Assembly: GCA_964430735.1 (NCBI GenBank) | Contig: CAYSFB010000008.1 | Location: 12,870-76,869 of the forward strand | Direction: 5' to 3' | Origin: an uncultured Planctomycetia bacterium | GTDB lineage: Bacteria; Omnitrophota; Gorgyraeia; 2-02-FULL-51-18; JAGOUK01 | Length of the DNA stretch: 64,000 nucleotides | Shown: positions 1-64,000 of the stretch, piece after piece | How positions within the stretch are numbered: position 1 is the first letter of the stretch | How the letters are laid out: each line of letters starts with the position of its first letter | Notes under the pieces: model-generated | The model's database searches: none | The model's input: the letters and a program-made list of their open reading frames with translations, nothing else | What the model was told of the DNA's origin: nothing | Program-made: the position numbers and the translations under genes

Positions 1-1050
1 GTCTCCGAGCGCTTCTCAACCCCGAATGCCGAAGGCGCCATCGGCTACACCTACGATTCGAAGAGCCGTAAGATCAAAACCATCTTTGCGGATGAGTCCT
101 ACATCATCACGACTTACAAGGACGACTCATCGCTTCCGGAGTCGGCCATCAACACCGAATCCTTCTTCGACAAGACGCATAAGCACTTAAGGACTCTCGT
201 TTATAACTCCAAAGGCACTCAGGTCCGGCGCATGGTCACCGAAGACGCCCGCAACCTGGACTGCTTCTTCGACGAATGCTGGAAGGAAGACATGGGCTTG
301 AGCTCAGGCTGGAACGGCTCCACTTCCACCGGACCCAAGATCGCCGTCATCGAAACGGGTTCCGCCGACAGCTCACACGCCATGGCCGTCGCCGGTATCG
401 CCAATCGGGTCACGGGCCAGTCCTCGAATTCCACGGTCTTCACTGCCAATGACCACATCAAAGTCATCGACGCCATCAAGATGGCCGCTTCCTCCGGATT
501 CAAGGTCATCAACCTCTCCCTCGAATTCATGCGCGACGGGGTTTTGCGCTGGGGCCAGGCGCTGGGCTATGACGCCGACCGGGCCATCCGTGAATTCAAG
601 GCCATGCTTCAGTCGGCCGTGGACTTCGCCCGCAACCTGGGCGCCGTCATTGTCGCCTCAGCCGGCAACCAAGGGTCCGACTTTTCGCTCCTGGCAGAAC
701 TGGACGGAGTGGTCTCCGTCGGCGCCACGGATTACTTAGGCCGCCGGATCGACGGCTCCGGATTCGGCAGCTCTCTGGATTTCATGGCCTCCGGCTACAA
801 GGTCTGGAGCGAAGGCCAACTGTGGACGGGGACTTCCTTTGCGGCTCCCATGATCTCAGGCATGATCGCCGGCCTCATGATGGCAGGCGGACAGCAGTAC
901 ACCGAAGGACAGATCCTGGGCGCCATGCAATCGTCCGCTCAAGACCTCGGCGCGGCTGGCCGCGACTCGTACTTCGGCTGGGGCAAGGTGAACGCATCCC
1001 GGGCCATGTCCCATCTGCTCTCCGGTCTGTATCAGCTTTTTCTGAATTAA
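1..1050 (+). CDS. 3' end of a larger ORF that enters the window in frame 1 (5' partial). The C-terminal region is a subtilisin-like (S8) peptidase domain with an atypical Asp/His region.
   Basis: The frame is open from nt 1 and stops at 1048-1050; the ORF track shows only the ATG-initiated part (232..1050). S8-type motifs are visible: 'KIAVIETGSADSSH' (Asp-motif region, reading E-T-G instead of D-[ST]-G), 'SAGNQGS' (oxyanion Asn) and 'GTSFAAPMISGMIAGL' (Ser motif GTSxAAP). Confidence 0.6.
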   Translation, partial: VSERFSTPNAEGAIGYTYDSKSRKIKTIFADESYIITTYKDDSSLPESAINTESFFDKTHKHLRTLVYNSKGTQVRRMVTEDARNLDCFFDECWKEDMGLSSGWNGSTSTGPKIAVIETGSADSSHAMAVAGIANRVTGQSSNSTVFTANDHIKVIDAIKMAASSGFKVINLSLEFMRDGVLRWGQALGYDADRAIREFKAMLQSAVDFARNLGAVIVASAGNQGSDFSLLAELDGVVSVGATDYLGRRIDGSGFGSSLDFMASGYKVWSEGQLWTGTSFAAPMISGMIAGLMMAGGQQYTEGQILGAMQSSAQDLGAAGRDSYFGWGKVNASRAMSHLLSGLYQLFLN

Positions 1051-1141
1051 TCCCCAGCCCAAAATTCTCTCCGCTCTCCGCAGGAATCTTGGATTGTTAT
1101 TTGGGGTCGTTGGGCATAAAATGATGCCAACGGAGCCAATC

Positions 1142-1534
1142 ATGTCCAAATCGCTGCAGATCCAAATTTCTCCCTCGAGCGCTTCTTCCTTCGTTCTGAC
1201 CGTCGCGGGCCGCGTGGACGGGGAGACGTCCGTCGAATTCGACCGGCTGACCCAGCCGCTGGCCGCCAAGCAGGCGATCAAAGTCCTGATCGACATGTCC
1301 AAATGCTCCTACGTGTCGAGCGCGGGCTTAAGCTCCTTCTTCGACCTTCGTAAAAAAATCCAGAGCCGGCGGGGCGTCGTTTCCTTCTGCAACCTGCAGC
1401 CTCAAATCCGCAAAGTGTTCGACATCGTCAAAGCCCTGCCGCTGGAATGCGTCTTTTCGAGCACGGTCGAAGCGGATGCTTACCTCGACCGGATGATGGC
1501 CGAAGAGCTCAAAAAAAATCCCTCCAAAAAATGA
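1142..1534 (+). CDS. STAS-domain protein (SpoIIAA-like anti-sigma-factor antagonist)
   Basis: About 130 aa with an anti-anti-sigma layout: 'VEFDRLTQPLAAKQAIKVLIDMSKCSYVSSAGLSSFFDL...FCNLQPQIRKVFDIVKALPLECVFSSTVEADAYL'. GGAG lies 8 nt upstream of the ATG at 1142; the track ORF starts earlier at 1094. The stop overlaps the next gene's start (ATGA at 1531-1534). Confidence 0.6.
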   Translation: MSKSLQIQISPSSASSFVLTVAGRVDGETSVEFDRLTQPLAAKQAIKVLIDMSKCSYVSSAGLSSFFDLRKKIQSRRGVVSFCNLQPQIRKVFDIVKALPLECVFSSTVEADAYLDRMMAEELKKNPSKK

Positions 1535-2382
1535 ATGTTCTGATCGCCGGGTGCGGCTATCTCGGCTGCGCGACGGGCGCCGTTTTGTCCGCCGCTGGCC
1601 ATCGTGTGAAGGGCCTGTGCCGCAGCCAGGCGTCCGCGGACCGGGTGCGTGCCGCCGGCCTGGGGCCGCTTCAGGCCGACTTGACCGACCTGGCCGCGCT
1701 GCGCAAGTTGCCGCTGGGCGGTCTGCACGGTGCGATTCTGTGCCAGGCGCCGGCGAAGGGCGAAGGGTATCAGGCCACCTACCATCAGGCGACCGAGACG
1801 CTCCTGGAAGCGCTGAAGATTTTTGCGGCGCCCGGGGCGGGGCCCGTGCGCACGGTGTTTGTTTCGAGCACGTCCGTGTACGGCCCGCGCGCGGGCGGAT
1901 GGGTCGACGCCGATACGGCGATTGACCCGGAGGTGCTCGACGAGGATGCGCGGGTTCTCAAGCGCACCGAAGATCTGGTGTTGGCCTCCGGCGGAATGGT
2001 GTTGCGGCTCTCGGGGATTTACGGGCCGGGACGGAATCGGATCGAGGCGATACGGTCGGGTCAGTTCAAGCCGTTTTCGGGGTTGGGTTATACGAACCGC
2101 GTTCACCGGGACGATGCGGCCCGTGCGGCGGCGCTCGTTCTCGAAAAGGGCAGGCCCGGCCAGGTCTATTTGGCGTCGGATGACAAGCCGGCCTCTCCCA
2201 CGGAATTTTACGGCTGGCTTTGCGCGCGCATGGGGGTGTCGGCCCCGGCCGCGCCTCCGGCCGTGCAGGCGGCCGAGGCCTGGGCCGCTTCCAAACGCTG
2301 CTCCAACGCCAAGCTCAAGCAGCTGGGATGGGCCCCGAAGTACGCCGGTTACGAGCAGGGGTACGGAGAGCTGCTCGGATGA
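1531..2382 (+). CDS. NAD(P)-binding Rossmann-fold protein of the SDR / NAD-dependent epimerase-dehydratase family
   Basis: N-terminal 'MNVLIAGCGYLGCATGAVLSAAGHRVKGLCRS' is a Gly-rich dinucleotide-binding motif. 'VFVSSTSVYGP' and 'LRLSGIYGPGR' are typical of the epimerase/SDR family. The start overlaps the stop of the STAS gene, and the stop overlaps the maf start (ATGA at 2379-2382). Confidence 0.7.
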   Translation: MNVLIAGCGYLGCATGAVLSAAGHRVKGLCRSQASADRVRAAGLGPLQADLTDLAALRKLPLGGLHGAILCQAPAKGEGYQATYHQATETLLEALKIFAAPGAGPVRTVFVSSTSVYGPRAGGWVDADTAIDPEVLDEDARVLKRTEDLVLASGGMVLRLSGIYGPGRNRIEAIRSGQFKPFSGLGYTNRVHRDDAARAAALVLEKGRPGQVYLASDDKPASPTEFYGWLCARMGVSAPAAPPAVQAAEAWAASKRCSNAKLKQLGWAPKYAGYEQGYGELLG

Positions 2383-2933
2383 TTTTTCTCGCGTCGCAGT
2401 CTCCGCGCAGAAGCTTTTTGCTCAAAGCGGCCGGCCTCCGCTTCGCCGTCGTCGCTTCCGCCCACGAAGAAATCATCCACGAACAACTCTCACCCGAAGA
2501 TAATGCGCTCTGGAACGCGCTGCTCAAATGCTCACGCGCCCGTCTCCGCCGCGGCGTCCGCTCCGGCGTTGTCATCGGCGCCGACACGCTCATCGACTTC
2601 AAGGGAAAAGTGGTCATCAAGCCCCGCCACCGCGCCGATGCTGAGCGGATGCTCAAGGGCTTTGCCGGCCGCACCCACACCGTCATCACCGCTGTCGCGG
2701 TGAAAAATCTTGCCACCGGCCGCTTCCGGACCTTCACCGTCAAATCCCGCGTGACGTTCAAAAAACTCTCGTTGAAGACAATCCGCGAATACCTCGACAC
2801 GGGCGAGTACGCTGATAAGGCCGGCGCGTACGGTTATCAGGAAAAAGGCAGGGCGTTGGTTCAGCGGGTCAAAGGATCCCAAACCAACGTCATCGGCCTC
2901 CCCATGGAGCAGCTCAAACGCAGATTAAAATAA
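2379..2933 (+). CDS. maf: Maf-family nucleoside triphosphate pyrophosphatase (septum formation protein Maf)
   Basis: 'MIFLASQSPRRSFLLKAAGLRF...GADTLIDFKGKVVIKPRHRADAERML...GRTHTVITAVAV...DKAGAYGYQEKGRALVQRVKGSQTNVIGLPMEQL' matches the Maf family signature along the whole length. Confidence 0.85.
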   Translation: MIFLASQSPRRSFLLKAAGLRFAVVASAHEEIIHEQLSPEDNALWNALLKCSRARLRRGVRSGVVIGADTLIDFKGKVVIKPRHRADAERMLKGFAGRTHTVITAVAVKNLATGRFRTFTVKSRVTFKKLSLKTIREYLDTGEYADKAGAYGYQEKGRALVQRVKGSQTNVIGLPMEQLKRRLK

Positions 2934-2986
2934 ATAGGGACACGTACTATTTAATTTAAATAAATAGTACGTGTCCCTATTTATTT
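2928..2986. terminator. Perfect 26-nt inverted repeat with a 7-nt loop, lying between convergent maf and pepF. Likely a bidirectional intrinsic terminator and copy 1 of a repeated palindromic element.
   Basis: AAATAAATAGGGACACGTACTATTTA-atttaaa-TAAATAGTACGTGTCCCTATTTATTT, A-rich on the 5' side and T-rich on the 3' side. It sits between the maf stop (2931-2933) and the pepF stop (2981-2983, minus strand). The core TAGGGACACGTACTATTTA recurs at 31751 and 32708/32751. Confidence 0.6.
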
Positions 2987-4780
2987 GGAGAGGGATTCGG
3001 CTTCTTGGACGAGGGCGTCGAGGAGTTTGAGGCCGGAGTTCCAGAATTCGGGGTCTTCGAGGTTGAGGCCCATGCCGGCGGCGAGTTCTTCGGGCTTTTT
3101 GGAGCCGCCGAGCGCGAGCATGTCGAGGTACTTCGGTACGAACGCGGCCCCCGTTTCCTTGTACTTCTGATAGAGCGCCAGCACGAAGAGCTGCGCGAAC
3201 GAATACGCGTAGCAGTAGAACGGCGTGTGGACAAAATGCGGGATGTATTTCCAGCCGTGCCGGTAATTTTCGGTCAGAATGACACTTTTTCCATAAAGCT
3301 CTGAGTTCGCCTCGATCCAGAACCCGTTCAGTGCCTCTTCCGCCAGCTCTCCGTCCTTCATCCCGCCCAAATGCGCCTTGAGCTCGAAGTCCGTCATCGC
3401 GATCTGCCGGAACACCGTCGCAAAATTGTCGTCGATCTTGCCGCAGAGGAGCGCGAGCCGTTCCTTGGGGTCCTTCACTTCGCCCAAGATCCGGTCGAAG
3501 ATGAGCATTTCGCCGAAGACGGAGGCCGTTTCGGCCATCGTGAGCGGCGCGTCGGATTCGAGGATGCCGACTTTGCGTCCCGCGAGGTATTGGTGCAGGC
3601 CGTGGCCGAGTTCGTGCGCGACGGTGAGCACGTCGCGGAGGTGGCCGGTGTAGTTCACGAGGATATACGGGTGCAGGTCCGGCGTCGTCTGGCAGCAGAA
3701 GCCGCCGCCTTGTTTGCCGGGGCGCACTTCCGCGTCGATCCAGCGCTTGTCGAAGAATTGCTCGACGATCTTCGCCGCCTCCGGCGAAAAGTCCCGGTAA
3801 CCGGCGAGCACGATCCGCTTGCACTCGTCGAACGAGACGCCGCTTTCGCGCGCGGAGAGCGACGCGTAGCGGTCGTAGTCATACAGGGGATCGAGGCCGA
3901 GGAGTTTGCCCTTGAGTTTGTAGTAGCGCTGGGCGATCGGATACGCGGCTTTGACGCTCTTGATCAGGTTCTCGATCACCGGGAGCCGCGTTTCGTTGGC
4001 GAGGTTGCGGCCGTCGGCCGGGTGCGTGTAACCGCGCAGCTTCATCGACGAGCGGTGGTCGGCCAGGATCATGTTGTAAATGTAGGTGAGCAGGTGCGAA
4101 TTGGCCTTGAGACCCTCGGCGAGCGACTCGGACCCGGCTTTGCGGACCGCACGGTCGGGGGAGTGTAAGAGCGCGAGGACTTCCGTCTCCGTTTTCTGGA
4201 CGCGCTTGCCGCCTTCTTCTATATAGAACGGGATCTTGTTGACCGTTTCGTCGAAGAGGCGCGAAAAAGCGCTGGAGCCCGTGTTGTCCTTGATCGACAG
4301 GATTTTTTCTTCGGGTTCCGAGAGCGTGTGCGGCGCGTATTTGCGCATGTCTTCGAGGTAATGCCGGTCGGCGGCCAGTTCCGGACGCGTGACGATCGCA
4401 CGGACCGCGGCTTCGGGCGCCTTGCACCAAAGAATGCCCCAGAACAGCAAGTGATTGTGGATGTTGGTCAGCCGATCCTGGATCTTTTGCAAAAAAGCAC
4501 CGCGTTTGGCGTCGTCGGTTTGCTCAGCGAAGGACAGATGCGCGAAAACGGCGACCTTGGTCTCGGGATGGATGAGCGCCTTGTAGTCCTTGAGGAGCGC
4601 GGCGGTGTCGAACGGCGTGCCGGCCGCCGCAAAAGCTTCGAGCGCGGGCTTCCAAGCCTTTTCGAACGCTTGGGCGAGCGCTTCGGCGCGGTCGAGATCG
4701 GCTGCGAGCTTGGGATCGTCCGCCGAGGCGTAAAGGTCGGCCAGGTTCCAGCGGATGCCGGAGGCGTAATTTTTATCCAT
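2981..4780 (-). CDS. pepF: Oligoendopeptidase F (M3B family zinc metallopeptidase)
   Basis: 599 aa with the HExxH zinc site 'VAHELGHGLHQYLAG' and M3B-type N- and C-terminal regions ('MDKNYASGIRWNLADLYAS...', '...GGSKKPEELAAGMGLNLEDPEFW'). Confidence 0.85.
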   Translation of the reverse strand: MDKNYASGIRWNLADLYASADDPKLAADLDRAEALAQAFEKAWKPALEAFAAAGTPFDTAALLKDYKALIHPETKVAVFAHLSFAEQTDDAKRGAFLQKIQDRLTNIHNHLLFWGILWCKAPEAAVRAIVTRPELAADRHYLEDMRKYAPHTLSEPEEKILSIKDNTGSSAFSRLFDETVNKIPFYIEEGGKRVQKTETEVLALLHSPDRAVRKAGSESLAEGLKANSHLLTYIYNMILADHRSSMKLRGYTHPADGRNLANETRLPVIENLIKSVKAAYPIAQRYYKLKGKLLGLDPLYDYDRYASLSARESGVSFDECKRIVLAGYRDFSPEAAKIVEQFFDKRWIDAEVRPGKQGGGFCCQTTPDLHPYILVNYTGHLRDVLTVAHELGHGLHQYLAGRKVGILESDAPLTMAETASVFGEMLIFDRILGEVKDPKERLALLCGKIDDNFATVFRQIAMTDFELKAHLGGMKDGELAEEALNGFWIEANSELYGKSVILTENYRHGWKYIPHFVHTPFYCYAYSFAQLFVLALYQKYKETGAAFVPKYLDMLALGGSKKPEELAAGMGLNLEDPEFWNSGLKLLDALVQEAESLSK

Positions 4781-4802
4781 AGAACAATTATATCATAGCC
4801 GC

Positions 4803-4850
4803 TTGACAATGTACTCATTATGAGTACAATTGTACTCATAATGAGTACAA
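4803..4850 (+). promoter_or_regulatory. Near-consensus sigma-70-type promoter (TTGACA-N16-TACAAT) overlapped by two tandem 17-nt palindromic operators, upstream of the MNT-HEPN pair
   Basis: TTGACA at 4803-4808 and TACAAT at 4825-4830. The operators are GTACTCATTATGAGTAC (4811-4827) and GTACTCATAATGAGTAC (4832-4848), each a perfect palindrome. pepF diverges on the minus strand. Confidence 0.55.
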
Positions 4851-5449
4851 AAGCCGAGAATCTTCAATTGTCCGCGTTATTTGGAAAGACCCGACGGAGG
4901 GTTTTGGCCGCTCTGTGCGCTTCGGACGCCGAGCCGCAATTTTTGCGCGGGATCGCGCGGGTATCCGGGGTGAGCGCGGGAACGGTCCAGCGCGAGCTCA
5001 TATCGCTGGTAGGCTCAGGTATCGTGATCCGTGAAGCGCAAGGCCGGCAGATCCTGTATCGGATCAATCCCAATCTGTCTTTTGCGGCGGAGCTAAAGTC
5101 GATTTTTTATAAGACGACCGGTATCCCGGATGCGTTGAGGCGGGCGCTGGAGCCGATCCGGCATAAAATCAAAAACGCTTTTATCTACGGTTCCTATGCC
5201 GCCGGATCCGCCAGGCCCGGCAGCGATGTGGATGTGGCGGTCATCGGTTCTGCGTCCGTCGCCGAAGTGGTCGCCGTGTTCGGGCCCGTTCAGCTGGACT
5301 TGGGACGCGAGATCAATCCGACCGTTTTTTCCGCCGCTGAATTCAAGAAAGGAACCGCTTCCGGAAACCCGTTCCTTGCCCGGGTTTGGAAAGGTCCGAA
5401 GATCTTTTTGATAGGGGGACCGAATGAGTCTGGAGCAATGGCGGAGTAA
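4841..5449 (+). CDS. Nucleotidyltransferase-domain protein with an N-terminal wHTH (MNT-type antitoxin-like; MntA/AbiEi-like)
   Basis: 'LRGIARVSGVSAGTVQRELISLVGSGIV' is a wHTH; 'IYGSYAAGSARPGSDVDVAVI' is the minimal nucleotidyltransferase GS...DxD motif. Start chosen at ATG 4841, after the operators. The track ORF begins at 4820 inside the operator palindrome. Confidence 0.65.
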   Translation: MSTKAENLQLSALFGKTRRRVLAALCASDAEPQFLRGIARVSGVSAGTVQRELISLVGSGIVIREAQGRQILYRINPNLSFAAELKSIFYKTTGIPDALRRALEPIRHKIKNAFIYGSYAAGSARPGSDVDVAVIGSASVAEVVAVFGPVQLDLGREINPTVFSAAEFKKGTASGNPFLARVWKGPKIFLIGGPNESGAMAE

Positions 5450-5870
5450 CGGCTGGATCCTTCCGCATCGCGCTGAAGATTCGGAATTAAGATCATTGTT
5501 AGAGGTGATTGAGCGGGATCTGCGGCAATGCCGCGTGAAGGGCATTGTGCCTGACTGGGCGTTAAGTATCGCGTATAATGCGGCATTGCAAACGGCCCGG
5601 CTGGCTTTGTTCGCGGCGGGTTACCGGATCTCCGGAGGCGAGGCACACCACTTCCGAGTGATACAAAGTCTGTCGTTTACGATCGCGGCGGAACCGGGCG
5701 TGGTCGCCCAGCTGGATCTTTTTAGGAAAAAGCGTAATTTTTGTGATTATGAGGCCGCCGGATCGGTGACCCTGACCGAAGTGAAGGCTGTCATTCAACT
5801 GGCTGAAGCGCTGAGTTTGCGAACCAAAGATTTTTTAAAACAACAACGGCCTTCTTTATTTAAAAAGTGA
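5424..5870 (+). CDS. HEPN-like domain protein, the probable toxin partner of the upstream nucleotidyltransferase
   Basis: 148 aa, alpha-helical, containing 'LFRKKRNFCDYEA' (an R-N-x3-Y variant of the HEPN Rx4-6H motif). It overlaps the upstream gene by 26 nt, as is typical of MNT-HEPN pairs. Confidence 0.5.
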   Translation: MSLEQWRSNGWILPHRAEDSELRSLLEVIERDLRQCRVKGIVPDWALSIAYNAALQTARLALFAAGYRISGGEAHHFRVIQSLSFTIAAEPGVVAQLDLFRKKRNFCDYEAAGSVTLTEVKAVIQLAEALSLRTKDFLKQQRPSLFKK

Positions 5871-5877
5871 TCCACAT

Positions 5878-6483
5878 TTGAAGCGTTTTAAAGCAGTTTT
5901 ATTTTGTTTGTTCACGAGTTTGGGCGCAGCTTCATATGTTCTGGCGGTCGAAACCAACGAGATTCCGAAGCGTTCGACTGCGGCTCAGGTGATCGACGGC
6001 GACACGCTGGAGCTGGCGACGGGCGACCGCGTGCGCCTCATCGGGATCGACGCGCCCGAGCTGGTCGACACCAACAACCGCAACGCCAAAACGGCCAAGT
6101 ACGAAGACCTGAGAAAAGCCGCTGTGGATCTGTACGCGGTCGAGGCCGCTGTTGAGGCGAAGGACTGGGTTGAAGATCAGAAGCTCGTCATTCTCACCGA
6201 CCCGATCAACGAGGACCGCGGCCACCGCGACGATTACGGCCGGATTCTGGCGTACGTTTGCCGCGAATCGGACGGCCGCTGCCTTGCCGAAGACCTTTTG
6301 TCCGGTGGCTACGCGCTCGTTTACCGGCGCTTCAGCTTCGACCGCAAGGACGAATTCCTGAAGCTGGAGAAAAAAGCGCGGCGCAACGCCCGCGGCGTTT
6401 GGAAACACCAGATTCCGTCCAAAGACTTCGGCAAAACCTCCCCCAAAGCCAAGACTCCCAAAACCAAAAAGAAGTCCGATTGA
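5878..6483 (+). CDS. Secreted thermonuclease (staphylococcal nuclease / SNase homologue)
   Basis: Signal peptide 'MKRFKAVLFCLFTSLGAASYVLA' followed by 'VIDGDTLELATGDRVRLIGIDAPE', the canonical SNase signature. The start codon appears to be TTG at 5878. Confidence 0.8.
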   Translation: MKRFKAVLFCLFTSLGAASYVLAVETNEIPKRSTAAQVIDGDTLELATGDRVRLIGIDAPELVDTNNRNAKTAKYEDLRKAAVDLYAVEAAVEAKDWVEDQKLVILTDPINEDRGHRDDYGRILAYVCRESDGRCLAEDLLSGGYALVYRRFSFDRKDEFLKLEKKARRNARGVWKHQIPSKDFGKTSPKAKTPKTKKKSD

Positions 6484-7424
6484 GCCTGCCCGAAGTTTTT
6501 GTCGAGCGGCTGAAGAAGATCCTTCCGGAATCCGAATTCCAGAGGGTGGTCGGGACTTTTTCGGTTCCGCGTCCGTTCGCCGTGCGTGTAAACACGCTCA
6601 AGACCACGGCCGCCGAAGCCGACGCCTATCTGGCTTCCAAAAATATTCCGGCCGCGGCCGTGTCCTGGTACTCCGATGCGCGCGTTTTGGATGCGGGCGC
6701 GCGGACCGCGCTCCGAGGAGACGCGTGGATCGAGCGGGGGAAGCTCTATCCCCAGAATTTATCGAGCATGATCGCGCCTTTGGTGCTTGCGCCCAAACCG
6801 GGCGAGCGGGTGCTGGACCTCTGCGCCGCGCCGGGCAGCAAAACGACGCAGATGGCCCAAATGATGAAGAATTCCGGCGCGATCACGGCGGTGGACGTCG
6901 TCCATAGCCGGTACTTCAAGCTGAAGACTGTCTGCGCGCTCATCGGGGCGAAGATCGTGAAGCCCGTCTGCGTCGACGGCCGCAAGTACCGGATCGACAA
7001 CGACAAATTCCGCGAAGAGCCGTTCGACCGAATCCTCGTCGACGCGCCTTGCAGTTCCGAGGGCATGTTCGACGCGAACGATCCGGAAACCACCGCTTAC
7101 TGGAGTCCGCGCAAGATCGACGAGATGTCCAAGAAACAGCGCGGCCTGCTCCTGTCCGCGTCGCGTCTCCTGAAGCGCGGCGGAACGATGGTGTATTCGA
7201 CCTGCAGCTTTGCGCCGGAGGAAAACGAGATCACCGTCGACTGGCTGTTGAAAAAAGCAGACCCGGGACTCAAATGCGTCGCGACCGGTCTGGCCGCGCC
7301 CCATCTGCCGGTGCTGGATCATTGGGATAAACGGACCTTCCATCCCTCCGTCCGCAACGCCGCACGCATCCTTCCAGGGGAGGGGCGCATCGGATTTTTC
7401 ATCTCCAAGTTTGTGCTAGAATAG
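6480..7424 (+). CDS. rRNA cytosine-C5 methyltransferase of the RsmB/RsmF (NOL1/NOP2/Sun) family
   Basis: 'VLDLCAAPGSKTTQMAQMM' (SAM motif I), 'RILVDAPCSSEGM' (catalytic Cys in the PC motif) and 'MVYSTCSFAPEENE' (TC motif). A non-ATG start is presumed (TTG at 6480, overlapping the SNase stop), so the start is uncertain. Confidence 0.75.
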   Translation: MSLPEVFVERLKKILPESEFQRVVGTFSVPRPFAVRVNTLKTTAAEADAYLASKNIPAAAVSWYSDARVLDAGARTALRGDAWIERGKLYPQNLSSMIAPLVLAPKPGERVLDLCAAPGSKTTQMAQMMKNSGAITAVDVVHSRYFKLKTVCALIGAKIVKPVCVDGRKYRIDNDKFREEPFDRILVDAPCSSEGMFDANDPETTAYWSPRKIDEMSKKQRGLLLSASRLLKRGGTMVYSTCSFAPEENEITVDWLLKKADPGLKCVATGLAAPHLPVLDHWDKRTFHPSVRNAARILPGEGRIGFFISKFVLE

Positions 7425-7436
7425 CGCCCGACCCCG

Positions 7437-8567
7437 ATGAATATCAGCGTACCCAGAGAAACCCTTCTCTCCGAAAACCGCGTCGCTCTCGTCCCTGAGA
7501 CGGCGGCCAAGCTCATCAAAGCCGGATTCGAAGTCCGCGTTGAGCGCGGCGCCGGCGACCGCGCCTTTTTCCCCGACGCCGACTACGAAAGAGCCGGAGC
7601 CAAGATCATCGCCGACGCCGCGACGCTCCTGCGCGAAGCGGATCTTCTCGTCAAAGTCGGAACCCCTTCTCCCGAACAGATTGCTCTTCTCAAGCCCGAA
7701 GCCGTTTATATCGGCTTCCTCAATCCGTTGGCGCAGCCGGAACTTTCGAAGACTTTGGCCGACCACGGTGTGACTGCGTTCGCGATGGAGCTCATTCCGC
7801 GCACGAGCCGCGCCCAGGCCGCCGACGCGCTGTCGTCCCAGGCATCGATCGCCGGGTACAAATCCGTACTTTTGGCCGCGGACACGCTGGGTAAATATTT
7901 TCCGATGCTGACGACGGCGGCGGGGACCGTGCCGCCGGCCAAGGTGCTCGTGATCGGCGTCGGCGTCGCCGGGCTTCAGGCGATTGCGACGGCTAAACGG
8001 CTCGGCGCCGTGGTCGAAGCCTTCGACATCCGCCCCGAGGTTAAAGAGCAGGTCCAGAGCCTGGGCGCCAAATTCGTTGAGGCCAAGCTCGAGGTGGACG
8101 CGCGCGCCGAGGGCGGTTACGCCAAGGAAATCGGCGACGAGGCCAAGAAAAAACTTCAGGAAGCGCTCGCGGACCATGTGAGCCAGTCCGATGCGGTCAT
8201 CACGACCGCCCAGGTGCCCGGTAAAAAAGCTCCTGTGCTCGTCACGCGCGCGATGGTCGCCCGGATGAAGCCGGGCGCGGTCGTCGTGGATCTGGCGGCC
8301 GAGCAGGGCGGTAACGTCGAAGGGTCGAAGCCCGGCGAGACCGTTTTGACCGGCGGCGTCCGTATTCTCGGGCCTGTCAATCTCCCGGCGTCGATGCCGA
8401 CGCATGCGAGCCAGCTTTTTTCCCGCAATGTGCTGGCGCTCGTGCTGCTGTTGACCAAGGACGGCAAACTCGCGCTCAACTTCGAGGACGATATCGTCAA
8501 AGGTTCCTGCGTCGCGCGTGACAAGGCCATTCAGAACGAGCGTGTGAAGGCGGCGCTGGCGTCATGA
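7437..8567 (+). CDS. pntAA: NAD(P) transhydrogenase alpha subunit part 1 (alanine-dehydrogenase-like dI domain)
   Basis: 'MNISVPRETLLSENRVALVPETAAKLIKAGFEVRVERGAG...' and the NAD Rossmann motif 'KVLVIGVGVAGLQAIATAKRLGAVVEAFD'. Confidence 0.85.
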   Translation: MNISVPRETLLSENRVALVPETAAKLIKAGFEVRVERGAGDRAFFPDADYERAGAKIIADAATLLREADLLVKVGTPSPEQIALLKPEAVYIGFLNPLAQPELSKTLADHGVTAFAMELIPRTSRAQAADALSSQASIAGYKSVLLAADTLGKYFPMLTTAAGTVPPAKVLVIGVGVAGLQAIATAKRLGAVVEAFDIRPEVKEQVQSLGAKFVEAKLEVDARAEGGYAKEIGDEAKKKLQEALADHVSQSDAVITTAQVPGKKAPVLVTRAMVARMKPGAVVVDLAAEQGGNVEGSKPGETVLTGGVRILGPVNLPASMPTHASQLFSRNVLALVLLLTKDGKLALNFEDDIVKGSCVARDKAIQNERVKAALAS

Positions 8568-8857
8568 CCCCCGACTTCATCAACGGCATCACCATCTTCA
8601 TCCTCGCGACCTTCGTGGGTCTTGAGGTCATCAAAAAAGTTTCTTCGCTCTTACACACGCCGCTTATGTCGCTCACGAACGCGATCAGCGCGATCACGAT
8701 CGTCGGCGCGATCCTCGTCACCGGCTCCGGCTCGCACCACTCCAAACTGGGGACGATCCTTGGCGCGGCGGCCGTGTTCTGCGCGATGACGAACATCGTG
8801 TCGGGCTTTTTGATCACGGACCGCATGCTCAAGATGTTCAAGAAGAAAAAGCCATGA
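8564..8857 (+). CDS. pntAB: NAD(P) transhydrogenase alpha subunit part 2 (membrane)
   Basis: 97-aa hydrophobic protein 'GITIFILATFVGLEVIKKVSSLLHTPLMSLTNAISAITIVGAIL' placed between pntAA and pntB. Its start overlaps the pntAA stop (ATGA). Confidence 0.8.
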   Translation: MTPDFINGITIFILATFVGLEVIKKVSSLLHTPLMSLTNAISAITIVGAILVTGSGSHHSKLGTILGAAAVFCAMTNIVSGFLITDRMLKMFKKKKP

Positions 8858-10227
8858 TCACGTCCGTCGCGTATCTCGCCGCCGCCATTCTCTTTATCCT
8901 CAGCTTGAAGTGGATGAATTCGCCCGTCACCGCGCGCCGCAGCGTCGCGGCCGGCGTCGGCGCGATGGTGCTCGCCGTCGGCGGGACGCTCATCCATCCG
9001 GACGTGAATTATTTTACGGCCATCGCCGTCGCCATGATCCTCGGTACCGTCGTCGGCGTTCCGTTGTCCTGGGTTCCGATCACCGCCGTTCCCCAGCGGA
9101 CGGCGCTCTCGCACGCGTTCGGCGCGCTGGCCGCGGCCCTGGTCGGTACGGCCAAATACTTCACGCTCGCATCGCACGGCGAGCTCACGGCCTTTGTGAC
9201 CGGCGCGATCGTGTTCGAGGTGCTGCTCGGATTCCTCACGTTCACGGGCAGCATCATGGCGGCGCTCAAGCTGCAGGGGATCATCTCGGGCCGGCCGATC
9301 ACGTATCCCGGACAGAACTTCGTCAACCTTTCGATCCTGGCCGCTGCGCTCGTGCTGGGCGTCCTGCTCGTCCTCAACCCGACCGCGTCGTGGATGTTCG
9401 TCGCCATCGCGGTGCTGGCGTTTGTCTTCGGAATCTTTTTGATCCTGCCCATCGGCGGTGCGGACATGCCGACGGTCATTTCTTTGCTCAACGCGTATGC
9501 GGGCCTTTCGGCGGTCGCAATGGGCTTCGTCCTCGACAACAATCTGCTCATCGTCGCCGGCGCGCTCGACGGATCGAGCGGTCTGATCCTTTCGATCATC
9601 ATGTGCAAGGCCATGAACCGCTCGTTCTTCAACGTGCTGTTCGGCGCGTTCGGCCAGGCGCCCAAGCAGGCCGCCGCCGACGGCGGGGAAAAAATCCACC
9701 GCTCCGTCACGGCGGAAGACGCTGCGCAATTCCTCGGTAACGCGCAGACGGTCGTCATCGTTCCGGGCTACGGCATGGCGGTCGCTCAGGCGCAGCACAA
9801 GGTATTCGAACTTTTTGACCAGCTGACGAAGAAGGGAATCGACGTCAAGTTTGCGATCCATCCGGTCGCCGGCCGCATGCCGGGCCATATGAACGTGCTG
9901 CTCGCCGAAGCGAACGTGCCCTACGACAAAATGATCGAAATGGACGAGATCAACTCCGAGATGAATCAGGTCGACGTCGCCCTCGTCATCGGAGCCAACG
10001 ACGTCGTGAATCCGGCCGCCAAATCCAGCCCCGGCAGCCCGATCTTCGGCATGCCCATCCTCGAGATCGACCGGGCCAAGAACATCATTTTCGTGAAGCG
10101 CGGCATGGCGACCGGGTTCGCCGGCGTCGAGAACGAACTTTTTTACAACCCCAAGACGATGATGCTCTTCGGTTCCGCCAAAGAGGTCGTCACCCACCTC
10201 GTTTCTGAGGTCAAACAGGCGGCTTAG
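8854..10227 (+). CDS. pntB: NAD(P) transhydrogenase beta subunit
   Basis: N-terminal transmembrane region plus the dIII NADP(H)-binding motif 'VIVPGYGMAVAQAQHKVFEL...DVKFAIHPVAGRMPGHMNVLLAEANVPYD'. The start overlaps the pntAB stop. Confidence 0.85.
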   Translation: MITSVAYLAAAILFILSLKWMNSPVTARRSVAAGVGAMVLAVGGTLIHPDVNYFTAIAVAMILGTVVGVPLSWVPITAVPQRTALSHAFGALAAALVGTAKYFTLASHGELTAFVTGAIVFEVLLGFLTFTGSIMAALKLQGIISGRPITYPGQNFVNLSILAAALVLGVLLVLNPTASWMFVAIAVLAFVFGIFLILPIGGADMPTVISLLNAYAGLSAVAMGFVLDNNLLIVAGALDGSSGLILSIIMCKAMNRSFFNVLFGAFGQAPKQAAADGGEKIHRSVTAEDAAQFLGNAQTVVIVPGYGMAVAQAQHKVFELFDQLTKKGIDVKFAIHPVAGRMPGHMNVLLAEANVPYDKMIEMDEINSEMNQVDVALVIGANDVVNPAAKSSPGSPIFGMPILEIDRAKNIIFVKRGMATGFAGVENELFYNPKTMMLFGSAKEVVTHLVSEVKQAA

Positions 10228-10276
10228 GCCGCTTCAGCCTCCGTCCGGTCCGTTCCCGACAAAAAATCCCGCTTCC

Positions 10277-10305
10277 TTGAACCCGGCTGGGCCGTTGGGC
10301 ATACT
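10277..10305 (+). promoter_or_regulatory. Candidate sigma-70-type promoter for giant gene 1 (TTGAAC-N17-CATACT)
   Basis: TTGAAC at 10277-10282, a 17-nt spacer, then CATACT at 10300-10305. The architecture resembles the candidate upstream of giant gene 3. Pattern match only. Confidence 0.3.
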
Positions 10306-10375
10306 TTGGACTAAGGTTTGATTAAACGCGCTTAACTTGGGGGTGGGGAACTATCGCCTGTTCAACGGATATGCT

Positions 10376-11990
10376 ATGCCCGGCTTATTAAATAATCTAA
10401 TAAGACTAATTTCATTAGTTTTGGTGGCCGCGTTCGGCCTTCAGGAGGTCGCTTGGGCTGTGCCTGCTCCGGCCCCGGTTGCGCTGTCCGTTTCGCTTGC
10501 CGAGATCGTCCGGAATCCGGCGCTGTTGCCGATCCCGGAGGAGGTGATGACGGTTGAGTCTCAGATCGCCGGAACCAACGGCAAACTGATCGTGCTCGTC
10601 CGTGACGCGCACACGAACTTCGACGCGCAGATGAACCTCGCCAAGGCGCTCGAGTTTTGGATGGACAGGATGCCGCTGGACCTGGTGCTTTCGGAAGGCG
10701 CTTCGGGCGACGTGTCGGTCGACGATGCGGCCGCGCGCTCGGGGCTCGCGCCGGACGACCTCCAGCGCGCCGCGCGGCGGATGGTGTGGGACGGCCAACT
10801 CACCGGACATGAATACTGGAATCTGCTGTCTCCCAAAAAGTTCTCGATCGTCGGCGTGGAAGATCCCGGGCTTTATGGCTCGGGTCTGAAGACATTTGGG
10901 GAGCTGGCCGACACCCGGCATCGGATATCGAAGGATCTGACGTCCGCGTCCCGCGCGATCAATAAGCTCAAGACCCGCCTCTATCCCCAAGCATTGACCG
11001 AGTATGAAGCATCTATTGCTGCTGCCGACGGACAACCGGACGTTTTGAAGCGATCGGAAAAACTCATGGCGCTCGCCGCCGCTTCCGGCGTGGACGCGTC
11101 GGCAGAACGCTATTCCAATCTGGCCCTTCTGCGCCGCCTCGCCGAAGCCGAAAAGACCATCCGTTTTGACCGGTTGAACCAGGAATTTGCGCAATTGTCC
11201 GGAGTCGCCGGAGGAGAGTCGGAGAGCGGTTTGGAAAAAATGCCCGCACAGCCGGCCGGCCTTCTGTCGCGGATTGAAACGCTGCTGGATGCGGCCGACC
11301 GCAAGGGCTTGTCGCGCGCCAATGCTCCGGAATTGGCGTCCTATGCCGGTTATCTGCGCTTGTTGGGATCGCTGGATCACGCGGCTCTTGCGGATGAGTT
11401 GGATGCTTTGGAGCGGGAAGTGTACGCCAAGCTGCTCCCGGACGCGACGCTCATGACGCTGCGGGAACTGGATCTGTATGTCGCCCGTACGACGGACGGT
11501 GTTTCGGTCCAACTCGACCGTTCCGGTTACGACCGCTGGGCGCGGGTGCGAAAAGAAGCGCCGACCGTCTCCTGGCAGGCATTCCTCAACGATCTTTTGA
11601 TCGCGAACGGTTGCGCCGAAGACTTGATTCCGTATCGCGAAGAATTGGAGGGGGCCGCCGGTCCGATCGACGAATTTTATCAGAACGCTTCGGACCGCGA
11701 CCGCGCCTTCGCGGACAACGCCGAACGCGCGATGGAGTCGGGCGGCGCATCTGCCGCGGTCCTCGTCGCCGGTGGATACCACACCCTGAACCTGATCGAC
11801 CTTCTCGCGGCCGAAGGATTCTCGATCGTAGTCATGACGCCCCGCATTACAATTTCCACCGACCGTGATCGCTACGAAAAGATTGTTCTCGCCTCTGAGT
11901 CTGCTTTTATGCCGGCCCTCTCCCGGACGGCCGAAGCATCCGGTCGATTGACGCGGTACGCCCGCGGACAAACAGGACCTGCCGCCAAAC
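10376..11990 (+). other. Shared N-terminal domain of the giant-protein family (copy 1 of 3). It contains the His motifs 'QDAH' and 'GG[YF]HT' and is possibly Tiki/TraB/GumN-like.
   Basis: Alignable by eye to 37246..38830 and 50523..52100. Conserved blocks: 'GTNGKLIVLVRDAHTNFDAQMNLAKALE', 'LVLSEGASGDVSVD', 'AGGYHT...L...GFSIVVMTP' and 'T.D.D.YE'. Confidence 0.6.
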
Positions 11991-14900
11991 TCCTAAGCGT
12001 TCTATTGAGCATCGAGCCGGATGGAGCCCGGCTGGCCGGGACTGACGCGGCTGTCGCACACACCATCCGGATCCAGAGTTCCGGTGATCTGGAATCAGCA
12101 ATCGTCCGCCGGTTCGCGGTCTACAAAATGGGTTCCGCAGACGAAGCCGAACGGTTTGCCCGGGAATTGGCGCAGACCGTCAGAACCCGTTATGCCGCTG
12201 AACTGGCCCGTGACCGCGGCCGCATCGTGATCGTCACGCCGCCGAGGAATGTGGCGGGTTCTCCGATCACGGCCGTCGCGCGCAGCGTCGCCGCGCAGTT
12301 GGGATTGCCTTATGTCGAGACTTTTGAAGAACCGCTGGAACCCGGGCCCACTTATATCGGCGTGAGCAGCGCCCGGGTCCGCGAAAAACTCGCGCGCCAG
12401 ACGGGATTAATCCTCCGGCCCGAGCTGAATCTGGCCGGCAAGAAGATCCTGATCTTAGACGACATGATCACGACCGGCACGACGATCCGGGCGACCCAAA
12501 GCAAACTCGAAGAGCGTTTCGGGACCGAAGACTTCATGGTTGCGGCGATGGTCCGGCTGGAATCGTCCGACCCGGCGGACGAAAAAAACGTCAGCCGTTA
12601 TCTGGCGGACCGGAAAGACTGGGATGCTGTAGTGGAGATCCTCAACGACCCGCGCACCCGCATCGGCAAATCCGTCGTCGAAATGTTCACCGCACTCAAC
12701 CCGGACATGCGGATCGGTCTTCTGGCCCAGCTGACGGACGTCGCGGTCAAAAAACTCCTCCTGTCGACGATGCTGTTCGACCACGGAACCCGGTCCGTCG
12801 ATTGGATGCAGACGCTCTGGGTCCGGATCGCCCCTGTCGCCTGGTCGTCCTCCGCGCACCCGGCCCTCGAAGACGGGTATTGGTCCGAAGAATTCCAATC
12901 GTGGCTCGACCGTGCCGCCGCGTCCGAAGCGGACCCGGTGCTGCTGGAACAAATGATCCTGCTGCTGGAATTCGTCCATCGCCGCGAATCGATGACACGG
13001 CTTGTGACAATCGCGGACCGATTTAAGGGAAGCTTCGTCGGGACTCAGGCGACGGATGCGCTCAACCGCCGGGTGGAGCCGGTATCGGAAGACGACGTGT
13101 ACGACGTATTTGAGCATTTCCGGTATCCCAAAGGATTGCAATCCGGACTTGCGCGGCCGGACGGAGAGCGGACGATCAGTATGAAGTTCCTGGGAGAGCC
13201 GCGTCAGGAGCTGAACGCATCCTTCGCCGGGTCCGGCCGTGATGGGCATGTCTCAAGGATCGTGACCCTGACGCCGGATCCGGACGGGACCGTCATGGCG
13301 AAGCCCAAAGAGCGGATCATTTTTGACGCGTCCTGGATGAAGCTGAGGCCTGATATCGCCAATGGCGCGGTCAAAGGGATCTTTTTGAAAAGCGCGGGCG
13401 ACCGCAGCGGAGACGTCACGGCGCGCATCGTCGTCGACGACCGGATGCTCGATGTGTTTCCGGCCCGCGCCGGTAGGGATGGGATCATCGAGTGGAGAAT
13501 CGAGGGACTTTCGGAAGCGCTCCGCAGAAAATCCGCGACGAACCAATTCTTTTTCCGGAACTGGCAGTTCCAGCGCCGTCCGGAGGCGGTCGCCGGGGCC
13601 AGACTCGCGACGGGAGAGGCGGGCGCCGAAGCGGCGGAAGTCGCGGCGTTTGCCTTTACAGGAATCGACGAAGAAAAAATATACAGCGACCCCGACGCGC
13701 TTGAGGCCATCGCTCCTTTCCGCATCCGGGTGTTGAAAAACGGTCAGGTCCACTTCGGAAGCCGCGACCGGGGCCGTCTGGAGAAGAGCGTCATGGCTCA
13801 CACGAGCATTCCCGAAGGCGAATGGCTGACGGTCACTCCGGAGTACCGCCAGCAGCTGCCGGCCGGACTCGACGCCCAGTGGATCCTGCGTTTGAACCGA
13901 AAAAGCGGAGCGCCGTTGTATTACCGTTTCGTCAATACCGGAACTTTTTTGAAAAAGCTCGACCTCTCGGCTGGCGGATTCTTGGGATCGTTCTCGAGAA
14001 TCGGACGATATAAGGACCGGTCGCTGCCTCCGTTTCCCCAGGATGAATTCTCGGTGACGGTGCTCAAGGGCGGAAACGCCAATTTTGCGAGCTGGTCGGA
14101 TACGCAAGGTTCCGGAGATGCTGTTATCCGCCGTCTCAGGATACGGCTGGGCGACGAGTACGAAGGCCTGCCGGTTCGGGTCCGTAAGTTTTTTGTGAAT
14201 TCGCAGTTGAGCGAATGGCTGCTGCTGGTGCTCAAGCCTGCCACCGGAACCGCGCCGGAAACGGGTGATTCAATTCGCGGGCGCATGCTGGTTTACCGTT
14301 TTGTCCGTCCGGGCCGGATCGAGCAGATTAAACGCCACCCGTCCGGTGACGAGCAATGGTCCGCCTTTCCGGGGCTTGACCAGGCCGCTGCCCAGTTCGC
14401 TGTAACCGCGTCCCCGGGTGACGGGGCCCGGTTGGCCAAGTCGGGGAATGCGGATGACGGTATCGAGTTCGCCGAGAAATGGTTGAGGAAGTACGCGTTT
14501 TTGTCGAGGCTGCGGATGTCGGATGTGGAATGGCGCAAGGAGGAAGGGGAGAAGTTGGCGCGGGAAGCCGCCAAAGCTATTTCTGAAGTCCACGTGATGA
14601 TCCGGCATCGGTTGGCTTACGATGCTCAGGGGGTTGAGTTGAAGCCCGTCGTTTCGCTCCGCGGCCTGACGCTCGAGCCGAGCGTGGACTATTGGACGGC
14701 ATGGGCCTCCGCCGCATCCGACCACGGCGAGGAGCTTGGTGTTTCTGACGGATGGAAACAGGCGGTCCTGGGCGCCATCACCGTTTTGTCCTGTTATCAA
14801 GACAACCACGCCCATCTGAAGCATCAGGGCGGCGAGTCCCGCCGGAATTACTACCGGTCCGTGTTGGCGCTCGACTCCGCGCGGCTTGTTCTGGATCCGG

Positions 14901-17900
14901 CGAGCCGTGGAGTCCGGATCGACCTCGCACACGCCTTTTTCCACAACAAAGAGTATGTCCAGGCGGAGAAGCTGCTCGAGGACCTTCTTTTAAGCGATAA
15001 AACGAATCGGACTGCGCTGGTTCTGACCGGTTATGTGCGGTTGGAAATGGCCGCGCGCGCCTTGAGCCGGATGGAGCGGCAGCTTGAGCAGGAGAAGTAC
15101 ATGGACGCGCTGGAGTCCTTCGCCCGCACGCTTCGGCTGCTGGATGCGGCTCAGGAGCCGCTGCGCAAGGCCACCGATCGCAGGACCTTGAACGGACCTC
15201 GGGGGATCAAGAGCCTCGCGCGGGCCATGTCCGGGATGGCGCTGGTCGCCATGCGAAGGGCGGAAGCATACCGTATTTTGTCCGATCGTCCGGAGGTGCG
15301 GGGGGTCGCGCAGCCGCGCTATCGGTCTGTCGTACATTCGATCAGCGCGCTCGAACACGCGTTGTCCGCCCTCAACGTGAATGGAGCCGGCCCGGACGCA
15401 TTGGGCCACAGCTTTGGGATATATCGCGATATCGTTGTCCGCCTGGCCCGGGGATTGGACGCATCCGCGCTGGACCGGATCGATCCGGCCCGTTACCAGG
15501 AATTGCGCGGCCTCATGGTCCGGATGAAGGAACTTCTGAATTCCGCTCCCAACGATGACGTGCCGGCGCGCAAGCGCAAGTCTGCCCGCGGGAGCCATTC
15601 CGTTCAGACAACGATCGCCGACTCGATCTCTGTGCTGTCGGCCGTCTGCGTCGCCATCCAAACCTCGCTCGATCGCCGCGACGAAATCAAAGAAAAGCTC
15701 AACAAGGCCGTCTTGCGCGTGCTCCATGACCAGCATCCGGAAGACCCCGCATCATTTGAAGCGCGCGTGGCCGAGGATTTTGCGGCGGCGATTCCCGTCG
15801 CTCAAGTCTCTGAACGGGAAGCGTGGATCGCCGTGGCGAGAAGCCATTTGGAGTCGCTCCATACCACCCGCGAGGACATCGCGCTGGCGGGGTGGCATCT
15901 CCTTTCGGATTCCGGAGACAGAACCTTGGAATCTCTATCGGAGATCTCGGGCATCGAAGCATCCGTGGTCGCAGAGCGGTTCCGGTCGCCGTTCTTGAAG
16001 GAAGTTGGTCTGGCGTTGGAGGAAGAGTCTTCACCGCCGGACGCGGACGTCAAGGTGTCGCCCAAAAAATATACACAGGATATGGCTATTTATAATCTGG
16101 GTGATATCAAGTCGTTTCTTGCCAGCGATGTCTGGATCCGGCCGGAACCGGATGCTGCTGATGTGCACACCATTCCTTCTGCGAAGCATATCGAGCGGAT
16201 GTTCCGGCAGCTCCGGCCTTGGCTTTCGTTCAGATCGCCGATTGACTGGGACCATCTGAGCGCGATGCGAAAGCGGATGTGGGAACAAATCGATCAATTC
16301 TTTGAGCTGGCGCCGAGCGCGTTAAAAAAGAATGCAGAAGATATAGACACGCTTCGAATGAACCTGACCCATTTAAGGCGAGGGACAGACGATAAGCCCG
16401 GTTATTGGGTCCGGGCCAAGGAGCTCATGGACCGGCTTAAGCGCAGGCAACAGACTATCGAGGATCAGATCCGCGCGGGCATCGGCAAAATCGATTCGGA
16501 TTTGACCAAATTGCGGGCGCGAAACAACGTGTTGCGCATCGGCTACCTGGACGAATTGATCAAAGGTCTTGAGCTGCGCCGCGCACGGCTGAACGGGCTC
16601 CTCGATCCGCAGGACCCCGGCTATCTTCTGCCAGAGCATTTTGATGAACAGATGCAGGCGGCGCAAGCCGATCGCGAGTTGGTACAGCCGCTCGAAGCGG
16701 TGGAGGCCTCGCTCACGCGCGTGCGGGATCTTGAGTGGGAGGTCGATCGGCAGGTGCATCAGGCGGCAGAGGCCGCCGCAGCAGCCGATCTTCCGGGAAC
16801 TTCCGCCGCATCCGCTGTTGTCCGGCGTCTTCGGACGGAGATGAGGCAAGTGGAGCGGATGTTTCAAAAATACGCGCTGCGCGCGGACTCGGAAAAAAAG
16901 ATGAGCCAAATCGAAGGCCGGCTCGGTCGTATTCAGCAGGAGGCCGTGAGAATCCGTCAGGCGCTCGAGCGCCGTTCTTCGATCCGTGAGCGCATCAGCC
17001 GCATCCGGCAACAGGCCGATGCCGGAAGACCGCTCCTCCAACCGTTGACTGAATGGTGCGCGAAAATCGCCCGGCAGACCGATCGCATGGACGACATGCT
17101 GCGGGACGCGGACCTTGCCGGTGATAGGCGGGAAGACGGTGAAGCATACTCCGGACGGCTTCAGCTGGTCTTGGAGGAGGTCGATAGGGTCGAAAAGGAA
17201 GTCGACGAGATGCTGGCCCGGCTGGGTCAAAAGAGCGCAAACGCCATGAAGGCGAGCCTGGTGGGGGTGGAGCTGATGGCCGCGCTGCTCTGGCAGTGGA
17301 GCGAACAGGCGTTTCCGGGTACAACCGCGCATGCCCGGCGCTTCACGACGGCGAGCTGGAAGCTGCGCGAAAAGATCGAAAAATTAAAGTCCCAGTCGGA
17401 CCGGGGATGGATCGATCCCGGCCTCAGGGAGGAGATTGATATGGCTTTTTTGATGTGCTTTTTGGAATACGTGCGGGCCATGAACGAGGAGCATGATCTC
17501 CTGATCGACAAAGCCAAGCAGCAGATTCTGCAGCTCACGAAGCAGCTCAAGAACAGGATCGCCACCGGTCCGATGAAGTCCGAAGAGATCGGGTTGTTTA
17601 CCCTGACGTTGACTCGGGTTCACTACTTGGACCTGCCGTCCGACTTTGAGCTCGTCCTTTATTCGGACAAGGAACAGCGTCAGAGGCTCAGCGAGGAAGG
17701 GCATAAGGCCTTCATCAAGAAGCTCAAGGCGATGCCGGTCCATGACAACCCTTTTTTGCAACAGTTCGAAGACCGCTGGCAGTACCACGGGCCCGAAGGG
17801 TTCGAAGAATCGTTTGCCTATCGGGACTTGCTGCACGGGCTTTGGATGACCGTCGTGTTTTACATGGACGGGTACGAATCCGCCTCCGGTTCCACAAAAC

Positions 17901-20900
17901 CCGTCCATTTTGCGCATCTATTTCCGGAGGCCGTACGCCTGAAGCAGCTCAATGTGATCCGGCGCCGGATGATTGGAGCGGATGCCGATCGAGTCGGTGA
18001 CCCCACGATACTTTTTCCTGTCAACAGTCCCGAACAGCTTCGTCTGATCATGCAAGTCCGATCAAGCACCGATCGGTTTCTGGAGAATCTTTTTCCCGCC
18101 TTGGATGAGGATTTGGGGCCGGCGGATCCCGACCGCATGCAGGAGGCGCGGCATGTCCTGGACCGTATTCTGACCCAGACTCAGGAGAATCGGGGAGCGC
18201 GGCTGGCGCGTGACGGGCTGACCCTGAGCGCGGACGCGCAGGGGTTGGACGAGAACCGCTTCGCCGCCGCGTGGGTCGATCCGGCGTCCGTCGAGCTTCC
18301 GATACTGCTGGCGTCCGAGGCCGGGAGCTGGAAGGCGCTTTTGTCCGCGGCGCCGCGAAGTCAGACGGATTCGGGGGACGATGACCGGCGGCGCGAGTTG
18401 TGGATGCCGGGCGATGCGCCGGTCCCCGGAGCGGACGGCATCCCGCTCAAGCATCTGACCTTTTCGAGCAAGGCGCTTCTTCTGTGGGAGTGGAAAAGCC
18501 GGTATCCGGAACTTTTTGCCGGGAATGCGCCTCAGATATTTAAGCAGCTGGGTTTTGACCGGGAGGGCGTGATCGAGTTTGCGGACCCCATCACCCGGTA
18601 TCGTTACCGGATGCCGGCGGTTCCAACCGCACGGGGAGGGATGAACCTTGTTTTTCTGGCGGCTGCGGGGCATCAGGTTCGGGACGCAGCCGGCGCGTCC
18701 ACCGAAGAACACGGACGCGACGCGGCGGTGCTGGTGCCCATCCGGCCCAATCAGGGCTGGCGGTCCAGGGCCGTGGCAGAAGTCTATGACGCGCTTCATC
18801 CCTACCGCATCAATGAAGTTCAGGTCCCGCATGACCGGATTCCGCAGCTGATCCAGCTGATTCCGGCGTCAAACGCTCCATTCGGCGTGGACGCGGTCGC
18901 GATCGAATATCTCGACCCGGGCGGGTTCATGGAATCTGTTCGCGACATGCAAACCCGGCTCACCCAACAGTCGCTGGAGCGGAAGCTGGGCATCCGGATG
19001 CGGTTCTCGCTGGTTCTTGGCGCGGCACGGGCATTGCAGATGATGCATGAAGCCGGCGTGATTCACCGCGACTTCAAGCCCGAGAATGTGCATTGGGACG
19101 GGGATGACGTGAGAATCGTGGACTTCAGCAACGCATTCGTTTACCGGGCGCCCTCTCCGCTGGCGATCCCCGGGGCCCAATCCCGGCTTCAAACCATGCG
19201 CCTCATCGAACCTCTCGAAAAACAGAAAGGCATGCTGGGGGGTACGCCCCGGATTCTGGCGATCGACGGGACGGTCACGCCGAGTTTTGTGGAGGGGTCG
19301 GCCTTCCTGGAAGCGACCAAGCGTTTTGCACATGACCCGTCACAGGACAAGTTCGCCTTTGGACTGTTTTTGGCGCAGGCGTTCGGGATGCATGCGACCG
19401 GAGCGATGGATTCAAGAGAGTTAGATTTGCGTCTGGAATTGCTGCAGTCGGATTTGGAGCGCGCGGGTGAGCAGGTCAAATGGCCGGCGGACCTGTCGGC
19501 GGTCGGCCTGATCGGGCTAATCCGCCGTCTGCTCGACCCGGCGCTCAAGGCGCAGGACGATCTGGACTGGAAGGAAATCATCGATACACTGCAGGGTTTT
19601 GCTGGCATCTACGGGACGAGCCGTTTTGTGCCGACCGAATTTACCGCGGAGAAGCTGCCCGGAGACAGGTATTCGCAGGGTTATCGGGGCGGCGGTACGC
19701 TGGCTCTTGACCCGCCCGGTCTGCCGTCAGATCCCGGTTCAGGCGCCCGGCTTGCCAATGGCAAAGGTCTGGATCCATCCGAGGATGATTTACGCGATAT
19801 GTATACGGCCGCTGCGTTCGGCCCGGATTATCAGATCCATCGGACGCTGCGTGCGGGTCCGATTGATACCGGGATTTTTAAAAATTCCTATGACAGGATT
19901 TTTTCAAATATGAATTTTGGTCCGGAGCAGAATTTTTCTTCCACACTGACGGCCCGCGTGAAGCTTCAGAAGCAGTCGGATCCGAGCCGTCCCTGGATGT
20001 GGCTGGACGTCGGTCCGGGCGCAGGCAATGCATTGAGGGAGGGGATCGAGCTGATCGAGGAAAAAAGTCTTAACGGCCATTATCGGGCCTTGGGCGCGGA
20101 TATCGTTGACCATCGGAGCCGTTCCGGAAGATCCGCGCCGGCCGCCGGTGATTATGGATTCATCCCGCTTCCAGGAGGTGTCGAGAATCTGGAGGTTCCT
20201 GATGGCGCCGAACCTGACCTGATCACCGCGGTCCATGTGCTCATGTACGCAGACGATCCGCTTCAGGCGCTAACCCGCTTGTACAACGTCTTGCGGCCCG
20301 GCGGCGAATTGCTCGTCACCGTCAATGCGATCCATGTCGGCAGCGCTCCGTCAGCGCTTCCGATGATGAATTCGTGGGAGATCGGCAATTGGTTCAGCGG
20401 ATACGCCAAGGATCTGAATTCCAAGGGAATCGCAAGCGCGGAGCTCATCGGCGACGTGCTGCGCATCCGGAAGCTGTCCGCGGACCGTGTCCGGCTCTCC
20501 ATTTCCGCAGATGAGTCATTTGAGCCCTATCGGAACCAGGAAGGCATCCGCATCATCCGATACCGTCCGGCAGATCCGTCACAACCCGGGGTTCTTGAGG
20601 TCGTCGGACCCGGCGCGCGGTTGGCTCAGGCGGATTCGGCTCGGAATGCGATGGCTTCGGTGGCTCGATACGGATTCGTCCGAAGAGGGCTTGAGGCCAA
20701 AAAAATCTTTGACCTTCAGCTGGCATCGACCGGACCCGTAGATTCGGACACGGCCGGAAGGATCACCGGACGTCTGTTGGAACTCATCAAACAGTCTGCG
20801 TTGTCGGCGGGCGATAAGAAGCAATTCCGGCGGTTTTCGGATATTGTTGAGAGTCTCGAGTATCATTCGATTGACCCGGTGTCGGCAAGTCCTTCGGATT

Positions 20901-23900
20901 ATTTGGCGGCACTGCACGATCCCGCTAAAAAAATTCTCTATCTCCCGCAGATATGGATCGATGAGCTGACGAGCCGCACTCCGGCGGACGCCTTCGACGA
21001 GGCCTTGGTCCGGGAGATTTTGTATCCGGCTCAGCGCGTCGCCGTTTTGGGCGGCAGCGGCAAGGTCGGCCGCCGTATTGCGGCCGAGCTGAGGCAGGTG
21101 TACCCGGACGTTTCGGCTGCATCCCGAAGCGGCGGATTTGGGTCCCAAAAGCTCGACGTGACGGATGATGCTGACTTGGCCGGATGGATCGACCGCATGC
21201 GTCCGGATGTAATTGTCTACGCCGCCGGGATCGCAGACCCCGACCGCGCCCAGCGTGATCCTGAAGCCGCTCAATTGCTCAATGCCCGAATACCGAAACG
21301 TCTGCGCAGCCTCACGCGAGCCAGACTCATTTATCTTTCGACAGACAACGTCTTTGACGGCCAGTCCGCAAAGCCCTATCACCCGAAGGCCCGCCCGCGG
21401 CCGCTCAAAGGCATGGCTTATGGCCAAAGCAAGCTCGACGGCGAGCGCGTCACTTTGGACGGATTACGCCACCGGAACGCGGTGCTTCGGCTCGGTCTCG
21501 TCGTCGCCGAAGAGGATGTTGAAAAAATCATTCAACAAATCCAGGGCTCCATGAGCGGAAGCGCTCAGGCGCCGACCGTGGACGGAAAGCGAAAGCGCTA
21601 TCCGGTCTGGGTGGATGATGTCGCTTTGGCGGTGCGGGACCTGGTCGCGAATCCGAAAAAGGGGATTTACCAGCTGAACGGCGAAAAGCCGATAACGCGG
21701 TTTGATATGGCGAGGATCGCGGCCGTGGAATTGGATCCGGAGTCCGGCGATCAACACGTCCTGGCCGGAACGACTGCGACGACGGCCGCAATCCAAGCGC
21801 CGCGTCCGGCGCATGTCCGCATGGAGAATAATCTGATGAAGCCCCGTCCCATTGAGGATCAGATCGTCCAGACGACGAAGCTGGCCGCGCACAACGGGCC
21901 CGGCGCATTAGCCCGGCTTGACCGCGCCGTGCGGCTCCGGGACGGGAAGCTGCTGCGTGAAGCGATGGGTGAGCTCGACGCGCTTGGAATTCGCTGGACG
22001 CTGGCGGGGCCCGTCGGTGCGTTGGAAGATTGGCCGGAGGCCCCGCGTGTCGTGGATACCGGCGATGCAGCCGCAGTATCCCGCGCGCTTTTGGACCATC
22101 TCGTGACTCCGGACACATTCCGCGAGGATCTTGCCAGGGCGGTCGAATCTATTCTGATGGAAGTTCCTTTGGATAGGGTCAGAGTGATGGCTGCGGTTGT
22201 GGATGAGCGGGCCGACGAGTATTGGGTGAATCCGGAAATGGGCGTGCGGACTTTGAGGATCGTCTCGACGGATTTTGTGTATCGGGGGATCGGGATGCGG
22301 TACTGGATGAGCGTCTCCCAAAATGGGATTCCGCATGGGTTCGGTCCCTTCGGACCCTATCGGTCGATGTTGCTTCCCTTGATCAGTCGAATGCCTGACG
22401 GTTCGAGCGCGCCGGCGGAAGAGGTGCTGCAAGGCGGCTCCATGAGCACCGTGGTGCGCGTTCACGAATCGGATCGGAGCACGGTGATCCGTAAATCGGC
22501 ACCGGCCGGTTGGCATGCCGACAAGTTGCGGGATGAGGCGCGTTACATGCGGATGCTCGAGGCTACCGGAATTTTTCCAAAGGTATACGACGTCCAATCG
22601 TCTGACGGGGTGCGCAAAAATCCCCTGTTCAGGCGTCTTTTGGAAAATCCGGCCGCGGCCGCTTGTTTGCACCAATTGATCAAGCTTGCGCACCAAATTC
22701 CATGGCTGAGGCCATTGGCCGGGATGCTTGAGCGATGGGCGGCTCAGCCGCCTGTCCCTAAAGGGACTACGGTCTGGATGGAGGACCTGAAGGGCTATGA
22801 ACAGCTGACCGAAGTGTCCCGTTGGGCCCATTTGGGATTCAAGCGGCCCGAAATCAAGAGCAGTTCGATCGACGACCGCACGATCTATCGTTCGGACTGG
22901 GATATCGCTCTCGACATCTACCGGTCGCTGATCCCTATTTTTTACGGAGTTCAGTCAGCTCAAACGCCGCCGGACTTCCTGCGCAAGTATCATTTTGAGA
23001 AGCTGGAAACGCGCTGGGCCGAGGCGCGGGCGCGGTCCCGTCAGCTGGACCTCGTCATGTCCGCGCCTTACATCAAAGACCCGGATCGCCGATACGGACA
23101 ACTGCTTCCCAACCTCCCGCTGGCCGCGCAGGCGGCGGAGGCGATCGCGTCGTATGACCCGGAAGCCCTGCTTCCGCCTCATCTGACGCGCGAGCACGGG
23201 GACCTGCATTTTGGCAATATTCTGATCCCGCCGGCGGATTACTTCCGCCGCAAGCGGATCGAAAGTTTCCGCCTCATCGATCCCAAATGGCTGCCGAACG
23301 GGAATGACCCTCTCTACGATTTGGCCAAACTCATGCACAACAAGTACGGCTGGTACGATCTCGCGCTCAATCACCACGATTCGTTTTACTTCGGCATGAG
23401 TGTGCCCGAATCCGGCGGGCCTGCCGAATTCCATTGGAACTTTGACGACGAGTCGTATGCGGGTGATCGGATGAGGGACGAGTTTGGAGCTGTGCAGGAC
23501 TTCAGTCAGCAGTTCGAGGAGTGGATGCGCCTTCCGGACGATGATCCAAGGGTCCGGGATATGGAACGCTTTGGTTTGAATTGGCGGACGCGGCTCATTT
23601 TTACCCACGCGTCCCTATTGGCCGGACTTCTCAACTTCCACGTTCTACCGGAAGATCCGCAGTCCAAGATCAGCGTGATCTACTGGCAGGCGGCGACGCA
23701 ATTTGACCGCGCGATCCTTCATTTGATCGGCCGTGAAGAAGAGTATCGCCATCAGACGGGCCAACGCCGACTGCCGGACGATCTGTACACACCGCTGAGA
23801 ACGATGGTTCTGCTGCAGCGGGTCTACCAGCAATCCGATTCAGAAGAGGTCAAAGCCGCTGCCGAGCACCAGTACGTCGCGGCCATCAACGATCTGCGGC

Positions 23901-26900
23901 ACTTCCTGGAGCAGAGCACCGCTCCCGCTGTCTCCGGCGCGCGATTGGCGAAGCGTACCGATGTCCGGCGCAAAGTAAAACCTGTTGATCGCGATAATCG
24001 CGGACCTGAGTTAAAAGCGGCGCCGGACCCGCTGGATATCATCTTTGCTGATCAGCTGATCCGGGAGTCTGACGCGCGTCTTTTGGCGGCGTTGGCGGCG
24101 GGGGAGCCGCAATCCTTTGTCGTGCCGGTTGACCGATCGGCCATCCGGCGGTTGCACGACCGATATCGTCAATCCCGGACGGCAGAGGAGCGTGAAGCTG
24201 CCGAACAGCTGCTGGTGGATTCGCAGATCCGCTGGATCGTCCAAATTGCCCGTAAATGGGACCGCATCAATCAGAGCCGTGTGCACAACTCGGAAGTCGG
24301 ACTCTCGGACATGGTGAGCTTGGGTATTCGTAAAGCGCGGGAGTCGCTCGATCGGTATGAGCCGGATAAGGGTGCGTTGAGCACGTGGATTACGCTGCCG
24401 GTCGACGGAGCGATCAGAAATCGGGTCTATGAAGGCGCCCGCCACCGGAGACGAGCCGGCAATATCGACTTGATCGGCTCCGAGATTGCCGCTCTTCCTG
24501 ATCTGACTTCCGATCAGAAGAAAGCCGTGCGGTCGGCGATTGCCGGAATGGAGGAAAAGGATCGGGAGATCGCGATCCTGTTCTTCGGCCTGATCGGAGA
24601 CAAAGAGACCAGCAACGAAATCGCCGACCGATACGAAGGGTTCTTGTCCAAGGAAGAGATTGAATCCCGGGTTGAGATGATTCTGAAGCGGATTTCGGCT
24701 CTGAATGCCTCGAACCCCGCAGAGACGGATCGAACCGTGCCAACTCCGGAAGAGAACGCTCCCGCATCCTGGCAGAATGACTCGCTCGCGACCATCCGGA
24801 TGATGCATCTGGCGTTGCGGGATCCGGAGACCGTGAGCTCCTGGGAGGCATTGTCTCAAAGGGATTTGTCGATTCTGCGCACCTACTACGAGAGCGGCGC
24901 GGAAGCTCGTCCGACAATGGAGCAACTTGCTTCTGAGTACAAGATCAGCAGGGCCAGGGTGGGGCAGGTCATTCAAGGAGCCGTTCGACGGCTTCGGAAT
25001 GAGCAGATGCGGGCCTGGAAGCATCTGCGGGAGGCGACGGGACTATCGCATGATCGGATACGCGCGGCATATGACCGGGCGGTTGATGTCGAGCGTCAGG
25101 AGGACGGTATCCGCAATGGACACCCCACCCCGACTCCCCGGGAGTTTGAAATGGAGCTGCGTCAGATCCCGGGCGTCCGGGCGATCGGCCCATTGACCGC
25201 GGAGCTGGCCAGGGCCCATTACAACCTGGCGCACCCGGCGACTCCGCTGAAGTTCTTCGGAGAAACCGAAGAATCCACGCGGTTGAGCGGATCCGCATCC
25301 GCCGAGGATCGGATTCTCGCCTACGTGCAATCCGCCGGCGGAATCGCATCCTGGAAGGAAATCGCCAAACATTTGGGTGTGAAGCAATCCGAGGCGCGGA
25401 CATATTTGACCCCGGAGCGGCTCGGGCAGATTCAATCGGAATCAAGATACGGAGTCGATGCGACGGTTCAAAGGCAGCGTTTGGTCCCCATCATCCTGGA
25501 TGCCCGGGACGCTGAGAGGGCCCGCCGAATCATAAGGGCGATGGAAGGAACCGGCAAGGAGCGAAGCTTCCGATTTGGAATGGCCACCTATCCTGAGATC
25601 GCCGCTGCGATGAAGATCCGTCTGTCCGGAAGCCGGCCCCCCCGGACCCGGATCTTCCGGCGCATCAATGCCGAGCAGCTCCTTGCCGATCTCAACAGCA
25701 ATAGAAGAATATTGAATCGGACGGGCCTGCCGTTCCGCCCTCTGCTTCAGATCATTCCGGCAGACGATCGGAACGCGGATTTGCGTGTCGTTGCGCGTGA
25801 GTTGCGCGGCGGTGATCCGGCCTCCGCCATCGGGATCGCCGAACGCGTCGGACGGTCTGCGAAGAGCGTTCATGCATCCGTCGAGCGTTTGCTGTTGGAC
25901 CACACAAGCGCCCACCGGCACCTCTATAACCTGATCGTCACAGGGCAGCCGATGATGCGAATGCCGGACGATAATAAAATATTTCGCTCTCAAAGTCAGA
26001 TTTTAAGGGCGGTTGAAGAATTGGGCGGTGTCGCCAACGCCCGGCAGATTTGGGATTACCTTCGGAACCGATACGGAGTAAAAATCAACCGATCGACGGT
26101 TGAGGATTATGCGTTCCGTCAGATGGATTGGGACGGGATCAACCGGCATCGGATGCAGGAGGGCAAGTTTGCACTCCGCGTTGTCGGTGCGAACCTGGAT
26201 GGATCCATGGCCCGCAGGTCGTTCGGCGATCGTCCCGGTTATGAGGGATTGGACCCGCTGCTGGTGAGCGCGGAACGGGATTACAGAGATCGATTTAAGG
26301 AATCAGACGACGGACGCACCGATTTCAGGTACCGGGTGTTGCCGGCGATTCATGGCATCCTCAAGCATTCCCCATCCGAGCAACCGATCGAAGTCCGATT
26401 CGGCCGCGTCAGCGATTTGTTGATCGACGCCTGCGCGACATGGTCTCAGCTCAACCCGGGACTTACCCGGGCGGAATTTTTTGAAACGGTCACTCTTCGA
26501 GCCATCCTGTTAACTTCCATTAAGACCGATGTTGATTCTGATTCGGATTGGGTCGGCCGGTTTGCCCTGACACTCGAGAAGGTGATTCACACCAACGGCC
26601 CCTTGGCGCCATCCGAATATGCCCCCTGGCTCAAGCCCGCAAGTTCCGCATCGCCGAGCCCCCGCGCTACCGATCGGAATGGTGCCCGCCTGTCAGAGAA
26701 TGCGGCCGGATCGGCCGGACAGATAGACTGGCGGGAGCAGGCGCGATCGCTGCTTGAACCGGATCCCGATAAGCGGTCTTCCGCCTCACTTGCGCTCGCA
26801 CGGGTGCTGATGCTGGATATCCGCAAACGCGTGGATGAGGGGATGGATCGGAAAGAATTCGGCTGGAACGATCCCGGCCGGATCGCTCCGGCTGTTGCGC

Positions 26901-28789
26901 CGCAGATTCCCGGTATCGTGGACCGGCTGGAGCAGTTGTTCGCCGGAGAGCTGGTGCCGGACATCGCGTCCTATGCCCGGGAGCGGCCCGCATCATCCGA
27001 GGTCACGGGTGATTCGTATGATCCGAGAAAGGGCCTGGCTAATTACCGGGCGGCGGCTTTCTTTGCCCTGACCGAGCTCGCGGGGCCGACCCGTTTGGTG
27101 ATGGATATCAACGAGCGGCGGTATATCGCAGCGCCGGTAAAAGAAGAGCTGCTTCGCCGGATGGAGTCCTATCGCCAGTCGCTGGATGCGTCGGGCGCTG
27201 AGCGGTTGGATCGGATCTACCGGGAATTCCGCCAAAGCGGACTGTATGAATTCGGGCCCTTCTCGATAGAAGCGGAGCTGAATCTTCTCGAGTGGACGAT
27301 GCTTTATTGGCGGTGGATCCATGAGCCGAGTGGTCTTGAGCGTCTGTCGCCCGGTCAAATCAAGCTCGCCGACCGGATGAAAAACCAGGTTTACGAGTAT
27401 GTGCGAAAAGGAATCCTTTACACGTTTCTGACCGATTCAGCCGGCAGAGAACTCGAATCGGAAGTCGCTTCACGCATCGGTGAATCCAAATCACGATTCG
27501 GCGCCCGGCTCGCGCAGAAAGGCTCGGGTCCTGAGCGGCACGACTTCAAGAATCTCAAGGCAGGAGCCGAGATCGTCATTCCGAACAAGAGCCGTCTGCG
27601 GATCCGGATTCTCGAGTTGGGTTTGAATTGGGCGGAGATCGAAGTAACCGGAGCGGATGGACGGCAGCCCGCCCGGATGAAGCTTTTTATTCCAAAGCAG
27701 TCTGAGTCCAAGATGGTGATCGGAGACGCGATCAAGGCCAGCGCGGTGGAAGTGGATTCGCAAAAAGGAAAAATGCACCTTCGCGTCGAAGTCCCATCCG
27801 GGATGGAGCGCAAGCCGTACCGCGAGGAAGGCGCCCGTCTGGCGTTTCCGGAGCCGGCGACGGAGCAGGATCTCGCGGGTTGGATGGGCGAAGCGGATCT
27901 GCAGGAGATGGGGCGGATGGCCCAATTGCTTCAGAAGGAGCGTTTGAAGGGGGCGTATGCCGTGACGATTCTGGGGCTGGCGGCGCTGCTGCGCATCGGT
28001 CCCGGCGGCGCGTCGGTGAGCACGGCCGAGCACAGGGCCGCCATTTCGCTCGCGACGTCCGTCGCCAAGTATGATTCGGGCCGCGCTCCGGCGGGCATGC
28101 CGCAGCTGTCGCGCACGCTGCGCGCCGCGTACCGGCAAGTTCAGAATCCGATCGGCCCGCGTTACATCGAGCACGACCTCGCGCGTTACAAAGTGAAGAA
28201 CGACGCACACGGGGTCATCTTCCGATCGGCCGTCGAATCCCTGTCGCATGTGCTCAAGCGGTTGCCGGAAGTCGAAGTGCGCTTCACATGGAACGGCGCG
28301 CCGATCGCCGACCCGACCCTGGATCTTCCGGACCCTCAAGCCCGCAAGCTCGTCGAGGACGCGCGCAAGATTTTGTCGGCGTGGGACGGTTCCGGAGCCA
28401 AAACGCTGATGGACCTGCCGTCCGGCCGCCGCGGGGTCCGCGATTTGACTCCACGGGCGTTGGAGCGTTTCGCGGAGACCGATAAAGCCTTCGTACTCAC
28501 CGCATCCGGATTGAACAACGGTGTCCGCGACCCGGTCGCGACGCTGCTGGTGCAGGTGCGGCTGGCCGATCCCGCTCCGATCGTGGAAGGGGAGGCGGTG
28601 GTGGGCCTGCTCCGTTACCTGACCCGCACCGACATATCCGCAGAAGACGCCGAGTTGCTCAGGGCCGGGGACGCGGAAGCCGTTCTGGCCCGGAAACAAA
28701 AATTCTCGATCAAGCCGATGGCAGCGCGCCTGGCCGAATCGGTCGCGCATCTCATCCGCTCGCTCGCCGCAGCCGCCGTTGCGGCCTAA
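10376..28789 (+). CDS. Giant multidomain protein 1 (about 6,100 aa). It has an N-terminal signal peptide and a paralogue-shared domain, followed by embedded PRTase-, protein-kinase-, methyltransferase-, RmlD-, APH- and sigma-70-like modules.
   Basis: Uninterrupted 18.4 kb ORF. The track places the start at TTG 10337. ATG 10376 is preferred because it gives 'MPGLLNNLIRLISLVLVAAFGLQEVAWA', which is signal-peptide-like and conserved in the paralogues. The N-terminal ~540 aa aligns with the other two giant ORFs (motifs 'LVRDAHTN' and 'VLVAGGYHTLNLIDLLAAEGFSIV'). Internal domain motifs are listed as separate features. Confidence 0.85.
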   Translation: MPGLLNNLIRLISLVLVAAFGLQEVAWAVPAPAPVALSVSLAEIVRNPALLPIPEEVMTVESQIAGTNGKLIVLVRDAHTNFDAQMNLAKALEFWMDRMPLDLVLSEGASGDVSVDDAAARSGLAPDDLQRAARRMVWDGQLTGHEYWNLLSPKKFSIVGVEDPGLYGSGLKTFGELADTRHRISKDLTSASRAINKLKTRLYPQALTEYEASIAAADGQPDVLKRSEKLMALAAASGVDASAERYSNLALLRRLAEAEKTIRFDRLNQEFAQLSGVAGGESESGLEKMPAQPAGLLSRIETLLDAADRKGLSRANAPELASYAGYLRLLGSLDHAALADELDALEREVYAKLLPDATLMTLRELDLYVARTTDGVSVQLDRSGYDRWARVRKEAPTVSWQAFLNDLLIANGCAEDLIPYREELEGAAGPIDEFYQNASDRDRAFADNAERAMESGGASAAVLVAGGYHTLNLIDLLAAEGFSIVVMTPRITISTDRDRYEKIVLASESAFMPALSRTAEASGRLTRYARGQTGPAAKLLSVLLSIEPDGARLAGTDAAVAHTIRIQSSGDLESAIVRRFAVYKMGSADEAERFARELAQTVRTRYAAELARDRGRIVIVTPPRNVAGSPITAVARSVAAQLGLPYVETFEEPLEPGPTYIGVSSARVREKLARQTGLILRPELNLAGKKILILDDMITTGTTIRATQSKLEERFGTEDFMVAAMVRLESSDPADEKNVSRYLADRKDWDAVVEILNDPRTRIGKSVVEMFTALNPDMRIGLLAQLTDVAVKKLLLSTMLFDHGTRSVDWMQTLWVRIAPVAWSSSAHPALEDGYWSEEFQSWLDRAAASEADPVLLEQMILLLEFVHRRESMTRLVTIADRFKGSFVGTQATDALNRRVEPVSEDDVYDVFEHFRYPKGLQSGLARPDGERTISMKFLGEPRQELNASFAGSGRDGHVSRIVTLTPDPDGTVMAKPKERIIFDASWMKLRPDIANGAVKGIFLKSAGDRSGDVTARIVVDDRMLDVFPARAGRDGIIEWRIEGLSEALRRKSATNQFFFRNWQFQRRPEAVAGARLATGEAGAEAAEVAAFAFTGIDEEKIYSDPDALEAIAPFRIRVLKNGQVHFGSRDRGRLEKSVMAHTSIPEGEWLTVTPEYRQQLPAGLDAQWILRLNRKSGAPLYYRFVNTGTFLKKLDLSAGGFLGSFSRIGRYKDRSLPPFPQDEFSVTVLKGGNANFASWSDTQGSGDAVIRRLRIRLGDEYEGLPVRVRKFFVNSQLSEWLLLVLKPATGTAPETGDSIRGRMLVYRFVRPGRIEQIKRHPSGDEQWSAFPGLDQAAAQFAVTASPGDGARLAKSGNADDGIEFAEKWLRKYAFLSRLRMSDVEWRKEEGEKLAREAAKAISEVHVMIRHRLAYDAQGVELKPVVSLRGLTLEPSVDYWTAWASAASDHGEELGVSDGWKQAVLGAITVLSCYQDNHAHLKHQGGESRRNYYRSVLALDSARLVLDPASRGVRIDLAHAFFHNKEYVQAEKLLEDLLLSDKTNRTALVLTGYVRLEMAARALSRMERQLEQEKYMDALESFARTLRLLDAAQEPLRKATDRRTLNGPRGIKSLARAMSGMALVAMRRAEAYRILSDRPEVRGVAQPRYRSVVHSISALEHALSALNVNGAGPDALGHSFGIYRDIVVRLARGLDASALDRIDPARYQELRGLMVRMKELLNSAPNDDVPARKRKSARGSHSVQTTIADSISVLSAVCVAIQTSLDRRDEIKEKLNKAVLRVLHDQHPEDPASFEARVAEDFAAAIPVAQVSEREAWIAVARSHLESLHTTREDIALAGWHLLSDSGDRTLESLSEISGIEASVVAERFRSPFLKEVGLALEEESSPPDADVKVSPKKYTQDMAIYNLGDIKSFLASDVWIRPEPDAADVHTIPSAKHIERMFRQLRPWLSFRSPIDWDHLSAMRKRMWEQIDQFFELAPSALKKNAEDIDTLRMNLTHLRRGTDDKPGYWVRAKELMDRLKRRQQTIEDQIRAGIGKIDSDLTKLRARNNVLRIGYLDELIKGLELRRARLNGLLDPQDPGYLLPEHFDEQMQAAQADRELVQPLEAVEASLTRVRDLEWEVDRQVHQAAEAAAAADLPGTSAASAVVRRLRTEMRQVERMFQKYALRADSEKKMSQIEGRLGRIQQEAVRIRQALERRSSIRERISRIRQQADAGRPLLQPLTEWCAKIARQTDRMDDMLRDADLAGDRREDGEAYSGRLQLVLEEVDRVEKEVDEMLARLGQKSANAMKASLVGVELMAALLWQWSEQAFPGTTAHARRFTTASWKLREKIEKLKSQSDRGWIDPGLREEIDMAFLMCFLEYVRAMNEEHDLLIDKAKQQILQLTKQLKNRIATGPMKSEEIGLFTLTLTRVHYLDLPSDFELVLYSDKEQRQRLSEEGHKAFIKKLKAMPVHDNPFLQQFEDRWQYHGPEGFEESFAYRDLLHGLWMTVVFYMDGYESASGSTKPVHFAHLFPEAVRLKQLNVIRRRMIGADADRVGDPTILFPVNSPEQLRLIMQVRSSTDRFLENLFPALDEDLGPADPDRMQEARHVLDRILTQTQENRGARLARDGLTLSADAQGLDENRFAAAWVDPASVELPILLASEAGSWKALLSAAPRSQTDSGDDDRRRELWMPGDAPVPGADGIPLKHLTFSSKALLLWEWKSRYPELFAGNAPQIFKQLGFDREGVIEFADPITRYRYRMPAVPTARGGMNLVFLAAAGHQVRDAAGASTEEHGRDAAVLVPIRPNQGWRSRAVAEVYDALHPYRINEVQVPHDRIPQLIQLIPASNAPFGVDAVAIEYLDPGGFMESVRDMQTRLTQQSLERKLGIRMRFSLVLGAARALQMMHEAGVIHRDFKPENVHWDGDDVRIVDFSNAFVYRAPSPLAIPGAQSRLQTMRLIEPLEKQKGMLGGTPRILAIDGTVTPSFVEGSAFLEATKRFAHDPSQDKFAFGLFLAQAFGMHATGAMDSRELDLRLELLQSDLERAGEQVKWPADLSAVGLIGLIRRLLDPALKAQDDLDWKEIIDTLQGFAGIYGTSRFVPTEFTAEKLPGDRYSQGYRGGGTLALDPPGLPSDPGSGARLANGKGLDPSEDDLRDMYTAAAFGPDYQIHRTLRAGPIDTGIFKNSYDRIFSNMNFGPEQNFSSTLTARVKLQKQSDPSRPWMWLDVGPGAGNALREGIELIEEKSLNGHYRALGADIVDHRSRSGRSAPAAGDYGFIPLPGGVENLEVPDGAEPDLITAVHVLMYADDPLQALTRLYNVLRPGGELLVTVNAIHVGSAPSALPMMNSWEIGNWFSGYAKDLNSKGIASAELIGDVLRIRKLSADRVRLSISADESFEPYRNQEGIRIIRYRPADPSQPGVLEVVGPGARLAQADSARNAMASVARYGFVRRGLEAKKIFDLQLASTGPVDSDTAGRITGRLLELIKQSALSAGDKKQFRRFSDIVESLEYHSIDPVSASPSDYLAALHDPAKKILYLPQIWIDELTSRTPADAFDEALVREILYPAQRVAVLGGSGKVGRRIAAELRQVYPDVSAASRSGGFGSQKLDVTDDADLAGWIDRMRPDVIVYAAGIADPDRAQRDPEAAQLLNARIPKRLRSLTRARLIYLSTDNVFDGQSAKPYHPKARPRPLKGMAYGQSKLDGERVTLDGLRHRNAVLRLGLVVAEEDVEKIIQQIQGSMSGSAQAPTVDGKRKRYPVWVDDVALAVRDLVANPKKGIYQLNGEKPITRFDMARIAAVELDPESGDQHVLAGTTATTAAIQAPRPAHVRMENNLMKPRPIEDQIVQTTKLAAHNGPGALARLDRAVRLRDGKLLREAMGELDALGIRWTLAGPVGALEDWPEAPRVVDTGDAAAVSRALLDHLVTPDTFREDLARAVESILMEVPLDRVRVMAAVVDERADEYWVNPEMGVRTLRIVSTDFVYRGIGMRYWMSVSQNGIPHGFGPFGPYRSMLLPLISRMPDGSSAPAEEVLQGGSMSTVVRVHESDRSTVIRKSAPAGWHADKLRDEARYMRMLEATGIFPKVYDVQSSDGVRKNPLFRRLLENPAAAACLHQLIKLAHQIPWLRPLAGMLERWAAQPPVPKGTTVWMEDLKGYEQLTEVSRWAHLGFKRPEIKSSSIDDRTIYRSDWDIALDIYRSLIPIFYGVQSAQTPPDFLRKYHFEKLETRWAEARARSRQLDLVMSAPYIKDPDRRYGQLLPNLPLAAQAAEAIASYDPEALLPPHLTREHGDLHFGNILIPPADYFRRKRIESFRLIDPKWLPNGNDPLYDLAKLMHNKYGWYDLALNHHDSFYFGMSVPESGGPAEFHWNFDDESYAGDRMRDEFGAVQDFSQQFEEWMRLPDDDPRVRDMERFGLNWRTRLIFTHASLLAGLLNFHVLPEDPQSKISVIYWQAATQFDRAILHLIGREEEYRHQTGQRRLPDDLYTPLRTMVLLQRVYQQSDSEEVKAAAEHQYVAAINDLRHFLEQSTAPAVSGARLAKRTDVRRKVKPVDRDNRGPELKAAPDPLDIIFADQLIRESDARLLAALAAGEPQSFVVPVDRSAIRRLHDRYRQSRTAEEREAAEQLLVDSQIRWIVQIARKWDRINQSRVHNSEVGLSDMVSLGIRKARESLDRYEPDKGALSTWITLPVDGAIRNRVYEGARHRRRAGNIDLIGSEIAALPDLTSDQKKAVRSAIAGMEEKDREIAILFFGLIGDKETSNEIADRYEGFLSKEEIESRVEMILKRISALNASNPAETDRTVPTPEENAPASWQNDSLATIRMMHLALRDPETVSSWEALSQRDLSILRTYYESGAEARPTMEQLASEYKISRARVGQVIQGAVRRLRNEQMRAWKHLREATGLSHDRIRAAYDRAVDVERQEDGIRNGHPTPTPREFEMELRQIPGVRAIGPLTAELARAHYNLAHPATPLKFFGETEESTRLSGSASAEDRILAYVQSAGGIASWKEIAKHLGVKQSEARTYLTPERLGQIQSESRYGVDATVQRQRLVPIILDARDAERARRIIRAMEGTGKERSFRFGMATYPEIAAAMKIRLSGSRPPRTRIFRRINAEQLLADLNSNRRILNRTGLPFRPLLQIIPADDRNADLRVVARELRGGDPASAIGIAERVGRSAKSVHASVERLLLDHTSAHRHLYNLIVTGQPMMRMPDDNKIFRSQSQILRAVEELGGVANARQIWDYLRNRYGVKINRSTVEDYAFRQMDWDGINRHRMQEGKFALRVVGANLDGSMARRSFGDRPGYEGLDPLLVSAERDYRDRFKESDDGRTDFRYRVLPAIHGILKHSPSEQPIEVRFGRVSDLLIDACATWSQLNPGLTRAEFFETVTLRAILLTSIKTDVDSDSDWVGRFALTLEKVIHTNGPLAPSEYAPWLKPASSASPSPRATDRNGARLSENAAGSAGQIDWREQARSLLEPDPDKRSSASLALARVLMLDIRKRVDEGMDRKEFGWNDPGRIAPAVAPQIPGIVDRLEQLFAGELVPDIASYARERPASSEVTGDSYDPRKGLANYRAAAFFALTELAGPTRLVMDINERRYIAAPVKEELLRRMESYRQSLDASGAERLDRIYREFRQSGLYEFGPFSIEAELNLLEWTMLYWRWIHEPSGLERLSPGQIKLADRMKNQVYEYVRKGILYTFLTDSAGRELESEVASRIGESKSRFGARLAQKGSGPERHDFKNLKAGAEIVIPNKSRLRIRILELGLNWAEIEVTGADGRQPARMKLFIPKQSESKMVIGDAIKASAVEVDSQKGKMHLRVEVPSGMERKPYREEGARLAFPEPATEQDLAGWMGEADLQEMGRMAQLLQKERLKGAYAVTILGLAALLRIGPGGASVSTAEHRAAISLATSVAKYDSGRAPAGMPQLSRTLRAAYRQVQNPIGPRYIEHDLARYKVKNDAHGVIFRSAVESLSHVLKRLPEVEVRFTWNGAPIADPTLDLPDPQARKLVEDARKILSAWDGSGAKTLMDLPSGRRGVRDLTPRALERFAETDKAFVLTASGLNNGVRDPVATLLVQVRLADPAPIVEGEAVVGLLRYLTRTDISAEDAELLRAGDAEAVLARKQKFSIKPMAARLAESVAHLIRSLAAAAVAA
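12215..12530 (+). other. Phosphoribosyltransferase (PRTase type I)-like module inside giant protein 1
   Basis: 'GKKILILDDMITTGTTIRA' at 12446-12484 is the classic PRPP-binding motif, preceded by 'IVIVTPPRNVAGSPITAVARSVAAQLGLPY'. Confidence 0.6.
18600..19350 (+). other. Eukaryotic-like Ser/Thr protein-kinase-like module inside giant protein 1
   Basis: The catalytic-loop motif 'VIHRDFKPENV' (HRDxKPxN) at 19064-19087 and 'IVDFSNAF' (DFG-like) at 19121-19129. Confidence 0.55.
19990..20340 (+). other. Class I SAM-dependent methyltransferase-like module inside giant protein 1
   Basis: Motif I 'WLDVGPGAGNAL' at 20003-20029 and 'LRPGGELLVTV' at 20291-20317 (MTase type-11-like). The module is bounded by GARLA at 19742 and 20612. 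Confidence 0.55.
21035..21520 (+). other. RmlD-like (dTDP-4-dehydrorhamnose reductase / NAD(P)-epimerase) module inside giant protein 1
   Basis: 'RVAVLGGSGKVGRRIAAEL', then 'LDVTDDADLAGWIDRMRPDVIVYAAGIADPDRAQRDPEAAQLLNA', then 'LIYLSTDNVFDGQSAKPYHPKARPRPLKGMAYGQSKLDGE'. This matches the RmlD STDYVFDG...P...YG.SKL.GE signature. Confidence 0.6.
22420..23420 (+). other. Aminoglycoside-phosphotransferase (APH)/choline-kinase-like kinase-fold module inside giant protein 1
   Basis: 'HGDLHFGNILIP' (Brenner motif) at 23194-23217, 'FRLIDPKW...NDPLYDLAKLMHN' (Asp of the DFG equivalent), and an N-lobe-like 'GGSMSTVVRVHESDRSTVIRK'. Confidence 0.5.
24180..25010 (+). other. Sigma-70 region 2 / region 4-like segment inside giant protein 1
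   Basis: 'AAEQLLVDSQIRWIVQIARKWDR...EVGLSDMVSLGIRKARESLDRYEPDKGALSTWITLPVDGAIRNRV' parallels sigma-70 region 2.1-2.4 ('[37 protein letters not shown]'). Two region-4-like HTH segments follow: 'EKDREIAILFFGLIGDKETSNEIADRYEGFLSKEEIESRVEMILKRI' and 'DLSILRTYYESGAEARPTMEQLASEYKISRARVGQVIQGAVRRLR'. Confidence 0.5.
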
Positions 28790-28831
28790 AAGGCGATTGA
28801 CGGAGCGGTTCTGCGCGCCTAGACTTGACGC

Positions 28832-29320
28832 ATGCGCCGCTTCCAGCTTTTTGCTCTCACATTGATCCTGTCGATTGCCGCAACCGCGTCCGCCTCGGAC
28901 GAAGGCTCCAGCGGCGCCATCGAAACCTACTACCCCAACGGCGCGGTCAAATCCCGGGCGATCTACAAAGACGGCCGTCTGGAAGGACCCTATGAACTTT
29001 TTTCAAAAGACGGCCGGCTTCAGGAATTCCGGACGTACCGGAACGACAAGCTGAACGGTCCGGGCCGCCGGTATTTTGCCGATGGCCGGATTGCCGAAGA
29101 AGTGAGCTATGCCGACGGATTTTTGGACGGTCCCTACAAACAGTACGATTCCAACGGCAAGCGGCTGATCGAGGCCGTTTATCAGCGCGGCAAACCCGTG
29201 ACGCCGCTGCGCGTGTATGGCGCCAACGAGGCGTTGATCAGCGCAGAACATTATACGATCGGCGAAAAAGCTCCCAAGCCCGCGGCCCGTCCCGCCCCCA
29301 AAAAGCAAAAGCGTCCCTAA
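28832..29320 (+). CDS. Secreted MORN-variant repeat protein (YwqK-like)
   Basis: Signal peptide 'MRRFQLFALTLILSIAATASA', then repeated 'YxNGxxxxxxxYKDGRLEGPYELF / YRNDKLNGPGRRYFADGRI / YADGFLDGPYKQY' units typical of MORN_2/YwqK repeats. Confidence 0.55.
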   Translation: MRRFQLFALTLILSIAATASASDEGSSGAIETYYPNGAVKSRAIYKDGRLEGPYELFSKDGRLQEFRTYRNDKLNGPGRRYFADGRIAEEVSYADGFLDGPYKQYDSNGKRLIEAVYQRGKPVTPLRVYGANEALISAEHYTIGEKAPKPAARPAPKKQKRP

Positions 29321-29333
29321 ATATCCAGTTACG

Positions 29334-29339
29334 CTATAA
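29334..29339 (+). promoter_or_regulatory. Consensus -10 hexamer TATAAT in the AT-rich intergenic region upstream of the permease gene
   Basis: 'ttacgcTATAATactttttt' lies 49 nt upstream of ATG 29388. No clear -35 was found. Confidence 0.3.
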
Positions 29340-29387
29340 TACTTTTTTCCCAAAAAGTTAGTAAAAACAAAAAGTAAGATACATCCC

Positions 29388-31121
29388 ATGCACACGATGC
29401 TCAAAAAAGTCGAACGCCCCAGGGAACTCAAATGGTTCCAAGCCGGCGCCATGCTTTATGGCGACTGGGGGACGAGCAAGGCATATGTCATCGGCATCGC
29501 GTTCGCGCTTGCGGGCCACGCTTCCTGGTTCTTTCTCGGCCTCATGTCCATCCTCACCGTCGTGGTCGGGTACTGTTACACCATCATTTGCAGAATTTAT
29601 CCGGACGGCGGCGGCGTCTACTCGGCGCTTCGGAGCCGGTCCCGTCTTTTTGCGTCCATCGGCGCCTTCATGCTGGTTGCCGACTATGTTGTCACCGCTT
29701 CCTTGAGCGCGTTGGCGGCCTTCCATTACTTTAATGTCGGCAGTCCGGTGATTTGGGCGATGGCTGCCATCGTCGTGATCGGAGGCGCCAATTGGATCGG
29801 GCCTGCGCGCGGCAGCGATATTGCCACCGTTGTCGGTGTGGTCGCATCTTTGTTTGCCTGTGTATTGTTCATGTTTACGATACCGCATCTTTCGGAAGTG
29901 ACGCTCACGATGCCCACGACGGGCCTCTGGCACGGATGGACCACGTTCGCCGGGATCGTCCTGGCTCTTTCGGGCGTCGAAGCCGTCGCGAACATGACCG
30001 GCATCATGGTCGATCCGGTCAAGCGCACCGCCAAACGCGCGATTTGGCCCGTCCTGCTTGAAGTCGCGCTGCTGACCTTCCTGCTTGGCGTCGCCATGAA
30101 CGGCGTTCCCGGGGATTTGACTCACCACATCGAAGACATGCTCCGCGTGCTTGGCAAACATTACGTTGGCCATTGGTTCGGCGAAGCCATCGCGATCGTA
30201 TTTGCCATCCTGCTCCTGTCCGCGGTGAACACCGCCGTGAACGCCTTTACCAGCATCCAATTCTCGATGGCCAAGGACGGGGAATTGCCGGCATTTTTTG
30301 CCAAGCTCAACCGTTTCGGCATGCCGTGGATCGCGCTGCTGGCGGCGATCTTCGTCCCGGTCAGCGTTCTGGTGTTCGTCCACGACCTCGTTTCGCTCGC
30401 GGCGCTGTATGCGATCGGTGTCGTGGGCGCGATCACGCTCAACCTCGGCGCCTGCGCGTCGAACTTCTCGCTGCCGCTCAAGCGCTGGGAGCGCGCGCTG
30501 CTTTTTGTCGTGAGTCTCGTCCTCCTGGCGATCTGGATCACCATCGCCATCGAAAAAACCAAGGCGCTCATCTTCGCCCTGATCGTGATCGGCGTGGGCC
30601 TGCTGCTGCGCGCCGCGGTGAAGACCTTCCTGCCCGCGCCCGCGCCTCCCGTGGCTGTGCCGAGCTCCGACGTGCTCACCGTTTCCGAAGCCGCAGACAT
30701 TGGCCCGCTGTACAAGAGTTCCTTCATGCTGGCCTTGAAGCGCGTGACGCCCCAGATCGTCGACAACGCGGCGCTGCAGGTCAAGGCGCACAAAGAAAAC
30801 TCGATTTACTTCTGCTACGTCGAAGAAATTCCGTCCCACGCCGAGCTTCCGGCCGAGATCATGCCATCGGCCAAATCGCTTGAGCTTTTGGCCGAAGTGG
30901 AGCATCATTTTAGCGAGCGGGGGATCACCCTGATCCCCGTGTGGCAGGCGGGGCATCAGGCGGGCCGCCAGCTGGCTTACGTCGCCAACCAACTGGGCGT
31001 CAAAACGGTGCTGATCGGAACGACCGAGCACACCGCGCTCATGAACCTCGTGCGCGGCGACGTCATGCGGACCCTGGCTCAGCACCTCAACAAGGAATGC
31101 AACCTCATGATCCTGAGTTGA
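29388..31121 (+). CDS. APC-superfamily amino-acid permease fused to a C-terminal universal-stress-protein (UspA)-like domain
   Basis: About 12 predicted TM segments ('GTSKAYVIGIAFALAGHASWFFLGLMSILTVVVGYCY', 'GGVYSALRS'). The C-terminal Usp-like fold is 'HFSERGITLIPVWQAGHQAGRQLAYVANQLGVKTVLIGTTEHTALMNLVRGDVMRTLAQHLNKECNLMIL'. Confidence 0.75.
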   Translation: MHTMLKKVERPRELKWFQAGAMLYGDWGTSKAYVIGIAFALAGHASWFFLGLMSILTVVVGYCYTIICRIYPDGGGVYSALRSRSRLFASIGAFMLVADYVVTASLSALAAFHYFNVGSPVIWAMAAIVVIGGANWIGPARGSDIATVVGVVASLFACVLFMFTIPHLSEVTLTMPTTGLWHGWTTFAGIVLALSGVEAVANMTGIMVDPVKRTAKRAIWPVLLEVALLTFLLGVAMNGVPGDLTHHIEDMLRVLGKHYVGHWFGEAIAIVFAILLLSAVNTAVNAFTSIQFSMAKDGELPAFFAKLNRFGMPWIALLAAIFVPVSVLVFVHDLVSLAALYAIGVVGAITLNLGACASNFSLPLKRWERALLFVVSLVLLAIWITIAIEKTKALIFALIVIGVGLLLRAAVKTFLPAPAPPVAVPSSDVLTVSEAADIGPLYKSSFMLALKRVTPQIVDNAALQVKAHKENSIYFCYVEEIPSHAELPAEIMPSAKSLELLAEVEHHFSERGITLIPVWQAGHQAGRQLAYVANQLGVKTVLIGTTEHTALMNLVRGDVMRTLAQHLNKECNLMILS

Positions 31122-31122
31122 T

Positions 31123-31749
31123 ATGGTCGAAGTCAAAGTCGAAGTCAAAAAAGCCCACCACGCGCTCGTCCATCTTCGCACGCATATTTTCCGCGGCCTC
31201 ATCGCCGTCATCCCGCTCGTCATCTCGTTTTTCGTCGTCCAATTCCTCTACATCATGGTCGACCGCCGCGTCGCGCGGATGATCGAAGGATGGACCGGGG
31301 TCGCGATTCCGGGATTGGGGATCCTGCTGGTGCTGGCGATTCTGTACCTGGTCGGCCTGATCGCGTCCAACCTCGTCGGCAAGCAGCTCTTCGGGCTGAT
31401 CGAAAAGATCAGCGAGCGCATTCCGCTCGTGCGCACGACCTACCAGGTGGGCAAGCAGATTTCGCAGTCGCTGTCGCACGAGGACAAACAGCTCTTCAAG
31501 CGCGTGGTGATGGTGAAATACCTCAATGCCGGCGCCTGGACTATCGGGTTCGTGACGGGAACGCTCACCGACGCGAAGGAGCCGGGTGTGACGTTTCTCA
31601 AGGTGTTCGTCCCGACCCCTCCCAATCCCACGTCCGGCACGATGATCATCGTCCGGGAAGAGGACGCGCGCGACCCGGGCTGGACGGTCGAAGAGGGCTT
31701 GAAGACCGTCATTTCCGGCGGCATCATCGGCCCCGCCCAACTCAAATAA
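31123..31749 (+). CDS. DUF502-like membrane protein
   Basis: Two N-terminal TM helices followed by 'IPLVRTTYQVGKQISQSL...VVMVKYLNAGAWTIGFVTG', which resembles the DUF502 family. The start is 1 nt after the permease stop. Confidence 0.5.
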   Translation: MVEVKVEVKKAHHALVHLRTHIFRGLIAVIPLVISFFVVQFLYIMVDRRVARMIEGWTGVAIPGLGILLVLAILYLVGLIASNLVGKQLFGLIEKISERIPLVRTTYQVGKQISQSLSHEDKQLFKRVVMVKYLNAGAWTIGFVTGTLTDAKEPGVTFLKVFVPTPPNPTSGTMIIVREEDARDPGWTVEEGLKTVISGGIIGPAQLK

Positions 31750-31750
31750 T

Positions 31751-31773
31751 TAAATAGGGACACGTACTATTTA
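31751..31773. repeat. Single copy of the AT-rich element TAAATAGGGACACGTACTATTTA, overlapping the start codon of the FMN reductase gene
   Basis: Identical 22-23-nt core to the arms at 2928-2953 and 32708-32730. No inverted partner was found within 100 nt. Confidence 0.6.
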
Positions 31774-32366
31774 TGCCCACGATGCCCGCACCCCGTATCC
31801 TCGCCTTCGCCGGCAGCGCCCGCAAGGAATCCTGGAACAAGAAGCTCGTCCGCGCCGCCGCTGAGGGCGCCCGGAAGGCCGGACTCGAAGTAACGGTGAT
31901 CGATCTGGCGGACTACCCGCTGCCGATCATGGACGAGGATTTGGAAGCGCGCGAGGGCTTGCCGGCCAACGCGAAGAAGCTCAAGGAGCTTTTTTTGGCC
32001 CACCAAGGCCTTCTCATCGCGTCGCCCGAGTACAACAGCTCCGTCACGGCGTTGCTTAAGAATACGATCGACTGGGTGTCGCGTCCGGTGCCGGGCGAGC
32101 CGCGCATGGCGTGCTTCGTAGGCAAGACGGCGGCGCTTGTGAGCGCGTCACCTGGTGCGCTCGGAGGACTCCGGGGACTGGTGCATTTGCGCGCCATCCT
32201 CGGCAACATCGAAGTGACCGTCCTGCCGCATCAATTCGCGCTGGTCAAGGCGCACGAAGCGTTCGGGCCGGAGGGGAAGCTGAAGAGCCCCGACCAGCAG
32301 ACCGCCGTCGAGGGCGTCGCCGCGGCGCTCGCGGCCATGCTCAAAAAATTACATCCTTCCGCTTGA
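31773..32366 (+). CDS. NADPH-dependent FMN reductase family protein (flavodoxin-like fold)
   Basis: 'RILAFAGSARKESWNKKLVRAAAE...LLIASPEYNSSVTALLKNTIDWVSRP...AALVSASPGALGGLRGLVHLRAILGNI' matches the FMN_red family layout. An alternative in-frame ATG lies at 31782. Confidence 0.75.
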   Translation: MPTMPAPRILAFAGSARKESWNKKLVRAAAEGARKAGLEVTVIDLADYPLPIMDEDLEAREGLPANAKKLKELFLAHQGLLIASPEYNSSVTALLKNTIDWVSRPVPGEPRMACFVGKTAALVSASPGALGGLRGLVHLRAILGNIEVTVLPHQFALVKAHEAFGPEGKLKSPDQQTAVEGVAAALAAMLKKLHPSA

Positions 32367-32441
32367 AGCCGTCCGTTCCATCGGTATAATCTAATCGAAG
32401 TATTTTGAATCAACGGTCCGCCGCCAATCGGGAGAATTCAA

Positions 32442-32693
32442 ATGCCTAAATGCGTCAAATGCGACGACAGCTTCAGCCGCGACGAGGGCGAGTACAACGA
32501 GGACAAGGAATTCGTGTGCGCGACCTGCGCGGACGAGCATGGCCTTCTGGACGACCCGGACGACGATGATGATGATTTGGACGACGATGAGTTGGATACG
32601 ACCGTGAAGGCGTGCCCCAGCTGCAAGGAAAAGTCCGAAGACTACGCCGAGTCCGGCATCTGCCCTGAGTGCGGCTTCGAAAAGGACGAATAA
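32442..32693 (+). CDS. Small acidic zinc-ribbon protein with two CxxC pairs
   Basis: 'MPKCVKCDD...CATCADEHG...DDPDDDDDDLDDDELD...CPSCKEKSEDYAESGICPECGFEKDE'. It is followed by a palindromic element and a canonical terminator. Confidence 0.45.
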   Translation: MPKCVKCDDSFSRDEGEYNEDKEFVCATCADEHGLLDDPDDDDDDLDDDELDTTVKACPSCKEKSEDYAESGICPECGFEKDE

Positions 32694-32707
32694 CCCGATA
32701 GAATTTA

Positions 32708-32773
32708 ATTAGGGACACGTACTATTTATTCAAGGACCGTCAGGTCCGAAGAATAAATAGTACGTGTCCCTAA
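32708..32773. repeat. Inverted-repeat pair of the AT-rich element. The arms are about 22 nt, separated by a 20-nt spacer that itself contains a short palindrome.
   Basis: TTAGGGACACGTACTATTTATTC-aaggaccgtcaggtccgaa-GAATAAATAGTACGTGTCCCTAA. The core is identical to the copies at 2928-2986 and 31751-31773. Confidence 0.65.
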
Positions 32774-32785
32774 ATATTCTTAAAA

Positions 32786-32814
32786 CCCAGGTTTGACCTG
32801 GGTTTGTTTTTTTT
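32786..32814 (+). terminator. Rho-independent terminator
   Basis: Stem CCCAGGT, loop ttga, stem ACCTGGG, followed by TTTGTTTTTTTT. Confidence 0.7.
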
Positions 32815-32828
32815 AGAAAAAGCTTTTT

Positions 32829-34763
32829 ATGAAGGCAGAAGACAAAAAATACTTTTTGCATCTCAAAGACCTGGTGAAGCTCGAGGAAGCCGGGGAGAAC
32901 GAGGAGATCCGGAGGGAATTCCTCAATCTCTCGCCGGAAGACCGTGAGCTCCGGGGCAAGTCGCTCCTGTCGCTGTCGATCTCAAGCCGGTCGTTCAGCC
33001 CGGCGGAGCACGTGCTCGTGACGTTCAGCCGCGAAGGCGACCGGCCGCTGCCGATCTTCACGCTCGAAGAAGGGGATCTCGTCACGCTCGTGCCGCGCCG
33101 CGAGCAGATCCGCGAATGTCCGTCCGGCACCGTGTACGAGAAGGCCGCCGATTCGATCACCGTCGCGTTCCACCACCCGCTCCCCGAGAGCTTCGACGAG
33201 GTGAAGCGTTTTGATCTCCACAAATCCGCCAACGCCGTCGCGTACCGCCGGATGCTCGAAGCGCTCGACGCGGTGATCCAGACCCAGGCGCGGGTTCTCT
33301 CGCGCTTGCGCGACATTTCGCTCAAGGAAGCGGAGCCGGCGCAGGATCCGGTCGGAGCCGGCTCGTCGCTGGTCTGGTTCGACCCGGGCCTCAACGCCTC
33401 CCAAAAAGAAGCCGTCCGCAAATGCCTCGACGCGCGGGAGCTCGCGCTCGTCCACGGCCCTCCCGGCACCGGCAAGACCACCGTTCTCGTCGAGCTCGTG
33501 CGCCAGGCGGCGCTCCGCAAACAGAGCGTCTTCGTCACCGCGCCGTCCAACACCGCCTGCGACAACGTCCTCGAGCGTTTGGTCGCGGCCGGCGTCAACG
33601 CCGTGCGGATGGGTCACCCCGCGCGCATTTCTGCCGGGCTGCGCGACCACACGCTCGACTTCAAGCTCGCGCTGCACCCGATGTCCAAACTCGCCTCCGA
33701 CATCCAGATGGAACTCGACCGGCTCTACAAACGCCAGGAGCGTTACCGCGACCGGCGCAGCCCGGGCTTCGACCGCGAACGCGAGCTCCGGACCGAAATC
33801 GACACGTTCAAGGCCCAGCTCCGCGCCGTGCGCAAGGAGATCTTCAACCGTGTCCTCCAGACGGCGGACGTCTTCATCGGCACGCCGACCAGCATCGGCG
33901 ACCGGTCGATCCGCGAAAAGACCTTTGACCTCCTCGTCTTCGACGAAGCCACGCAGGCGACAGAACCCTTGAGCTGGATGCCGATCGCGCGGGCGAACAA
34001 GCTCGTCATGGCCGGCGACCACTTCCAGCTGCCGCCGACGGTCCGTTCCAAAGAGGCCGAAGCCCGCGGTCTGGGCGTGACGCTGTTCGAACGCTACTTC
34101 GACATCCTGGGCCCCGACTACAAGCAGCTCATCGAGCGCCAATACCGCATGCACGAGCACATCATGGGCTTCTCATCGAAGATGTTTTACGAGGGCAAGC
34201 TCGTCGCCGACGAGTCCGTGAAGACCAAAGTGCTCGCCGACCTGCCGGGCGTGGCCCGGGTCCCCGAGACCGAGGCGCCGCTCCTCTTCTTGGATACCGC
34301 CGGGAAGGGGTATGAAGAAAAACTGGAGGAAGGGAGCCAAAGCCGTTACAATCCTGAGGAAGCGGAACTCGTTCTGGGGGAGCTGAAGCGCTATTTGGCG
34401 CTCGGAGTGCCTCCGGAGGAGATCGCGGTCATCAGCGCGTACAGCGCGCAGGTCCGTCTGCTCGTATCCAAGAGCCCCCATCCCCAGGTCGAAATCGACA
34501 GCGTGGACGGTTTTCAGGGACGCGAAAAGGAACTCGTGATCGTCACGCTCGTCCGCTCCAACATGGACGGCGAGATGGGCTTTTTGGCCGACACGCGCCG
34601 CATGAACGTCGCGATGACCCGCGCGCGCAAGCGCCTGATCGTGATCGGCGACGGCGCGACGCTGACGACCCTGGACTTTTATAAAAAATTCATCGAATAC
34701 GCCGAATCGGTCGGCGGTTACCGGAGCATTTGGGAATATGAAAACCCTTCTTCAGATCAGTAA
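32829..34763 (+). CDS. Superfamily-1 helicase of the Upf1/DNA2-like AAA_11/AAA_12 type
   Basis: Walker A 'VHGPPGTGKTTVLVELV', motif II 'LLVFDEATQATEP', 'SVDGFQGREKELVIVTLVRSN', and motif VI 'VAMTRARKRLIVIGD'. Confidence 0.75.
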   Translation: MKAEDKKYFLHLKDLVKLEEAGENEEIRREFLNLSPEDRELRGKSLLSLSISSRSFSPAEHVLVTFSREGDRPLPIFTLEEGDLVTLVPRREQIRECPSGTVYEKAADSITVAFHHPLPESFDEVKRFDLHKSANAVAYRRMLEALDAVIQTQARVLSRLRDISLKEAEPAQDPVGAGSSLVWFDPGLNASQKEAVRKCLDARELALVHGPPGTGKTTVLVELVRQAALRKQSVFVTAPSNTACDNVLERLVAAGVNAVRMGHPARISAGLRDHTLDFKLALHPMSKLASDIQMELDRLYKRQERYRDRRSPGFDRERELRTEIDTFKAQLRAVRKEIFNRVLQTADVFIGTPTSIGDRSIREKTFDLLVFDEATQATEPLSWMPIARANKLVMAGDHFQLPPTVRSKEAEARGLGVTLFERYFDILGPDYKQLIERQYRMHEHIMGFSSKMFYEGKLVADESVKTKVLADLPGVARVPETEAPLLFLDTAGKGYEEKLEEGSQSRYNPEEAELVLGELKRYLALGVPPEEIAVISAYSAQVRLLVSKSPHPQVEIDSVDGFQGREKELVIVTLVRSNMDGEMGFLADTRRMNVAMTRARKRLIVIGDGATLTTLDFYKKFIEYAESVGGYRSIWEYENPSSDQ

Positions 34764-36606
34764 GCTCAACAAGCGTTACGGCGGCAAGATCATCTTTGAC
34801 GACGCGAGCGTCACGATTTGCGACGAGCACAAGATCGGCGTCATCGGCCGCAACGGCGCGGGCAAGTCCACGCTGTGCCGCATCCTGACCAAGGAAGAGG
34901 AGGCGGAGTCCGCCCTGATCGAGCCGTCCGCGGAACTCAGGCTCGCGTACCTCGAGCAGCACGACGCGTTCAAGCTCGACGAAACCGTCATCGGCTTCCT
35001 GCAGCGCTATACCGGCCGCGAGGAATGGGAATGCGGCAAGATCGCCGGTCAGTTCGCGCTCAAGGGCGCGCTGCTCGAAAAGCCCATCGGCGAGCTCTCC
35101 GGCGGATACCGCACCCGCGTCAAACTCACGGCCATGCTCCTGCGTGAACCGAACTTTTTGATCCTGGACGAACCGACCAACTACCTCGATCTGCGCACGC
35201 TTATTCTGCTCGAGCACTTCCTCCAGGAATACGAAGGCGCGTTCATGATCGTTTCCCACGACCGGGAATTCCTCGCGCGCACCTGCGACTACACGCTCGA
35301 AGTCGAAGGCGGCGGCATGACGCTCTATCCCGGCAGCGTTCAGAACTACCTCGTCTTCAAGGAAGAGCAGAAGCAGCAAGCCATCGCCTACAACAAGGGC
35401 GTCGTGGCCAAGCAGAAGCAGCTGCAGGCCTTCGTCGACCGCTTCGGCGCCAAGGCGTCCAAAGCCACTCAAGCCAAATCCAAGATGAAGCAGATCGAGC
35501 GCTTAAAGACCATCGAAGTCGGCCATCAGCTCGGCAACGTCAAGATCCGCATCCCCGAGCCGCCCGAACGCAAGGGCCTGGCGCTGCGGATCGAGAACCT
35601 GTCGATCGGCTATCCCGACAAGACCATCGCCAAGAAGATCACGATGGACATCGAGCAGGGCGCGCATGTGGCCGTGCTCGGCGACAACGGTCAGGGCAAG
35701 ACGACGTTCCTGAGAACGATTTCTGAGGACCTCCCGATGCTGGCGGGCGACTTCCGGTGGGGTAACGGCCTTCAAGTGGCGACGTACGCCCAGCACGTTT
35801 ACGCGTCCATCAATCCGAACACCACCGTTTACGAGTACATGAGCCAAAAGGCCGCGCCGGAAGTGACGCGTCAGGAAATCCTGAACATCGCCGGCAGCTT
35901 CCTGTTCAAGGGGGACGAGGTCGAGAAGAAGATCGGAGTTTTGTCAGGCGGCGAACGCGCCCGCGCGTGTCTGGCCGGCATGCTTTTGTCCAAAGCCAAC
36001 GTGCTGCTCCTCGACGAACCGACCAACCACTTGGACTTCGAGACCGTCGAAGCGCTCGGCAACGCGCTGCACCGGTTCAAGGGCACCGTGTTTTTCGTGT
36101 CCCACGACCGGACGTTCGTGAACCTCGTCGCGTCCGAGATCATCGAAGTGAACAACGGCCAAGTCATGCGCTATCCCGGAACTTACGAAGAGTACGTGTA
36201 CTATCTCGAGAAAAAAGCCGACGAAGAAGGCGCCGAAGCCGTGATCCCGTCGATCGCCGGTATTTCCGGGGGAAAAGCGGCCCCGCACGGAGCGGCCAAG
36301 CCGGCGGAAAAACCGTCCGGCCCCAAGCTCACCGGCAAGGCGCTCTACGAGGCCAAAAAGGAGCTCGAGTCCGAAAAGCGCAAAGCCCAGACCCGCGTGA
36401 AAAAGAGCGAAGAGGCGATCGCCCTGCTCAAAAAAGAATTCGAAGAAGCCGACAAGACCCTTTTGTCCGACGCCGCCAACTGGTCCCAGGAGCTGTACAC
36501 GAAGCACGCCTCGCTCCAGCGGAAGATCCAGGAAGAAGAGGCGGCCATGGCCGGCCTTCTCGAAAAAGTGGCCGAAGTCGACCAAAAACTCCAGAATCTC
36601 CGCTAG
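34738..36606 (+). CDS. ABC-F family ATPase with a duplicated ABC cassette and no TMD; a translation-factor-like EttA/Uup/YheS-type protein
   Basis: Two cassettes, each with a Walker A ('GRNGAGKST', 'GDNGQGKTT'), a signature motif ('LSGGYRTRVKL', 'LSGGERARACL') and a Walker B ('LILDEPTNYLD', 'LLLDEPTNHLD'), plus a C-terminal coiled-coil. The gene overlaps the helicase by 26 nt. Confidence 0.85.
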   Translation: MKTLLQISKLNKRYGGKIIFDDASVTICDEHKIGVIGRNGAGKSTLCRILTKEEEAESALIEPSAELRLAYLEQHDAFKLDETVIGFLQRYTGREEWECGKIAGQFALKGALLEKPIGELSGGYRTRVKLTAMLLREPNFLILDEPTNYLDLRTLILLEHFLQEYEGAFMIVSHDREFLARTCDYTLEVEGGGMTLYPGSVQNYLVFKEEQKQQAIAYNKGVVAKQKQLQAFVDRFGAKASKATQAKSKMKQIERLKTIEVGHQLGNVKIRIPEPPERKGLALRIENLSIGYPDKTIAKKITMDIEQGAHVAVLGDNGQGKTTFLRTISEDLPMLAGDFRWGNGLQVATYAQHVYASINPNTTVYEYMSQKAAPEVTRQEILNIAGSFLFKGDEVEKKIGVLSGGERARACLAGMLLSKANVLLLDEPTNHLDFETVEALGNALHRFKGTVFFVSHDRTFVNLVASEIIEVNNGQVMRYPGTYEEYVYYLEKKADEEGAEAVIPSIAGISGGKAAPHGAAKPAEKPSGPKLTGKALYEAKKELESEKRKAQTRVKKSEEAIALLKKEFEEADKTLLSDAANWSQELYTKHASLQRKIQEEEAAMAGLLEKVAEVDQKLQNLR

Positions 36607-36695
36607 GTTTCGCCTCCGCTCCGACTAAACCTCCGCGTTGTCTGCGCGTCTAAAGTGCAGAAGTTCGAAAAACAACGTTTGAACAGGAGGCCGTC

Positions 36696-37136
36696 ATGGA
36701 TATTCTCAAACATCAACCCAAAACCCTCGCCCTTTTTGCGGCTTTTCTGACGGCTGTGACGCTGTCAGCCCCGCTTGCCTACGCGGAAGAATCTGCTGCG
36801 ACCGACGCCGTTCAGGCGTTGACCGATGCGATTACGGATGCGACCTCGGACTCATCGGATGAGACTCCGGAGTTCTCAAACCGCAAGGAACGCCGCGCGT
36901 ATTTTGAGAAGCTTCGAGCGGAAGACCCGGACAAATTCAGAGAAGTCATGAAGGCCAAGCGTGAACGCTGGGCAGAGAAGCATCCCGAAGCCGCCGAGCG
37001 CTTCAAGGACGGCAAGTATTACAGGCATCCTGGCGATGCCCGCGGTCCGCGCGGAGATCGCTGGGATGTGAACCTTGGTCCGGATCGTGGCCGTCCCGGT
37101 TTGCACCATCGCAAGCATCACCAAGACCGATACTAA
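36696..37136 (+). CDS. Secreted hypothetical protein
   Basis: Signal peptide 'MDILKHQPKTLALFAAFLTAVTLSAPLAYA'. AGGAGG lies 7 nt upstream of the ATG. The rest of the protein is charged/basic and low-complexity. Confidence 0.5.
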   Translation: MDILKHQPKTLALFAAFLTAVTLSAPLAYAEESAATDAVQALTDAITDATSDSSDETPEFSNRKERRAYFEKLRAEDPDKFREVMKAKRERWAEKHPEAAERFKDGKYYRHPGDARGPRGDRWDVNLGPDRGRPGLHHRKHHQDRY

Positions 37137-37166
37137 GTAATTATCTGACAATAGGTTACGATGCAT

Positions 37167-37197
37167 GGGGGCCGGACAACCGGCCCCCATTTTTTTG
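37167..37197 (+). terminator. Rho-independent terminator
   Basis: GGGGGCCGG-acaa-CCGGCCCCC followed by aTTTTTTT. Confidence 0.65.
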
Positions 37198-37245
37198 CTA
37201 CGTCAGCTTGAATTTGACACGTCATGAAGCCATACTTGATAACGT

Positions 37246-40200
37246 ATGGTTATTATTAATAAGAATTGCATAGGTATTTTTTTACGCCGTCTTATATCTA
37301 TAAGTCTATGTCTTAGTTTTGGGGCGATGGAATTGGCGTGGGCGGGGCCGGATGTTTTTTCGGCCGGTTCTGCCGTGCCGATCCGGAGCGACTCGGCCGC
37401 CAAGCCTTTTTCCGTCACGATTCCGACCGATATTTCCCGGCTCCAAGTTCCGCTGGAGCACACGACGCTCAAAGAATTCCATCAGGGTACAAATGGCAAG
37501 CTCATCATCCACATCCAGGACGCGCACTCGAACTTGAGCGGTCAAAAAAGTTTGGCCGGAGCGCTCGACGAGATGATGACCCGATATGGGGTGGAGCTCG
37601 TGCTGGTCGAAGGCAGCTCGACCGACGTCACGCTCGATCCGCTCAAGAAGATCGGCACGCGCGACCAGTGGAAGCGCGCGGCGAACCGGCTGCTTTACGA
37701 GGGTTTGATCTCCGGCGAAGAATTCCTGAACCTGACGACCGACCATCCCATGAAGCTCATCGGGATCGAGTCTCAGGAACTTTATGACGAGAGTCTCGAG
37801 ACCTACGCGGAGTTGGTGAAGTCGCGCCAGAAGACGCTCAATTATTTGCGCCGGATCCGGCTTGCGCTGGATCGTGTGAAGAACAAGCTGTACCCGTCGG
37901 AGTTGCTTGCGTTTGAGTCAGCCTGGTCGGCGGACCAAGACGACTTCAATCTGCGCGTCGGAAAATTGCTGGAGCTGGCCGATCGGGCCGGCGTCACGCT
38001 GGGTACAGACTTCGCCGAGATCGCGAAGCTCAAGGGCTTGCGCGCGCGAGAGAAGCAGATCGACTTCGACGCGGCCAACCGCGATCAGGAGCGGCTCATG
38101 ACTCTGGCGTTTCAGGGCAAGGACGAAGCCGCGCGCAAAGCGCTTGCCGATGCGGGTCGCCGGGCACGGACCCAGCCGGTGGCAATGGGGGCTTTTCTGC
38201 GCGCGCTCTGGAGCGAGGCGGAAGGGAGGGGCGCGGTGCGCGAGAGCTTCCCCGTGATCCTCGCATACGCGGAATACCTCGACGCGTTCGGCATGCTCAA
38301 GATGGAGGATCTGCTCGGACAGCTCGACCTGCTCGAAGACACCGTTTACAAGACGCTCTTGGCGGACAGCGAAGACGCCCGGATGACCCGCGCCTGCGAC
38401 CGCTTCCTCGGGCTGCTCCAGAAGGCTTACCAGATCAAAATGTCCTCGACCGAATTCGCGATGCTGCAGCTGAACGAAAAAGACTTTTCGACGAAGCTCA
38501 TTCTCGGATTCTTGAACCGCAAGCTTCTGGACCTGGGATTCACAGAGGATCTAACCCCGTACCAAACCCCGATCGAAGACGCCCGCGCGTCGCTCGAAAA
38601 GTTCTACGAGCTGGTCGACCGCCGTGACCTGGCGTTTATGGAAAAAAGCGCACAGGCGTTTACCGGCCAGCAGGCCGACGCCGCCTTCTTCATCGCCGGC
38701 GGATATCACACCGGCCACTTGACCCGGCTGTGGCGCGGTGCCGGCTATTCCTACGCGGTGCTGACGCCGGCGGTGACGTATGAGACGGATCAGGATCAGT
38801 ACGAGAACCTGCTGCTCGCTCCGCTCAAGCTTGCCCGCAAGCGCATCCAAAAACCCTCCCATGAGTCAGAAGAGCTGATCCAGATCGCCAAAGACCTTGC
38901 CCCGGAAAAAGCAGCCGACGGGTTGCGCAAAATGGATGCCCTCGCGACAGCTGAATCGAATGGAGCCCGGTTTGCAAAATCACTCACCGTCAGTTTTTCG
39001 CCGATTCAGGCGGCGGCAGTTACGGCTCAGGCGGCGCGGTTGGCGTCTCAGTCTAAATTCGAAGCATCTGTTGATCCTGAAGGGGATGGAGGCTGGAAAA
39101 ATCTTGGCAAAACGGTCGGATATATGCGGGATGTCCTGAATTCCGGTCAGTCCGACTTGGATTATGCGTCGATTTTAAGCGGAGACCAAAACGTCACCCG
39201 GGATGCGGCCGAGGTCGAACTCCGAACTTATATTCATAACCAGGCGTCGCTGCAAGATCAGGCATTGATCGAGCTGATCGCGAACGGTCAGGACGCGTCC
39301 GCCGCCGGACCAACAATCGGCCGATTCGGCCTGGGCATGTATCAGATGTTTCAGGAACTCAAGACGCCTGACGATAGGATTGTCGTGACGACGTCCGACG
39401 GGACTTCGGCGACGCGGATGGAATTCAGGCTGACCAACGGGGCTATTGAGTACAAGGCCTCGAACCTGGGAGGCGGGTTGCCGAAAGGCACCCGCGTGGA
39501 TGTCCGGCGGAACCTCGCACCCGAAGAGATAAAATCAAAAATCGGCATTATTGAGAAAAAACTGGCGACCAATTCGCGCGGTGCCGTCAGACTGCGAAAT
39601 AAGGACCGGGACGCGGAAGTCACCGTAAATCAGATCGACGGCTACCGATATCTGAACGGCGACGCCGTGTCGGCGGACATCATCCCTCCAGTTGATGTGG
39701 AAATCGGCTCTGAAGGGTATTCGATCATCGATCGCGGACGCGGCATGAGCCCGAAGACGATCATGACGAAGTATCTGATGCCGAAAGGAACCACCAAGAA
39801 CATCACCGGTCAGGAGTCTGAATCTTCTGAGGAAGTTCGCAGCGAGACCAAAATATTTTATCGGATGGAAGGGGACCGGGAGAATGACGAAGCGGTCATC
39901 AGGATCCAAGTGAGCGGCGTTTTGATCCAGGAGTTCAAGGCGCGGGGCCTGAATCTTCCTGCGGTGACCGTTTTGGAGCTCCCTCATGCGGTCTGGCTTC
40001 CAGAGTCCCGCGACCGGGTGGCGTTGGATCAAACGACCATTCGGGGTCTGATGGATCTTGTGGACAAATTGCTGGCACCCGAGAGAGAGGGTTTGGACGC
40101 CCGGTTCGCGCTGATCAACGCGATCGGCGCGTTGGCCAAAAAAATGTCCGATGAGACGAACGGCAAGGACACCCGCCTGATCCACGAGCTCAAGCAAAGG

Positions 40201-43200
40201 GTCTCCGCTGCAGTCAAAAGAGAAGAGCAAAACGGGGCCGTTTTTGTTCCTAATAGGATGGAGTTTTCCGCCGTCAGGACGAAGAGCGGCCGGATCGTTT
40301 ATCTGGACGAGAAGCTGTTTTACTTTAGCCCCCAGGGGATGAAGGGAGCGGAGCTTATCAACAAGTTTGAATCCAGATCCAATAATCGGCTTTATCTTGT
40401 GGATTTGGACTCTTCCGAAGGAGCTCCCGCTTACTTGGCGGGACGCGCGGGCATCGGCTCCGGCTGGATCTTGATGAATCGGGAACTCTACGATAAACAC
40501 AAAGATGATCCGGCCTTCATCGATGCTCTGCTGAATCTGAAGATTGACTATGGCAACCCGGGAGTCCAGCTGGGCAGGCTGATCGTTCAATCGGATGTGA
40601 GCGCGGCCCGGCAGGAGGAGGCGAATTGGGCGGCATCGTCTCAGTTTGAGCTTCCCCGCGGATTCTGGGGCTGGTGGAAGGCCTGTTTGAGTCTGCCCTT
40701 GGGTTTGATTGATTCTCTCACGGCAATCGCGGCGGTCGTTCAAGGTATGTTGACCGGCAAACGCCGTGATTCGGCAGCATCGAATGACGACGATGTGCTC
40801 GCCTCCATCATCAACCAACCCAAAGCGCTTATCGGTAAATGGAGCGAGGCACCCTATCAAAAAACCCATACGCGCTATTTAGTGCAGCATGCGGGCAATA
40901 TGATCAGCACGGGCACGATGACACACGAGAACGAGCACGAGTACATGGCTATGTCCGATCGGCTGATGTCCGCAGCCGACCGGCTGCGGACGGCGATTCC
41001 TGGGATTGATATCGGAGCCTCAGCCGCGGAGTGGCTCGACCAAAGCTATTGGCTCATGGACGCATCGATCGACGGAACGGACAGCGCCGAAATTTTAAGA
41101 ACCCACAAAGACCATCTGTATTTTTTAAGAGGGGATGACGTATACCGGATGGACTCCTCCGGATTTGTGGAGCGGGTCATCGAGGGACCTCAGACCTTTG
41201 CCGGAGATCATGACGGTTATCTATATTTTAATAAGAAAGACGGTGTTTACCGTACCGGTTCGTCAGGCGACGCCGAGCTTGTGATGGAAGGGGCTGAGGT
41301 TTTTATCCGAGGGGGAATGGCTGTGGCGGTCAAGAATCCAACGACTTCGCAGGAACAACCCGTTTTATACACACTCCGGAAGGGAAAGGCCGTTCAGCTC
41401 GATGAGCATGTCGAAAAGATATGGCCGGGCGGTGATGCGTCCGGTTCCATGGCTTACGCGACGCGCCATAACGGCGTTACCACCTTAAAGGTCATTGATG
41501 GGAACGGTGCGGTAACGTCCCGTGTGCTGACGCCGTCTGCCTGGGAGGCCATCCAGAAGTCGAACTATATATATGAATTTGATTTTACGGCTGCTCTTCA
41601 GACTAGCCTCGGTTACAGGCCAAAAAAATATCTCAAGAGGGGCGATCATACGGTGCTGGTCGAAAACGGAAGGATCATATTCTATCAACATGGGTCAAAG
41701 AGAGCTTACAAGCCCCAAGTATTCGAAGTGCTCGGCGACGGGAGCGTTGTGGAGTATCCGGTGGACCAGGAGGAGCAGATCAGTCGTGTTATGACTGGGC
41801 CTGACGGTGCATTATATGTTGTTGTGCACAATGTCTGGCAGGGGATGTTGGAAGGGTTTTTTAGAAGAGACTTATCTGGGTTGGGCGGGATGAGGAGGGA
41901 GGTTATAGGTGAGGAATCGAGCAAGATCTATAAGCATAAAATGGGCGAGGTGACGCTTGTATCGGAGGGTAATATCACCGAACTTCAGCGCAGCAATGGC
42001 GGTATTTATTACAAGAGTTCGGGTGAATGGAAACGGGTTGACGAGAACGGAAAAGAAATCGACTTGCTCAACTCTTCGATCAGCGAAAGGATCAGGCGGG
42101 AGTATGGTTCCGCTGTTGATGTTAAACAGGTCGGAGTGATTGGGGGCAACCTCATTCTTTTTAGACGAAGCGCTTCCGTGCAGGAGTTATCGGCCGTGCG
42201 GCCTGGTCAAAGGGTTCGTCCGGTGGCCGGCGACCTGTGGTGGATTTATGACATGGGCGCCGGTGAAGCGGCGCCGATGAACCAGCTTCTGACTGATGTG
42301 ATACAGGTCGAAGGCGGGATTGTTGCAGTCAGAAAGTCCGCTCAAGATCCCATGAATGAACCCCTGAGCTCAAGTCTCGTTTATATTCGGCAGGGGAGCG
42401 ATGGGATGCTGCAGGAAGAGGTTTTGATCGATGGGGCGGAAGACATAAGGATGGAGCTTGATGGAAATGAGCTGCACGTCGTCAACCAGCCCAAAAATCA
42501 ATACGCCTCTTATGAGAAGTACTCTTTAAAAGACAATCAAGCACGAGTCGTTGAAACGCACAAAATCAGGGGAAGGCTTGCTCCTGACAGCTATTTAACA
42601 TACGACAAGCAGAATGAAAAACTGGAAGTAAGGTCTGAAGAATATTCCCTCACAAATCATCTGATCGACGTTCACAGCGGCAGTGTGGTCGATATCACTC
42701 TAGGGAGGGACATTAACAACTCGGCATCCCGGACGGTCTTTATCGGCGGAGCGAGTGTCCATTTATCCGCGAAGGCTGATAGGCCTATCGCCGTTGAGAT
42801 AACCCTGCCGTTCATGCTTCGTCGATCGGAGACCTTTTCAAACAGCGCGGAACGTTTGATCGGGGCTTATTCATCGTTCAGCCGGTTTATCGACGAGGCG
42901 TCGAAAGAGGAATACGGCAACCTTCTGCATTCGCTTTGGCTCGCGGAGGGAGGGTCTCCCGTGAACATGTTCTTAAGCATGGAGCAGCAGGCGTTGTGCG
43001 CGCCCTTTATGACCGAGGAGGTTGTGAGTGTTCTGGAGGGTTATCTGTCGGAGGCCGCGAGCATGAAAAGCGCCCGCGAGATTTTTTCGGAGCTCATCCT
43101 GCCGGTTTTGAATCTGTATCAGGCGTCCGCCCGCCGGCCGGAGGAGATCCGTGAAGGGCTCTTAAAACTGCTCCGCAACCTCAGACGCATGCAGACCTTG

Positions 43201-46200
43201 AATCCCGAGTTTGCCGCATATGCTGCGGGCCGGCTGCTGGAGCCCCGGTATGACCTGCCGCCGGAGAACGGCGCTGACTCCAAAAAGGTCTCCGTCATGG
43301 AGATGTATCTCAACCGCTATGACCAGGTGCATGTCTCGCCTGCCGACGAATTGTATCTAAAATTCATGTTGGGCAGCGACGTGCCTCCTTCCGTTCGATT
43401 GGAGCCGTCCGTCCGGAAGGGCGGCGCCGCGGCCGGGGCGTCCTTGAACGATCGGGACCTTGCCGGCTTGATCTGGTTCGCGTTCAAGTATCCGCAGGAA
43501 GTCAGCGCTGACTGGCCGGCTTTTTTGGAAAGGATGTCGGCGATCGATGACGGACCGCTGCAGGAGATCAGGAATCAGATCGCCGGGGCGGTGAACGGCC
43601 AAGACATGGTCAATATGGTCTGGATCCGGGAAATCGCCCAAAACGCGCGTGACGCCATCCGAAAAGAAAAAGAAACCGGGATCCAGAGCGGATTTTTGGG
43701 CCACGGATTTTATACCTTGTTTGCCGGCGGGACCAACGGCAGGACGTTTGTCCGAGTCGTCACCGGCCGCGGCGAAGAAGGGGGCGTCGAGCTTTTGCTG
43801 CAGCCCCATTATGACCCCAAAGGCTTACTGGAAGACATTCGCGTGGTGAGCATGACGCCTTTGGCCGGCGACTTCAAGGGAACCCGGATCGAGCGTATAC
43901 ACCGCATGGATGGGAGTGCGGACGAGGCCGCCGTCCTCGGTCAAATGCTCGCGGATTATCAAGTCAGGCGGTATCTCGGGGCGGTGCCCGGCGGAGACGA
44001 GCGCGTCGGCATTTACCTTAACGGAGAGGCGGTCAATCAGGATCGGCCTGAATCCGCGGAACCCGACTCTCGAATTCTGATCAAAAACGGCGTTCGGCCG
44101 TCAGCGGACGCCGAAGGCGTGTCGGAATGGGTCGTGAGCATCGAAGACCCAGTGGGGATGAGTCTTAAGACCGTGCTCAGCAAGCTGCTGCCGGTCGACG
44201 TCTCCGGGAAGCCCATGCAGAGCGAGCCCGCACGCCGGCAGACGATCGATGGCATCCAGACGCACTACAGCCGGGATTTGATCCCCCGGGTCACTTTGGA
44301 CGGTTTGTATGTGGATCAGCCCGACGCGTCCTATGCGGGACTTGTGCCGGAGTCCGTGCTCGGCGTGCTCCAGCCGCGAGGATGGAATGTGGATTTTCCG
44401 GCGGGCACTCCGACCACGAGGACGCGTATCGGTATCCGGGAGCCTCAATCCTACCGGCCTTTTGTCGCCGCCCACGCGCTCAAGGATATGGTCCTTTTGT
44501 ATCTCGCTGAGCCGGATGTGGAGCTCCCTCTTCTGCCCAAGGACTATGTGTATTCGCAGACAAATGCGATCACGACCAGGAAAGACATCGAGCGGGATGC
44601 CCAAATCATCAACGCGTATCTGGAAGGCCTGTTAAAAGATGAGCAGCGGCTGGCGGATGTCGACTTTAACCGGTATAAACAATCACCGCACGAACTGATC
44701 CAGCTTCTGACGCTGATCCGTGTTCCGTCAGCCGACGGCCGGCGGATCAGCATGAGAGAAATCAAGGAAGAGGTGCTGAGTCGGTTCAACGGCCAGGGAT
44801 CGCAGACGCCCATCAGCCTGCCCAAGGGCATGGAGCATCTGGAGGAGACGATCGAGCAAAATATCCGCGCTTCAAAATCGGCTCAAAGCATCGATTACAG
44901 CTCGATCGCCGACGAACCCATCCTTCTTGCTTTTCGCCGTTTTGTCGAGGAGCTGAATTCGATCGGCGGGGTTGGGGACAACACGGTTGGTTACCACTTT
45001 GAGATTAACGGAATATCGCTCGCCCATGCCGCCGGGTCAGAGGTCCGCTTCAATCTGGATTATCACAAAAAATTCCTGGAACCGCTGTTGGACTTCTTGA
45101 GACGAGGTCAGGATATTACAGCTCAGGAAGACATGGTGATGACAATTATCCATGAGACAGCCCACACCCTTGAGAGAGGGTACAGGCCTCTGTACGGCAA
45201 TGATTGGACGCATCATGCGGAGCAGGATGTGCCGGGCACTTTTGCCTGGATCATGAAGACGTACCTGACCAAGCTTCTAAAAAATATGGAAAGCCCCGAT
45301 GCTGTCCGCCGGAGTATTTTACAGGAGGTCGGTGTCGACCTCGCCGGCCTCGAGGCGTCTTATCAGCGTGTTGCAGATTTTGTGAAACAGCAGCAGACGG
45401 CCGGTTCCGCAGATCAAGGACCTGATACAGCGCCTTCCGCCGCGCGGCTGGCTTCTGATGCGGAATCAAAGCCGCGGATCGGCGCCGGGCTTCCGTCAGA
45501 TGCGGCAAAAAGAATATGGGAAGATTACTTCAGAGATCGAAGCAGAGCAGAGACGAACGGCCCTTTTCAGGGGGGGTATCCGGAGAATGTGCTTTTGTTT
45601 GTGGAGGATGGAGTGGCGGGCATCGAGTCCGATGGGCTGGCGGTTCGGGAGATCGGATCAGGGGATGGGACGGTGGCCCGACACCTCTCAAAATCCATCG
45701 GCGCCAAAATTGGACTCTACATCCTTTCGAATCCGCATGAGATGAGCAGCGAGGACAGGTTGCTCGGGCTGATTTCGGAAGACGATAAATTTTCGTACGA
45801 AAAAATAGACATTGAGAGAACCGTTCCTGCACATGTTCCGGCGGACGTGGCCGTGGCAACTTATGTGCTGGAATACACGGACCTCAACAGATCCCTCCCT
45901 AACGTGAAGGCCATGCTCAAGCCGGGCGGCCGATTCGTCGGTGTTTTTCACCATCCCGAATCGACCGTGGCCGCACATTTTTTCAAACGCCGACGGATGC
46001 TTCAAAGATCCGGGTGGATGGATCGGGCATGGAGCAGATCGGCAGGTCTGGTCCCGCTGCTCCGCGGGAGCAGGGTGGATGCCTGGGTCCGGGACCGTAT
46101 CGGCTATGATGCCGACGCGGATCAGATGTACTCCTTGCTGCTGAGCAATGTCGTTGAATTTGGATCGAAGGAGCGGCTGGTTCGTTTGTTGAGAAAATGG

Positions 46201-49200
46201 GGTTTCCAGACGGAAGAAAACGATGTCCAAACGATCATAGATGAAACGTCCGGATTGCCGATCGGATACGGAGTGATAGCCGCCAATCCTGCCAAGCCGA
46301 CAACTGCCTCTAGTACGGGGTCAGCGGCCCGGCTGGCTGCGCGTGAGGGCACCGATCCTATGAGCGGAGCGGATCTGGGCCGTCAATTCGTCATCCCCGC
46401 TGCGACTGAGGCGGCTAAGCAGCGGATGGACCGGCTTCGCAGCAAATTGGATAAACAATTCCTGTCACGCAGCGCGGTTTGGAGCCCGCTTGCGGGTGAA
46501 AAGATTGTGTCCGATGCGTATGAAGAACTTGCCATAACGCTCGGCATCGCCCGAAATGACGACCCGGGGAGCTTGAAGAGCGGCAGGTACTACGCCGATT
46601 TGATCATGATGATGGAACTCCAGCGCGACGTGTTGAAGGCGCTGGTTAAAATGGCCGCCGCAGGTAAATTGGGGATCAATAGAAAGGAATACGAAGGGCT
46701 GATCAGACGGGGGGTTTTTTCTGCCGGAAGGGTCCTTCCCGAAGAGAGAATCAAGTATTATGCGACGGCGAACGGGTTTGATTGGATGTTAGATGCCGCC
46801 GTCACCGACGAGGAACGGAAGAAGCTCGCCAAACGCTTGCTGGGAACGACGCTCGCATACATTGATTTGAACGATGAATCTGAAGTAAACATGATCGGCG
46901 ATCTGGTCAGCGCACTGTCGGGTGTCAGCGAGATGAAGGATTCACGTCAGCGAGCGGAACGCGTGAAACAAATAATGGACGGGGTGGAACACGCCCGCAA
47001 GACCGTCGCGGAAGTGTCGCAGTGGGACCTGCTGCACCGCTTTGAGAAGAACAATCCGGGAGCATTAAGATTGGTCCGCGGCTTCAGGGACGCAGCGAAC
47101 GAACCTTATGTCGACTCGGAGGTCGGTAAACCGGCTTCTATCGGCAAGACGACTTTTTTCACGCATGTACCGGGACATGCGGATGACTTCTGGGAAGACA
47201 ACGCAAGGGGTGGTGTGGTGGTGGCCGATGTGCCGGTAGATTCCATCCAATTCACTTCCTGGGTGATGCCCGACGCGGAGACGGATGGATACGAGCCTCA
47301 GATCGGTGTTCAGGGTCGCGCGACGATTCAGCGCGTGTTCAGATTGGGCGGCAACTTGAACGGCTCGGACGCGCGGGAGTGGCTTGTGTATGGAGCCGCA
47401 ATGTGGGAAACGCTGAGCAGTTACGGGCAGCTGCTTCCGGACGGCGATTTGCTGGCGAAGGGTGATGACAGGAGAGACATTCGGAGACCGGAACAAGGGT
47501 CGCGGCTGGCGGATTCGATTTCTGACAGGCACGGCTCGAACCAGGTAATCCTGCAGAGAGCGCGGGAACGACTGGAGGCTTTGATGGCGCTTCCGGACGT
47601 TGATCGCATCAGCATCGACGAGAAGGAGGCGAATCAGTTCATCCCAAAAGAAATCAAGGCGCTGTTTGATGCAGCGGATCCGCAGGATGCGGAGCTGCCG
47701 TATGTGGTCGCGACCGGCGGCACGGCCAGGGATTTTGCGGTTGCGATGGTCGCGCATTCGGAGAAGAGGCAAAAGCCCTTCTCGATGCCGGATTCGACGG
47801 ATGTGGACATTCTCATTCCCAGCGGAAAGGAGCTCGCCGAACACGATTGGGATGAGAACGCTTTTGAGGTCCTTAAGGCCCGTTTACTGGAGGCCGCCCA
47901 AATAGATCCGGATTTAAAAAAGCTTACGGGGCAGACTCTGGATCCCATCCCCAGCCGCTGGCTCGAGGGGCGATTTACTTTTGAATATCAAATGCTTGCG
48001 GTCGGAAAGGGCAAAGCATTCAGCATCAGCCGGCTGGGCTTGACTCGAATGAACGGCAAATACATCCTTTTTGGCCACAGAAGCGCAATCAAGGATCTCC
48101 AAAGTAAAAAATTGAACTTATGGCAGGCGCCGGGCCTCAAGCTTGGCGAAGGCATGATTGCAAAAATGCTGGGAAAAGCTGCGATCTATAATGAGCATGC
48201 GGGTTTTGCCATGACGGAGGATCTGAAGAGCAAGATAAATGAAGAAATCATGTCGATGAGCCCGGACCAAAAACAAGAACTTCTTTTTTATATCAGGAAG
48301 CACGCTCTCCTAGTGCGGAGCGGGGATGATCCGGGTCCTAGAATTCATGCGGTGCTCAGGGAGCTCGGTGTTGATCTGTCTGGAGCCAGGCTCGCCGGAT
48401 CCCAGAACGACCCGGAAAGTATTCTTGATGATTTGAACGCTGAGCTGCCGGTCGTGGACCAAAAGAATCCGTCCGATCATCCGGCGGTCAGGGCGTGGTT
48501 GGAAGCCGGCGAAAGCGACGGATTCTTCGTGCTCCATAAAAATGCCCCCTTGGATCCTTATGCCACCCGGCCGATGGTGCCGGTGCCCTGGGTTGTCGCT
48601 GGATATTTGATGGATAAAGGGTGGTTGCAATTTCATGTTCGTAATAAAGAGGGCGAGGCAATCGCTTCCGGTGATGTTATCGCCACGTTGAGCCCGGATT
48701 CCGACATAGAATTTGGGGACATCGCACAAAAGCTGAGATCGGGGTATCTGGAATCTGGTCTGCAGGAAGGATTCAGCGGAACGATCCGGGATGAAGTGAA
48801 TTATCCGGCAAAAAATCTGATCGAGGTCATCATCGGTTCGGAGAAGGCTTCGGGGATCTTGTTGCTCAGTTCCGTATATGCGCCCTATCTCGATCTGCAG
48901 ACCCGTCAACGCCTGATAACCGGTGAGTTGGATCGTAGATTCGACGAGATGATCCGGCGGATGGAGATGACCCTGGAGCCGAATGAGCTCGATCTCCGCG
49001 AACTGGTTCGTGAAGCGTTTCAGCCCGCCTATCGGCTGCAGCGGTTGGATGTTATGTTCCGGTTGATCGAGGCGGTCCGGCCGAAGCTCGAAAGCAAATC
49101 ATTATTTCTGACTTCACTTTACGAGCGCACGATCCGGGCGGCTGGCCGGCGCGGATCCCTGGAGGGGATCGATCCGGAAATATTGAAAAAATTAGATGCC

Positions 49201-50370
49201 GCACATCTCGCATTGGGCAGCGATCCGGACTCGGGAGCCGATGCGGACGACTTGGATATTTATGAGCAGATGCGCGGCAAAGTGGAATCGGCAGCTCGAT
49301 TGGCGACTGCGGATCGCCCGGCGGCGGGTGCGGTCGAGCTCAAGGCGCTTCTGGATCTTGTAGATCTGATCGGGCGGTATGCGCTGCTGGACGGAGAGGT
49401 TCCGGTGGAAGAAATTGCGGATTCGGTGCGGCGGGACAGCTTATGGGCGGTCATGGCCAGCACGTTCGGAGATCCGGCCAAGCGTATTGTGGCAAAAGAC
49501 GACCGGATCTACGTGGGGGTCGGAGGATATCTCACGGTTGTTTCCGACGGAGCGCTATGGACACCGGGAGGTAAGGAGCTGATGCGACTCGATCAGACTT
49601 CGTCCGATACGACCATGGCGGACGATGCGACCGCCTCCGGCTTGATCACCGACCCGGCGCAGCTCCGGCGAATGATGCCGACCGTTTCCACCGGGGCTTC
49701 CGACGCGGCTTGGGAGATCGGGTATCAGCGGGCCTTGTCGCGGCTGATGAATTACTTGGCCGCGCTCCAGGCCAGGCGGGGCGGACAAGTCCTTCCGGTG
49801 GCTGTAACCTATCGTGACGTCCAGCTGGAGGGTCTTGATCCGCAGGCACTGGCCAAATTGGCCGAGACCATTCAGGGGTTCCAGCAGCGTATGCAGGTTT
49901 ATCCAATATTTGATCCGCAGGAGGCGTCCAAGCTTGGGATTGATCTGACTCCCGGCACTAGAGCCGGTTTGCTGAAGGCGTCGGCCGCGAGCGTGGACTT
50001 GTACGCGAAGGATAAAGGGATCTTTGAGCGCGGCACTCCGCGGCTGCTTTTTGAAAACGGAGAATCCGGTAGTTTATTCGAGTTTGCGTTGACGACCCTG
50101 CTTCTGACGGCGGTCGCGAGAACGGCTGCCGCTTCAAAAGACCAAAGCGGGGCGATCGACAGGTCGGATCTGATGCGCCTGATCGACGAGGTCGGTCAGG
50201 CGATCGTCGAGTTGAGCGCCCAACGCGTCGACATCGAAGGGATGCGTGTCATCAGCGGCGAAAACGAAGACCCCGCCGTGCTCGAGCGTTACAAAGCCCG
50301 CGCCATCGCCCTCGACCGTGTCCTCCGCGCCCTTAACATGGCCCTCGACGCAGTCAAGTCCGCGGCATAA
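37246..50370 (+). CDS. Giant multidomain protein 2 (4,374 aa). It has the paralogue-shared signal peptide and N-domain, then two GHKL-ATPase-like modules, a beta-propeller-like low-GC segment, an HExxH site and a methyltransferase-like module.
   Basis: Uninterrupted 13.1 kb ORF. The N-terminus 'MVIINKNCIGIFLRRLISISLCLSFGAMELAWA' parallels the giant 1 signal peptide. 'GTNGKLIIHIQDAHSNLSGQKSLAGALDE' and 'FFIAGGYHTGHLTRLWRGAGYSYAVLTP' align to giants 1 and 3. Confidence 0.85.
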   Translation: MVIINKNCIGIFLRRLISISLCLSFGAMELAWAGPDVFSAGSAVPIRSDSAAKPFSVTIPTDISRLQVPLEHTTLKEFHQGTNGKLIIHIQDAHSNLSGQKSLAGALDEMMTRYGVELVLVEGSSTDVTLDPLKKIGTRDQWKRAANRLLYEGLISGEEFLNLTTDHPMKLIGIESQELYDESLETYAELVKSRQKTLNYLRRIRLALDRVKNKLYPSELLAFESAWSADQDDFNLRVGKLLELADRAGVTLGTDFAEIAKLKGLRAREKQIDFDAANRDQERLMTLAFQGKDEAARKALADAGRRARTQPVAMGAFLRALWSEAEGRGAVRESFPVILAYAEYLDAFGMLKMEDLLGQLDLLEDTVYKTLLADSEDARMTRACDRFLGLLQKAYQIKMSSTEFAMLQLNEKDFSTKLILGFLNRKLLDLGFTEDLTPYQTPIEDARASLEKFYELVDRRDLAFMEKSAQAFTGQQADAAFFIAGGYHTGHLTRLWRGAGYSYAVLTPAVTYETDQDQYENLLLAPLKLARKRIQKPSHESEELIQIAKDLAPEKAADGLRKMDALATAESNGARFAKSLTVSFSPIQAAAVTAQAARLASQSKFEASVDPEGDGGWKNLGKTVGYMRDVLNSGQSDLDYASILSGDQNVTRDAAEVELRTYIHNQASLQDQALIELIANGQDASAAGPTIGRFGLGMYQMFQELKTPDDRIVVTTSDGTSATRMEFRLTNGAIEYKASNLGGGLPKGTRVDVRRNLAPEEIKSKIGIIEKKLATNSRGAVRLRNKDRDAEVTVNQIDGYRYLNGDAVSADIIPPVDVEIGSEGYSIIDRGRGMSPKTIMTKYLMPKGTTKNITGQESESSEEVRSETKIFYRMEGDRENDEAVIRIQVSGVLIQEFKARGLNLPAVTVLELPHAVWLPESRDRVALDQTTIRGLMDLVDKLLAPEREGLDARFALINAIGALAKKMSDETNGKDTRLIHELKQRVSAAVKREEQNGAVFVPNRMEFSAVRTKSGRIVYLDEKLFYFSPQGMKGAELINKFESRSNNRLYLVDLDSSEGAPAYLAGRAGIGSGWILMNRELYDKHKDDPAFIDALLNLKIDYGNPGVQLGRLIVQSDVSAARQEEANWAASSQFELPRGFWGWWKACLSLPLGLIDSLTAIAAVVQGMLTGKRRDSAASNDDDVLASIINQPKALIGKWSEAPYQKTHTRYLVQHAGNMISTGTMTHENEHEYMAMSDRLMSAADRLRTAIPGIDIGASAAEWLDQSYWLMDASIDGTDSAEILRTHKDHLYFLRGDDVYRMDSSGFVERVIEGPQTFAGDHDGYLYFNKKDGVYRTGSSGDAELVMEGAEVFIRGGMAVAVKNPTTSQEQPVLYTLRKGKAVQLDEHVEKIWPGGDASGSMAYATRHNGVTTLKVIDGNGAVTSRVLTPSAWEAIQKSNYIYEFDFTAALQTSLGYRPKKYLKRGDHTVLVENGRIIFYQHGSKRAYKPQVFEVLGDGSVVEYPVDQEEQISRVMTGPDGALYVVVHNVWQGMLEGFFRRDLSGLGGMRREVIGEESSKIYKHKMGEVTLVSEGNITELQRSNGGIYYKSSGEWKRVDENGKEIDLLNSSISERIRREYGSAVDVKQVGVIGGNLILFRRSASVQELSAVRPGQRVRPVAGDLWWIYDMGAGEAAPMNQLLTDVIQVEGGIVAVRKSAQDPMNEPLSSSLVYIRQGSDGMLQEEVLIDGAEDIRMELDGNELHVVNQPKNQYASYEKYSLKDNQARVVETHKIRGRLAPDSYLTYDKQNEKLEVRSEEYSLTNHLIDVHSGSVVDITLGRDINNSASRTVFIGGASVHLSAKADRPIAVEITLPFMLRRSETFSNSAERLIGAYSSFSRFIDEASKEEYGNLLHSLWLAEGGSPVNMFLSMEQQALCAPFMTEEVVSVLEGYLSEAASMKSAREIFSELILPVLNLYQASARRPEEIREGLLKLLRNLRRMQTLNPEFAAYAAGRLLEPRYDLPPENGADSKKVSVMEMYLNRYDQVHVSPADELYLKFMLGSDVPPSVRLEPSVRKGGAAAGASLNDRDLAGLIWFAFKYPQEVSADWPAFLERMSAIDDGPLQEIRNQIAGAVNGQDMVNMVWIREIAQNARDAIRKEKETGIQSGFLGHGFYTLFAGGTNGRTFVRVVTGRGEEGGVELLLQPHYDPKGLLEDIRVVSMTPLAGDFKGTRIERIHRMDGSADEAAVLGQMLADYQVRRYLGAVPGGDERVGIYLNGEAVNQDRPESAEPDSRILIKNGVRPSADAEGVSEWVVSIEDPVGMSLKTVLSKLLPVDVSGKPMQSEPARRQTIDGIQTHYSRDLIPRVTLDGLYVDQPDASYAGLVPESVLGVLQPRGWNVDFPAGTPTTRTRIGIREPQSYRPFVAAHALKDMVLLYLAEPDVELPLLPKDYVYSQTNAITTRKDIERDAQIINAYLEGLLKDEQRLADVDFNRYKQSPHELIQLLTLIRVPSADGRRISMREIKEEVLSRFNGQGSQTPISLPKGMEHLEETIEQNIRASKSAQSIDYSSIADEPILLAFRRFVEELNSIGGVGDNTVGYHFEINGISLAHAAGSEVRFNLDYHKKFLEPLLDFLRRGQDITAQEDMVMTIIHETAHTLERGYRPLYGNDWTHHAEQDVPGTFAWIMKTYLTKLLKNMESPDAVRRSILQEVGVDLAGLEASYQRVADFVKQQQTAGSADQGPDTAPSAARLASDAESKPRIGAGLPSDAAKRIWEDYFRDRSRAETNGPFQGGYPENVLLFVEDGVAGIESDGLAVREIGSGDGTVARHLSKSIGAKIGLYILSNPHEMSSEDRLLGLISEDDKFSYEKIDIERTVPAHVPADVAVATYVLEYTDLNRSLPNVKAMLKPGGRFVGVFHHPESTVAAHFFKRRRMLQRSGWMDRAWSRSAGLVPLLRGSRVDAWVRDRIGYDADADQMYSLLLSNVVEFGSKERLVRLLRKWGFQTEENDVQTIIDETSGLPIGYGVIAANPAKPTTASSTGSAARLAAREGTDPMSGADLGRQFVIPAATEAAKQRMDRLRSKLDKQFLSRSAVWSPLAGEKIVSDAYEELAITLGIARNDDPGSLKSGRYYADLIMMMELQRDVLKALVKMAAAGKLGINRKEYEGLIRRGVFSAGRVLPEERIKYYATANGFDWMLDAAVTDEERKKLAKRLLGTTLAYIDLNDESEVNMIGDLVSALSGVSEMKDSRQRAERVKQIMDGVEHARKTVAEVSQWDLLHRFEKNNPGALRLVRGFRDAANEPYVDSEVGKPASIGKTTFFTHVPGHADDFWEDNARGGVVVADVPVDSIQFTSWVMPDAETDGYEPQIGVQGRATIQRVFRLGGNLNGSDAREWLVYGAAMWETLSSYGQLLPDGDLLAKGDDRRDIRRPEQGSRLADSISDRHGSNQVILQRARERLEALMALPDVDRISIDEKEANQFIPKEIKALFDAADPQDAELPYVVATGGTARDFAVAMVAHSEKRQKPFSMPDSTDVDILIPSGKELAEHDWDENAFEVLKARLLEAAQIDPDLKKLTGQTLDPIPSRWLEGRFTFEYQMLAVGKGKAFSISRLGLTRMNGKYILFGHRSAIKDLQSKKLNLWQAPGLKLGEGMIAKMLGKAAIYNEHAGFAMTEDLKSKINEEIMSMSPDQKQELLFYIRKHALLVRSGDDPGPRIHAVLRELGVDLSGARLAGSQNDPESILDDLNAELPVVDQKNPSDHPAVRAWLEAGESDGFFVLHKNAPLDPYATRPMVPVPWVVAGYLMDKGWLQFHVRNKEGEAIASGDVIATLSPDSDIEFGDIAQKLRSGYLESGLQEGFSGTIRDEVNYPAKNLIEVIIGSEKASGILLLSSVYAPYLDLQTRQRLITGELDRRFDEMIRRMEMTLEPNELDLRELVREAFQPAYRLQRLDVMFRLIEAVRPKLESKSLFLTSLYERTIRAAGRRGSLEGIDPEILKKLDAAHLALGSDPDSGADADDLDIYEQMRGKVESAARLATADRPAAGAVELKALLDLVDLIGRYALLDGEVPVEEIADSVRRDSLWAVMASTFGDPAKRIVAKDDRIYVGVGGYLTVVSDGALWTPGGKELMRLDQTSSDTTMADDATASGLITDPAQLRRMMPTVSTGASDAAWEIGYQRALSRLMNYLAALQARRGGQVLPVAVTYRDVQLEGLDPQALAKLAETIQGFQQRMQVYPIFDPQEASKLGIDLTPGTRAGLLKASAASVDLYAKDKGIFERGTPRLLFENGESGSLFEFALTTLLLTAVARTAAASKDQSGAIDRSDLMRLIDEVGQAIVELSAQRVDIEGMRVISGENEDPAVLERYKARAIALDRVLRALNMALDAVKSAA
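39255..39810 (+). other. GHKL / Hsp90-like ATPase module 1 inside giant protein 2
   Basis: 'LIELIANGQDAS' (39271-39300) plus 'IGRFGLGMYQMF' (39321-39353) parallels Hsp90/MORC 'ELISNASDA...GQFGVGFYSAF'. The downstream 'IIDRGRGMSPKTIMTKYLMPKGTTK' resembles the DNGIGM...G motif. Confidence 0.55.
43600..44000 (+). other. GHKL-like ATPase module 2 inside giant protein 2
   Basis: 'VWIREIAQNARDAI' (43621-43659) and 'GFLGHGFYTLFAG' (43691-43723). Confidence 0.45.
45640..45960 (+). other. Class I SAM-dependent methyltransferase-like module inside giant protein 2
   Basis: Motif I 'VREIGSGDGTVARHL' (45646-45675) and 'LKPGGRFVGVF' (45915-45938). The module is bounded by AARLA motifs at 45439 and 46324. 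Confidence 0.55.
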
Positions 50371-50407
50371 CTTCAAAGTAAACCAACAAAAAATATAGAA
50401 GGTCGCC

Positions 50408-50436
50408 TTGAAGGCAGCTTGTGCCGAGGGTATACT
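50408..50436 (+). promoter_or_regulatory. Candidate sigma-70-type promoter for giant gene 3 (TTGAAG-N17-TATACT)
   Basis: TTGAAG at 50408-50413, a 17-nt spacer, then TATACT at 50431-50436, about 85 nt upstream of ATG 50523. No terminator separates giant 2 from giant 3, so co-transcription is also possible. Confidence 0.35.
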
Positions 50437-50522
50437 CCCCACAAGTTATTTACTTTTTCACGGCAGTGCTTTGCCCTCTATTCAAGGGCTTATCACAAGT
50501 CATAAAACGACGGGATCATTTG

Positions 50523-53500
50523 ATGAAAGCATTGGGCGTCAGCCGCTTGCGCGTTACCTCCTTTATTCTTTGCATGACTTTCGTCGCGCAGGACGCCGCT
50601 TTTGCCGCACCGTCGCCGATGCTCCCGCAACCGGCCTCTGCTTTCACCATTCCTCAAGTCGCTTTTCGACTCCCGGAATCTGTCGCCCAAATCGATGACG
50701 GCTACGCCGCGCCCAATGCCTCCAAAACACTTTTTCTTCTCCAAGACGCCCACACGAATGAGTCGGGTCAGATCAACCTGGCCAACGCGCTCCGACAGAT
50801 CCTTCCGAGCGAGGGGATCACCCACGTTTTTACGGAAGCCTCGCAAGGGGACATGTCCGTCGGGTATTTTAAAAAAGTGTTCGAGCCCAAGGTCATGGAG
50901 CCCGTCGCCATGTCGTACTTGCGCAAAGGCGTTCTGAAGGGGGATGAATACCTCGGACTGACTTCGGATCTGAACTTCACGATTTGGGGAGTGGAAGACC
51001 CTTCCCTTTATAATGCGGCGCTCGAGGCCTATAAAAAAGTGGCGGATCAGCGGACTGCTGTTCTGGGTTATCTGGACCGTCTGACGCGCACCGCCTCGGT
51101 TCTCAAGGAAGCTCTTTACGGTCCTGATTTGAAAAGCGTCGATTCGGCCCGCGCCGCGTACCTCAAGGGCGACAAACCGCTCACCGATTACTTCGAAGCG
51201 CTTCATGTGATGGCGAAAAAAACAGGGGTCTATCTGCCGCAGTATCGCCACCTCTCACGGCTCAAGGCGATTCGCTCGCTGGAGTCCCGAGTCGACTTCA
51301 AAGCCGCGGCCGCCGAACAGGATAAAGCCATTCAGTCGCTTCCGCAGCAGGTTCAATCTGATCTTCGGGCCGCGTCCCGGAAGAGCCGTTCACCGTTCCG
51401 TATCGGCGGCGACGATCATGCCGCGGACAAGGGTTTTTACGCCCTGCTCGAAGCGTCTTTGCGGGACGCCTCCGGCGCCGAAACCGCCTCAGCAAAAACC
51501 GGCTCCTATCCCGAATTGTTCAAGTATTTTTCATACCTCAAGGCTTCCAAAAAACTCGACGCTCAGGGCGTGCTGAACGAGATCGAGGCCCTTGAACGCG
51601 ACGTGTTCGGACGTTTGGCGGCCGCGGATGACGCCGCCCTTCTGGTCAAGCTCAGCAGGAACCTCGAATCGTTGACCCGGATGATTGAGCTCAAACTTAC
51701 GCCCGATGAATTCGCCGATTACCTTCGCAACGAGCCTTCATTCGACATCCGGATCATTTCCGGCTTTTTTAACAAAAAAATCATGGATCTGGCCAAACAT
51801 TACGACCGCACGGTGCTTCTGGAGGGGGAGTATTCCGAAGCTTCGGCCGCCGCCAAAAAGTTCTACGAGCTGGCGCTCGATCGCGACAGGGCCTTCATCG
51901 CCGGAACGCTCAAGAAAATGGACGCGGCCAAACTGGATAAAGCCGTCCTCGTCACCGGCGGGTTTCATACACCCAACCTCAAGGAACTTCTGAAGCGGAA
52001 GGGGATTTCTTACGTTTCGATCCGGCCGCAGGTTTCGCACGAAACAAACACGGATCGTTACGAGGATCTTCTCTTCCGGCAGCTCGCATCCGCCCAAAAA
52101 GCCGCCCGCGCGGCAACTTCTGCTCGCGCTTCCTCGTCCGGGCAACACGCCGCAATGACCGCCCACATCGAAATGCCGATCCCGGCGGTCCAGGCAGCCA
52201 GGCTCGCGATGGTCCGCGATTTTGCGGATGCGGCTCAGGCCGATAATCAAACCGTTCCCGCCGATCTGGGCGGAGCGCTCGCAGCCGCGCGTCTGGCGGT
52301 GAGATCCGGCGGCAGAAGCGCGGTGCTCGAATCACTGGAGGAGCGGGACTATCTGACGCCGGTTGTGCCGCTGGATCCGGCGACGGGTGTCGACACGGGG
52401 TATGCGACGGAGTTTCGTGAAGAGATCGCCGCCGCTCAAGGTATTTACAACCCGGGACTGATCAACGACACCTCCTCGACCGATATCCCCCAAAAAGTCT
52501 CCGAGTTTACGAATCGGTACAGGGCTTCGTTCTTCCGGATGGACAAGGATTACAACTATTTGGCCGAAGACAACAAGTATGCGTGGTTGAGGTTCAATAG
52601 AGGCAGGATTCCGGCGGAAAACGGCGGCGGTCCCAGCGGCCGTTTTGACCCGGGCCCCCGCAATCTCAGTATCAATCCTTATGCTGCGATGCCGGTCAAC
52701 TCTCAGATCCGCCTCAAACACATTGACCGCATTCAGCAATCCCTGCCGGACGAAATCCCCGTAGACGTACGGATCGACACGAATTCGGGCGAACTTATTT
52801 TAACCGACGTCGACGGGCTGGAATCGTCGCGGATTCCGCTCCTGCCCGAGCTTGCCGATAAAGCAGAAGAGTCAGCTTCTGATGAAGCGCTCCGGATCAC
52901 CGACGCTGACGGCTGGACGCGCGGCCCTTTCACAATTCTCATCATCAAAGGTGAGCGGGGCGGGGAAGCGGAACAACCCGTTGCGACCATTTTTATCAAG
53001 TCTGACCGGAGCAAAGGGGTGGTGGATGCGGTGCTGGTGCGGACAGCCGATCTGTCTCAGATGGTTTTGGACCCCGCTTTTGACGAACGGGTCGACGAGG
53101 GCCGGTTGCCGATCGGTATTTCGACCGGCCGTTCCGGATCGAATGCGTCCGTTCGGATGCGTCCGGACGAGATTCATGACCTGATCATTCTTTTTGAAAA
53201 GGATCAAACCCGTCTGAAGACAAATGCCCTGACGCCGCCGGTTGTGGACGACGTGATGTCCCAAGGTGCGGAGTTCTGGGAATCTGCGTTTCCGGCAGGC
53301 GTCGATGCTCCGGGCCTTCCGCCGGCGGCGGTCGACCGCGTATTCAACGGATTGGGCGATGCGGGCGACGCGATGTCAGATGCATTGAAGCGGCTGACTT
53401 CCGGTGCCCGGTTGGCGGCCGAATGGACGCGCAGAACCCTGCTTAAATGGGCAGCGGTCAGCGCGGGGTGGGGCGCGGTTCTGGCTCCGTTTAAAAAACT

Positions 53501-56500
53501 TTTGTACGCGGAACCGCAGAACAGCTGGGACGCCGCCGTGGACCGCACGATACGCAACTTGAGCCGGCGGATTTCGCTGGAAAAGATCGAACAGGGACTT
53601 GAAGGCGAACTGCGGAACAGAAACCTGACCCTGATCTCCGCTGTAGGATCTCCCAACTGGGGCGAAGACGGTGCGACGATCGACTCGCAGCAACAGTTCG
53701 GAATTTTTGAATTCAATTACGCGACGGGAACCGGCCGGGTCGTTAAGGACTATAAGGACGCCGCCGGTTTGCTGGCAGACCGCGAGCTCACCGCGGGGTT
53801 GAAGCCGTCTGCAGCCGGCCGGATTCAGGAATTCGTCCAGCTGCGGTTCGCCAAAACGAACCGGCCGCTGACCCAAAAGTGGTCGGACCGGTCGTTTTGG
53901 GTCCGGATCGGCAATGGACCCGCCGGTTCCAGCGGCACGACGCTTCGGTACCTGTTCCGTTATGATCACGACCGGTATCTTATGACGGACCTCGACGGGG
54001 AAGAGGTTCTGGGCTATGCCGACCGCGACGCTGTGACCAACAGCGGATTCAAATCGTTGTCTGTGGACTTGAGAGAGTGGCTCCGGAACCGCGAGGCCTT
54101 CATTGCCGGTCAGCATCGCGCTTATCCGGATGCCGCCGCCAAGGATCCCAAGGCGCTTGATGCGATCACCGAGATGAACTTCATGGTCGCCGGAGACCGG
54201 AATAATCCCGTCTTCTTGATGTCCGCCCCGTATGAAGATACGGTGCCTTCCAACGGCGGCGTTTATCGTCCGCTGATTTACGCCCCGCACTGGGACAGGC
54301 ATTCCGACGGGACATTAAATGCCAGGCCGCTGCAGATCCACACGAATCCCGCCGCGATCGTCGCCGACATGGAAGGGGATGAGCGCAGCATCGGGAACGG
54401 AGTTGAGCGGCGCGTGGCGCCCCCCAAGCGCGCGGCCGCTTACGAGGCCGTTTCCAAGGCGCTCGAAGGCGGATACTACCTCCGTCAGGACGCGGCGCTG
54501 GTGCTGGGTAACGAGCAGCTGCGCGGAAATATCGAACTTTTTGAATACCGGGGCAAGGATGCCGCCAAGTCGGCCGATCAGATCCTGAACCTTCACCTGA
54601 GAAAAATCCGAGCGCACCAAAGCCGCTTCCGGTCGTCGACCTACGGCGAGATGGCGGAAAAGCTGAAGTCTGAGGATCCGGCCGAATGGCGGAATCTGGA
54701 TCGGCAAATCCGCGGCTGGTGGCGCAAGACCGGGGAAGCCAAACCTGCGGCTCCGGCCGTCCGGGCAGTCAGCGATAGTTTGCTCAACCTCAATGAGCAG
54801 CAGGTCAGCGGTCTGCTCAACCGCTACGCCGATGATACCGCCGAATCCGGCATCATCTACGAAGAATTAGCCGGCGGAAAAATTGTCCCTGCGTTCATCC
54901 GAATTCCCGGCTGGTCCTACTCGGCGCGCAACGTTCACTTCGCTTTACTCAAGCCTTTGGCCGAGGAGCTCGACCGCCGCGGCCTGGACAGCTCCAATGT
55001 GCTCAGTCCCCAGGTCCTCGCGCACCTGCTCGAAAAAGTCCGCCAGCAGCGCCTCGACCGCGCCCGCCCCGAAGGCGCGGGCGCGCGGTTTGCGGCGGCA
55101 TCCATCGTCCGCTTTGCGGCCGATTTGGCATTGGATCTTGCGGATGCGGTGCGAGCCCTTTGGGTCGGCTGGACCCTGCCGAAGGATCCCGCGCTTCAAA
55201 CAGAGAGATTCCTGGACCGGATCGAGCAGGAGCCCATCGTTCTGCAGGCAGAGAGCGAAGAACGCGTCATCGCCATGGCCAGACGGCATCTCCGCAGGCT
55301 TATGGCCGGCTATAGTCTGGAAGCCATGCAGCAGATTCCGGCGGGAATCACGCATACGATCGACCGGGACTCCCCCCGGACCCAGTATGGCCGTCCGGAC
55401 GCTCTCAACCCGGAACACATCATCACCGAGAATCATCCGATCCTGACGATCCGCCTCACGGACGCCGAGTCGTTGAGGCGTAAGGTCCGCAGGAATGGCG
55501 CCATCGTTTTCATCGGTCCTCCGGGAGCGGGCAAGGGCGAGCAATCCAAGTATCTCCGCAGGGAGTTCGGCGCCGCTGTGATCGGCCCCGGCAACTATTT
55601 CCGAGGTGTCGACAAGCTCAAGGAGCTGGGCGGCGTCGATGTTCCGAATGACCCCAATCTGGAGTACTTCGACGAAGCGGCGCTCACACAGATTTATCGC
55701 CACATCCAGGGCATCCTCGACCGCCAAAAAGCGGATCTCGCCGACATGAGAAGCGGCGGCCTCATGAAGGACGATTCCACGATAGAAATCATCAATTATC
55801 TTCTTTCCTTCGACGTCTTTGCCAATGCGCCCCTGCTGGTATTCGACGGTTTTCCGAGGACGACCGGGCAGTATGATGCCATTCTCGAAGGCCGGGTGAA
55901 GGTCGGGGGCCCCCAGGGGCGCGCGCTGAAGATCGGTGCGCATATCGTCATGAATTTTTCTTCCGATGCAGTGATGCGGGAGACGATTGAGCGGCGCTTT
56001 CGCCGCCCCGACCGAAGCGGCCGAGCCGACGCGGACAAGGAGATCCAGAGAGCCGAGACCTACAACCGTGAAACGCGGCCGATTGTCGACTTCCTTCTGA
56101 ATCGGCCCAACACCATCCGCCTCTTTGCCGACGACCGGCATCCGACAGATCCCGCCGCCAGCATCCAGCTCGCCACAAAGGAGCTGGAGGATGGACTTCG
56201 AGCCATTGTCAACGGCGCGCGGTTGGCAGAAGGCGTCGGAAATTCGGACTTTAATTTGCTGGTCCAACATGCTGGAACCCGGATTCGTGATACGGTAGAA
56301 GCGCTGCAGTTGTCGGACGAAAAAGGACTTGCCGACGCGGATCATGAGGCGGGGGAGCAGCTTAAAAAAGTATTCGAAGTTCTCTACGCGGGAAATGTGG
56401 AAATTCTACCGGCGGCCCCAGGTCACCATACGGACATCAAGTTCATCAAAGGAGAGAACCCCAGGCGGCAGCTGCACATTGAGTTTCATCCCGCCGATGC

Positions 56501-59500
56501 GCAGAATGCGGAGCGCGAAATGGCCCGCCAGCTGGTGCGACTCGGAATGCTTCTTTTGGTTCTAGACCCATCGGTGCATAAGACCTCCGAGGCCATCCTC
56601 AATCTTCAGAGAGATCGGTTCATGAAGGCGGATATTTTGCTCACGCGCACTCGGTCATCGCACCAAGACCCGCCTTTTTCCCGCACCGACAAGATGAAGA
56701 TCGAACGCGAGATGTATCAGATCATCCAAATGACGGATGAGGAGCGTGCCGCGCATGAGGCGATGATCAAGGTTGCGCAGGCCGAAGACCGTGCCAAAGC
56801 CGAAAGACAGCGCCGGTTGGATGTCGCCGCCGGAAAAATTGAACCCCACGTTTCCTCGGCTCTCAGCCTGTACGTGAGTCAAACCACGCATATGATCGAA
56901 AAGACCCGGAGTCTAGGGGTTCTTGAGATTTCCTGGATGGCGTATGCGCCGGACGTAGTTAAAGTGATGATGATTTCGGACAGCGCGGGCCGGCAGGAAG
57001 CGCTCGCGGATCTCATGGCATCCATCATCAATGCCACGATGCAGGCGGCCGCGAAGTCCGGGCTTTGGGAAACGCCGGGACGGGGTGCCAAGTTCGATCC
57101 GATCCAGGTGCAGGAGTTGTTGGAGAACGTGGCTCAGGGATTGATCAATTTTGCACGGTCGCGCCGTGCGGCGGGCGAAGAACCCACGGATATCAAGACC
57201 CAGCTTCTTTCCGCGGCCGATTTGATTGTGCCGAACGAACAAATTTACTCCTACCTCCGTACGCCACGGTTCAACCGGTGGCTGCGTGATGCCATCGACA
57301 AGCGAAGCGTAAAAACGAATGCCTCGGATACAGTTGCGAGTGCCTCAGGGGCGGCAGAAACGGTCAAGCAAATCATGGGAGCCGTCGCGATGGCGGCGGC
57401 CAGGCCCGATTCGGCCGGTGTTCTGCTCATCGGAAGCACGCGGACCGGTTCTAAGACCCAGCTCGCGTTGCCAGCGCCATCGAGTTCGATCGCCTCGGCA
57501 TCACCCGGGTCCACATCGGCAGCCGGCCGCGCTCAGGCCGGCATGCCCGCGGCGGGATTGTTGGATTTTGTCGGAGACGCGAGAGGATATGTTTTTTCAT
57601 TCGAAGAGGGATACACGGCCAACCCTGACATTCTGGTCCCGGCGATGTCTCACGCGCTTCAGGCCGCCAAGACGGTCGAGCAGTGGCTCGCGCAGCCCTC
57701 GGACGAGTTTATCGGTGGACTCAGAATTTCTGAGCTTCTTCAAGCCGAAGACGGGCGGGTGGGACAGATCGGCCGCTGGCTCGCCTATGTGGCTTCGCTG
57801 TATTTTTACCCGAACACGTCGGCTTCCGCTGACGACGGTCGCCGCAGTCCGGGCACGATCGAAGCGGCCTGGAACGCGTTCAGGAACCGCTCCAAACTTG
57901 TCACTGACGACACCTTGATTGAAGCCATCGAGACGATGAAGAGCGTCAAGAACAATCCGACCGTCTACAGCAAAACGGAGCTGTCCTTCGCCTGGTACGT
58001 CGCGTTCTTGATCGCTTCCTATCTCGAGCCTCTTCAGGAGTCAGAAAAAAAATCCGCGGCCGAAGTGATCGATAAGACTCTCGTTGAAATGGGCGAAAGA
58101 CCCGATTACGCGGTTTTTCAATTGATCCGGGTGATCGTGGTTCAGATGCAAATGAAAGCCATGAAGTTCGACACGTCCGTTCAAACGGAAAAGCCCAAAG
58201 CGCGGCAGGCGGCATCCGCTGCGGACACATCCTCAAACCCGCAGTTTGAGCCGATCGCCGAAACCGCCGTGGAAGCTCCCCGAGGCGTTCAGGCCTTGAG
58301 GGTGACCAATACGGAAGCCAGCTTTGAGGGATTTTTGGCAAGAGTCTCAGAAATCGGTTCGTCCGCCGCCGACGCGCTGGATCAGGAAGACACAAAGATC
58401 GCGATCCCCGTGCTGCGTTTACTCATCGGCGGACATCTTGATGCCGATCCTGACGACAAGACGGGCGACTACCAAACCACGCTCCGCAACGTCAAACGCA
58501 AGACACATCCCGACATCGTCACCAAGGACGAGACGCTGGATGCCACCGCGCGCGAAACGCTGGTGGCCATGCACAAGGCCCTGAACGTTATCGAGACCTA
58601 CGTTGATTCTCCTTTGAACCTCAAGGAAACCAGGTCGGCGGTCAAGGAGCTGCGTCAAACGGTTTCCAAGCATCTTCAGTGGAAGTCCGAGATCACTCAG
58701 CGGCTGGCGCAGTCGGTCGAGGAGCGGCACCGGGAGCTGATCGAAGCGTTGAAGCAAATTGGCGAGCAGCAGAATTCCGGCATGAAGAACGTTGGCGAAA
58801 AACTGGACGCATTGACCCGTCAAATAGACGAACTGGTCAAAACGGGCCGGTCGAACTCCGAGCAGCTGAGCACTTTGTCTCAGCAGGTCCAGGAAATGAA
58901 GCAGCAGATCCGGTCGTCGGGAGAAACTCCGTCCCAAGCCGGCGCGCGGTTTGCGCAGAGCGACGCGGCTGTTGTTAAAGTGTTGTATGCGGCGCCGGTG
59001 ACTGAGAAGACCCTGAAGGCTGTGAATGCGGTGCGGACGATCGCTCAGTCGTTCGGCGGTGCGGCAGAGTTGGTTGAAGAATTTTCTGAACAAGCAGATG
59101 AGGCGTTTATTCGGGCGGCGATCGAGAAACACCGTCCCGCGATTGCAGTTTTCCGTTCTAACGTCACGTTCACTCCCGAGCTGATTGCGTTCGCCAAGCA
59201 ACACGGCGTGCAGGAACTTCTGCGGGCGGGAGCGGGTTACGACAACGTGGACTTCGAGGCCTCCGTGCGCGAGCAGATCAGTCTTGCGACCACCGGCGGC
59301 AACGCCGAGGCGGTCGCGTATTTGAGTATGCGGTTCTTGCTGGCGGCCCTCGGCGGTCAGGAAATGACCGCTTCAGACGTCGATTTTTCGAGCGATCCGG
59401 CTTGGTCCGAAGTCGGACATGATCCCGCAGACTTCACCAAGGCGCTGGCCTCCTCCGAAAAGGCGGGTCGCGGCGTGATGCCGGCCGATCAGTCGGCCGC

Positions 59501-62500
59501 GGTGTTCAAGAACCTCTCGGCGGACCAGGTCAAAGAACTTTTTGCGAAGCTCGAAGGAAAAACAATCAGCCTTCTCGCCTTCGGACCCGTCGCACAGGCG
59601 TTCGCCGCCAAACTCCAAAAGGTCAGGGAATTGACCGGTGTCAACTTCACGGTCGTCGCGTACTCGCCGGCTCTCGCGTCCGGAGACCCGTCCCGCGCCA
59701 AGGCCGCGGCCGAGCTCGGAGTGCAAATCGCGAAGACCAAACAGGAAGCGATCAGCGCGGCCAACGTCCTTTCGATCCATTATTTTGACAAAAATGATCC
59801 GGTGACCGCCGCCGAATTGGCCGGTAACGCGGGCTTGGAAGTCGTTCTGAACACCGCTCGGCTCCACTCGCTCGATCTCAAGGAAGCCCTGCCGGCGCTG
59901 CTGGACCGCGGCGTGCGCGTCTACACCGACGCCGATCTCGCCAAAAAGGGCGCTGAGCTGCCGGAAGTCGCGGAGTTCAAGACCAAACACCCCAATTATG
60001 CGCAGAACCTGATCCTGGTTCCGCACATCGGCGCGTTCACGCAGACCGCGCTCGACGGAGTCGAAGACGCCCTGCGCGACGCTCTCATTCTGTCGCTTGC
60101 CAAGCTCACCGACGAAGAGCCGACGCTCGCGGTGACGCCCGGCTTCACGCTCAACATCGTGAATAAGATTCCGCTTCTGTCGCCGACCCAAATTGAATGG
60201 AAGAAAGGTTATGATGCCGCGCGAAAAATCATCGCCACGCGGTCGATGCATGCAACTTACGGCCGCAATGCGGACATCGCGGCCCGCGACTATGGCAAGG
60301 CGGGCGATCCGCTCAGCCAGGCCTACTGGTCCGGCAAGGCCGCCGGACACCGCTCGATGGCCAGCGGCGGCCGGTACACCGCTTCCGGCGCGCGCCTCGC
60401 CTCCAAAGCCGCAACCGCCAAGTTCCTGGCTGCACTCGAGCCCTATCGGATTGCCGGTACAGAAAAGGCCCGAGCCATCCAAGGCAACTACACAAAAGCG
60501 GCCAACGAGAACCTAAATAGTTACGTGCCGCGTCCTAAAGGCAACGAATCGGGCCGCTATATCGCGCTCGACTTCGGCGGCACCAACTTCCGGGTGCTGA
60601 TCGTCGATATGAAGAACGGCAAGGTCATCCGTAAAAAAATCCACCCCTTGACGATTCCAAAGCAATTGATCACAAGCGATTCCAGCCAGCTCTTCGGTTT
60701 TATCGCCCGCGAAATCAAAAAAGTCATGGCGAAGGAAAAGTTGAGCTTGGACACCGTTCAGAACCTCGGATTTTCGTTCGCGTTTCGCGTGAAGCAGATC
60801 TCCATCGACCGGGGGACCCTGGATCATTGGACGAAGGAATTTAAAGTCAAGGGCGTCGTGGGCGAGGAAGTGGTCGGGCTCCTGAACCAGGCGCTCGAAG
60901 ATGAAGGTGTGAAGAACATCCGCGTCAGAGCTCTCGTGAACGACGTGATCGGAACGCTCGTGACGCGGCCAGATGCCGCGCTTGCCGCGATTCTGGGCAC
61001 CGGCACGAACGGCGGATATTGGGACGAGCTGACTGGATTCGCCGTGAACACCGAATGGGGTGCATTCAAAGGGGCCTGGAAAGTCGCAGCCACCGAAGCG
61101 GACCGGATCGTGAACCGCCGCTCCGAGAAACCGGGTAAACAGCTCTTCGAAAAGATGGTGAGCGGAAAATACCTCGGCGAAATCGCCAGGACCCAAATCA
61201 ATCTGTTGCGCAAGGACGGATTCTTGAAAGGCAAAGCATTACCGCGCCTGACCCGTCAGGGCGGTGTCACGACGACGATGCTTTCGAAGATTCTCGAGGA
61301 CAGGACCAAAACACTGGCCCAGGTCGGCCGGTATTTCCCCGGAACGTCCGCGAACGAGCGGAAAGTGATCCGTGCCGTGGCTCACGCCCTTTTCACCCGT
61401 TCAGCCGACCTCTTCGTCGAAGCGGTTTACGCCAACCTCAAGCTTTCCGGCGCGTACGCCAAGTCCGACGAACTGATCGTCGCGATCGACGGGTCGGTGT
61501 ACAGCAAATCGAAGTTTTATCGGCGGCAGGTCCGCCGCGCGACCCGTATTCACATGGCGCGTTGGGGATCCCGCCCGGTGCGCTATGTCCAAACGACCGA
61601 CGGCAGCGGCCTCGGTACGGCCCGCATCGCGGCCATCGCTTCCGCGGCCGCGCGCCTTGCGAATTCGAACCCGGCTGATTGGCGCATTGACGCGGTGGAG
61701 CATCTCAACAATGCCATTCGCCGGATCAAGGCCTCGGCCGCCCAGCTCAGAGCCCAGGCCCTGATACTGGAGAATGTGAAGGATAGGGATGCCAACTTCA
61801 CTGCCATAAATGCGGACATACTGGACCATCATGCGGTCATTCTGAGTAAATTGCTGGGGATCTTGGACAAGACCGGTCATCAGCATCAAAAGGCCACGGA
61901 TCCGGTCGTGCGATTAATGATCCAGGAAGATTCAAACAGAATTCTCCCCGCGCTTGAATCGATGGCTTCCAATCTCAAGGGGCAGATGTCCATCTTGGCT
62001 GATGCGCCGATCAATACTGGGGAGCCCGCGTGGCGGACCGGGCTCAAGGACGCCATGATCGACCTGATTCTGTTGGAGGCTGTCATATCCAACACCTTGA
62101 TCAACAAGAGCGAGACCGTCCCCGTGCAGGGCGAGTGGAGCGTTACGGTGTTGAGCCATGGGCCCAAGCAGCATGTGTTGATGATCCGGTCCGGCGACAA
62201 GATTGTCTGGCGGCATTACGTTTGGCTTGGGGATTATGATGATATCTCCATTTTCACGAAGCGGAATCCGGCCAAGCTGGTTGCGGGGGCGCTGTTAAAA
62301 AATTATAAGACCTGGTCGGTTGTTTCGCCTGTGAATGAAGCCGGGTTCGCTGAGGCCGTACAGGGGATTCTTGTGGCTGAGTTCGGAATGGCGCTTCGCG
62401 GCACGTCCGGCGCCCGACTGGCTAGCACCGGTAGTCTGGCGATCGCGCAGGGCGTTCTCGAACCCTATTTGAAGAATGTTGCGGCAGCGATCAATCTGCG

Positions 62501-63371
62501 CGGACAGGCTGAATTGGCCCTGTCGGATGGCGAGGTCGCCGTCGTGATCGATTTAATTCAGAAGGGCGCCCAAGTGAGTTGGAAGCGCGAAGGCGAAACG
62601 GAGTGGCGGCTCGTGATCGAAGATCAAAACAGCGGCGCCATCAAGAAGATCTGGGCACCGGTGGTTCAGGAGACCCGTCTGAGCGCCGAGAACGCGCTCA
62701 AAGCGGACCTGGCGGTGTTCGAACTTCTCCTGGCAGCCGCCAAGGAATTGAATCTTCCGATCCGGCCGGTCAATTACCGGTTGAACGTGACGCAGATGCT
62801 CTCCGCGATCGACGCCGAGAACCGCGCCGACATTGTCGAAAAATTAAAGGTGGTTTTGACCCGCGCGCACGAGCAGGGCTTCGGATCGTTTTTCTATGCG
62901 GCCGAGGACGCCGCGTGGGGTCTGCCGCAATTCGAGCGTGCCAAGGACGCCTCACGTCCCGGCCAGGACGCGCCCGAAACGACGCTGCGCAACCTCAAGG
63001 CCTTGAACCCGGAAGGGGAGATCGGCTACGGGATTTTTTACAAGCAGAACAAGAACGAGTTCATACCTCTGATGAGTACGCTGCTGGCTCAGAACCTGCT
63101 GACGCAGATCCTCGGTCAGCCGGCCGACACTCAGGAGGCCAAGGACGCCAGGTCGAAGGCCCTGGCCGCCCTGGAGCCCATCTTCCAGAAGCTCACCCGT
63201 TCGACCATCCGTCTGAGCGGCAGCGAAGCCTTCTTTACCGGAGTCCCGGTGAACGCCGACGCGGACGCCTACGACCCGTACTCGGTCAAAGGCCTCTCGC
63301 TCCGCGGCTACATCGACCTCCTGGTCTACCTCCAGGGCCTGCGCAAAGCAACGGTCGACACAGCCGCCTAA
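50523..63371 (+). CDS. Giant multidomain protein 3 (about 4,280 aa). It has the paralogue-shared signal peptide and N-domain, followed by embedded adenylate-kinase-, D-2-hydroxyacid-dehydrogenase- and hexokinase-like modules and a coiled coil.
   Basis: Uninterrupted ORF. The track places the start at GTG 50421. ATG 50523 is preferred because it gives a signal-peptide-like 'MKALGVSRLRVTSFILCMTFVAQDAAFAAP'. 'SKTLFLLQDAHTNESGQINLANALRQ' and 'VLVTGGFHTPNLKELLKRKGISYVSIRP' align with giants 1 and 2. Confidence 0.85.
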   Translation: MKALGVSRLRVTSFILCMTFVAQDAAFAAPSPMLPQPASAFTIPQVAFRLPESVAQIDDGYAAPNASKTLFLLQDAHTNESGQINLANALRQILPSEGITHVFTEASQGDMSVGYFKKVFEPKVMEPVAMSYLRKGVLKGDEYLGLTSDLNFTIWGVEDPSLYNAALEAYKKVADQRTAVLGYLDRLTRTASVLKEALYGPDLKSVDSARAAYLKGDKPLTDYFEALHVMAKKTGVYLPQYRHLSRLKAIRSLESRVDFKAAAAEQDKAIQSLPQQVQSDLRAASRKSRSPFRIGGDDHAADKGFYALLEASLRDASGAETASAKTGSYPELFKYFSYLKASKKLDAQGVLNEIEALERDVFGRLAAADDAALLVKLSRNLESLTRMIELKLTPDEFADYLRNEPSFDIRIISGFFNKKIMDLAKHYDRTVLLEGEYSEASAAAKKFYELALDRDRAFIAGTLKKMDAAKLDKAVLVTGGFHTPNLKELLKRKGISYVSIRPQVSHETNTDRYEDLLFRQLASAQKAARAATSARASSSGQHAAMTAHIEMPIPAVQAARLAMVRDFADAAQADNQTVPADLGGALAAARLAVRSGGRSAVLESLEERDYLTPVVPLDPATGVDTGYATEFREEIAAAQGIYNPGLINDTSSTDIPQKVSEFTNRYRASFFRMDKDYNYLAEDNKYAWLRFNRGRIPAENGGGPSGRFDPGPRNLSINPYAAMPVNSQIRLKHIDRIQQSLPDEIPVDVRIDTNSGELILTDVDGLESSRIPLLPELADKAEESASDEALRITDADGWTRGPFTILIIKGERGGEAEQPVATIFIKSDRSKGVVDAVLVRTADLSQMVLDPAFDERVDEGRLPIGISTGRSGSNASVRMRPDEIHDLIILFEKDQTRLKTNALTPPVVDDVMSQGAEFWESAFPAGVDAPGLPPAAVDRVFNGLGDAGDAMSDALKRLTSGARLAAEWTRRTLLKWAAVSAGWGAVLAPFKKLLYAEPQNSWDAAVDRTIRNLSRRISLEKIEQGLEGELRNRNLTLISAVGSPNWGEDGATIDSQQQFGIFEFNYATGTGRVVKDYKDAAGLLADRELTAGLKPSAAGRIQEFVQLRFAKTNRPLTQKWSDRSFWVRIGNGPAGSSGTTLRYLFRYDHDRYLMTDLDGEEVLGYADRDAVTNSGFKSLSVDLREWLRNREAFIAGQHRAYPDAAAKDPKALDAITEMNFMVAGDRNNPVFLMSAPYEDTVPSNGGVYRPLIYAPHWDRHSDGTLNARPLQIHTNPAAIVADMEGDERSIGNGVERRVAPPKRAAAYEAVSKALEGGYYLRQDAALVLGNEQLRGNIELFEYRGKDAAKSADQILNLHLRKIRAHQSRFRSSTYGEMAEKLKSEDPAEWRNLDRQIRGWWRKTGEAKPAAPAVRAVSDSLLNLNEQQVSGLLNRYADDTAESGIIYEELAGGKIVPAFIRIPGWSYSARNVHFALLKPLAEELDRRGLDSSNVLSPQVLAHLLEKVRQQRLDRARPEGAGARFAAASIVRFAADLALDLADAVRALWVGWTLPKDPALQTERFLDRIEQEPIVLQAESEERVIAMARRHLRRLMAGYSLEAMQQIPAGITHTIDRDSPRTQYGRPDALNPEHIITENHPILTIRLTDAESLRRKVRRNGAIVFIGPPGAGKGEQSKYLRREFGAAVIGPGNYFRGVDKLKELGGVDVPNDPNLEYFDEAALTQIYRHIQGILDRQKADLADMRSGGLMKDDSTIEIINYLLSFDVFANAPLLVFDGFPRTTGQYDAILEGRVKVGGPQGRALKIGAHIVMNFSSDAVMRETIERRFRRPDRSGRADADKEIQRAETYNRETRPIVDFLLNRPNTIRLFADDRHPTDPAASIQLATKELEDGLRAIVNGARLAEGVGNSDFNLLVQHAGTRIRDTVEALQLSDEKGLADADHEAGEQLKKVFEVLYAGNVEILPAAPGHHTDIKFIKGENPRRQLHIEFHPADAQNAEREMARQLVRLGMLLLVLDPSVHKTSEAILNLQRDRFMKADILLTRTRSSHQDPPFSRTDKMKIEREMYQIIQMTDEERAAHEAMIKVAQAEDRAKAERQRRLDVAAGKIEPHVSSALSLYVSQTTHMIEKTRSLGVLEISWMAYAPDVVKVMMISDSAGRQEALADLMASIINATMQAAAKSGLWETPGRGAKFDPIQVQELLENVAQGLINFARSRRAAGEEPTDIKTQLLSAADLIVPNEQIYSYLRTPRFNRWLRDAIDKRSVKTNASDTVASASGAAETVKQIMGAVAMAAARPDSAGVLLIGSTRTGSKTQLALPAPSSSIASASPGSTSAAGRAQAGMPAAGLLDFVGDARGYVFSFEEGYTANPDILVPAMSHALQAAKTVEQWLAQPSDEFIGGLRISELLQAEDGRVGQIGRWLAYVASLYFYPNTSASADDGRRSPGTIEAAWNAFRNRSKLVTDDTLIEAIETMKSVKNNPTVYSKTELSFAWYVAFLIASYLEPLQESEKKSAAEVIDKTLVEMGERPDYAVFQLIRVIVVQMQMKAMKFDTSVQTEKPKARQAASAADTSSNPQFEPIAETAVEAPRGVQALRVTNTEASFEGFLARVSEIGSSAADALDQEDTKIAIPVLRLLIGGHLDADPDDKTGDYQTTLRNVKRKTHPDIVTKDETLDATARETLVAMHKALNVIETYVDSPLNLKETRSAVKELRQTVSKHLQWKSEITQRLAQSVEERHRELIEALKQIGEQQNSGMKNVGEKLDALTRQIDELVKTGRSNSEQLSTLSQQVQEMKQQIRSSGETPSQAGARFAQSDAAVVKVLYAAPVTEKTLKAVNAVRTIAQSFGGAAELVEEFSEQADEAFIRAAIEKHRPAIAVFRSNVTFTPELIAFAKQHGVQELLRAGAGYDNVDFEASVREQISLATTGGNAEAVAYLSMRFLLAALGGQEMTASDVDFSSDPAWSEVGHDPADFTKALASSEKAGRGVMPADQSAAVFKNLSADQVKELFAKLEGKTISLLAFGPVAQAFAAKLQKVRELTGVNFTVVAYSPALASGDPSRAKAAAELGVQIAKTKQEAISAANVLSIHYFDKNDPVTAAELAGNAGLEVVLNTARLHSLDLKEALPALLDRGVRVYTDADLAKKGAELPEVAEFKTKHPNYAQNLILVPHIGAFTQTALDGVEDALRDALILSLAKLTDEEPTLAVTPGFTLNIVNKIPLLSPTQIEWKKGYDAARKIIATRSMHATYGRNADIAARDYGKAGDPLSQAYWSGKAAGHRSMASGGRYTASGARLASKAATAKFLAALEPYRIAGTEKARAIQGNYTKAANENLNSYVPRPKGNESGRYIALDFGGTNFRVLIVDMKNGKVIRKKIHPLTIPKQLITSDSSQLFGFIAREIKKVMAKEKLSLDTVQNLGFSFAFRVKQISIDRGTLDHWTKEFKVKGVVGEEVVGLLNQALEDEGVKNIRVRALVNDVIGTLVTRPDAALAAILGTGTNGGYWDELTGFAVNTEWGAFKGAWKVAATEADRIVNRRSEKPGKQLFEKMVSGKYLGEIARTQINLLRKDGFLKGKALPRLTRQGGVTTTMLSKILEDRTKTLAQVGRYFPGTSANERKVIRAVAHALFTRSADLFVEAVYANLKLSGAYAKSDELIVAIDGSVYSKSKFYRRQVRRATRIHMARWGSRPVRYVQTTDGSGLGTARIAAIASAAARLANSNPADWRIDAVEHLNNAIRRIKASAAQLRAQALILENVKDRDANFTAINADILDHHAVILSKLLGILDKTGHQHQKATDPVVRLMIQEDSNRILPALESMASNLKGQMSILADAPINTGEPAWRTGLKDAMIDLILLEAVISNTLINKSETVPVQGEWSVTVLSHGPKQHVLMIRSGDKIVWRHYVWLGDYDDISIFTKRNPAKLVAGALLKNYKTWSVVSPVNEAGFAEAVQGILVAEFGMALRGTSGARLASTGSLAIAQGVLEPYLKNVAAAINLRGQAELALSDGEVAVVIDLIQKGAQVSWKREGETEWRLVIEDQNSGAIKKIWAPVVQETRLSAENALKADLAVFELLLAAAKELNLPIRPVNYRLNVTQMLSAIDAENRADIVEKLKVVLTRAHEQGFGSFFYAAEDAAWGLPQFERAKDASRPGQDAPETTLRNLKALNPEGEIGYGIFYKQNKNEFIPLMSTLLAQNLLTQILGQPADTQEAKDARSKALAALEPIFQKLTRSTIRLSGSEAFFTGVPVNADADAYDPYSVKGLSLRGYIDLLVYLQGLRKATVDTAA
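55490..56110 (+). other. Adenylate-kinase-like module inside giant protein 3
   Basis: P-loop 'AIVFIGPPGAGKGEQSKYL' (55505-55546) and the NMP-binding 'LLVFDGFPRTTGQYDAIL' (55833-55862). Confidence 0.65.
59130..60120 (+). other. D-isomer-specific 2-hydroxyacid dehydrogenase-like module inside giant protein 3
   Basis: 'IAVFRSNVTFTPELIAFAKQHGVQELLRAGAGYDNVDFEA' (catalytic-domain G.G.DN.D motif) and 'LILVPHIGAFTQTALDGVEDAL' (the C-terminal xPHIxxxT motif). Confidence 0.5.
60530..61640 (+). other. Hexokinase module inside giant protein 3
   Basis: 'GRYIALDFGGTNFRVLIVDMKNGKV' (hexokinase signature LDLGGTNFRV, 60558-60605), 'ALVNDVIGTLVTRP...AILGTGTNGGYWDE', 'EWGAF', 'FEKMVSGKYLGEIAR' and 'VAIDGSVYSK'. 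These occur in the order and spacing expected for the hexokinase fold. Confidence 0.75.
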
Positions 63372-63373
63372 TT

Positions 63374-64000
63374 TTAATTGCGGAAGAGGGATTCGAACGG
63401 CACCGGAACGGGCCGTTCGAACGTCATTTTTTCCCGGGTGACGGGGTGGGTGAAGCTCAGAAACGACGCATGCAGGGCGAGGCGGCTGATCGGGTCCGAC
63501 TGAGCGCCGAACTTTTTGTCGCCGGCGACGGGGCAGCCCAGGTCCGCCATGTGCACGCGGATCTGGTTTTTCCTCCCTGTTTCCAACTCTATTTCCATCA
63601 ATGAATAACGGTTCGAGGACTTGAGCACGCGGTAATGCGTGATCGCTTCCTTGGCGTCGCGGCTTTCTGTATCCGAACTCGTGACGTTGCCGAGCGCGTC
63701 CTCGGTGAGGAAGCTCTGAATGGAGCCTTTTTCGCGTTCGGGCTTGCCCTCCACGACGGCGACATAGATCTTCTGGAAACGGCCCCAGTTTTTCTGCAGT
63801 GTGAGTTTGGCTTCCTCGCTTTTTGCAAAGACCAAGAGTCCCGAGACATCGCGGTCGAGGCGGTGGACGATGAAGATCCGCTCGCGGCCTTTGGACTTTT
63901 CCCTCAAGTAATGCTGCAGCCGGAAATACAGTGTCTTTTCTTTTTCTTTCTCGGTCGCGACGGTGAGAAGCCCCGGCGGCTTGTCGGCGATGATGATGTC
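63374..64000 (-). CDS. RluA-family pseudouridine synthase (5' partial; continues beyond the window end)
   Basis: On the minus strand: 'IIADKPPGLLTVAT...IFIVHRLDRDVSGLLVFAKS...YVAVVEG...GRKNQIRVHMADLGCPVAGDKKFG'. These are the HRLD catalytic-Asp motif and the RluA C-terminal motif. The gene converges with giant gene 3, with the two stops 2 nt apart. Confidence 0.75.
   Translation of the reverse strand, partial: DIIIADKPPGLLTVATEKEKEKTLYFRLQHYLREKSKGRERIFIVHRLDRDVSGLLVFAKSEEAKLTLQKNWGRFQKIYVAVVEGKPEREKGSIQSFLTEDALGNVTSSDTESRDAKEAITHYRVLKSSNRYSLMEIELETGRKNQIRVHMADLGCPVAGDKKFGAQSDPISRLALHASFLSFTHPVTREKMTFERPVPVPFESLFRN

Follow-up and report, generated by a model that had tools for sequence, protein, structure and literature searches.

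A short AT-rich repeat of probable REP/REPIN type and its candidate RAYT-like transposase in an uncultured bacterium of the PVC group

The five copies of a short AT-rich element in the 64-kb stretch of DNA analysed here (the window) are, in all likelihood, short non-autonomous DNA repeats of the REP/REPIN type, with a single cognate enzyme, P0004, a RAYT-like HUH-Y1 transposase of the TIRYT/TIRtron type. The same inverted pair flanks a tyrosine-transposase gene, very probably in the same genome, and the element is therefore an ordinary one of a little-studied lineage. A preliminary description of the window had offered a REP/MITE-like repeat, an operator and an RNA-level hairpin as possible identities. 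The first of these is supported, as a RAYT-like gene has this motif for its inverted terminal repeats in four genomes and the window copies appear lineage-specific.

The 19-mer TAGGGACACGTACTATTTA occurs in five exact copies at three intergenic sites, i.e., at 2935-2953 (+), 2961-2979 (-), 31755-31773 (+), 32710-32728 (+) and 32754-32772 (-), in agreement with the count first given; its chance expectation is zero, and it was absent from 100 dinucleotide shuffles. No additional match with up to three mismatches was found in the window, nor any decayed copy with up to seven mismatches over 23 nt, and a search with the shorter core GGGACACGTAC at one mismatch returned the identical five sites. 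The repeat unit is approximately 23-26 nt long, (A/T)TAAATAGGGACACGTACTATTTA(A/T)T, and its box GGGACAC..AC, set between AT-rich arms, is conserved family-wide. The element is as compositionally distinct as had been described, its GC content being 37% (19-mer) or 27% (26-mer) compared with 59% in the window as a whole. All five copies lie in non-coding DNA, which is a small part of the window, and touch just stop or start codons. Two of the three sites are inverted doublets able to form hairpins of 23-26 bp, while the third is a single unit.

The first REPIN-type doublet (2928..2986; unit 2928-2953 on the + strand, inverted unit 2961-2986 on the - strand, 7 nt between units) occupies the entire spacer of the convergent genes maf (2220-2933, +) and pepF (2981-4780, -), identified by Pfam matches to Maf and Peptidase_M3, and overlaps both stop codons. 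A repeat finder placed its arms at 2928-2956/2958-2986 (29 nt, 97% complementary). As DNA it is predicted to form a 26-bp hairpin on either strand (-25.6 kcal/mol, z = -12.5), and the values for RNA are -40.5 and -37.8 kcal/mol. A loose terminator pattern, consisting of a 20-pair stem and then TTATTT, is matched on both strands, and this doublet may secondarily serve as a bidirectional terminator. In relatives (L100/L101) the orthologous maf|pepF junction lacks the element and has a spacer of 27 nt.

The single unit, AATTAAATAGGGACACGTACTATTTA (31748..31773, +; from repeat search and gene calls), makes up the whole 23-nt spacer from the stop codon of a DUF502 gene (31747-31749) to the annotated ATG of an FMN reductase gene (31773). 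The overlap with this start codon that had been reported depends on the annotated ATG; 9 nt of the window (ATGCCCACG) are missing from a close relative (L095), and there is a second in-frame ATG at 31782. Alone, the unit folds weakly, into a stem of 7 bp (TAAATAG/CTATTTA, -2.5 kcal/mol, z = -1.2), and does not pass the loose terminator scan. It is present with one mismatch in L095 and is absent from L096/L097 and L098/L099.

The second REPIN-type doublet (32700..32780; unit 32706-32731 on the + strand, inverted unit 32751-32776 on the - strand, outer arms AGAAT/ATTCT) lies downstream of an 83-aa zinc-ribbon ORF (32442-32693), and the repeat finder returned arms of 26 nt with the same limits as these units (96%). 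As DNA it is predicted to form a 23-bp stem with an apical mini-hairpin (-29.5 kcal/mol, z = -11.8). The mini-palindrome noticed earlier in the spacer is present (GGACC-GTCA-GGTCC, 32734..32747, +), with a loop of 4 nt (GTCA) and not 5, and another genome (L009) has a doublet of the same architecture with an analogous apical mini-hairpin. The second doublet has no T run and does not pass the loose terminator scan. Beside it there is indeed a separate canonical intrinsic terminator, AAACCCAGGTTTGACCTGGGTTT (32783..32814, +; hairpin 32783-32805, followed by the T run), which is kept in repeat-less relatives (L096, L098/L099) and is therefore the ancestral terminator. The L095 contig has the left arm of the doublet and ends inside that arm; in L096-L099 the doublet is absent and other sequence stands at that place.

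At both the DUF502|FMN reductase junction and the region after the zinc-ribbon ORF, the repeat is present in the window and L095 (FMN reductase 89% identical) and missing from L096/L097 (84%) and L098/L099 (77%). All three window sites are empty at orthologous positions in the more distant relatives and both checkable sites are filled in the closer relative, so the window copies appear to be lineage-specific insertions; precise loss would look alike, and the comparison alone does not separate the two. The bracketing of the FMN reductase/zinc-ribbon pair by direct copies, to which attention had been drawn, has no evident meaning and represents two independent intergenic insertions.

Inverted copies of the motif flank related transposase genes in four genomes (40-59% GC; proteins 53-78% identical). 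On an Omnitrophota MAG contig (L001), a 221-aa ORF lies between two inverted copies; it matches Pfam Y1_Tnp (E = 2.7e-11), and among the NCBIfam models it fits that of the REP-associated tyrosine transposase best, with a score of 63 bits that is below the cut-off of 80. The homologues P0001, P0003 and P0004 share 78, 55 and 53% identity, respectively, with the L001 protein, and each has the motif on both flanks. P0004 is a protein of 220 aa encoded downstream of tatC, and the exact 19-mer is found on both sides of its gene (L011, L012, L093, L094). In L010 the 3' copy lies approximately 40 nt downstream of the stop codon; in L001, L009 and L011/L012 it adjoins or overlaps that codon. Synteny is kept: L010 and L011 share the order tatA-tatC-RAYT, and in L001 and L009 htpG lies near the RAYT gene. 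Each sample has the transposase gene on one contig; taken with the conserved synteny, this agrees better with a gene resident in single copy than with a hopping IS. No transposase gene lies within the window, and no tnpB was found adjacent to the transposase gene in the contigs examined. The AT-richness is a trait of the enzyme-repeat pair and not of the host; hosts of 40% and 59% GC share the core.

Co-occurrence and composition place P0004 and the window, very probably, in the same genome, the assembly not being closed. The window contig is present in four sequencing runs, and three of these (SRR14271366, SRR14271373, SRR14271365) also contain the P0004 contigs. In tetranucleotide composition the window correlates with a P0004 contig (L093) at r = 0.974, compared with 0.978 between the two halves of the window and at most 0.845 for unrelated loci. 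Six Logan contigs end inside a copy, an indirect hint of a high genome-wide copy number.

The enzyme has a TnpA-REP-like predicted fold. Its Pfam Y1_Tnp match is above the cut-off, and the HUH histidines H61 and H63 and the residues R119-Y120 are invariant among the enzymes aligned. The only PDB sequence match is 4ER8, TnpA-REP, which is also the best fold match of the AlphaFold model (pLDDT 93.5; E = 4e-9, TM 0.75 on target), ranking ahead of the IS608 and ISDra2 TnpA structures. A Pfam scan of P0004, P0003, P0001 and P0074 at E <= 1 found Y1_Tnp alone, and no HTH, Bac_DnaA_C, HTH_23 or HTH_28 domain was detectable in the C-terminal 80 aa; the predicted model has a helical C-terminal extension of unassigned type.

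By analogy with E. coli TnpA-REP (biochemistry in PMC8266576; REPIN-RAYT biology in PMC3116915 and PMC5581495) and with IS200/IS605, P0004 would bind the unit on single-stranded DNA and would cleave and rejoin it via a 5'-phosphotyrosine intermediate. Units or doublets would thereby spread in trans to tolerated intergenic sites, the transposase gene staying put. No activity of any TIRYT-type enzyme is reported in the literature searched. The preliminary description had allowed for the element being part of the terminal repeat of some known IS or transposon; this holds in so far as it is a terminal repeat, but the gene concerned is of the REPtron/TIRtron type and the repeats disperse without it. 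An IS200/IS605 insertion sequence was rejected as the mobile unit, given the gene-less dispersed copies, the lack of an adjacent tnpB and the conserved synteny of the gene.

Hairpins that act primarily at the RNA level, as terminators or 3' stabilisers selected as such, with the family arising by convergence or by duplication of a good terminator, are an improbable alternative. The first doublet, between convergent genes and terminator-like on both strands, speaks for such a role, as does the effect of REPs on termination and mRNA decay (PMC8266576). However, the second doublet, just upstream of the conserved canonical terminator, is redundant in this capacity because that terminator is conserved in relatives without the repeat, and the single unit lies between co-directional genes and has no significant structure. 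Nor would a pure terminator require the same 19 nt to be kept in hosts of 40% and 59% GC; the identical sequence flanks the transposase gene in four genomes, and the repeat has no Rfam matches. An RNA-level function is conceivable only as a secondary effect of a REP/REPIN-type repeat.

It is more doubtful still that the units are operators, i.e., dyad or ACGT-core sites of a sequence-specific transcription factor governing a regulon. The sequence is strongly conserved, the doublets have dyad symmetry, and at the transposase gene the 5' copy directly precedes a conserved TTGAC box, which is placed 35 nt ahead of the ATG, so the transposase may use that one copy for autoregulation. Yet the unit, with its GGGACACGTAC box, is asymmetric and has no dyad, the symmetry being a property of the doublets. 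Nor are the window sites promoter-like: they are convergent 3' ends, a 23-nt stop-to-start spacer between co-directional genes and a position downstream of a gene, and the repeat is absent from the orthologous junctions of otherwise syntenic relatives. The operator option has no support. Least likely of all is that the doublets are MITEs derived by deletion from a classical DDE-type insertion sequence that had terminal inverted repeats, since the short inverted-repeat form, the AT-rich composition foreign to the host and the IS-like full-length arrangement (inverted repeat - gene - inverted repeat) that would suit it are set against an enclosed HUH-Y1 gene with a TnpA-REP fold match in place of a DDE transposase, no target-site duplications or direct repeats at the borders of either doublet, and a syntenic gene on one contig per sample.

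The REP/REPIN-type repeat and its enzyme belong to a wider set of related loci. A GGGWSAS box is found up to 160 nt upstream in 63 of 81 related transposase loci, most of them reading GGGGACAC; it is accompanied by an inverted copy at the 3' end in 52/81 and starts 50-58 nt before the ATG in 41/81. The window unit, AGGGACAC, agrees with GGGGWSAS at seven of eight positions. A single consensus aligns 21 units from five genomes, and self-complementary arms are modestly enriched among units of the wider family (stems of at least 7 bp in 12% of 159, compared with 3.5% of controls). Box type co-diverges with the enzyme tree, in which the four GGGACACGTAC-box enzymes form a monophyletic group; in this GTAC-box subclade the 19-nt core is identical although the enzymes fall to 53% identity and the hosts differ in GC (40% vs 59%). 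We tentatively suggest, as a possibility on which we would not insist, that the window element is one tip of a very large cross-phylum RAYT-like clade (>3,000 clusters, E <= 1e-10) with a rigid undescribed architecture: a GGGACAC-box repeat co-diverging with the enzyme, a 5' repeat adjoining TTGAC exactly 35 nt before a leaderless ATG, and a 3' repeat usually at or over the stop codon. The position of the 5' repeat against the TTGAC box would suggest autoregulation through the repeat. On this view, the unchanged 19-nt core of the GTAC-box subclade would mean that enzyme and DNA constrain each other unusually tightly, or that the repeats are under host-level selection, e.g., as bidirectional terminators.

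The system resembles the REPIN-RAYT systems of Pseudomonas and Enterobacteria (Bertels and Rainey 2011, PMC3116915; Nunvar 2010, PMC2817692; E. coli TnpA-REP, PDB 4ER8) in its resident, apparently single-copy HUH-Y1 gene with flanking repeats, its short extragenic repeats with inverted, hairpin-forming doublets, their location after genes and between convergent genes, the near identity of copies within a genome, the co-divergence of repeat type with enzyme, and 4ER8 as the closest solved fold. Unlike them, the window unit has ATAG and no GTAG tag, is AT-rich (27-37% GC) rather than GC-rich with a weak palindrome of its own, and is paired with an enzyme that is approximately 55 aa longer and under the NCBIfam RAYT cut-off. 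With IS200/IS605 (IS608, ISDra2 TnpA) it shares the HUH-Y1 catalytic core (Pfam Y1_Tnp), a likely single-strand DNA cleavage and joining, judged by analogy, and the lack of target-site duplications. It differs from these in the gene-less dispersed copies with no tnpB beside the gene, in ends that are simple inverted copies of one unit and not distinct left-end and right-end subterminal hairpins, and in a fold match weaker than that to TnpA-REP.

Another close counterpart is the TIRtron/TIRYT system, whose GGGGWSAS terminal inverted repeats occur as singles, dimers and clusters (Di Nocera, De Gregorio and Rocco 2013, PMC3733652) and which corresponds roughly to TnpA-Y1 subclass 2.1 of Quentin et al. 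2018 (PMC6006769). The box of the window family differs in having three G and not four, the P0004 family is without a detectable C-terminal HTH-like domain, the feature given by Quentin et al. for subclass 2.1, and the host, of the PVC group and probably Omnitrophota, is of a lineage outside those surveys. Quentin et al. reported no REP-like sequences near subclass 2.1 genes (PMC6006769), whereas the window unit is partly REP-like because of its self-complementary AT arms. In common with TIRtrons, a RAYT-like Y1 gene lies between non-GTAG terminal inverted repeats at a fixed distance (here the 5' box begins approximately 54 nt ahead of the ATG, and the 3' copy is usually at or over the stop codon); the box resembles GGGGWSAS (GGGGACAC in most relatives, aGGGACAC, with seven of eight positions, in the window); and additional copies are dispersed as singles and dimers, represented in the window by one singlet and two dimers.

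The AT-rich palindromic repeat of the preliminary description was confirmed in the window, where the exact 19-mer TAGGGACACGTACTATTTA was found five times (2935+, 2961-, 31755+, 32710+ and 32754-) and in none of 100 dinucleotide shuffles. Allowing up to 3 mismatches added no further matches in the window, and a 23-nt search with up to 7 mismatches detected no decayed copies there. The copies form a first doublet (2928-2986), a singlet (31748-31773) and a second doublet (32700-32780), all within the non-coding fraction, which is a few per cent of the window, and have a GC content of 27-37% vs 59% for the window. The repeat finder resolved the doublets into inverted arms of 29 nt (2928-2956/2958-2986; 97% complementary) and 26 nt (32706-32731/32751-32776; 96% complementary), respectively. 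As single-stranded DNA, the first doublet folds at -25.6 kcal/mol (z = -12.5) and the second at -29.5 kcal/mol (z = -11.8), the latter with an apical mini-hairpin, GGACC-GTCA-GGTCC; the singlet forms just a 7-bp AT-rich stem, TAAATAG/CTATTTA, which is not significant (z = -1.2).

Among 185,579 species-representative genomes, the exact 19-mer occurred in one Omnitrophota MAG (contigs L001 and L002) and once in Prolixibacteraceae (L003). The latter match falls within an ORF of 645 aa and was dismissed as chance, approximately 4 matches being expected by chance for a 19-mer in 596 Gb, as was a single IMG/VR match within the ORF for an HTH protein in an AT-rich phage. JGI metagenome contigs held no exact match, and no Rfam family matched anywhere in the window at gathering thresholds. 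On L001, two inverted repeat copies flank a 221-aa ORF that belongs to Pfam Y1_Tnp, with 'REP-associated tyrosine transposase' as its best NCBIfam match, albeit under the model cut-off (63 vs 80 bits). Homologues of this protein comprised 3,119 clusters at E <= 1e-10, and we retrieved contigs for the three nearest full-length homologues, i.e., P0001 (78% identity; L009), P0003 (55%; L010) and the 220-aa P0004 (53%; L011, L012, L093 and L094). Each of these genes lies between inverted copies of AAATAGGGACACGTAC(T/C)ATTTA. In L001, L009 and L011/L012, the copy on the 3' side adjoins or overlaps the stop codon; in L010, it is found ~40 nt beyond the stop. Aligning 21 units from five genomes gave the consensus AA-TAAATAGGGACACGTACTATTTAATTT.

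The window itself yielded no transposase gene, as tblastn with the L001 protein found nothing better than E = 3.9. The window contig is present in the Logan assemblies of SRR14271365, SRR14271366, SRR14271367 and SRR14271373, and P0004 is present in SRR14271365, SRR14271366 and SRR14271373. Tetranucleotide correlation between the window and the P0004 contig L093 was 0.974, comparable with 0.978 between the window halves vs at most 0.845 for unrelated loci of similar GC. From the shared runs and composition, P0004 and the window very probably belong to the same genome. The P0004 gene in those runs adjoins another giant gene, and its contigs end 16 nt past the stop codon, inside the 3' repeat. 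Three giant ORFs, at 10337-28789 (6150 aa), 37246-50370 (4374 aa) and 50421-63371 (4316 aa), together cover ~70% of the window, and their Pfam matches, to methyltransferase, kinase and epimerase families, are weak. Six short-read Logan contigs (L007, L011, L012, L093, L094 and L095) terminate inside a repeat copy, which is what a repeat present in many copies in these genomes and interrupting assembly would produce; short-read assemblies of the window's genome are among those that it breaks.

In an alignment of 51 sequences, neither the HUH histidines nor the R-Y catalytic pair varies. The sole match in a PDB-sequence profile search was 4ER8, the E. coli TnpA-REP bound to a REP hairpin, which was also the best fold match of the P0004 AlphaFold model (pLDDT 93.5; E = 4e-9), with the IS608, ISDra2 and IS200 transposases next, some four orders of magnitude behind. 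The model carries a helical C-terminal extension of ~60-80 aa without a Pfam match. The P0004 gene (L093 10001-10663) is AT-shifted, with a GC of 49.5% and a GC3 of 58%, compared with a GC3 of 75-84% for tatC, tatA, fecR and the window genes, which points to a foreign origin or to weak selection on codons even though synteny is conserved. The L010 transposase gene shows a similar shift. By analogy with E. coli TnpA-REP and IS200/IS605 (PMC8266576), P0004 would recognise the repeat unit as single-stranded DNA, most likely through the conserved GGGACAC..AC box, would cut and rejoin DNA via a phosphotyrosine intermediate, and could thereby spread units or doublets in trans.

A degenerate-pattern scan placed this pair in a wider family, recovering 80 metagenome loci whose enzymes are 43-53% identical and whose hosts span 35-71% GC. 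None of the 80 loci holds the exact window core; most have inverted flanking repeats with a common box, e.g., GGGGACAC(C/A)ATAC or GGGACAGCGAC. The motif GGGWSAS occurs up to 160 nt upstream in 63/81 loci and also, inverted, near the 3' end in 52/81, and in 41/81 the box begins 50-58 nt upstream of the ATG. Box type co-diverges with the enzyme, because the four GGGACACGTAC-box enzymes are monophyletic in a neighbour-joining tree, beside the GGGACAG(C/A)GAC clade. Although enzymes of the GTAC clade share only 53-78% identity, 18-19/19 positions of the 19-nt core are retained at every one of the eight gene flanks. Gene order is kept within sub-lineages (tatA-tatC-RAYT in L010 and L011; htpG near RAYT in L001 and L009), and the enzyme has diverged more quickly than neighbouring proteins (61% vs 77% for TatC; 78% vs 93% for HSP90). 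The core is unchanged between hosts of 40% and 59% GC, and AT-richness is a feature of the enzyme-repeat pair. In the 40% GC genome, L009 5327-5420 holds a ~95-nt doublet (-44.2 kcal/mol, z = -15.5) with the layout of the second window doublet, i.e., outer arms, core and apical mini-hairpin.

Directly after the 5' repeat stands a TTGAC box, found 34-37 nt before the ATG in 34/81 RAYT-like loci (L001, L009-L011 and most of L013-L092, e.g., L016 590-670) and at exactly 35 nt in 24, followed by a -10-like hexamer ~7 nt before the ATG. This arrangement implies that the transposase mRNAs are leaderless and that autoregulation through the 5' repeat is possible. Downstream of the L001 transposase is a small gene of 108-109 aa (4652-5258), there paired with a 94-aa ORF, whose orthologue is upstream of the transposase in L009 (2616-2942); repeat copies stand at the borders, suggesting a repeat-mediated rearrangement.

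Orthologous regions were located via FMN reductase and PntB homologues, giving the relatives L095 (89% identity in FMN reductase), L096/L097 (84%), and L098/L099 and L100/L101 (77-78%). The nearest named homologues of the window's FMN reductase are from Phycisphaerae (~70% identity), and those of its PntB from Omnitrophota and Victivallales (both 75%). Taken with the giant genes and the transposase relatives that carry an Omnitrophota label, this makes the host a member of the PVC group and probably of Omnitrophota. In L100/L101, a MORN-repeat gene directly follows pntB, so that the 18-kb ORF is absent. The first doublet occupies the spacer of the convergent maf (+) and pepF (-) genes, overlapping and providing both stop codons; in L100/L101, the only relatives comparable here, a 27-nt spacer holds no repeat. 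The singlet is the entire 23-nt spacer between the DUF502 and FMN reductase genes; L095 holds it with one mismatch, L096/L097 have a 53-nt spacer without it, and in L098/L099 the stop overlaps the start (ATGA) and the repeat is missing. It plausibly takes the place of the ribosome-binding region in front of FMN reductase. Both in the window and in L095, the repeat contributes the A of the annotated ATG; the annotated start (31773-31784) has 9 nt more (ATGCCCACG) than L095, and another ATG follows in frame at 31782. The second doublet lies downstream of an 83-aa zinc-ribbon ORF and upstream of a canonical terminator (32783-32805 plus a T run), which, as initially proposed, is separate from it; L095 carries the repeat here, its contig ending inside it, while L096/L097 and L098/L099 have other sequence.

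This presence/absence polymorphism places the filled sites, on the orthologous positions compared, solely in the window's near lineage, because those positions are empty in L096-L099 and L100/L101 and 21 kb of L100 are free of copies. Independent assemblies hold copies in the same positions, which excludes an artefact. The idea that the direct copies bracketing the FMN reductase/zinc-ribbon pair form a composite element was abandoned, as no feature supports it and the sites behave as independent insertions. At the position of the second doublet, L096 (4090-4180) and L098/L099 (4940-5100) contain a distinct inverted-repeat element, ATTCTGCTGAAAAAGCCGCATCTGCGGCGTTGC ... GCATCTGCGGCTTTTTGAGCAGAAT, which may be another repeat family in the same intergenic niche.

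Of the identities first suggested, the REP-like one held, and the others fared worse. The first doublet does resemble a bidirectional terminator, plausibly as a secondary effect; hairpins acting primarily as terminators or transcript stabilisers are nevertheless unlikely, since the second doublet is redundant with a terminator kept in every relative reaching that far and the singlet does not fold significantly. Operators for a regulator are likewise unlikely, given where the sites lie and that syntenic relatives lack them. A DDE-type MITE is highly improbable, as the enzyme is of the wrong type and the copies have no target-site duplications, a lack consistent with Y1-type chemistry though no proof of it.

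The perfect AT-rich palindromes, odd in a genome of 59% GC, are explained as the repeats of a domesticated tyrosine transposase and ought not to be annotated as operators or new RNA. This is a new REPIN/TIRtron-type family in an under-studied lineage, and it extends such systems to probable Omnitrophota. RAYTs, REPs and palindromic repeats receive no mention in one recent survey of Omnitrophota genomes, and our literature search combining Omnitrophota with RAYT or REP found nothing. The explanation is ordinary to bacterial-repeat specialists; the features that most merit attention are a core frozen over deep divergence and the conserved layout of repeat, promoter and predicted leaderless ATG. 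In the literature searched, only two papers use the term TIRYT, and we found no reported experiment on repeat mobilisation by TIRYT-type enzymes, a question for which P0004 and its 23-nt unit could serve as a clean enzyme-substrate pair.

Among known systems, the closest are the RAYT-like genes with terminal inverted repeats instead of GTAG REPs, named TIRYT/TIRtrons by Di Nocera et al. 2013 (PMC3733652). Their repeats share a GGGGWSAS motif, stand at fixed distances from the gene and are also dispersed at moderate abundance, singly, as dimers or in clusters. The window family fits this description with one deviation in the box, having three G rather than four. TIRtrons roughly correspond to TnpA-Y1 subclass 2.1 of Quentin et al. 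2018 (PMC6006769), for which HTH-like domains at the C-terminus and a lack of neighbouring REP-like sequences were reported; the expected HTH domain was not detectable in the enzyme of the window family. With REPIN-RAYT systems (Bertels and Rainey 2011, PMC3116915; Bertels et al. 2017), the family shares doublets that form hairpins, copies that are nearly identical and a gene that is resident. The single unit as a covarying REP hairpin was rejected as a robust family feature, arm complementarity being modest (stems of at least 7 bp in 12% vs 3.5% of swapped-arm controls) and the singlet not significantly folded. Because it lacks both the GTAG tag and a robust single-unit palindrome, the window repeat is a member of the TIRYT/REPIN kind and not a classical GTAG REP.

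Follow-up and report, generated by a model that had tools for sequence, protein, structure and literature searches.

Giant genes have already been described in Omnitrophota, including a 'multi-enzyme metabolic cluster' class (bioRxiv 10.64898/2026.06.07.730766). Comparable Omnitrophota giants were interpreted by Nielsen and Lui as membrane-associated multi-enzyme assemblies (bioRxiv 10.64898/2026.06.07.730766), and for giant proteins of the phylum, West-Roberts et al. put forward processing by S8 and C39 domains. In this study, we analysed three giant genes, G1, G2 and G3, lying in a 64,000-nucleotide stretch of DNA (the window). Judging by sequence comparison, they are paralogs in a very large, Omnitrophota-centred family of thousands of proteins. 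Each has a signal peptide, then a protease-like head and then a long string of unrelated enzymes split by the pentapeptide G-A-R-L-A, and they look like bacterial polyproteins.

Three giant genes sharing an N-terminal head

The three same-strand giant ORFs announced by the sequence-only reading were borne out (Table 1): upon translation, all are free of internal stops and open across 13-18 kb. The real starts of G1 and G3 are probably the ATG codons at 10376 and 50523, rather than the ORF-opening TTG/GTG; of note, the database gene calls of G1 (P0004 and P0151) have starts other than these. G1 lies 8.46 kb upstream of G2, close to the 8.5 kb first given. Taking the ATG at 50523, G2 and G3 are about 150 nt apart, also as claimed, and this gap shows nothing resembling a terminator and a single promoter-like match. 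On a contig of an independent Logan assembly, identical G2 and G3 proteins are called together with the same neighbours, which counts against chimerism.

Signal peptides on all three giants are plausible: in each protein, a K/R n-region is followed by a hydrophobic core and then by an A-x-A site. The same n/h/c pattern is kept in 105 of the 110 family representatives having a complete N-terminus. The giants are presumably exported, and Sec export of ATP- and NAD(P)-dependent enzymes is puzzling, being hard to square physiologically.

By pairwise BLASTP, only the N-terminal ~540-570 aa are alignable, with identities of 31% for G1-G2 (E 2e-66), 28% for G1-G3 (E 7e-41) and 30% for G2-G3 (E 1e-54). 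The similarity first noticed by eye over ~540 aa is hence significant; the giants share no second HSP at E<1e-3, and none of them has internal repeats. The blocks then quoted (DAH[TS]N, EG/EA, GG[YF]HT and T.D.D.YE) all turned out to be invariant columns in an alignment of 48 family members, where the common head of ~520 aa keeps a D-x-H, a Glu at +28 and a second His in G-G-Y-H. In the AF2 model of the G2 head (pLDDT 86.5), an alpha/beta core is split by an all-helical insertion of ~300 aa. On this model, the head has a TIKI/TraB/erythromycin-esterase-type hydrolase fold with a full set of putative catalytic residues. Site-specific endopeptidases belong to this superfamily, but so do the Ere esterases and ChaN, a haem binder that is not an enzyme. 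Sub-threshold matches to Pfam PF04187 ('Tiki superfamily, ChaN') were obtained for 13 of the 48 heads. Moreover, the conserved residues match the 2His/2Glu site of RRSP (E3900-x-H3902, E3930, H4030) as well as H85/E113 of Bcr135 (PMC6254334). The first interpretation, a secretion/anchoring head followed by a variable cargo, therefore stands as to the signal peptide, the head and the enzyme-rich variable cargo; the head itself is more than a secretion or anchoring device, given its hydrolase fold and catalytic residues.

The unnamed head family comprises 8,843 clusters at 50% identity. Among the best 150 of the 8,843 representatives, with lengths of 476 to 7,364 aa, the head is N-terminal without exception. 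In GTDB species genomes there are 284 relatives, most of them under Omnitrophota titles; a single genome carries up to about 8 paralogs. The genome records with the head are mainly MAGs labelled Omnitrophota with several paralogs each.

Cargo modules punctuated by a pentapeptide

Behind the head, each giant carries a variable, enzyme-rich set of modules, as first described. One of these is the G3 hexokinase, which aligns to residues 42-450 of the 455 of human glucokinase with all its catalytic and ATP/glucose-binding motifs intact. The C-terminal module of G3 (4002-4316) is 47.5% identical to that of the homolog P0009, and module order differs between these two proteins. The sequence-only reading held that the cargos share no colinear similarity, which is correct for BLASTP alignments; what it missed is a recurring pentapeptide, [GA]-A-R-[LFM]-[AS], common to all three. 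No other feature of the locus is as informative as this G-A-R-L-A punctuation at module boundaries.

We counted 26 pentapeptides in the three giants where ~3 are expected (Poisson P ~6e-16). All 26 are in the giant-ORF frames, and six-frame translation of the window adds one more occurrence. In an unbiased count of the window proteins, GARLA is the top pentamer (14 vs 0.12 expected). Codons differ from site to site, and the Pfam envelopes of G1-G3 contain none of the sites. The complete hexokinase module of G3 is bracketed exactly by two copies, an arrangement repeated in the related locus L066. Tandem pairs 15-60 aa apart occur after the head; these pairs, the G1 copy near the C-terminus and the long members P0070 and P0107, which have no recognisable motif, serve no obvious purpose in processing.

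Table 1. Coordinates of the giant genes, their domains and their pentapeptide sites within the window.
Gene	Feature	Residues (aa)	Position (nt)	Strand	Basis or remark
G1	giant gene		10337..28789	+	6150-codon ORF; likely start ATG 10376
G1	predicted Sec signal peptide, MPGLLNNLIRLISLVLVAAFGLQEVAWA/VP		10376..10459	+	family-conserved n/h/c pattern
G1	head, TIKI-superfamily-like		10460..12016	+	pairwise alignment, family conservation
G1	head, putative catalytic residues	D90/H92; E120; H482	10604-10612; 10694-10696; 11780-11782	+	
G1	GARLA	563	12023..12037	+	first site after head
G1	phosphoribosyltransferase domain	618-764	12188..12628	+	PF00156, E 2.7e-7
G1	GARLA	1087	13595..13609	+	
G1	GARLA	1363	14423..14437	+	
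G1	GARLA	2620	18194..18208	+	
G1	protein-kinase/APH-like catalytic-loop fragment	2891-2938	19007..19150	+	PF00069, E 8.8e-7, under gathering score
G1	GARLA	3136	19742..19756	+	
G1	SAM methyltransferase domain	3223-3326	20003..20314	+	PF08241, E 1.2e-6; within 285-aa segment 3141-3425
G1	GARLA	3426	20612..20626	+	
G1	RmlD/MAT2B-like NAD(P) reductase domain	3567-3835	21035..21841	+	PF04321, E 1.3e-36; PDB 4ktt, 2ggs
G1	APH-type phosphotransferase domain	4031-4133	22427..22735	+	PF01636, E 5.3e-6
G1	GARLA	4534	23936..23950	+	
G1	sigma-70 region 4-like HTH	4838-4888	24848..25000	+	PF04545, E 3.8e-5, slightly under cutoff
G1	GARLS	5449	26681..26695	+	
G1	GARLA	5722	27500..27514	+	
G1	GARLA	5832	27830..27844	+	
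G1	AARLA	6129	28721..28735	+	22 aa short of C-terminus
G2	giant gene		37246..50370	+	4374 codons, ATG start; identical protein P0002 on Logan contig
G2	predicted Sec signal peptide, ...FLRRLISISLCLSFGAMELAWA/GP		37246..37344	+	
G2	head (the modelled one)		37342..38955	+	
G2	head, putative catalytic residues	D92/H94; E122; H488	37519-37527; 37609-37611; 38707-38709	+	
G2	GARFA	573	38962..38976	+	linker predicted disordered (pLDDT 28-51)
G2	AARLA	596	39031..39045	+	
G2	AARLA	2732	45439..45453	+	
G2	SAM methyltransferase domain	2802-2897	45649..45936	+	PF08242, E 6.9e-6; within segment 2737-3026
G2	AARLA	3027	46324..46338	+	
G2	GARLA	3713	48382..48396	+	
G2	AARLA	4016	49291..49305	+	
G3	giant gene		50421..63371	+	4316-codon ORF; likely start ATG 50523; P0003 = aa 35 to end
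G3	predicted Sec signal peptide, MKALGVSRLRVTSFILCMTFVAQDAAFA/AP		50523..50606	+	
G3	head		50610..52190	+	pairwise alignment, family conservation
G3	head, putative catalytic residues	D109/H111; E139; H516	50745-50753; 50835-50837; 51966-51968	+	
G3	AARLA	592	52194..52208	+	
G3	AARLA	622	52284..52298	+	
G3	GARLA	995	53403..53417	+	3 aa on, Tat-signal-like TRRTLLKWAAVSAGWGAVLAP
G3	GARFA	1554	55080..55094	+	
G3	adenylate-kinase-like domain	1695-1893	55503..56099	+	PF00406, E 1.5e-8; PDB ADK matches
G3	GARLA	1932	56214..56228	+	aligned with motif in homolog P0009
G3	GARFA	2841	58941..58955	+	aligned with motif in homolog P0111
G3	D-2-hydroxyacid dehydrogenase-like domain	2906-3204	59136..60032	+	PF00389, PF02826, sub-threshold
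G3	GARLA	3323	60387..60401	+	N-terminal bracket of hexokinase
G3	complete hexokinase/glucokinase module	3359-3744	60495..61652	+	PF00349, E 1e-45; PF03727, E 1e-42
G3	AARLA	3743	61647..61661	+	C-terminal bracket of hexokinase
G3	GARLA	3997	62409..62423	+	

The same punctuation extends across the family. In 160 kaa of homologs, GARLA is again the top pentamer (145 vs 0.78 expected), and motif density reaches 1.4 per kaa in family proteins vs 0.15 per kaa in the other ORF segments of the loci. The first motif comes directly after the head (median residue 597), its flanks are not conserved, and modules are shuffled among relatives at motif sites; a motif is found no more than 30 aa away from 42% of homology-block starts, vs 10% of random positions. 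The motif flavour is genome-specific, with 17 Met and 1 Leu in CAYSKO vs 0 Met and 38 Leu in DATJEK (Fisher P 2e-13), even though the heads of CAYSKO are less close to their own paralogs than to the heads of DATJEK. Other lineages have GTRL[AS] or GSR[AV] instead. Finally, Tat-type signals are found 3-10 aa downstream of some motifs, which suggests former protein N-termini. Altogether, genome-specific flavour, lineage variants and Tat signals suggest, at the level of sequence, that something reads the motif.

Polyprotein processing and its alternatives

Our preferred reading, to which we give even odds, is that the giants are modular polyproteins that leave the cell and are cut at the motif, with the head as the possible protease. 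Each chain would start with a cleavable Sec-type signal peptide, followed by the hydrolase-fold head and by a variable string of independently folding modules, joined by flexible linkers bearing the pentapeptide. Several of the modules are intact enzymes, namely hexokinase, adenylate kinase, PRTase, RmlD-like reductase, SAM methyltransferases, 2-hydroxyacid dehydrogenase and kinases. G/A-A-R-L/M/F-A/S would be the recognition site where proteolysis frees the modules, and the head, working in cis or in trans, would be the likeliest processing enzyme. Once released, the enzymes might work extracellularly or inside a host or prey cell.

On the other hand, the motif could be cleaved in trans by a protease other than the head, with its gene elsewhere (an Arg-specific S8/kexin-like, C11 or C39 enzyme, for instance), the head then being an esterase or another kind of hydrolase acting on a host or prey molecule, or serving in haem binding or tethering. 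Since flavour follows the genome rather than head phylogeny, one shared reader per genome is the simplest explanation. In agreement with this alternative, no head alignment column segregates with Met or Leu flavour (an underpowered test), AF2 leaves the motif-bearing linker of G2 undocked from the head, an ORF at 1-1050 of the window ends in an S8 subtilase domain, and S8/C39 processing is what West-Roberts et al. had in mind. However, no protease gene is conserved beside the family genes in 79 loci, the motif is limited to head-led ORFs with its first copy always directly behind the head, and every member's head has the complete catalytic set. We thus regard a separate protease as unlikely.

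It is similarly doubtful that the giants are tethered multi-enzyme strings that are never cleaved, with the pentapeptide as a short linear motif of the linkers, used for scaffold or cell-surface docking or for Arg modification. A short motif with unconserved flanks in disordered linkers is typical of docking or modification, multivalent binding accounts for the tandem pairs, and for the copy 22 aa short of a C-terminus, no less well than cleavage does, any co-evolving reader would give a genome-specific flavour, and the assemblies of Nielsen and Lui are of this kind. Against it, the giants always come with a hydrolase head whose catalytic site is intact, motifs are the exact ends of complete enzymes and of shuffling units, and Tat signals just past motifs would require a free N-terminus.

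We find it very improbable that the giants are divergent members of MARTX/RTX, Rhs/polymorphic toxins or the Archaeovorin/Dockerin-type Omnitrophota giants. They share with MARTX the logic of a large secreted protein with several enzyme modules, and with its effector RRSP the head fold; the MARTX-like comparison first drawn is apt as an analogy. Effector delivery might be a possibility. The giants have no RTX repeats, C80 CPD or T1SS genes, and YD repeats and a PT-HINT/immunity-gene arrangement are likewise absent. The remark that the usual toxin markers are missing was confirmed by motif and Pfam searches for GGxGxD, YD, NRPS and PKS signatures. Membership in the MARTX/RTX, Rhs/YD or NRPS/PKS families was rejected because these defining features are absent. 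HEAT, glycosyltransferase, dockerin, C39 and SecA content is missing from G1-G3 as well; internal TM-like segments number at most one in G1, at most one in G2 and none in G3, and the secretion signal is of a predicted N-terminal Sec type. Least credible of all is an artefactual origin (chimeric assembly, pseudogenes or open frames that do not code), for although high GC (~60%) yields long spurious ORFs in other strands and frames, and head and cargo frames differ in some relatives (L018, L060, L074), the giant frames stay open throughout, hold many bona fide domains, recur as an architecture in thousands of homologs, are matched by identical protein in an independent assembly and keep the pentapeptide at the protein level with variable codons.

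Returning to the polyprotein reading, it points to candidate positions at which the puzzling Omnitrophota giants may be cut.

Three giant genes in a housekeeping setting

The sequence-only reading of this stretch had proposed that three giant genes share a signal peptide and an N-terminal domain and then diverge. The three same-strand ORFs (G1, G2 and G3; 6150, 4374 and 4316 codons) are indeed present in the window, each free of internal stops. Pairwise BLASTP aligns their first ~540-570 residues, at 28-31% identity (E 7e-41 to 2e-66). Beyond this conserved head, nothing aligns between the three proteins at E<1e-3, and internal repeats are also absent. All of the N-terminal blocks that had been quoted are found, and they correspond to invariant columns of a large family. 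G1 and G2 are separated by 8.46 kb, and the gap between G2 and G3 is about 150 nt, as described, if the likely ATG at 50523 is used; this gap contains no terminator-like site and one promoter-like match. RTX, YD, NRPS and PKS signatures are likewise absent from G1-G3, both by motif scan and by Pfam. Altogether, the interpretation is sustained in part, namely for a signal peptide and head followed by variable cargo, outside the RTX, Rhs, NRPS and PKS types; what it overlooked is a pentapeptide recurring between the modules.

A chimeric assembly is unlikely, because proteins identical to G2 and G3, with the same neighbours, are encoded on an independent Logan assembly contig, and because the giant proteins are also found, unnamed, in an NCBI record. 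The genes flanking the giants are chromosomal housekeeping genes, including PntA/B, RsmB, PepF, SF1 helicase, ABC-F, DUF502, FMN reductase and RluA. Among them, a nucleotidyltransferase-domain ORF could encode a small toxin-antitoxin or defence component of the MNT-like kind. The ORF running off the 5' end could represent the end of a further large secreted protein; it gives weak mycosin and PatA-like NCBIfam matches, and its visible upstream part contains YD-repeat-like text (GYTYDSKSRKIKTIF). The coordinates of all these features are collected in the table below.

Features of the giant-gene locus (positions in the window)
Feature	Position	Strand	Remarks
ORF with S8 subtilase domain at its end	1-1050	+	Pfam E 1e-18; runs off the 5' end
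ORF with Pol-beta-type nucleotidyltransferase domain	4820-5449	+	weak DUF7342 match
G1	10337-28789	+	cargo: phosphoribosyltransferase, kinase-like fragment, SAM methyltransferase, RmlD/MAT2B-like reductase, APH-type phosphotransferase, sigma-70 region 4, HTH-like stretches
G1 signal-peptide region outside public call	10337-10459	+	call P0004
MORN-repeat ORF	28832-29320	+	162 aa; 43 nt downstream of G1
Pfam-negative gene	~36696-37136		146 aa; ~110 nt upstream of G2; called in Logan record
G2	37246-50370	+	cargo: one methyltransferase, rest unannotated
G2 signal-peptide region outside public call	37246-37344	+	call P0002
Helical insertion of G2 head	~37774-38660	+	model residues ~145-440
G3	50421-63371	+	cargo: adenylate kinase, 2-hydroxyacid-dehydrogenase-like domain, hexokinase
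Tat-type signal in G3, GARLA-AEW-TRRTLLKWAAVSAGWGAVLAP	53403-53480	+	aa 995-1020; seen by eye
C-terminal module of G3	62424-63368	+	related to P0009

Given plausible ATG starts, G1-G3 all open with an n-region that contains K/R, followed by a hydrophobic core and A-x-A. The same pattern is found in 105 of the 110 family representatives with a complete N-terminus, where it typically ends A-x-A/A-P. A hydropathy scan of G1-G3 detected essentially no internal TM helices, with at most one TM-like segment in G1, at most one in G2 and none in G3. Based on this Sec-type signal pattern and the virtual lack of internal TM helices, the whole chain would by default be exported. The public calls for G1 (P0004, 6109 aa, or alternatively P0151, 6121 aa) and G2 (P0002) differ in this region from our ORFs. 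P0004 and P0002 start downstream and omit all or most of the signal peptide, so that automated annotation would miss it in these calls; the G3 call, P0003, retains it. As for the cargo, a PDB sequence search with G2 returned no match, and the relatives are mostly unannotated too, with occasional methyltransferases, a DnaJ domain and hexokinase.

A TIKI-like head at the front of a large family

The AlphaFold2 model of the head (G2 residues 33-570; pLDDT 86.5, pTM 0.82) has a small alpha/beta core, with strands at model residues 41-47, 54-59, 86-89, 138-141, 447-452 and 470-476, divided by an all-helical insertion of ~300 residues. The core has the parallel beta-sheet flanked by helices of the TIKI/TraB/Ere/ChaN superfamily, and was set beside the Bacillus erythromycin-esterase-like proteins 2rad and 2qgm, ChaN (2g5g), the type III effector HopBA1 (5t09), EreC (6xcq) and the TraB-family protein 8bqs. 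Among the members of this superfamily are the site-specific proteases TIKI and RRSP, the Ere esterases, and ChaN, which binds haem and is not an enzyme.

For enzymatically active members, the active site has been described as 2His/2Glu, with residues E3900-x-H3902, E3930 and H4030 in RRSP and the pair H85/E113 in Bcr135 (PMC6254334). Alignments of 48 and of 23 heads show an invariant D-x-H (D-A-H), an invariant Glu and, in G-G-Y/F-H, a second invariant His; the Glu follows the His of D-x-H by exactly 28 residues, the spacing of RRSP and Bcr135. In the model, these putative catalytic residues come just after the predicted strands 54-59, 86-89 and 447-452. The head thus carries the 2His/2-acid set of the superfamily and differs from known TIKI/TraB/PrgY/Ere/ChaN proteins in its first acid, which is Asp rather than Glu, and in its split core. 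Judged from these residues and the predicted fold, the head is probably an active hydrolase of the TIKI/TraB/Ere superfamily.

Another difference is that no head passes any Pfam gathering threshold. PF04187 ('Tiki superfamily, ChaN') is matched by 13 of 48 heads (best E 0.0039) and DUF5694 by 5 of 48, all below the gathering score. NCBIfam gave no match, a PDB profile search with the 48 heads returned spurious coiled-coil matches only, and Foldseek of the head model against the PDB gave no significant match. Long-helix matches of the head model to ClyA-family pore formers were not counted as evidence (Foldseek probability <0.15). These matches, many in number, fall on the helical insertion (SmhA/B, AhlB, ClyA, YaxA and MakE, all at very low probability and not significant); as a lead only, it could have a role in membrane interaction. 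We know of no TIKI/TraB/PrgY/Ere/ChaN member that heads a multi-kiloresidue cargo.

A word-indexed homolog search with the head profile gave a single match; the family emerged from an exhaustive profile HMM search, which retrieved representatives of 8,843 clusters, formed at 50% identity, with E<=1e-3; 4,263 of these reach E<=1e-30. In all 150 best representatives, 476-7,364 aa long, the head is N-terminal. Among genomes taken one per GTDB species, 284 relatives of the head were found. For most of the 80 loci listed from these, the MAG title is Omnitrophota or Omnitrophica; for a large minority it is 'uncultured Planctomycetia', and others are titled Eisenbacteria. Multiple paralogs occur in several genomes, and 8 of the 80 listed loci belong to isolate nzgw292. 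The window's own genome is not among the species representatives scanned, and there the closest heads are 44-51% identical to those of the window; one neighbour gene in the window is 53% identical to a gene of an Omnitrophota MAG. On these grounds, the window probably stems from the Omnitrophota lineage. Its giant genes represent, in well-preserved form, a very large and unnamed family of Omnitrophota.

Some members of the family deserve a separate mention. In three loci (L018, L060 and L074) the head ORF stops after ~510-750 aa and a motif-rich ORF goes on in another frame, which could reflect sequencing frameshifts, pseudogenes or truly separate head and cargo genes. A Pfam-negative C-terminal module of ~350 aa is common to 28 of 130 long representatives (e.g. 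P0037, P0059, P0075 and P0105) and absent from G1-G3. In addition, complex I-like (nuo) genes, identified by eye from N-terminal sequences as NuoA-, NuoH-, NuoI-, NuoJ- or NuoL-like, adjoin the head-family gene in ~14 of 79 loci (e.g. L018, L062, L072). This suggests conserved synteny for one orthogroup; in the window, no nuo neighbours were seen.

A pentapeptide at the module boundaries

An unbiased k-mer count of G1-G3 gives three related pentamers: GARLA (14 observed vs 0.12 expected), AARLA (8 vs 0.18) and GARFA (3 vs 0.03). In its general form, [GA]AR[LFM][AS], the motif occurs 11 times in G1, 6 in G2 and 9 in G3, against ~3 in total expected from shuffles (Poisson P about 6e-16). All 26 sites are in the giant-ORF frames, and the six-frame translation of the 64-kb window contains one other, in a shadow frame. 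The codons vary from copy to copy, which argues for selection on the peptide; together with the restriction to one frame, this rules out a DNA-level repeat as the origin of the motif. Internal translation starts were rejected as an explanation too, as no Met enrichment follows the motif.

The motif is conserved in relatives with genome GC from 0.43 to 0.67. GARLA is the commonest pentamer in 160 kaa of homologous ORFs (145 vs 0.78 expected, in 38 proteins), exceeding even the once-per-protein signature words of the head. The logo from these ORFs reads G(79%)/A - A - R - L(82%)/M/F - A(81%)/S, with a weak A/S preference at position -1 and no conserved flanks. Per 1000 aa, there are 1.4 motifs in the 150 family representatives and 0.15 in the remaining ORF segments of the loci compared; the latter are mostly located in tails or split continuations of head-led genes. 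In the 150 representatives, the first motif comes directly after the head (median position 597). Tandem pairs 15-60 aa apart are found just past the head, as in G2 (573/596) and G3 (592/622), and one G1 motif is placed 22 aa from the C-terminus. Some long family members have no recognisable motif. In the literature searched, GARLA matched author names only, and we found no earlier description of the motif, a Tiki-like head, a polyprotein or a cleavage site in Omnitrophota.

Several observations place the motif between modules. None of the G1-G3 motifs falls inside a Pfam envelope, an outcome with a probability of ~0.04 by chance. The clearest case is the hexokinase of G3: residues 3359-3744 align with residues 42-450 of 455 of human glucokinase, and motifs at 3323 and 3743 bracket the complete enzyme exactly. 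Its canonical motifs are intact (DFGGTNFRV, LGFSFAF, WTKEFK, VNDVIGT with the catalytic Asp, GTGTNGGY, NTEWGAF, FEKMVSGKYLGE, DGSVY and DGSGLG). Likewise, in the related locus L066, a hexokinase at 1007-1395 lies between motifs at 962 and 1403. Inter-motif segments in the 150 representatives have a median length of 322 aa (interquartile range 183-549), which fits single proteins or domains. Moreover, hydrophobic residue content falls around the motif sites, and the post-head linker with its two motifs is predicted to be disordered (pLDDT 28-51).

Cargo homology between family members is also organised in motif-bounded blocks, located at differing positions in each protein. For instance, G3 3753-4001 (segment 3743-3997) matches residues 581-817 of the relative P0009 (segment 569-813), and the C-terminal modules of the two proteins are 47.5% identical; in the G3/P0009 and G3/P0111 blocks, motifs are aligned with motifs. 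When 199 cargo HSPs were compared, a motif was found no more than 30 aa away for 42% of the block starts and 32% of the block ends, vs 10% of random positions. In a few cases, a module within a Sec-signal-led protein opens with a textbook Tat-type signal 3-10 residues past a motif, which looks as though the motif had come to stand ahead of a former N-terminus. Such signals are rare, with 3 of 742 motif sites passing an automated screen. Besides the one in G3 (TRRTLLKWAAVSAGWGAVLAP), Tat-type signals occur at aa 4258 of P0133 and aa 3569 of P0112; a further example of such a sequence is NRRDLLKVAAGLGVVFGLAAG.

Residue at position 4 of the motif in the window and in three relatives' genomes
Genome	Paralogs	Leu	Met	Phe
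DATJEK	5	38	0	0
CAYSKO	3	1	17	0
CAZHID	6	7	13	0
Window	3	24	0	3

Which residue stands at position 4 depends on the genome, even across deeply diverged paralogs (DATJEK vs CAYSKO, Fisher P 2e-13). The CAYSKO heads each share 53-57% identity with a DATJEK head and less, 50-53%, with their own paralogs, so the sites of one genome shift together, independently of head phylogeny. Other lineages use alternative motifs, such as GTRL[AS] (13 copies in P0086 and 7 in P0078) and GSR[AV] (P0042, P0010). This genome specificity is as expected for a recognition site co-evolving with a shared reader. We have little doubt that these proteins form one family built of the head and motif-punctuated modules, and we consider it likely that the motif is recognised by some reader.

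Proposed processing, related systems and significance

We propose that proteins of the G1-G3 type are Sec-targeted modular polyproteins, in which the pentapeptide would act as a processing site in flexible linkers and cutting there would release the head and single modules. That recognition leads to proteolytic cleavage is a reading we favour by a small degree. The prime candidate protease would be the head, because it is a probable TIKI-type hydrolase with intact catalytic residues, no member lacks it, the first site always comes after it, and the motif is tied to head-led genes. Taken unconditionally, the head being the protease is a tentative proposal with the odds somewhat against it. One main rival is cleavage by a trans-acting protease. 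In the AlphaFold2 model of head plus linker, the motif is not docked in the active site and the linker is disordered and of low confidence; moreover, no head column segregates with Met or Leu flavour, in a comparison underpowered by having four strict Met-type heads only. Neither comparison ties the head to the motif. No protease or secretion-system genes are conserved next to the head genes across 79 family loci, where the conserved neighbours are housekeeping only (e.g. nuo). Within the window, the S8 subtilase ORF is a possible trans-acting candidate. The other main rival is an uncleaved string of enzymes, in which the motif would be a docking or modification site; the motif would then still represent a new linear recognition element co-evolving with its reader. 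As regards cleavage itself, TIKI trims the N-terminus of Wnt3a, cutting beside Leu-Ala, and the MARTX CPD cuts after Leu. By analogy with these specificities, R-L/A or R/L-A (the slash marking the cut) is plausible as the scissile bond, as a lead only.

Polyprotein maturation of this kind would have counterparts in known systems. G1-G3 resemble MARTX toxins as large, predictedly secreted proteins with several unrelated enzyme modules and, as proposed here, a built-in protease that would free them at short inter-module sites. In addition, the MARTX effector RRSP has a TIKI-type fold and a 2His/2-acid site as in the head (PMC6254334). However, MARTX toxins contain RTX-type repeats as well as a C80 cysteine protease domain, and they leave the cell by type I secretion. 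In G1-G3 we found no GGxGxD or RTX Pfam matches and no match to the inositol-hexakisphosphate-activated Peptidase C80 at E<0.01; an N-terminal Sec-type signal, housekeeping flanks and the lack of secretion genes conserved across loci do not fit type I secretion. In the present family, the TIKI-like domain forms the conserved head at the N-terminus rather than a cargo module, the candidate site is G-A-R-L-A, and the cargo is of metabolic type. Rhs or polymorphic toxins do not fit either: YD motifs and Rhs and PT-HINT Pfam matches are all absent, and G2 and G1 are followed by G3 and the MORN-repeat ORF, respectively, in place of a toxin/immunity arrangement. NRPS/PKS core motifs and Pfam matches are also lacking in G1-G3. 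We therefore reject membership in the MARTX, Rhs and NRPS/PKS classes on their defining features, although the locus would work like MARTX or viral polyproteins. With the latter (picornavirus, flavivirus and nidovirus replicases), it would share a single ORF, an embedded protease and units parted by short cleavage motifs that co-evolve with the protease; unlike them, the family is cellular, chromosomal, Sec-targeted and represented by many paralogs per genome, with an unrelated protease fold and cleavage that is proposed only.

Giant genes have been described in Omnitrophota (Seymour et al., 2023, PMC10066038; West-Roberts et al., 2023, bioRxiv 10.1101/2023.11.21.568195), including a 'multi-enzyme metabolic cluster' class with hexokinase, methyltransferase and kinase domains and mostly signal peptides or TM helices (Nielsen and Lui, 2026, bioRxiv 10.64898/2026.06.07.730766). 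G1-G3 share with these giants the phylum, the signal peptide and many distinct enzyme Pfams tiled on one polypeptide, with at least 6 families in G1 and 3-4 in G3, G2 being almost wholly unannotated. In contrast, the catalogued giants have at least 10 kaa or at least 30 kaa, and G1-G3 (4.3-6.1 kaa) fall short of 10,000 aa, as does the longest of the 150 best representatives (7364 aa). Other traits of those giants are HEAT repeats, glycosyltransferases, dockerin, C39 or SecA, together with many TM helices. G1-G3 contain none of the corresponding Pfams, which argues against the Archaeovorin/Dockerin type. Neither Nielsen and Lui (2026) nor West-Roberts et al. (2023) makes mention of polyprotein cleavage sites, of a TIKI-like head conserved between proteins or of a motif recurring between modules. 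West-Roberts et al. speculated on post-translational cleavage of Omnitrophota giants and stated that the cleavage points are unknown, which kept them from splitting the proteins for structure prediction (bioRxiv 10.1101/2023.11.21.568195).

Two features are apparently undescribed, namely the TIKI-fold hydrolase head and the genome-specific G-A-R-L-A punctuation at module boundaries. Together, they make the maturation of these giant proteins directly testable, as the exact products are predicted and the residues to mutate are named. Moreover, the motif divides unannotated multi-kiloresidue proteins into foldable, searchable units, and in either case ~8,800 sequence clusters without a family name gain structural and architectural annotation. 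If cleavage is confirmed, this would be a new bacterial polyprotein strategy, with a protease/site pair of possible biotechnological use. Why proteins predicted to be exported should carry ATP- and NAD(P)-dependent enzymes with intact active sites may be explained by action in a host or prey cell, by an N-terminus that only serves as an anchor, or by moonlighting.

Omnitrophota are widespread, uncultivated and thought to be parasitic or predatory, and giant genes take up a large share of their small genomes. In the broadest form of our proposal, which we regard as rather unlikely, Sec-exported self-processing polyproteins would exist phylum-wide, with the TIKI-fold head cutting G-A-R-[LM]-A and freeing active enzymes outside the producer. 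Batteries of hexokinase, adenylate kinase, PRTase, methyltransferases and kinases would then be released, plausibly into or onto host or prey cells. If true, these proteins would be a cellular counterpart of viral polyproteins with a new protease/site pair, and would provide the first cleavage-site map for Omnitrophota giant proteins.

What the first reader, a model, noticed from the sequence alone, without database searches (positions are those of the whole stretch)
10376..11990. The shared N-terminal domain has two His-containing motifs resembling the Tiki/TraB/GumN superfamily
All three giants share 'h-h-h-x-D-A-H-[TS]-N' early on, then 'E-[GA]-S' after a hydrophobic stretch, and near the domain end 'h-h-h-[AT]-G-G-[YF]-H-T-x-x-L-x-x-L-L-x-x-x-G-[FY]-S'. 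The pattern is a beta-strand, then xxH, then an acidic residue, then GG-x-H. This parallels the bipartite GxxH / GxxHL motif pair of the TraB/GumN/Tiki metalloprotease-like superfamily. If the head domain is a protease-like or secretion-associated module, it could process or export the cargo part of the same polypeptide. This is a by-eye resemblance only.
Basis: inference. Interest (0 to 1): 0.55.

Follow-up and report, generated by a model that had tools for sequence, protein, structure and literature searches.

The report
Tiki/esterase-like head on giant proteins
The shared start of three giant exported proteins from an uncultured Omnitrophota-type bacterium is a previously unnamed branch of the Tiki/erythromycin-esterase family of hydrolases. 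It matters because it is a candidate enzyme for cutting these giants into pieces, although that role is not shown.

Summary
All three giant ORFs (6150, 4374 and 4316 aa) start with a Sec-type signal peptide followed by a ~470-aa head. The head carries hhhh-x-D-A-H-[TS]-N, h-h-h-x-E, G-h-E, F-Y-x5-R-D-x-A-F and G-G-[YF]-H-T.

These residues are invariant in every homologue I could align. The family has 8,699 clusters at 50% identity, and nearly all named members are Omnitrophota. No Pfam or NCBIfam model covers it.

The superfamily idea holds, but the closest branch is erythromycin esterase/ChaN, not TraB/GumN.
- A pLDDT 92.8 model finds EreC as its best PDB match (Foldseek probability 0.90).
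- Profile-profile alignment to 11 real Ere proteins pairs D/E, E, G-x-E/D, R-D and His in register, and 0 of 80 shuffles reach its score.
- The His→Glu and Arg→His spacings are 28 and 28, the same as in EreA, Bcr135 and RRSP.

The function is inferred: an exported His/Glu hydrolase. The heads are either fused to Cys-poor multi-enzyme giants or encoded directly upstream of them. In most of these giants the modules are separated by G-A-R-[LM]-A, a motif found almost only in head-bearing proteins. Cleavage at that motif by the head is attractive but unproven, at about 25%. A quarter of head-bearing giants lack the motif.

The parts
10337..28789 (+). Giant ORF G1 (6150 aa; likely start ATG at 10376). 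Order: signal peptide, head, then modules including PRTase, protein kinase, methyltransferase, RmlD-like, APH and sigma-70 region 4.
10376..10459 (+). G1 Sec-type signal peptide, MPGLLNNLIRLISLVLVAAFGLQEVAWA|VPAPAP (A-x-A cleavage motif).
   Evidence: Read from the sequence. Homologues have the same n-h-c layout. There are no internal TM segments.
10493..11896 (+). G1 head domain (aa 53-520), the TIKI/Ere-like hydrolase fold with a helical insert.
10586..10630 (+). Strand 1 plus the first catalytic motif, LIVLVRDAHTNFDAQ (D90, H92, N94, Q98).
   Evidence: Invariant. hhalign aligns D90 with Ere E37.
10682..10711 (+). Strand 2 plus Glu, LVLSEGASGD (E120, 28 residues after H92).
   Evidence: Invariant. 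Aligned to EreA E68.
10844..10864 (+). Strand 3 plus the acid residue, SIVGVED (G173, E175).
   Evidence: Conserved 80/80. Aligned to Ere G-x-D.
10865..11743 (+). The ~290-aa all-helical insert (aa 177-469) between strands 3 and 4. It has its own conserved residues: E272, F277, Y336, Y339, E359.
   Evidence: AF2 secondary structure. Conservation.
11675..11710 (+). The Arg motif FYQNASDRDRAF (R454 and D455, 28 residues before H482).
   Evidence: Invariant. hhalign aligns R-D with Ere R-D-x-x-M-A.
11756..11824 (+). Strand 4 plus the second His motif, AVLVAGGYHTLNLIDLLAAEGFS (G479, G480, H482).
   Evidence: Invariant. H482 aligns with the His of Ere A-H-N-x-H.
12023..12037 (+). The first G-A-R-L-A separator of G1 (aa 563-567), 43 aa after the head ends.
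37246..50370 (+). Giant ORF G2 (4374 aa).
37408..38823 (+). G2 head domain (aa 55-526; H94, E122, R460, H488).
50421..63371 (+). Giant ORF G3 (4316 aa; likely start at Met35). It carries adenylate kinase, 2-hydroxyacid dehydrogenase and hexokinase modules.
50640..52082 (+). G3 head domain (aa 74-554; H111, E139, R488, H516).

Best explanation
The head is a new, Omnitrophota-wide family within the TIKI/erythromycin-esterase (Ere/ChaN/TraB/Tiki/RRSP) superfamily of hydrolases.

Anatomy. After a cleavable Sec signal peptide comes a five-strand parallel alpha/beta core. The catalytic set sits at the strand ends:
- D90-x-H92 after strand 1.
- E120 after strand 2.
- E175 after strand 3.
- R454 in the helix before strand 4.
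- H482 after strand 4.
A ~290-residue helical lobe is inserted between strands 3 and 4, as in Ere enzymes.

Inferred mechanism. A His/Glu pair activates water, and the enzyme hydrolyses a peptide or ester bond outside the cytoplasm.

Favoured but unproven role. The head acts on the giant, cysteine-poor, multi-enzyme protein it is fused to or encoded next to. The most plausible action is cutting the flexible G-A-R-[LM]-A linkers that separate the modules, which would release the head and the individual enzymes.

What is shown: the motifs, their invariance, the fold model, the similarity to Ere, the signal peptide, the fused or adjacent cargo, and the statistics of the separator motif. What is inferred: catalytic activity, the substrate and any cleavage.
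For: Size and annotation of the family:
- 8,699 representatives at 50% identity match at E<=1e-3, and 3,878 at E<=1e-30. The head sits at about aa 45-515 of proteins up to 7,364 aa.
- All named hits are Omnitrophota.
- No Pfam or NCBIfam model covers it.

Fold:
- The AF2 model built with 45 sequences has pLDDT 92.8 and pTM 0.87, with the order b-a-b-a-b / helical insert / b-a-b.
- The best PDB match for both models is erythromycin esterase EreC, 6xcs_A. Foldseek probability rose from 0.63 to 0.90, with E 0.028 over 413 columns. All other hits are coiled-coil noise.

Profile-profile comparison against 11 real Ere-family proteins fetched from plasmids:
- The two best local alignments have P 0.013 and 0.017. 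They pair D90/E37, E120/E68, G173-x-E175/G-x-D, R454-D455/R-D and H482/His.
- The scores are 28.1 and 27.1. The null from 80 block shuffles is 16.7 +/- 2.8 with a maximum of 25.7. The sum of the two is 55.2 against a null maximum of 42.8, so 0 of 80 shuffles reach it.

Spacing:
- His->Glu is 28 and Arg->His is 28 in all three giants.
- EreA gives 28 and 28. Bcr135 H85/E113 gives 28. RRSP H3902/E3930 gives 28 and R4001/H4030 gives 29 (PMC6254334).

Weak Pfam matches, all in the C-terminal motif region:
- ChaN PF04187 in 3 of 45 members, best E 0.007.
- TraB_PrgY_gumN with E 0.002-0.004 on an insert-deleted consensus.

Context:
- A signal peptide, no internal TM segments, and Cys at about 0.1% against about 1% in neighbouring genes.
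- All 12 'standalone' heads are followed on the same strand by an ORF of at least 406 aa (the shortest is cut by the end of a 3-kb contig; most are 938 to more than 2,800 aa).

The G-A-R-[LMF]-A motif:
- 376 observed against 3.4 expected in 150 homologues, and it is the top 5-mer.
- 17 of 17 strict copies in the window lie inside the three giants.
- None lies inside a head, and the first site is 20-90 aa after the head in 81 of 113 proteins.
- Homology blocks start within 15 aa of a site in 31% of cases against 7% at random.
- In 80 loci, 95 copies are in head-bearing ORFs and 12 elsewhere. Nine of those 12 are in the ORF just downstream of a head.
Against: Limits of the fold and family evidence:
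- The hhalign probabilities themselves are low, at 2-3%. Significance rests on my own shuffles.
- No Pfam family reaches its gathering score.
- The TraB (YbaP) profile comparison was negative.
- The motifs differ from canonical ones: D-x-H instead of G-E-x-x-H or G-x-x-H, and G-G-[YF]-H-T instead of A-H-N-x-H or G-x-x-H-L.
- I could not read model coordinates, so clustering of the five residues in space is unverified.

Against the processing role:
- 26 of 142 head-bearing giants have no separator motif.
- Distant head-bearing giants show no recurrent motif.
- No head position co-varies with presence of the motif.
- In split systems the downstream giant has its own signal peptide, and most lack G-A-R-L-A.
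- Some superfamily members are not enzymes: ChaN binds haem, and PMT lacks the catalytic set.
Confidence: 0.55

Rival explanations
1. The head is an active TIKI/Ere-like hydrolase, but its substrate is external. It could be an ester or peptide of a prey or host envelope, or a small molecule. The G-A-R-[LM]-A linkers are then cut by another protease, or are not cut at all.
For: - The characterised Ere enzymes are esterases.
- The head is equally conserved in giants that lack the motif and in split operons whose cargo mostly lacks it.
- Published work on Omnitrophota giants proposes attack on prey cell surfaces.
Against: - The head is always fused to a giant or sits immediately upstream of one.
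- The strict motif is almost confined to head-bearing proteins.
- The first site sits just after the head.
Confidence: 0.25
2. The head is a non-catalytic N-terminal targeting, secretion or anchoring module. This would be analogous to the TPS domain of two-partner-secretion exoproteins, or to a ligand-binding ChaN-like domain. It would guide or hold the giant at the cell envelope.
For: - Its fixed position right after the signal peptide of giant exported proteins.
- ChaN and PMT show that the fold can be non-enzymatic.
- The large helical lobe could be an interaction surface.
Against: - The full 2His/2-3 acid/Arg set is 100% conserved over thousands of sequences down to about 23% identity. That is typical of an active site.
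- Split heads are separate exported proteins, which suits a trans-acting enzyme or subunit better than a cis leader.
Confidence: 0.12
3. The resemblance is convergent or spurious. The head would be a novel fold, or another His/Asp enzyme such as a metallophosphoesterase-like D-x-H...G-D...G-x-H enzyme.
For: - No database model reaches threshold.
- Foldseek TM-scores are low.
- D-x-H-x-N followed by E-G-x-x-G-D looks superficially like metallophosphoesterase motifs I and II. This is my own reading of the sequence.
Against: - No Metallophos hit appears in any of the 45 members.
- The model is alpha/beta with a helical lobe, not a beta-sandwich.
- The only non-coiled-coil PDB hit, found twice, is EreC.
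- hhalign to Ere beats 80 of 80 shuffles, with the catalytic residues in register and identical spacings.
Confidence: 0.08

Closest known systems
Erythromycin esterase family (EreA-D, Bcr135/136; Pfam PF05139)
   Same: - It is the best PDB fold match (EreC, Foldseek probability 0.90).
- The two halves of the alpha/beta core are split by a helical lobe.
- The motif order matches: [DE]-x(1,2)-H, E, G-x-[ED], R-D, H.
- The spacings His->Glu = 28 and Arg->His = 28 are identical.
   Different: - D-A-H-x-N replaces G-E-x-x-H.
- G-G-[YF]-H-T, with one His, replaces A-H-N-x-H.
- There is no PF05139 hit.
- The head has a signal peptide and is exported.
- It is fused to or paired with giant multi-enzyme proteins and is restricted to Omnitrophota.
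ChaN / Cofac_haem_bdg (PF04187, 'Tiki superfamily')
   Same: - It is the only curated family hit repeatedly by natural members, always over the R...H C-terminal region.
- It is also an exported protein (from my own knowledge).
   Different: - Scores are 14-19 bits against a gathering score of 27.7.
- ChaN is a haem-binding lipoprotein and is not known to be an enzyme.
- The head keeps the whole catalytic set.
TraB/PrgY/GumN and metazoan Tiki (PF01963)
   Same: - Both have a bipartite His motif on strand ends with a Glu and an Arg between them.
- Both are extracytoplasmic.
- Tiki and PrgY act on secreted peptides or proteins (from my own knowledge).
   Different: - The first motif is not G-x-x-H.
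- PF01963 is matched only by my insert-deleted consensus (E 0.002-0.004, below gathering).
- hhalign against a YbaP-family profile was not significant.
RRSP (DUF5) / PMT C2 domain of MARTX and related toxins
   Same: - It is a TIKI-fold endopeptidase with E-x-H, E, R and H at almost the same spacing (28 and 29).
- It lives inside a very large, exported, multi-module protein.
   Different: - RRSP is one of the delivered cargo modules, not an N-terminal head.
- MARTX self-processing is done by a separate cysteine protease domain (from my own knowledge).
- I tested no sequence-level similarity here.
TPS domain of two-partner-secretion exoproteins (functional analogy only)
   Same: It is a conserved domain placed directly after the signal peptide of giant exoproteins.
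   Different: - The TPS domain is a beta-helix without a catalytic set.
- No TpsB-like partner gene is seen near the window's giants.

Membership tests
TIKI/Ere superfamily (Ere, ChaN, TraB/PrgY/GumN, Tiki, RRSP) | An alpha/beta core with a parallel beta-sheet flanked by helices. | tested here: met
TIKI/Ere superfamily | A 2His/2Glu catalytic set plus a conserved basic residue, sitting at strand ends ([DE]-x-H, E, R, H). | tested here: met
   D90-x-H92, E120 (plus E175), R454 and H482 are invariant. The spacings are 28 and 28, as in EreA, Bcr135 and RRSP. Spatial clustering was not checked because I had no access to the coordinates.
TIKI/Ere superfamily | Profile-level sequence similarity to a member family, in the catalytic register. 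| tested here: met
   hhalign of the head against 11 Ere proteins pairs the catalytic residues. Scores are 28.1 and 27.1 against a shuffle maximum of 25.7, and 0 of 80 shuffles reach them.
TIKI/Ere superfamily | A match above the curated threshold to any member Pfam model. | tested here: not met
   PF04187 scores 14-19 bits against 27.7. PF01963 scores 17.6-18.7 bits against 26.8, and only on an artificial consensus. PF05139 is never hit.
TIKI/Ere superfamily | Hydrolase activity (peptidase or esterase). | not testable with these tools
   This needs biochemistry.
TraB/PrgY/GumN (PF01963) | An N-terminal G-x-x-H motif and a C-terminal G-x-x-H-L motif. | tested here: not met
   The first motif is [QR]-D-A-H, with no Gly at position -3. 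The second is G-G-[YF]-H-T, which fits G-x-x-H but lacks the Leu.
TraB/PrgY/GumN (PF01963) | Profile similarity to bona fide TraB proteins. | tested here: inconclusive
   hhalign against the YbaP alignment gives probability below 1%, but that profile is shallow (Neff 2), with all members at 65% identity or more. The metagenome scan added no diversity.
Erythromycin esterase (PF05139) | The family motifs G-E-x-x-H and A-H-N-x-H, and a Pfam hit. | tested here: not met
   The head has D-A-H and G-G-[YF]-H-T, and no PF05139 hit. It is therefore a sister family, not an Ere enzyme.
Metallophosphoesterase (considered and rejected) | D-x-H...G-D...G-N-H-[DE]...G-H-x-H on a beta-sandwich. | tested here: not met
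   No Metallophos hit in the 45 members. The model is not a beta-sandwich.
Self-processing polyprotein (MARTX-like or viral-like) | Recurrent short linker motifs that delimit the modules. | tested here: met
   376 copies against 3.4 expected. Sites lie between Pfam domains. Homology blocks start at sites 4.5 times more often than at random.
Self-processing polyprotein (MARTX-like or viral-like) | Actual cleavage at those sites by a protease within the protein. | not testable with these tools
   No proteomic or biochemical data are available. The head-motif co-variation test was negative.

The most novel reading that the evidence does not exclude
These proteins are a new class of bacterial polyprotein.
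- They are Sec-exported and almost cysteine-free.
- They string together cytoplasmic-type enzymes (hexokinase, adenylate kinase, PRTase, PGM or PFK in relatives).
- The modules are separated by G-A-R-[LM]-A sites.
- The N-terminal TIKI/Ere-like head is the dedicated maturation protease. It cuts itself off first and then releases the modules, in cis or, in the split operons, in trans.
Probability: 0.22. Interest if true: 0.85.

Novelty: new variant of a known kind. Interest (0 to 1): 0.66.

Why it matters
Omnitrophota giant proteins are a recognised puzzle. Published work says their N-terminal regions 'generally lack identifiable domains', and that the lack of known cleavage points blocks analysis of whether they are cut into many products.

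This work gives three concrete handles:
- A very large, phylum-wide and so far unmodelled domain family, with a clear catalytic signature and a known superfamily to borrow assays and inhibitors from.
- A candidate separator and cleavage motif whose positions can be searched in metaproteomes.
- A defined set of point mutants to test.

If the head is the processing enzyme, this would be a bacterial counterpart of viral polyproteins and MARTX toxins, built on a different protease fold.

If it is not, the result still adds a new extracytoplasmic branch to the TIKI/Ere superfamily. It also justifies building a Pfam-type model to annotate thousands of 'hypothetical' giant proteins.

Tried and rejected
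Searches that found nothing:
- Pfam, NCBIfam and PDB-sequence searches with single heads, with the 3-, 45- and 18-sequence profiles, and with an insert-deleted profile gave nothing above threshold.
- The word-indexed homologue search with the 3-sequence profile returned zero hits, because its candidate list filled up. The single G2 head worked.

The TraB comparison:
- I fetched E. coli YbaP and its relatives, but only sequences at 59% identity or more came back.
- hhalign was not significant.
- The one metagenome scan, spent on finding more diverse TraB proteins, returned only relatives at 69% identity or more. That scan was wasted.
- The YbaP profile against PDB found nothing.

Libraries that were not installed:

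Alternatives considered and dropped:
- The metallophosphoesterase reading of D-x-H / G-D / G-x-H was rejected. There were no Pfam hits and the fold class is wrong.
- The search for head residues that co-vary with presence of the G-A-R-L-A motif found no sharp discriminators. Motif-rich and motif-free heads are not separate clades.
- The search for an alternative separator motif in distant head-bearing giants found none. The recurrent 5-mers there come from shared phosphohexomutase-like domains.
- A dedicated secretion system next to the giants is not present. The neighbours are housekeeping genes.

Literature:
- A search for 'GARLA' returned only author names.
- DUF5694 and DUF5682 do not appear in the library.
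- Bazan et al. 2013 is not held.
Full report
**What is at the coordinates**

The window holds three very long + strand ORFs:
- G1, 10337-28789, 6150 aa.
- G2, 37246-50370, 4374 aa.
- G3, 50421-63371, 4316 aa.

The finding (10376-11990) covers aa 14-551 of G1. Each giant begins with a typical Sec signal peptide: a positive n-region, a hydrophobic stretch of about 12 residues, and an A-x-A site (…VAWA|VP, …LAWA|GP, …AAFA|AP). A shared domain of about 470 aa follows. The three heads are 28-33% identical. Similarity stops 40-100 aa after the domain ends.

**Checking the observation**

- hhhh-x-D-A-H-[TS]-N.
- A Glu at the end of the next hydrophobic strand.
- hhh-[AT]-G-G-[YF]-H-T-x-x-L…G-x-S.

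Two more shared motifs were missed:
- G-[VI]-E-[DS] after a third strand.
- F-Y-x5-R-D-x-A-F before the second His.

In all three giants the Glu lies exactly 28 residues after the first His, and the Arg exactly 28 before the second His.

**Size and spread of the family**

- A full HMMER search of 1.84 billion cluster representatives with the three-sequence profile found 8,699 proteins at E<=1e-3 and 3,878 at E<=1e-30.
- In the best 150, the head sits at about residues 45-515 of proteins up to 7,364 aa. The first three hits are the window's own giants.
- All hits that carry a name are 'Candidatus Omnitrophica/Omnitrophota'.
- A scan of GTDB species genomes gave 287 confirmed loci. The 80 kept are almost all Omnitrophota MAGs, often several per genome. 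A few MAGs are labelled Planctomycetia, Eisenbacteria or Deltaproteobacteria.
- The window itself occurs in Logan assemblies of the metagenome runs SRR14271373 and SRR14271366.
- Pfam and NCBIfam have no model for the head.
- The literature I could read on Omnitrophota giants states that their N-terminal regions generally lack identifiable domains. It does not mention Tiki, TraB or Ere.

**Conservation**

- In 143 aligned heads, D90, H92, N94, Q98, E120, G157, G173, E175, R194, N418, F447, Y448, R454, D455, F458, G479, G480, H482 and Y513 (G1 numbering) are 100% conserved.
- In a 45-sequence alignment reaching 19-33% identity, D90, H92, Q98, E120, G173, E175, Y180 and E272 are invariant. R454, G479, G480, H482 and T483 are near-invariant, and the exceptions are truncated sequences.
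- In the 80 genome loci, E120, G173, E175 and Y180 are conserved in 80/80, and R454, G479, G480 and H482 in 78/78. D90, H92 and N94 were in that scan's search pattern.

**Fold**

- With only three sequences, AF2 gave pLDDT 74.6.
- With the 45-sequence alignment it gave pLDDT 92.8 and pTM 0.87.
- The order of elements is: strand, strand 1 (ending in D-A-H), helix, strand 2 (ending in E120), short elements, strand 3 (ending in E175), an all-helical lobe of about 290 residues, strand 4 (ending in G-G-Y-H), helix, strand 5.
- Foldseek against the PDB put erythromycin esterase EreC first among globular proteins for both models. Probability was 0.63 and then 0.90, with E 0.028 over 413 aligned columns. 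Everything else was coiled-coil or helical-bundle noise matching the lobe.
- TM-scores are low (0.21-0.23). I attribute this to the big lobe and its orientation, but it is a real limitation.

**Is it in the TIKI/Ere superfamily?**

The RRSP structure paper (PMC6254334) defines the TIKI superfamily as follows:
- A parallel-sheet alpha/beta core.
- A 2His/2Glu set: E3900-x-H3902, E3930 and H4030 in RRSP.
- A conserved Arg (R4001).
- Members include Ere, ChaN, PMT and TraB/Tiki.

The head matches on four lines of evidence.

1. Its D-x-H, E, R and H occur in the same order and with the same spacing.

2. Natural members give repeated weak Pfam hits to ChaN PF04187, described there as 'Tiki superfamily'. 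Three of 45 members hit it, with best E 0.007. All hits lie over the R…H region, at profile positions about 128-205 of 213. An insert-deleted consensus, which is my own artificial construct, also hits TraB_PrgY_gumN at profile positions 161-260 of 263 with E 0.002-0.004. All of these are below gathering scores. However, the superfamily was specified before the search, so library-wide E-values understate their meaning.

3. I fetched 11 real and diverse Ere-family proteins from plasmid records. I used a remembered EreA sequence only as a probe, and it matched real ere(A) genes at 98% identity. In that alignment G36, E37, H40, E68, G124, D126 and H279 are invariant and R-D-x-x-M-A is nearly so. 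H40→E68 is 28 and R251→H279 is 28.

4. hhalign of the head profile against this Ere profile gives two independent top local alignments, with P 0.013 and 0.017. One pairs R454-D455 with R-D and H482 with the Ere His. The other pairs D90 with E37, E120 with E68, and G173-x-E175 with G-x-D. Against 80 block shuffles of the Ere profile, the best score is 28.1 versus 16.7 ± 2.8 (maximum 25.7). The sum of the top two is 55.2 versus a maximum of 42.8.

A direct comparison with a TraB profile built from E. coli YbaP and its relatives was not significant. That profile is very shallow.

My reading is that the head is a sister family of the Ere/ChaN branch. It is neither a TraB/GumN protein nor an Ere enzyme, because its own motifs differ: D-A-H-x-N and G-G-[YF]-H-T.

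**Context bearing on function**

The giants have no internal transmembrane segments.

They are almost free of cysteine:
- 7, 5 and 2 Cys in 6150, 4374 and 4316 aa.
- Mature G3 has none.
- The family median is 0.075%.
- The neighbouring housekeeping genes have about 1%.

Behind the head come cytoplasmic-type enzyme modules:
- G1: PRTase, protein kinase, methyltransferase, RmlD-like, APH and sigma-70 region 4.
- G2: methyltransferase.
- G3: adenylate kinase, 2-hydroxyacid dehydrogenase and hexokinase.

This fits the 'multi-enzyme metabolic cluster' class described in a 2026 preprint. The neighbouring genes are ordinary, and no secretion system is nearby.

Twelve heads in the genome loci are separate ~500-aa proteins with their own signal peptide and an acidic tail.
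- Every one is followed on the same strand by another ORF, most of them 938 to more than 2,800 aa (the shortest, 406 aa, is cut by a contig end).
- Most of those ORFs have their own signal peptide followed by a D-[HK]-L-R-[PK] motif.
- The head-giant partnership is therefore kept whether the genes are fused or split.

**The separator motif**

The pentapeptide G-A-R-[LF]-A occurs 17 times in the window. All copies are in frame inside the three giants, and none is in the other five frames or in other genes.

Family-wide:
- G-A-R-[LMF]-A occurs 376 times in the 150 best homologues, against 3.4 expected.
- GARLA and GARMA are the two commonest 5-mers outside the heads.
- Only the five core residues are conserved, plus S/A at position -1. 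The flanks look like flexible linker.
- No copy lies inside a head.
- The first site lies 20-90 aa after the head in 81 of 113 proteins.
- The median spacing is about 420 aa.

Relation to modules:
- Sites never fall inside Pfam domains. The G3 hexokinase (3362-3739) is bracketed by sites at 3323 and 3743.
- Homology blocks between different giants start within 15 aa of a site in 31% of cases, against 6.8% at random.
- Such blocks span an internal site in 17% of cases, against 47% at random.

Restriction to head-bearing proteins:
- In the 80 loci, 95 strict copies lie in head-bearing ORFs and 12 elsewhere.
- Nine of those 12 are in the ORF just downstream of a head.

The split-gene heads end where the first site would be. 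These are the properties expected of polyprotein junctions.

**Why I do not claim that the head cuts these sites**

- Using a broader pattern, 104 of 142 head-bearing long proteins are at least three-fold enriched, but 26 have none at all.
- The most distant head-bearing giants show no recurrent short motif.
- No head residue co-varies with presence of the motif, although lineage-specific variants such as G-T-R-L-[AS] exist.
- The head's conserved role is therefore broader than G-A-R-L-A.
- I put the head being a TIKI/Ere-fold domain at about 0.85, an active hydrolase at about 0.65, and the G-A-R-L-A processing enzyme at about 0.2-0.25.

**Verdict**

The by-eye resemblance was a good call and is now backed by fold, profile and spacing evidence. 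The domain is a new, very large, extracytoplasmic branch of a known hydrolase superfamily. It sits in an unusual setting, at the head of exported, cysteine-poor, modular giants. Its activity and substrate remain to be shown.

Noticed in passing
window 12023-12037 and 16 further strict sites inside 10337-28789, 37246-50370 and 50421-63371 (e.g. 13595, 14423, 18194, 19742, 20612, 23936, 27500, 27830, 38962, 48382, 53403, 55080, 56214, 58941, 60387, 62409): A pentapeptide G-A-R-[LF]-A recurs 17 times, only in frame in the three giants. With relaxed variants there are 27 copies, against 4 in the other 113,000 six-frame residues. Family-wide it is the commonest 5-mer (376 against 3.4 expected). It lies between Pfam domains and at the starts of shuffled homology blocks. 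It is a candidate polyprotein junction.
   Followed up: yes
G1, G2 and G3 whole proteins (10337-28789, 37246-50370, 50421-63371): Extreme cysteine depletion: 7, 5 and 2 Cys in 6150, 4374 and 4316 aa. Both Cys of G3 lie before the signal-peptide cut. Neighbouring genes have about 1%, and the family median is 0.075%. This is unusual for hexokinase, kinase and dehydrogenase domains and is consistent with export.
   Followed up: partly
G3 aa 1698-1892, 2906-3204 and 3362-3739; G1 aa 618-764, ~2891-2938, 3223-3326, 3567-3835, 4031-4133 and 4838-4888: Cytoplasmic-type enzyme and regulator domains sit behind a Sec signal peptide with no transmembrane segments. They include adenylate kinase, 2-hydroxyacid dehydrogenase, hexokinase, PRTase, protein kinase, SAM methyltransferase, RmlD-like reductase, APH and sigma-70 region 4/HTH. 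Where they act is unexplained.
   Followed up: partly
loci L033, L037, L040, L048, L056, L063, L066, L068, L070, L080, L081 (e.g. L040 344-1930 then 1934-5866): In some Omnitrophota the head is a separate ~500-aa secreted protein with an acidic tail. It is always followed on the same strand by another ORF, usually very large, which in most cases has its own signal peptide. Several of those start, after the signal peptide, with a conserved D-[HK]-L-R-[PK]-x-S motif. Some carry a PFK-like G-I-L-T-S-G-G-P-A-S-G-H-N segment.
   Followed up: partly
window 10337-10459 and 37246-37344: The public gene calls for G1 and G2 (P0002 and P0001) start at internal codons, aa 42 and aa 28. This removes the signal peptide. 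The longer ORFs with the signal peptide match the layout of homologues, so database versions of these proteins probably have mis-called starts.
   Followed up: partly
L034 4945-6849 and 6713-15790: A head ORF and a downstream reading frame that carries 8 G-A-R-[LM]-A sites and almost no Cys overlap by 136 nt in different frames. This looks like a frameshift, real or an assembly error, in a gene that was originally fused.
   Followed up: no
window 232-1050 (+): An ORF with a subtilase (Peptidase_S8) domain lies upstream in the window. S8 peptidases were proposed elsewhere as processing enzymes of Omnitrophota giants. I examined no link to these giants.
   Followed up: no
window 4820-5449 and 5424-5870 (+): A nucleotidyltransferase-domain ORF (Polbeta/NTP_transf_2) overlaps a 148-aa ORF that has no Pfam hit. 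This may be a small toxin-antitoxin-like pair. It is unrelated to the finding.
   Followed up: no
G1 head aa 177-469 (window 10865-11743): The helical lobe has its own strongly conserved positions: E-K-x-I-D-F around E272 and F277, Y-x-x-Y-L at 336-340, and E359. This suggests a functional lid or substrate-binding surface rather than a passive spacer.
   Followed up: no
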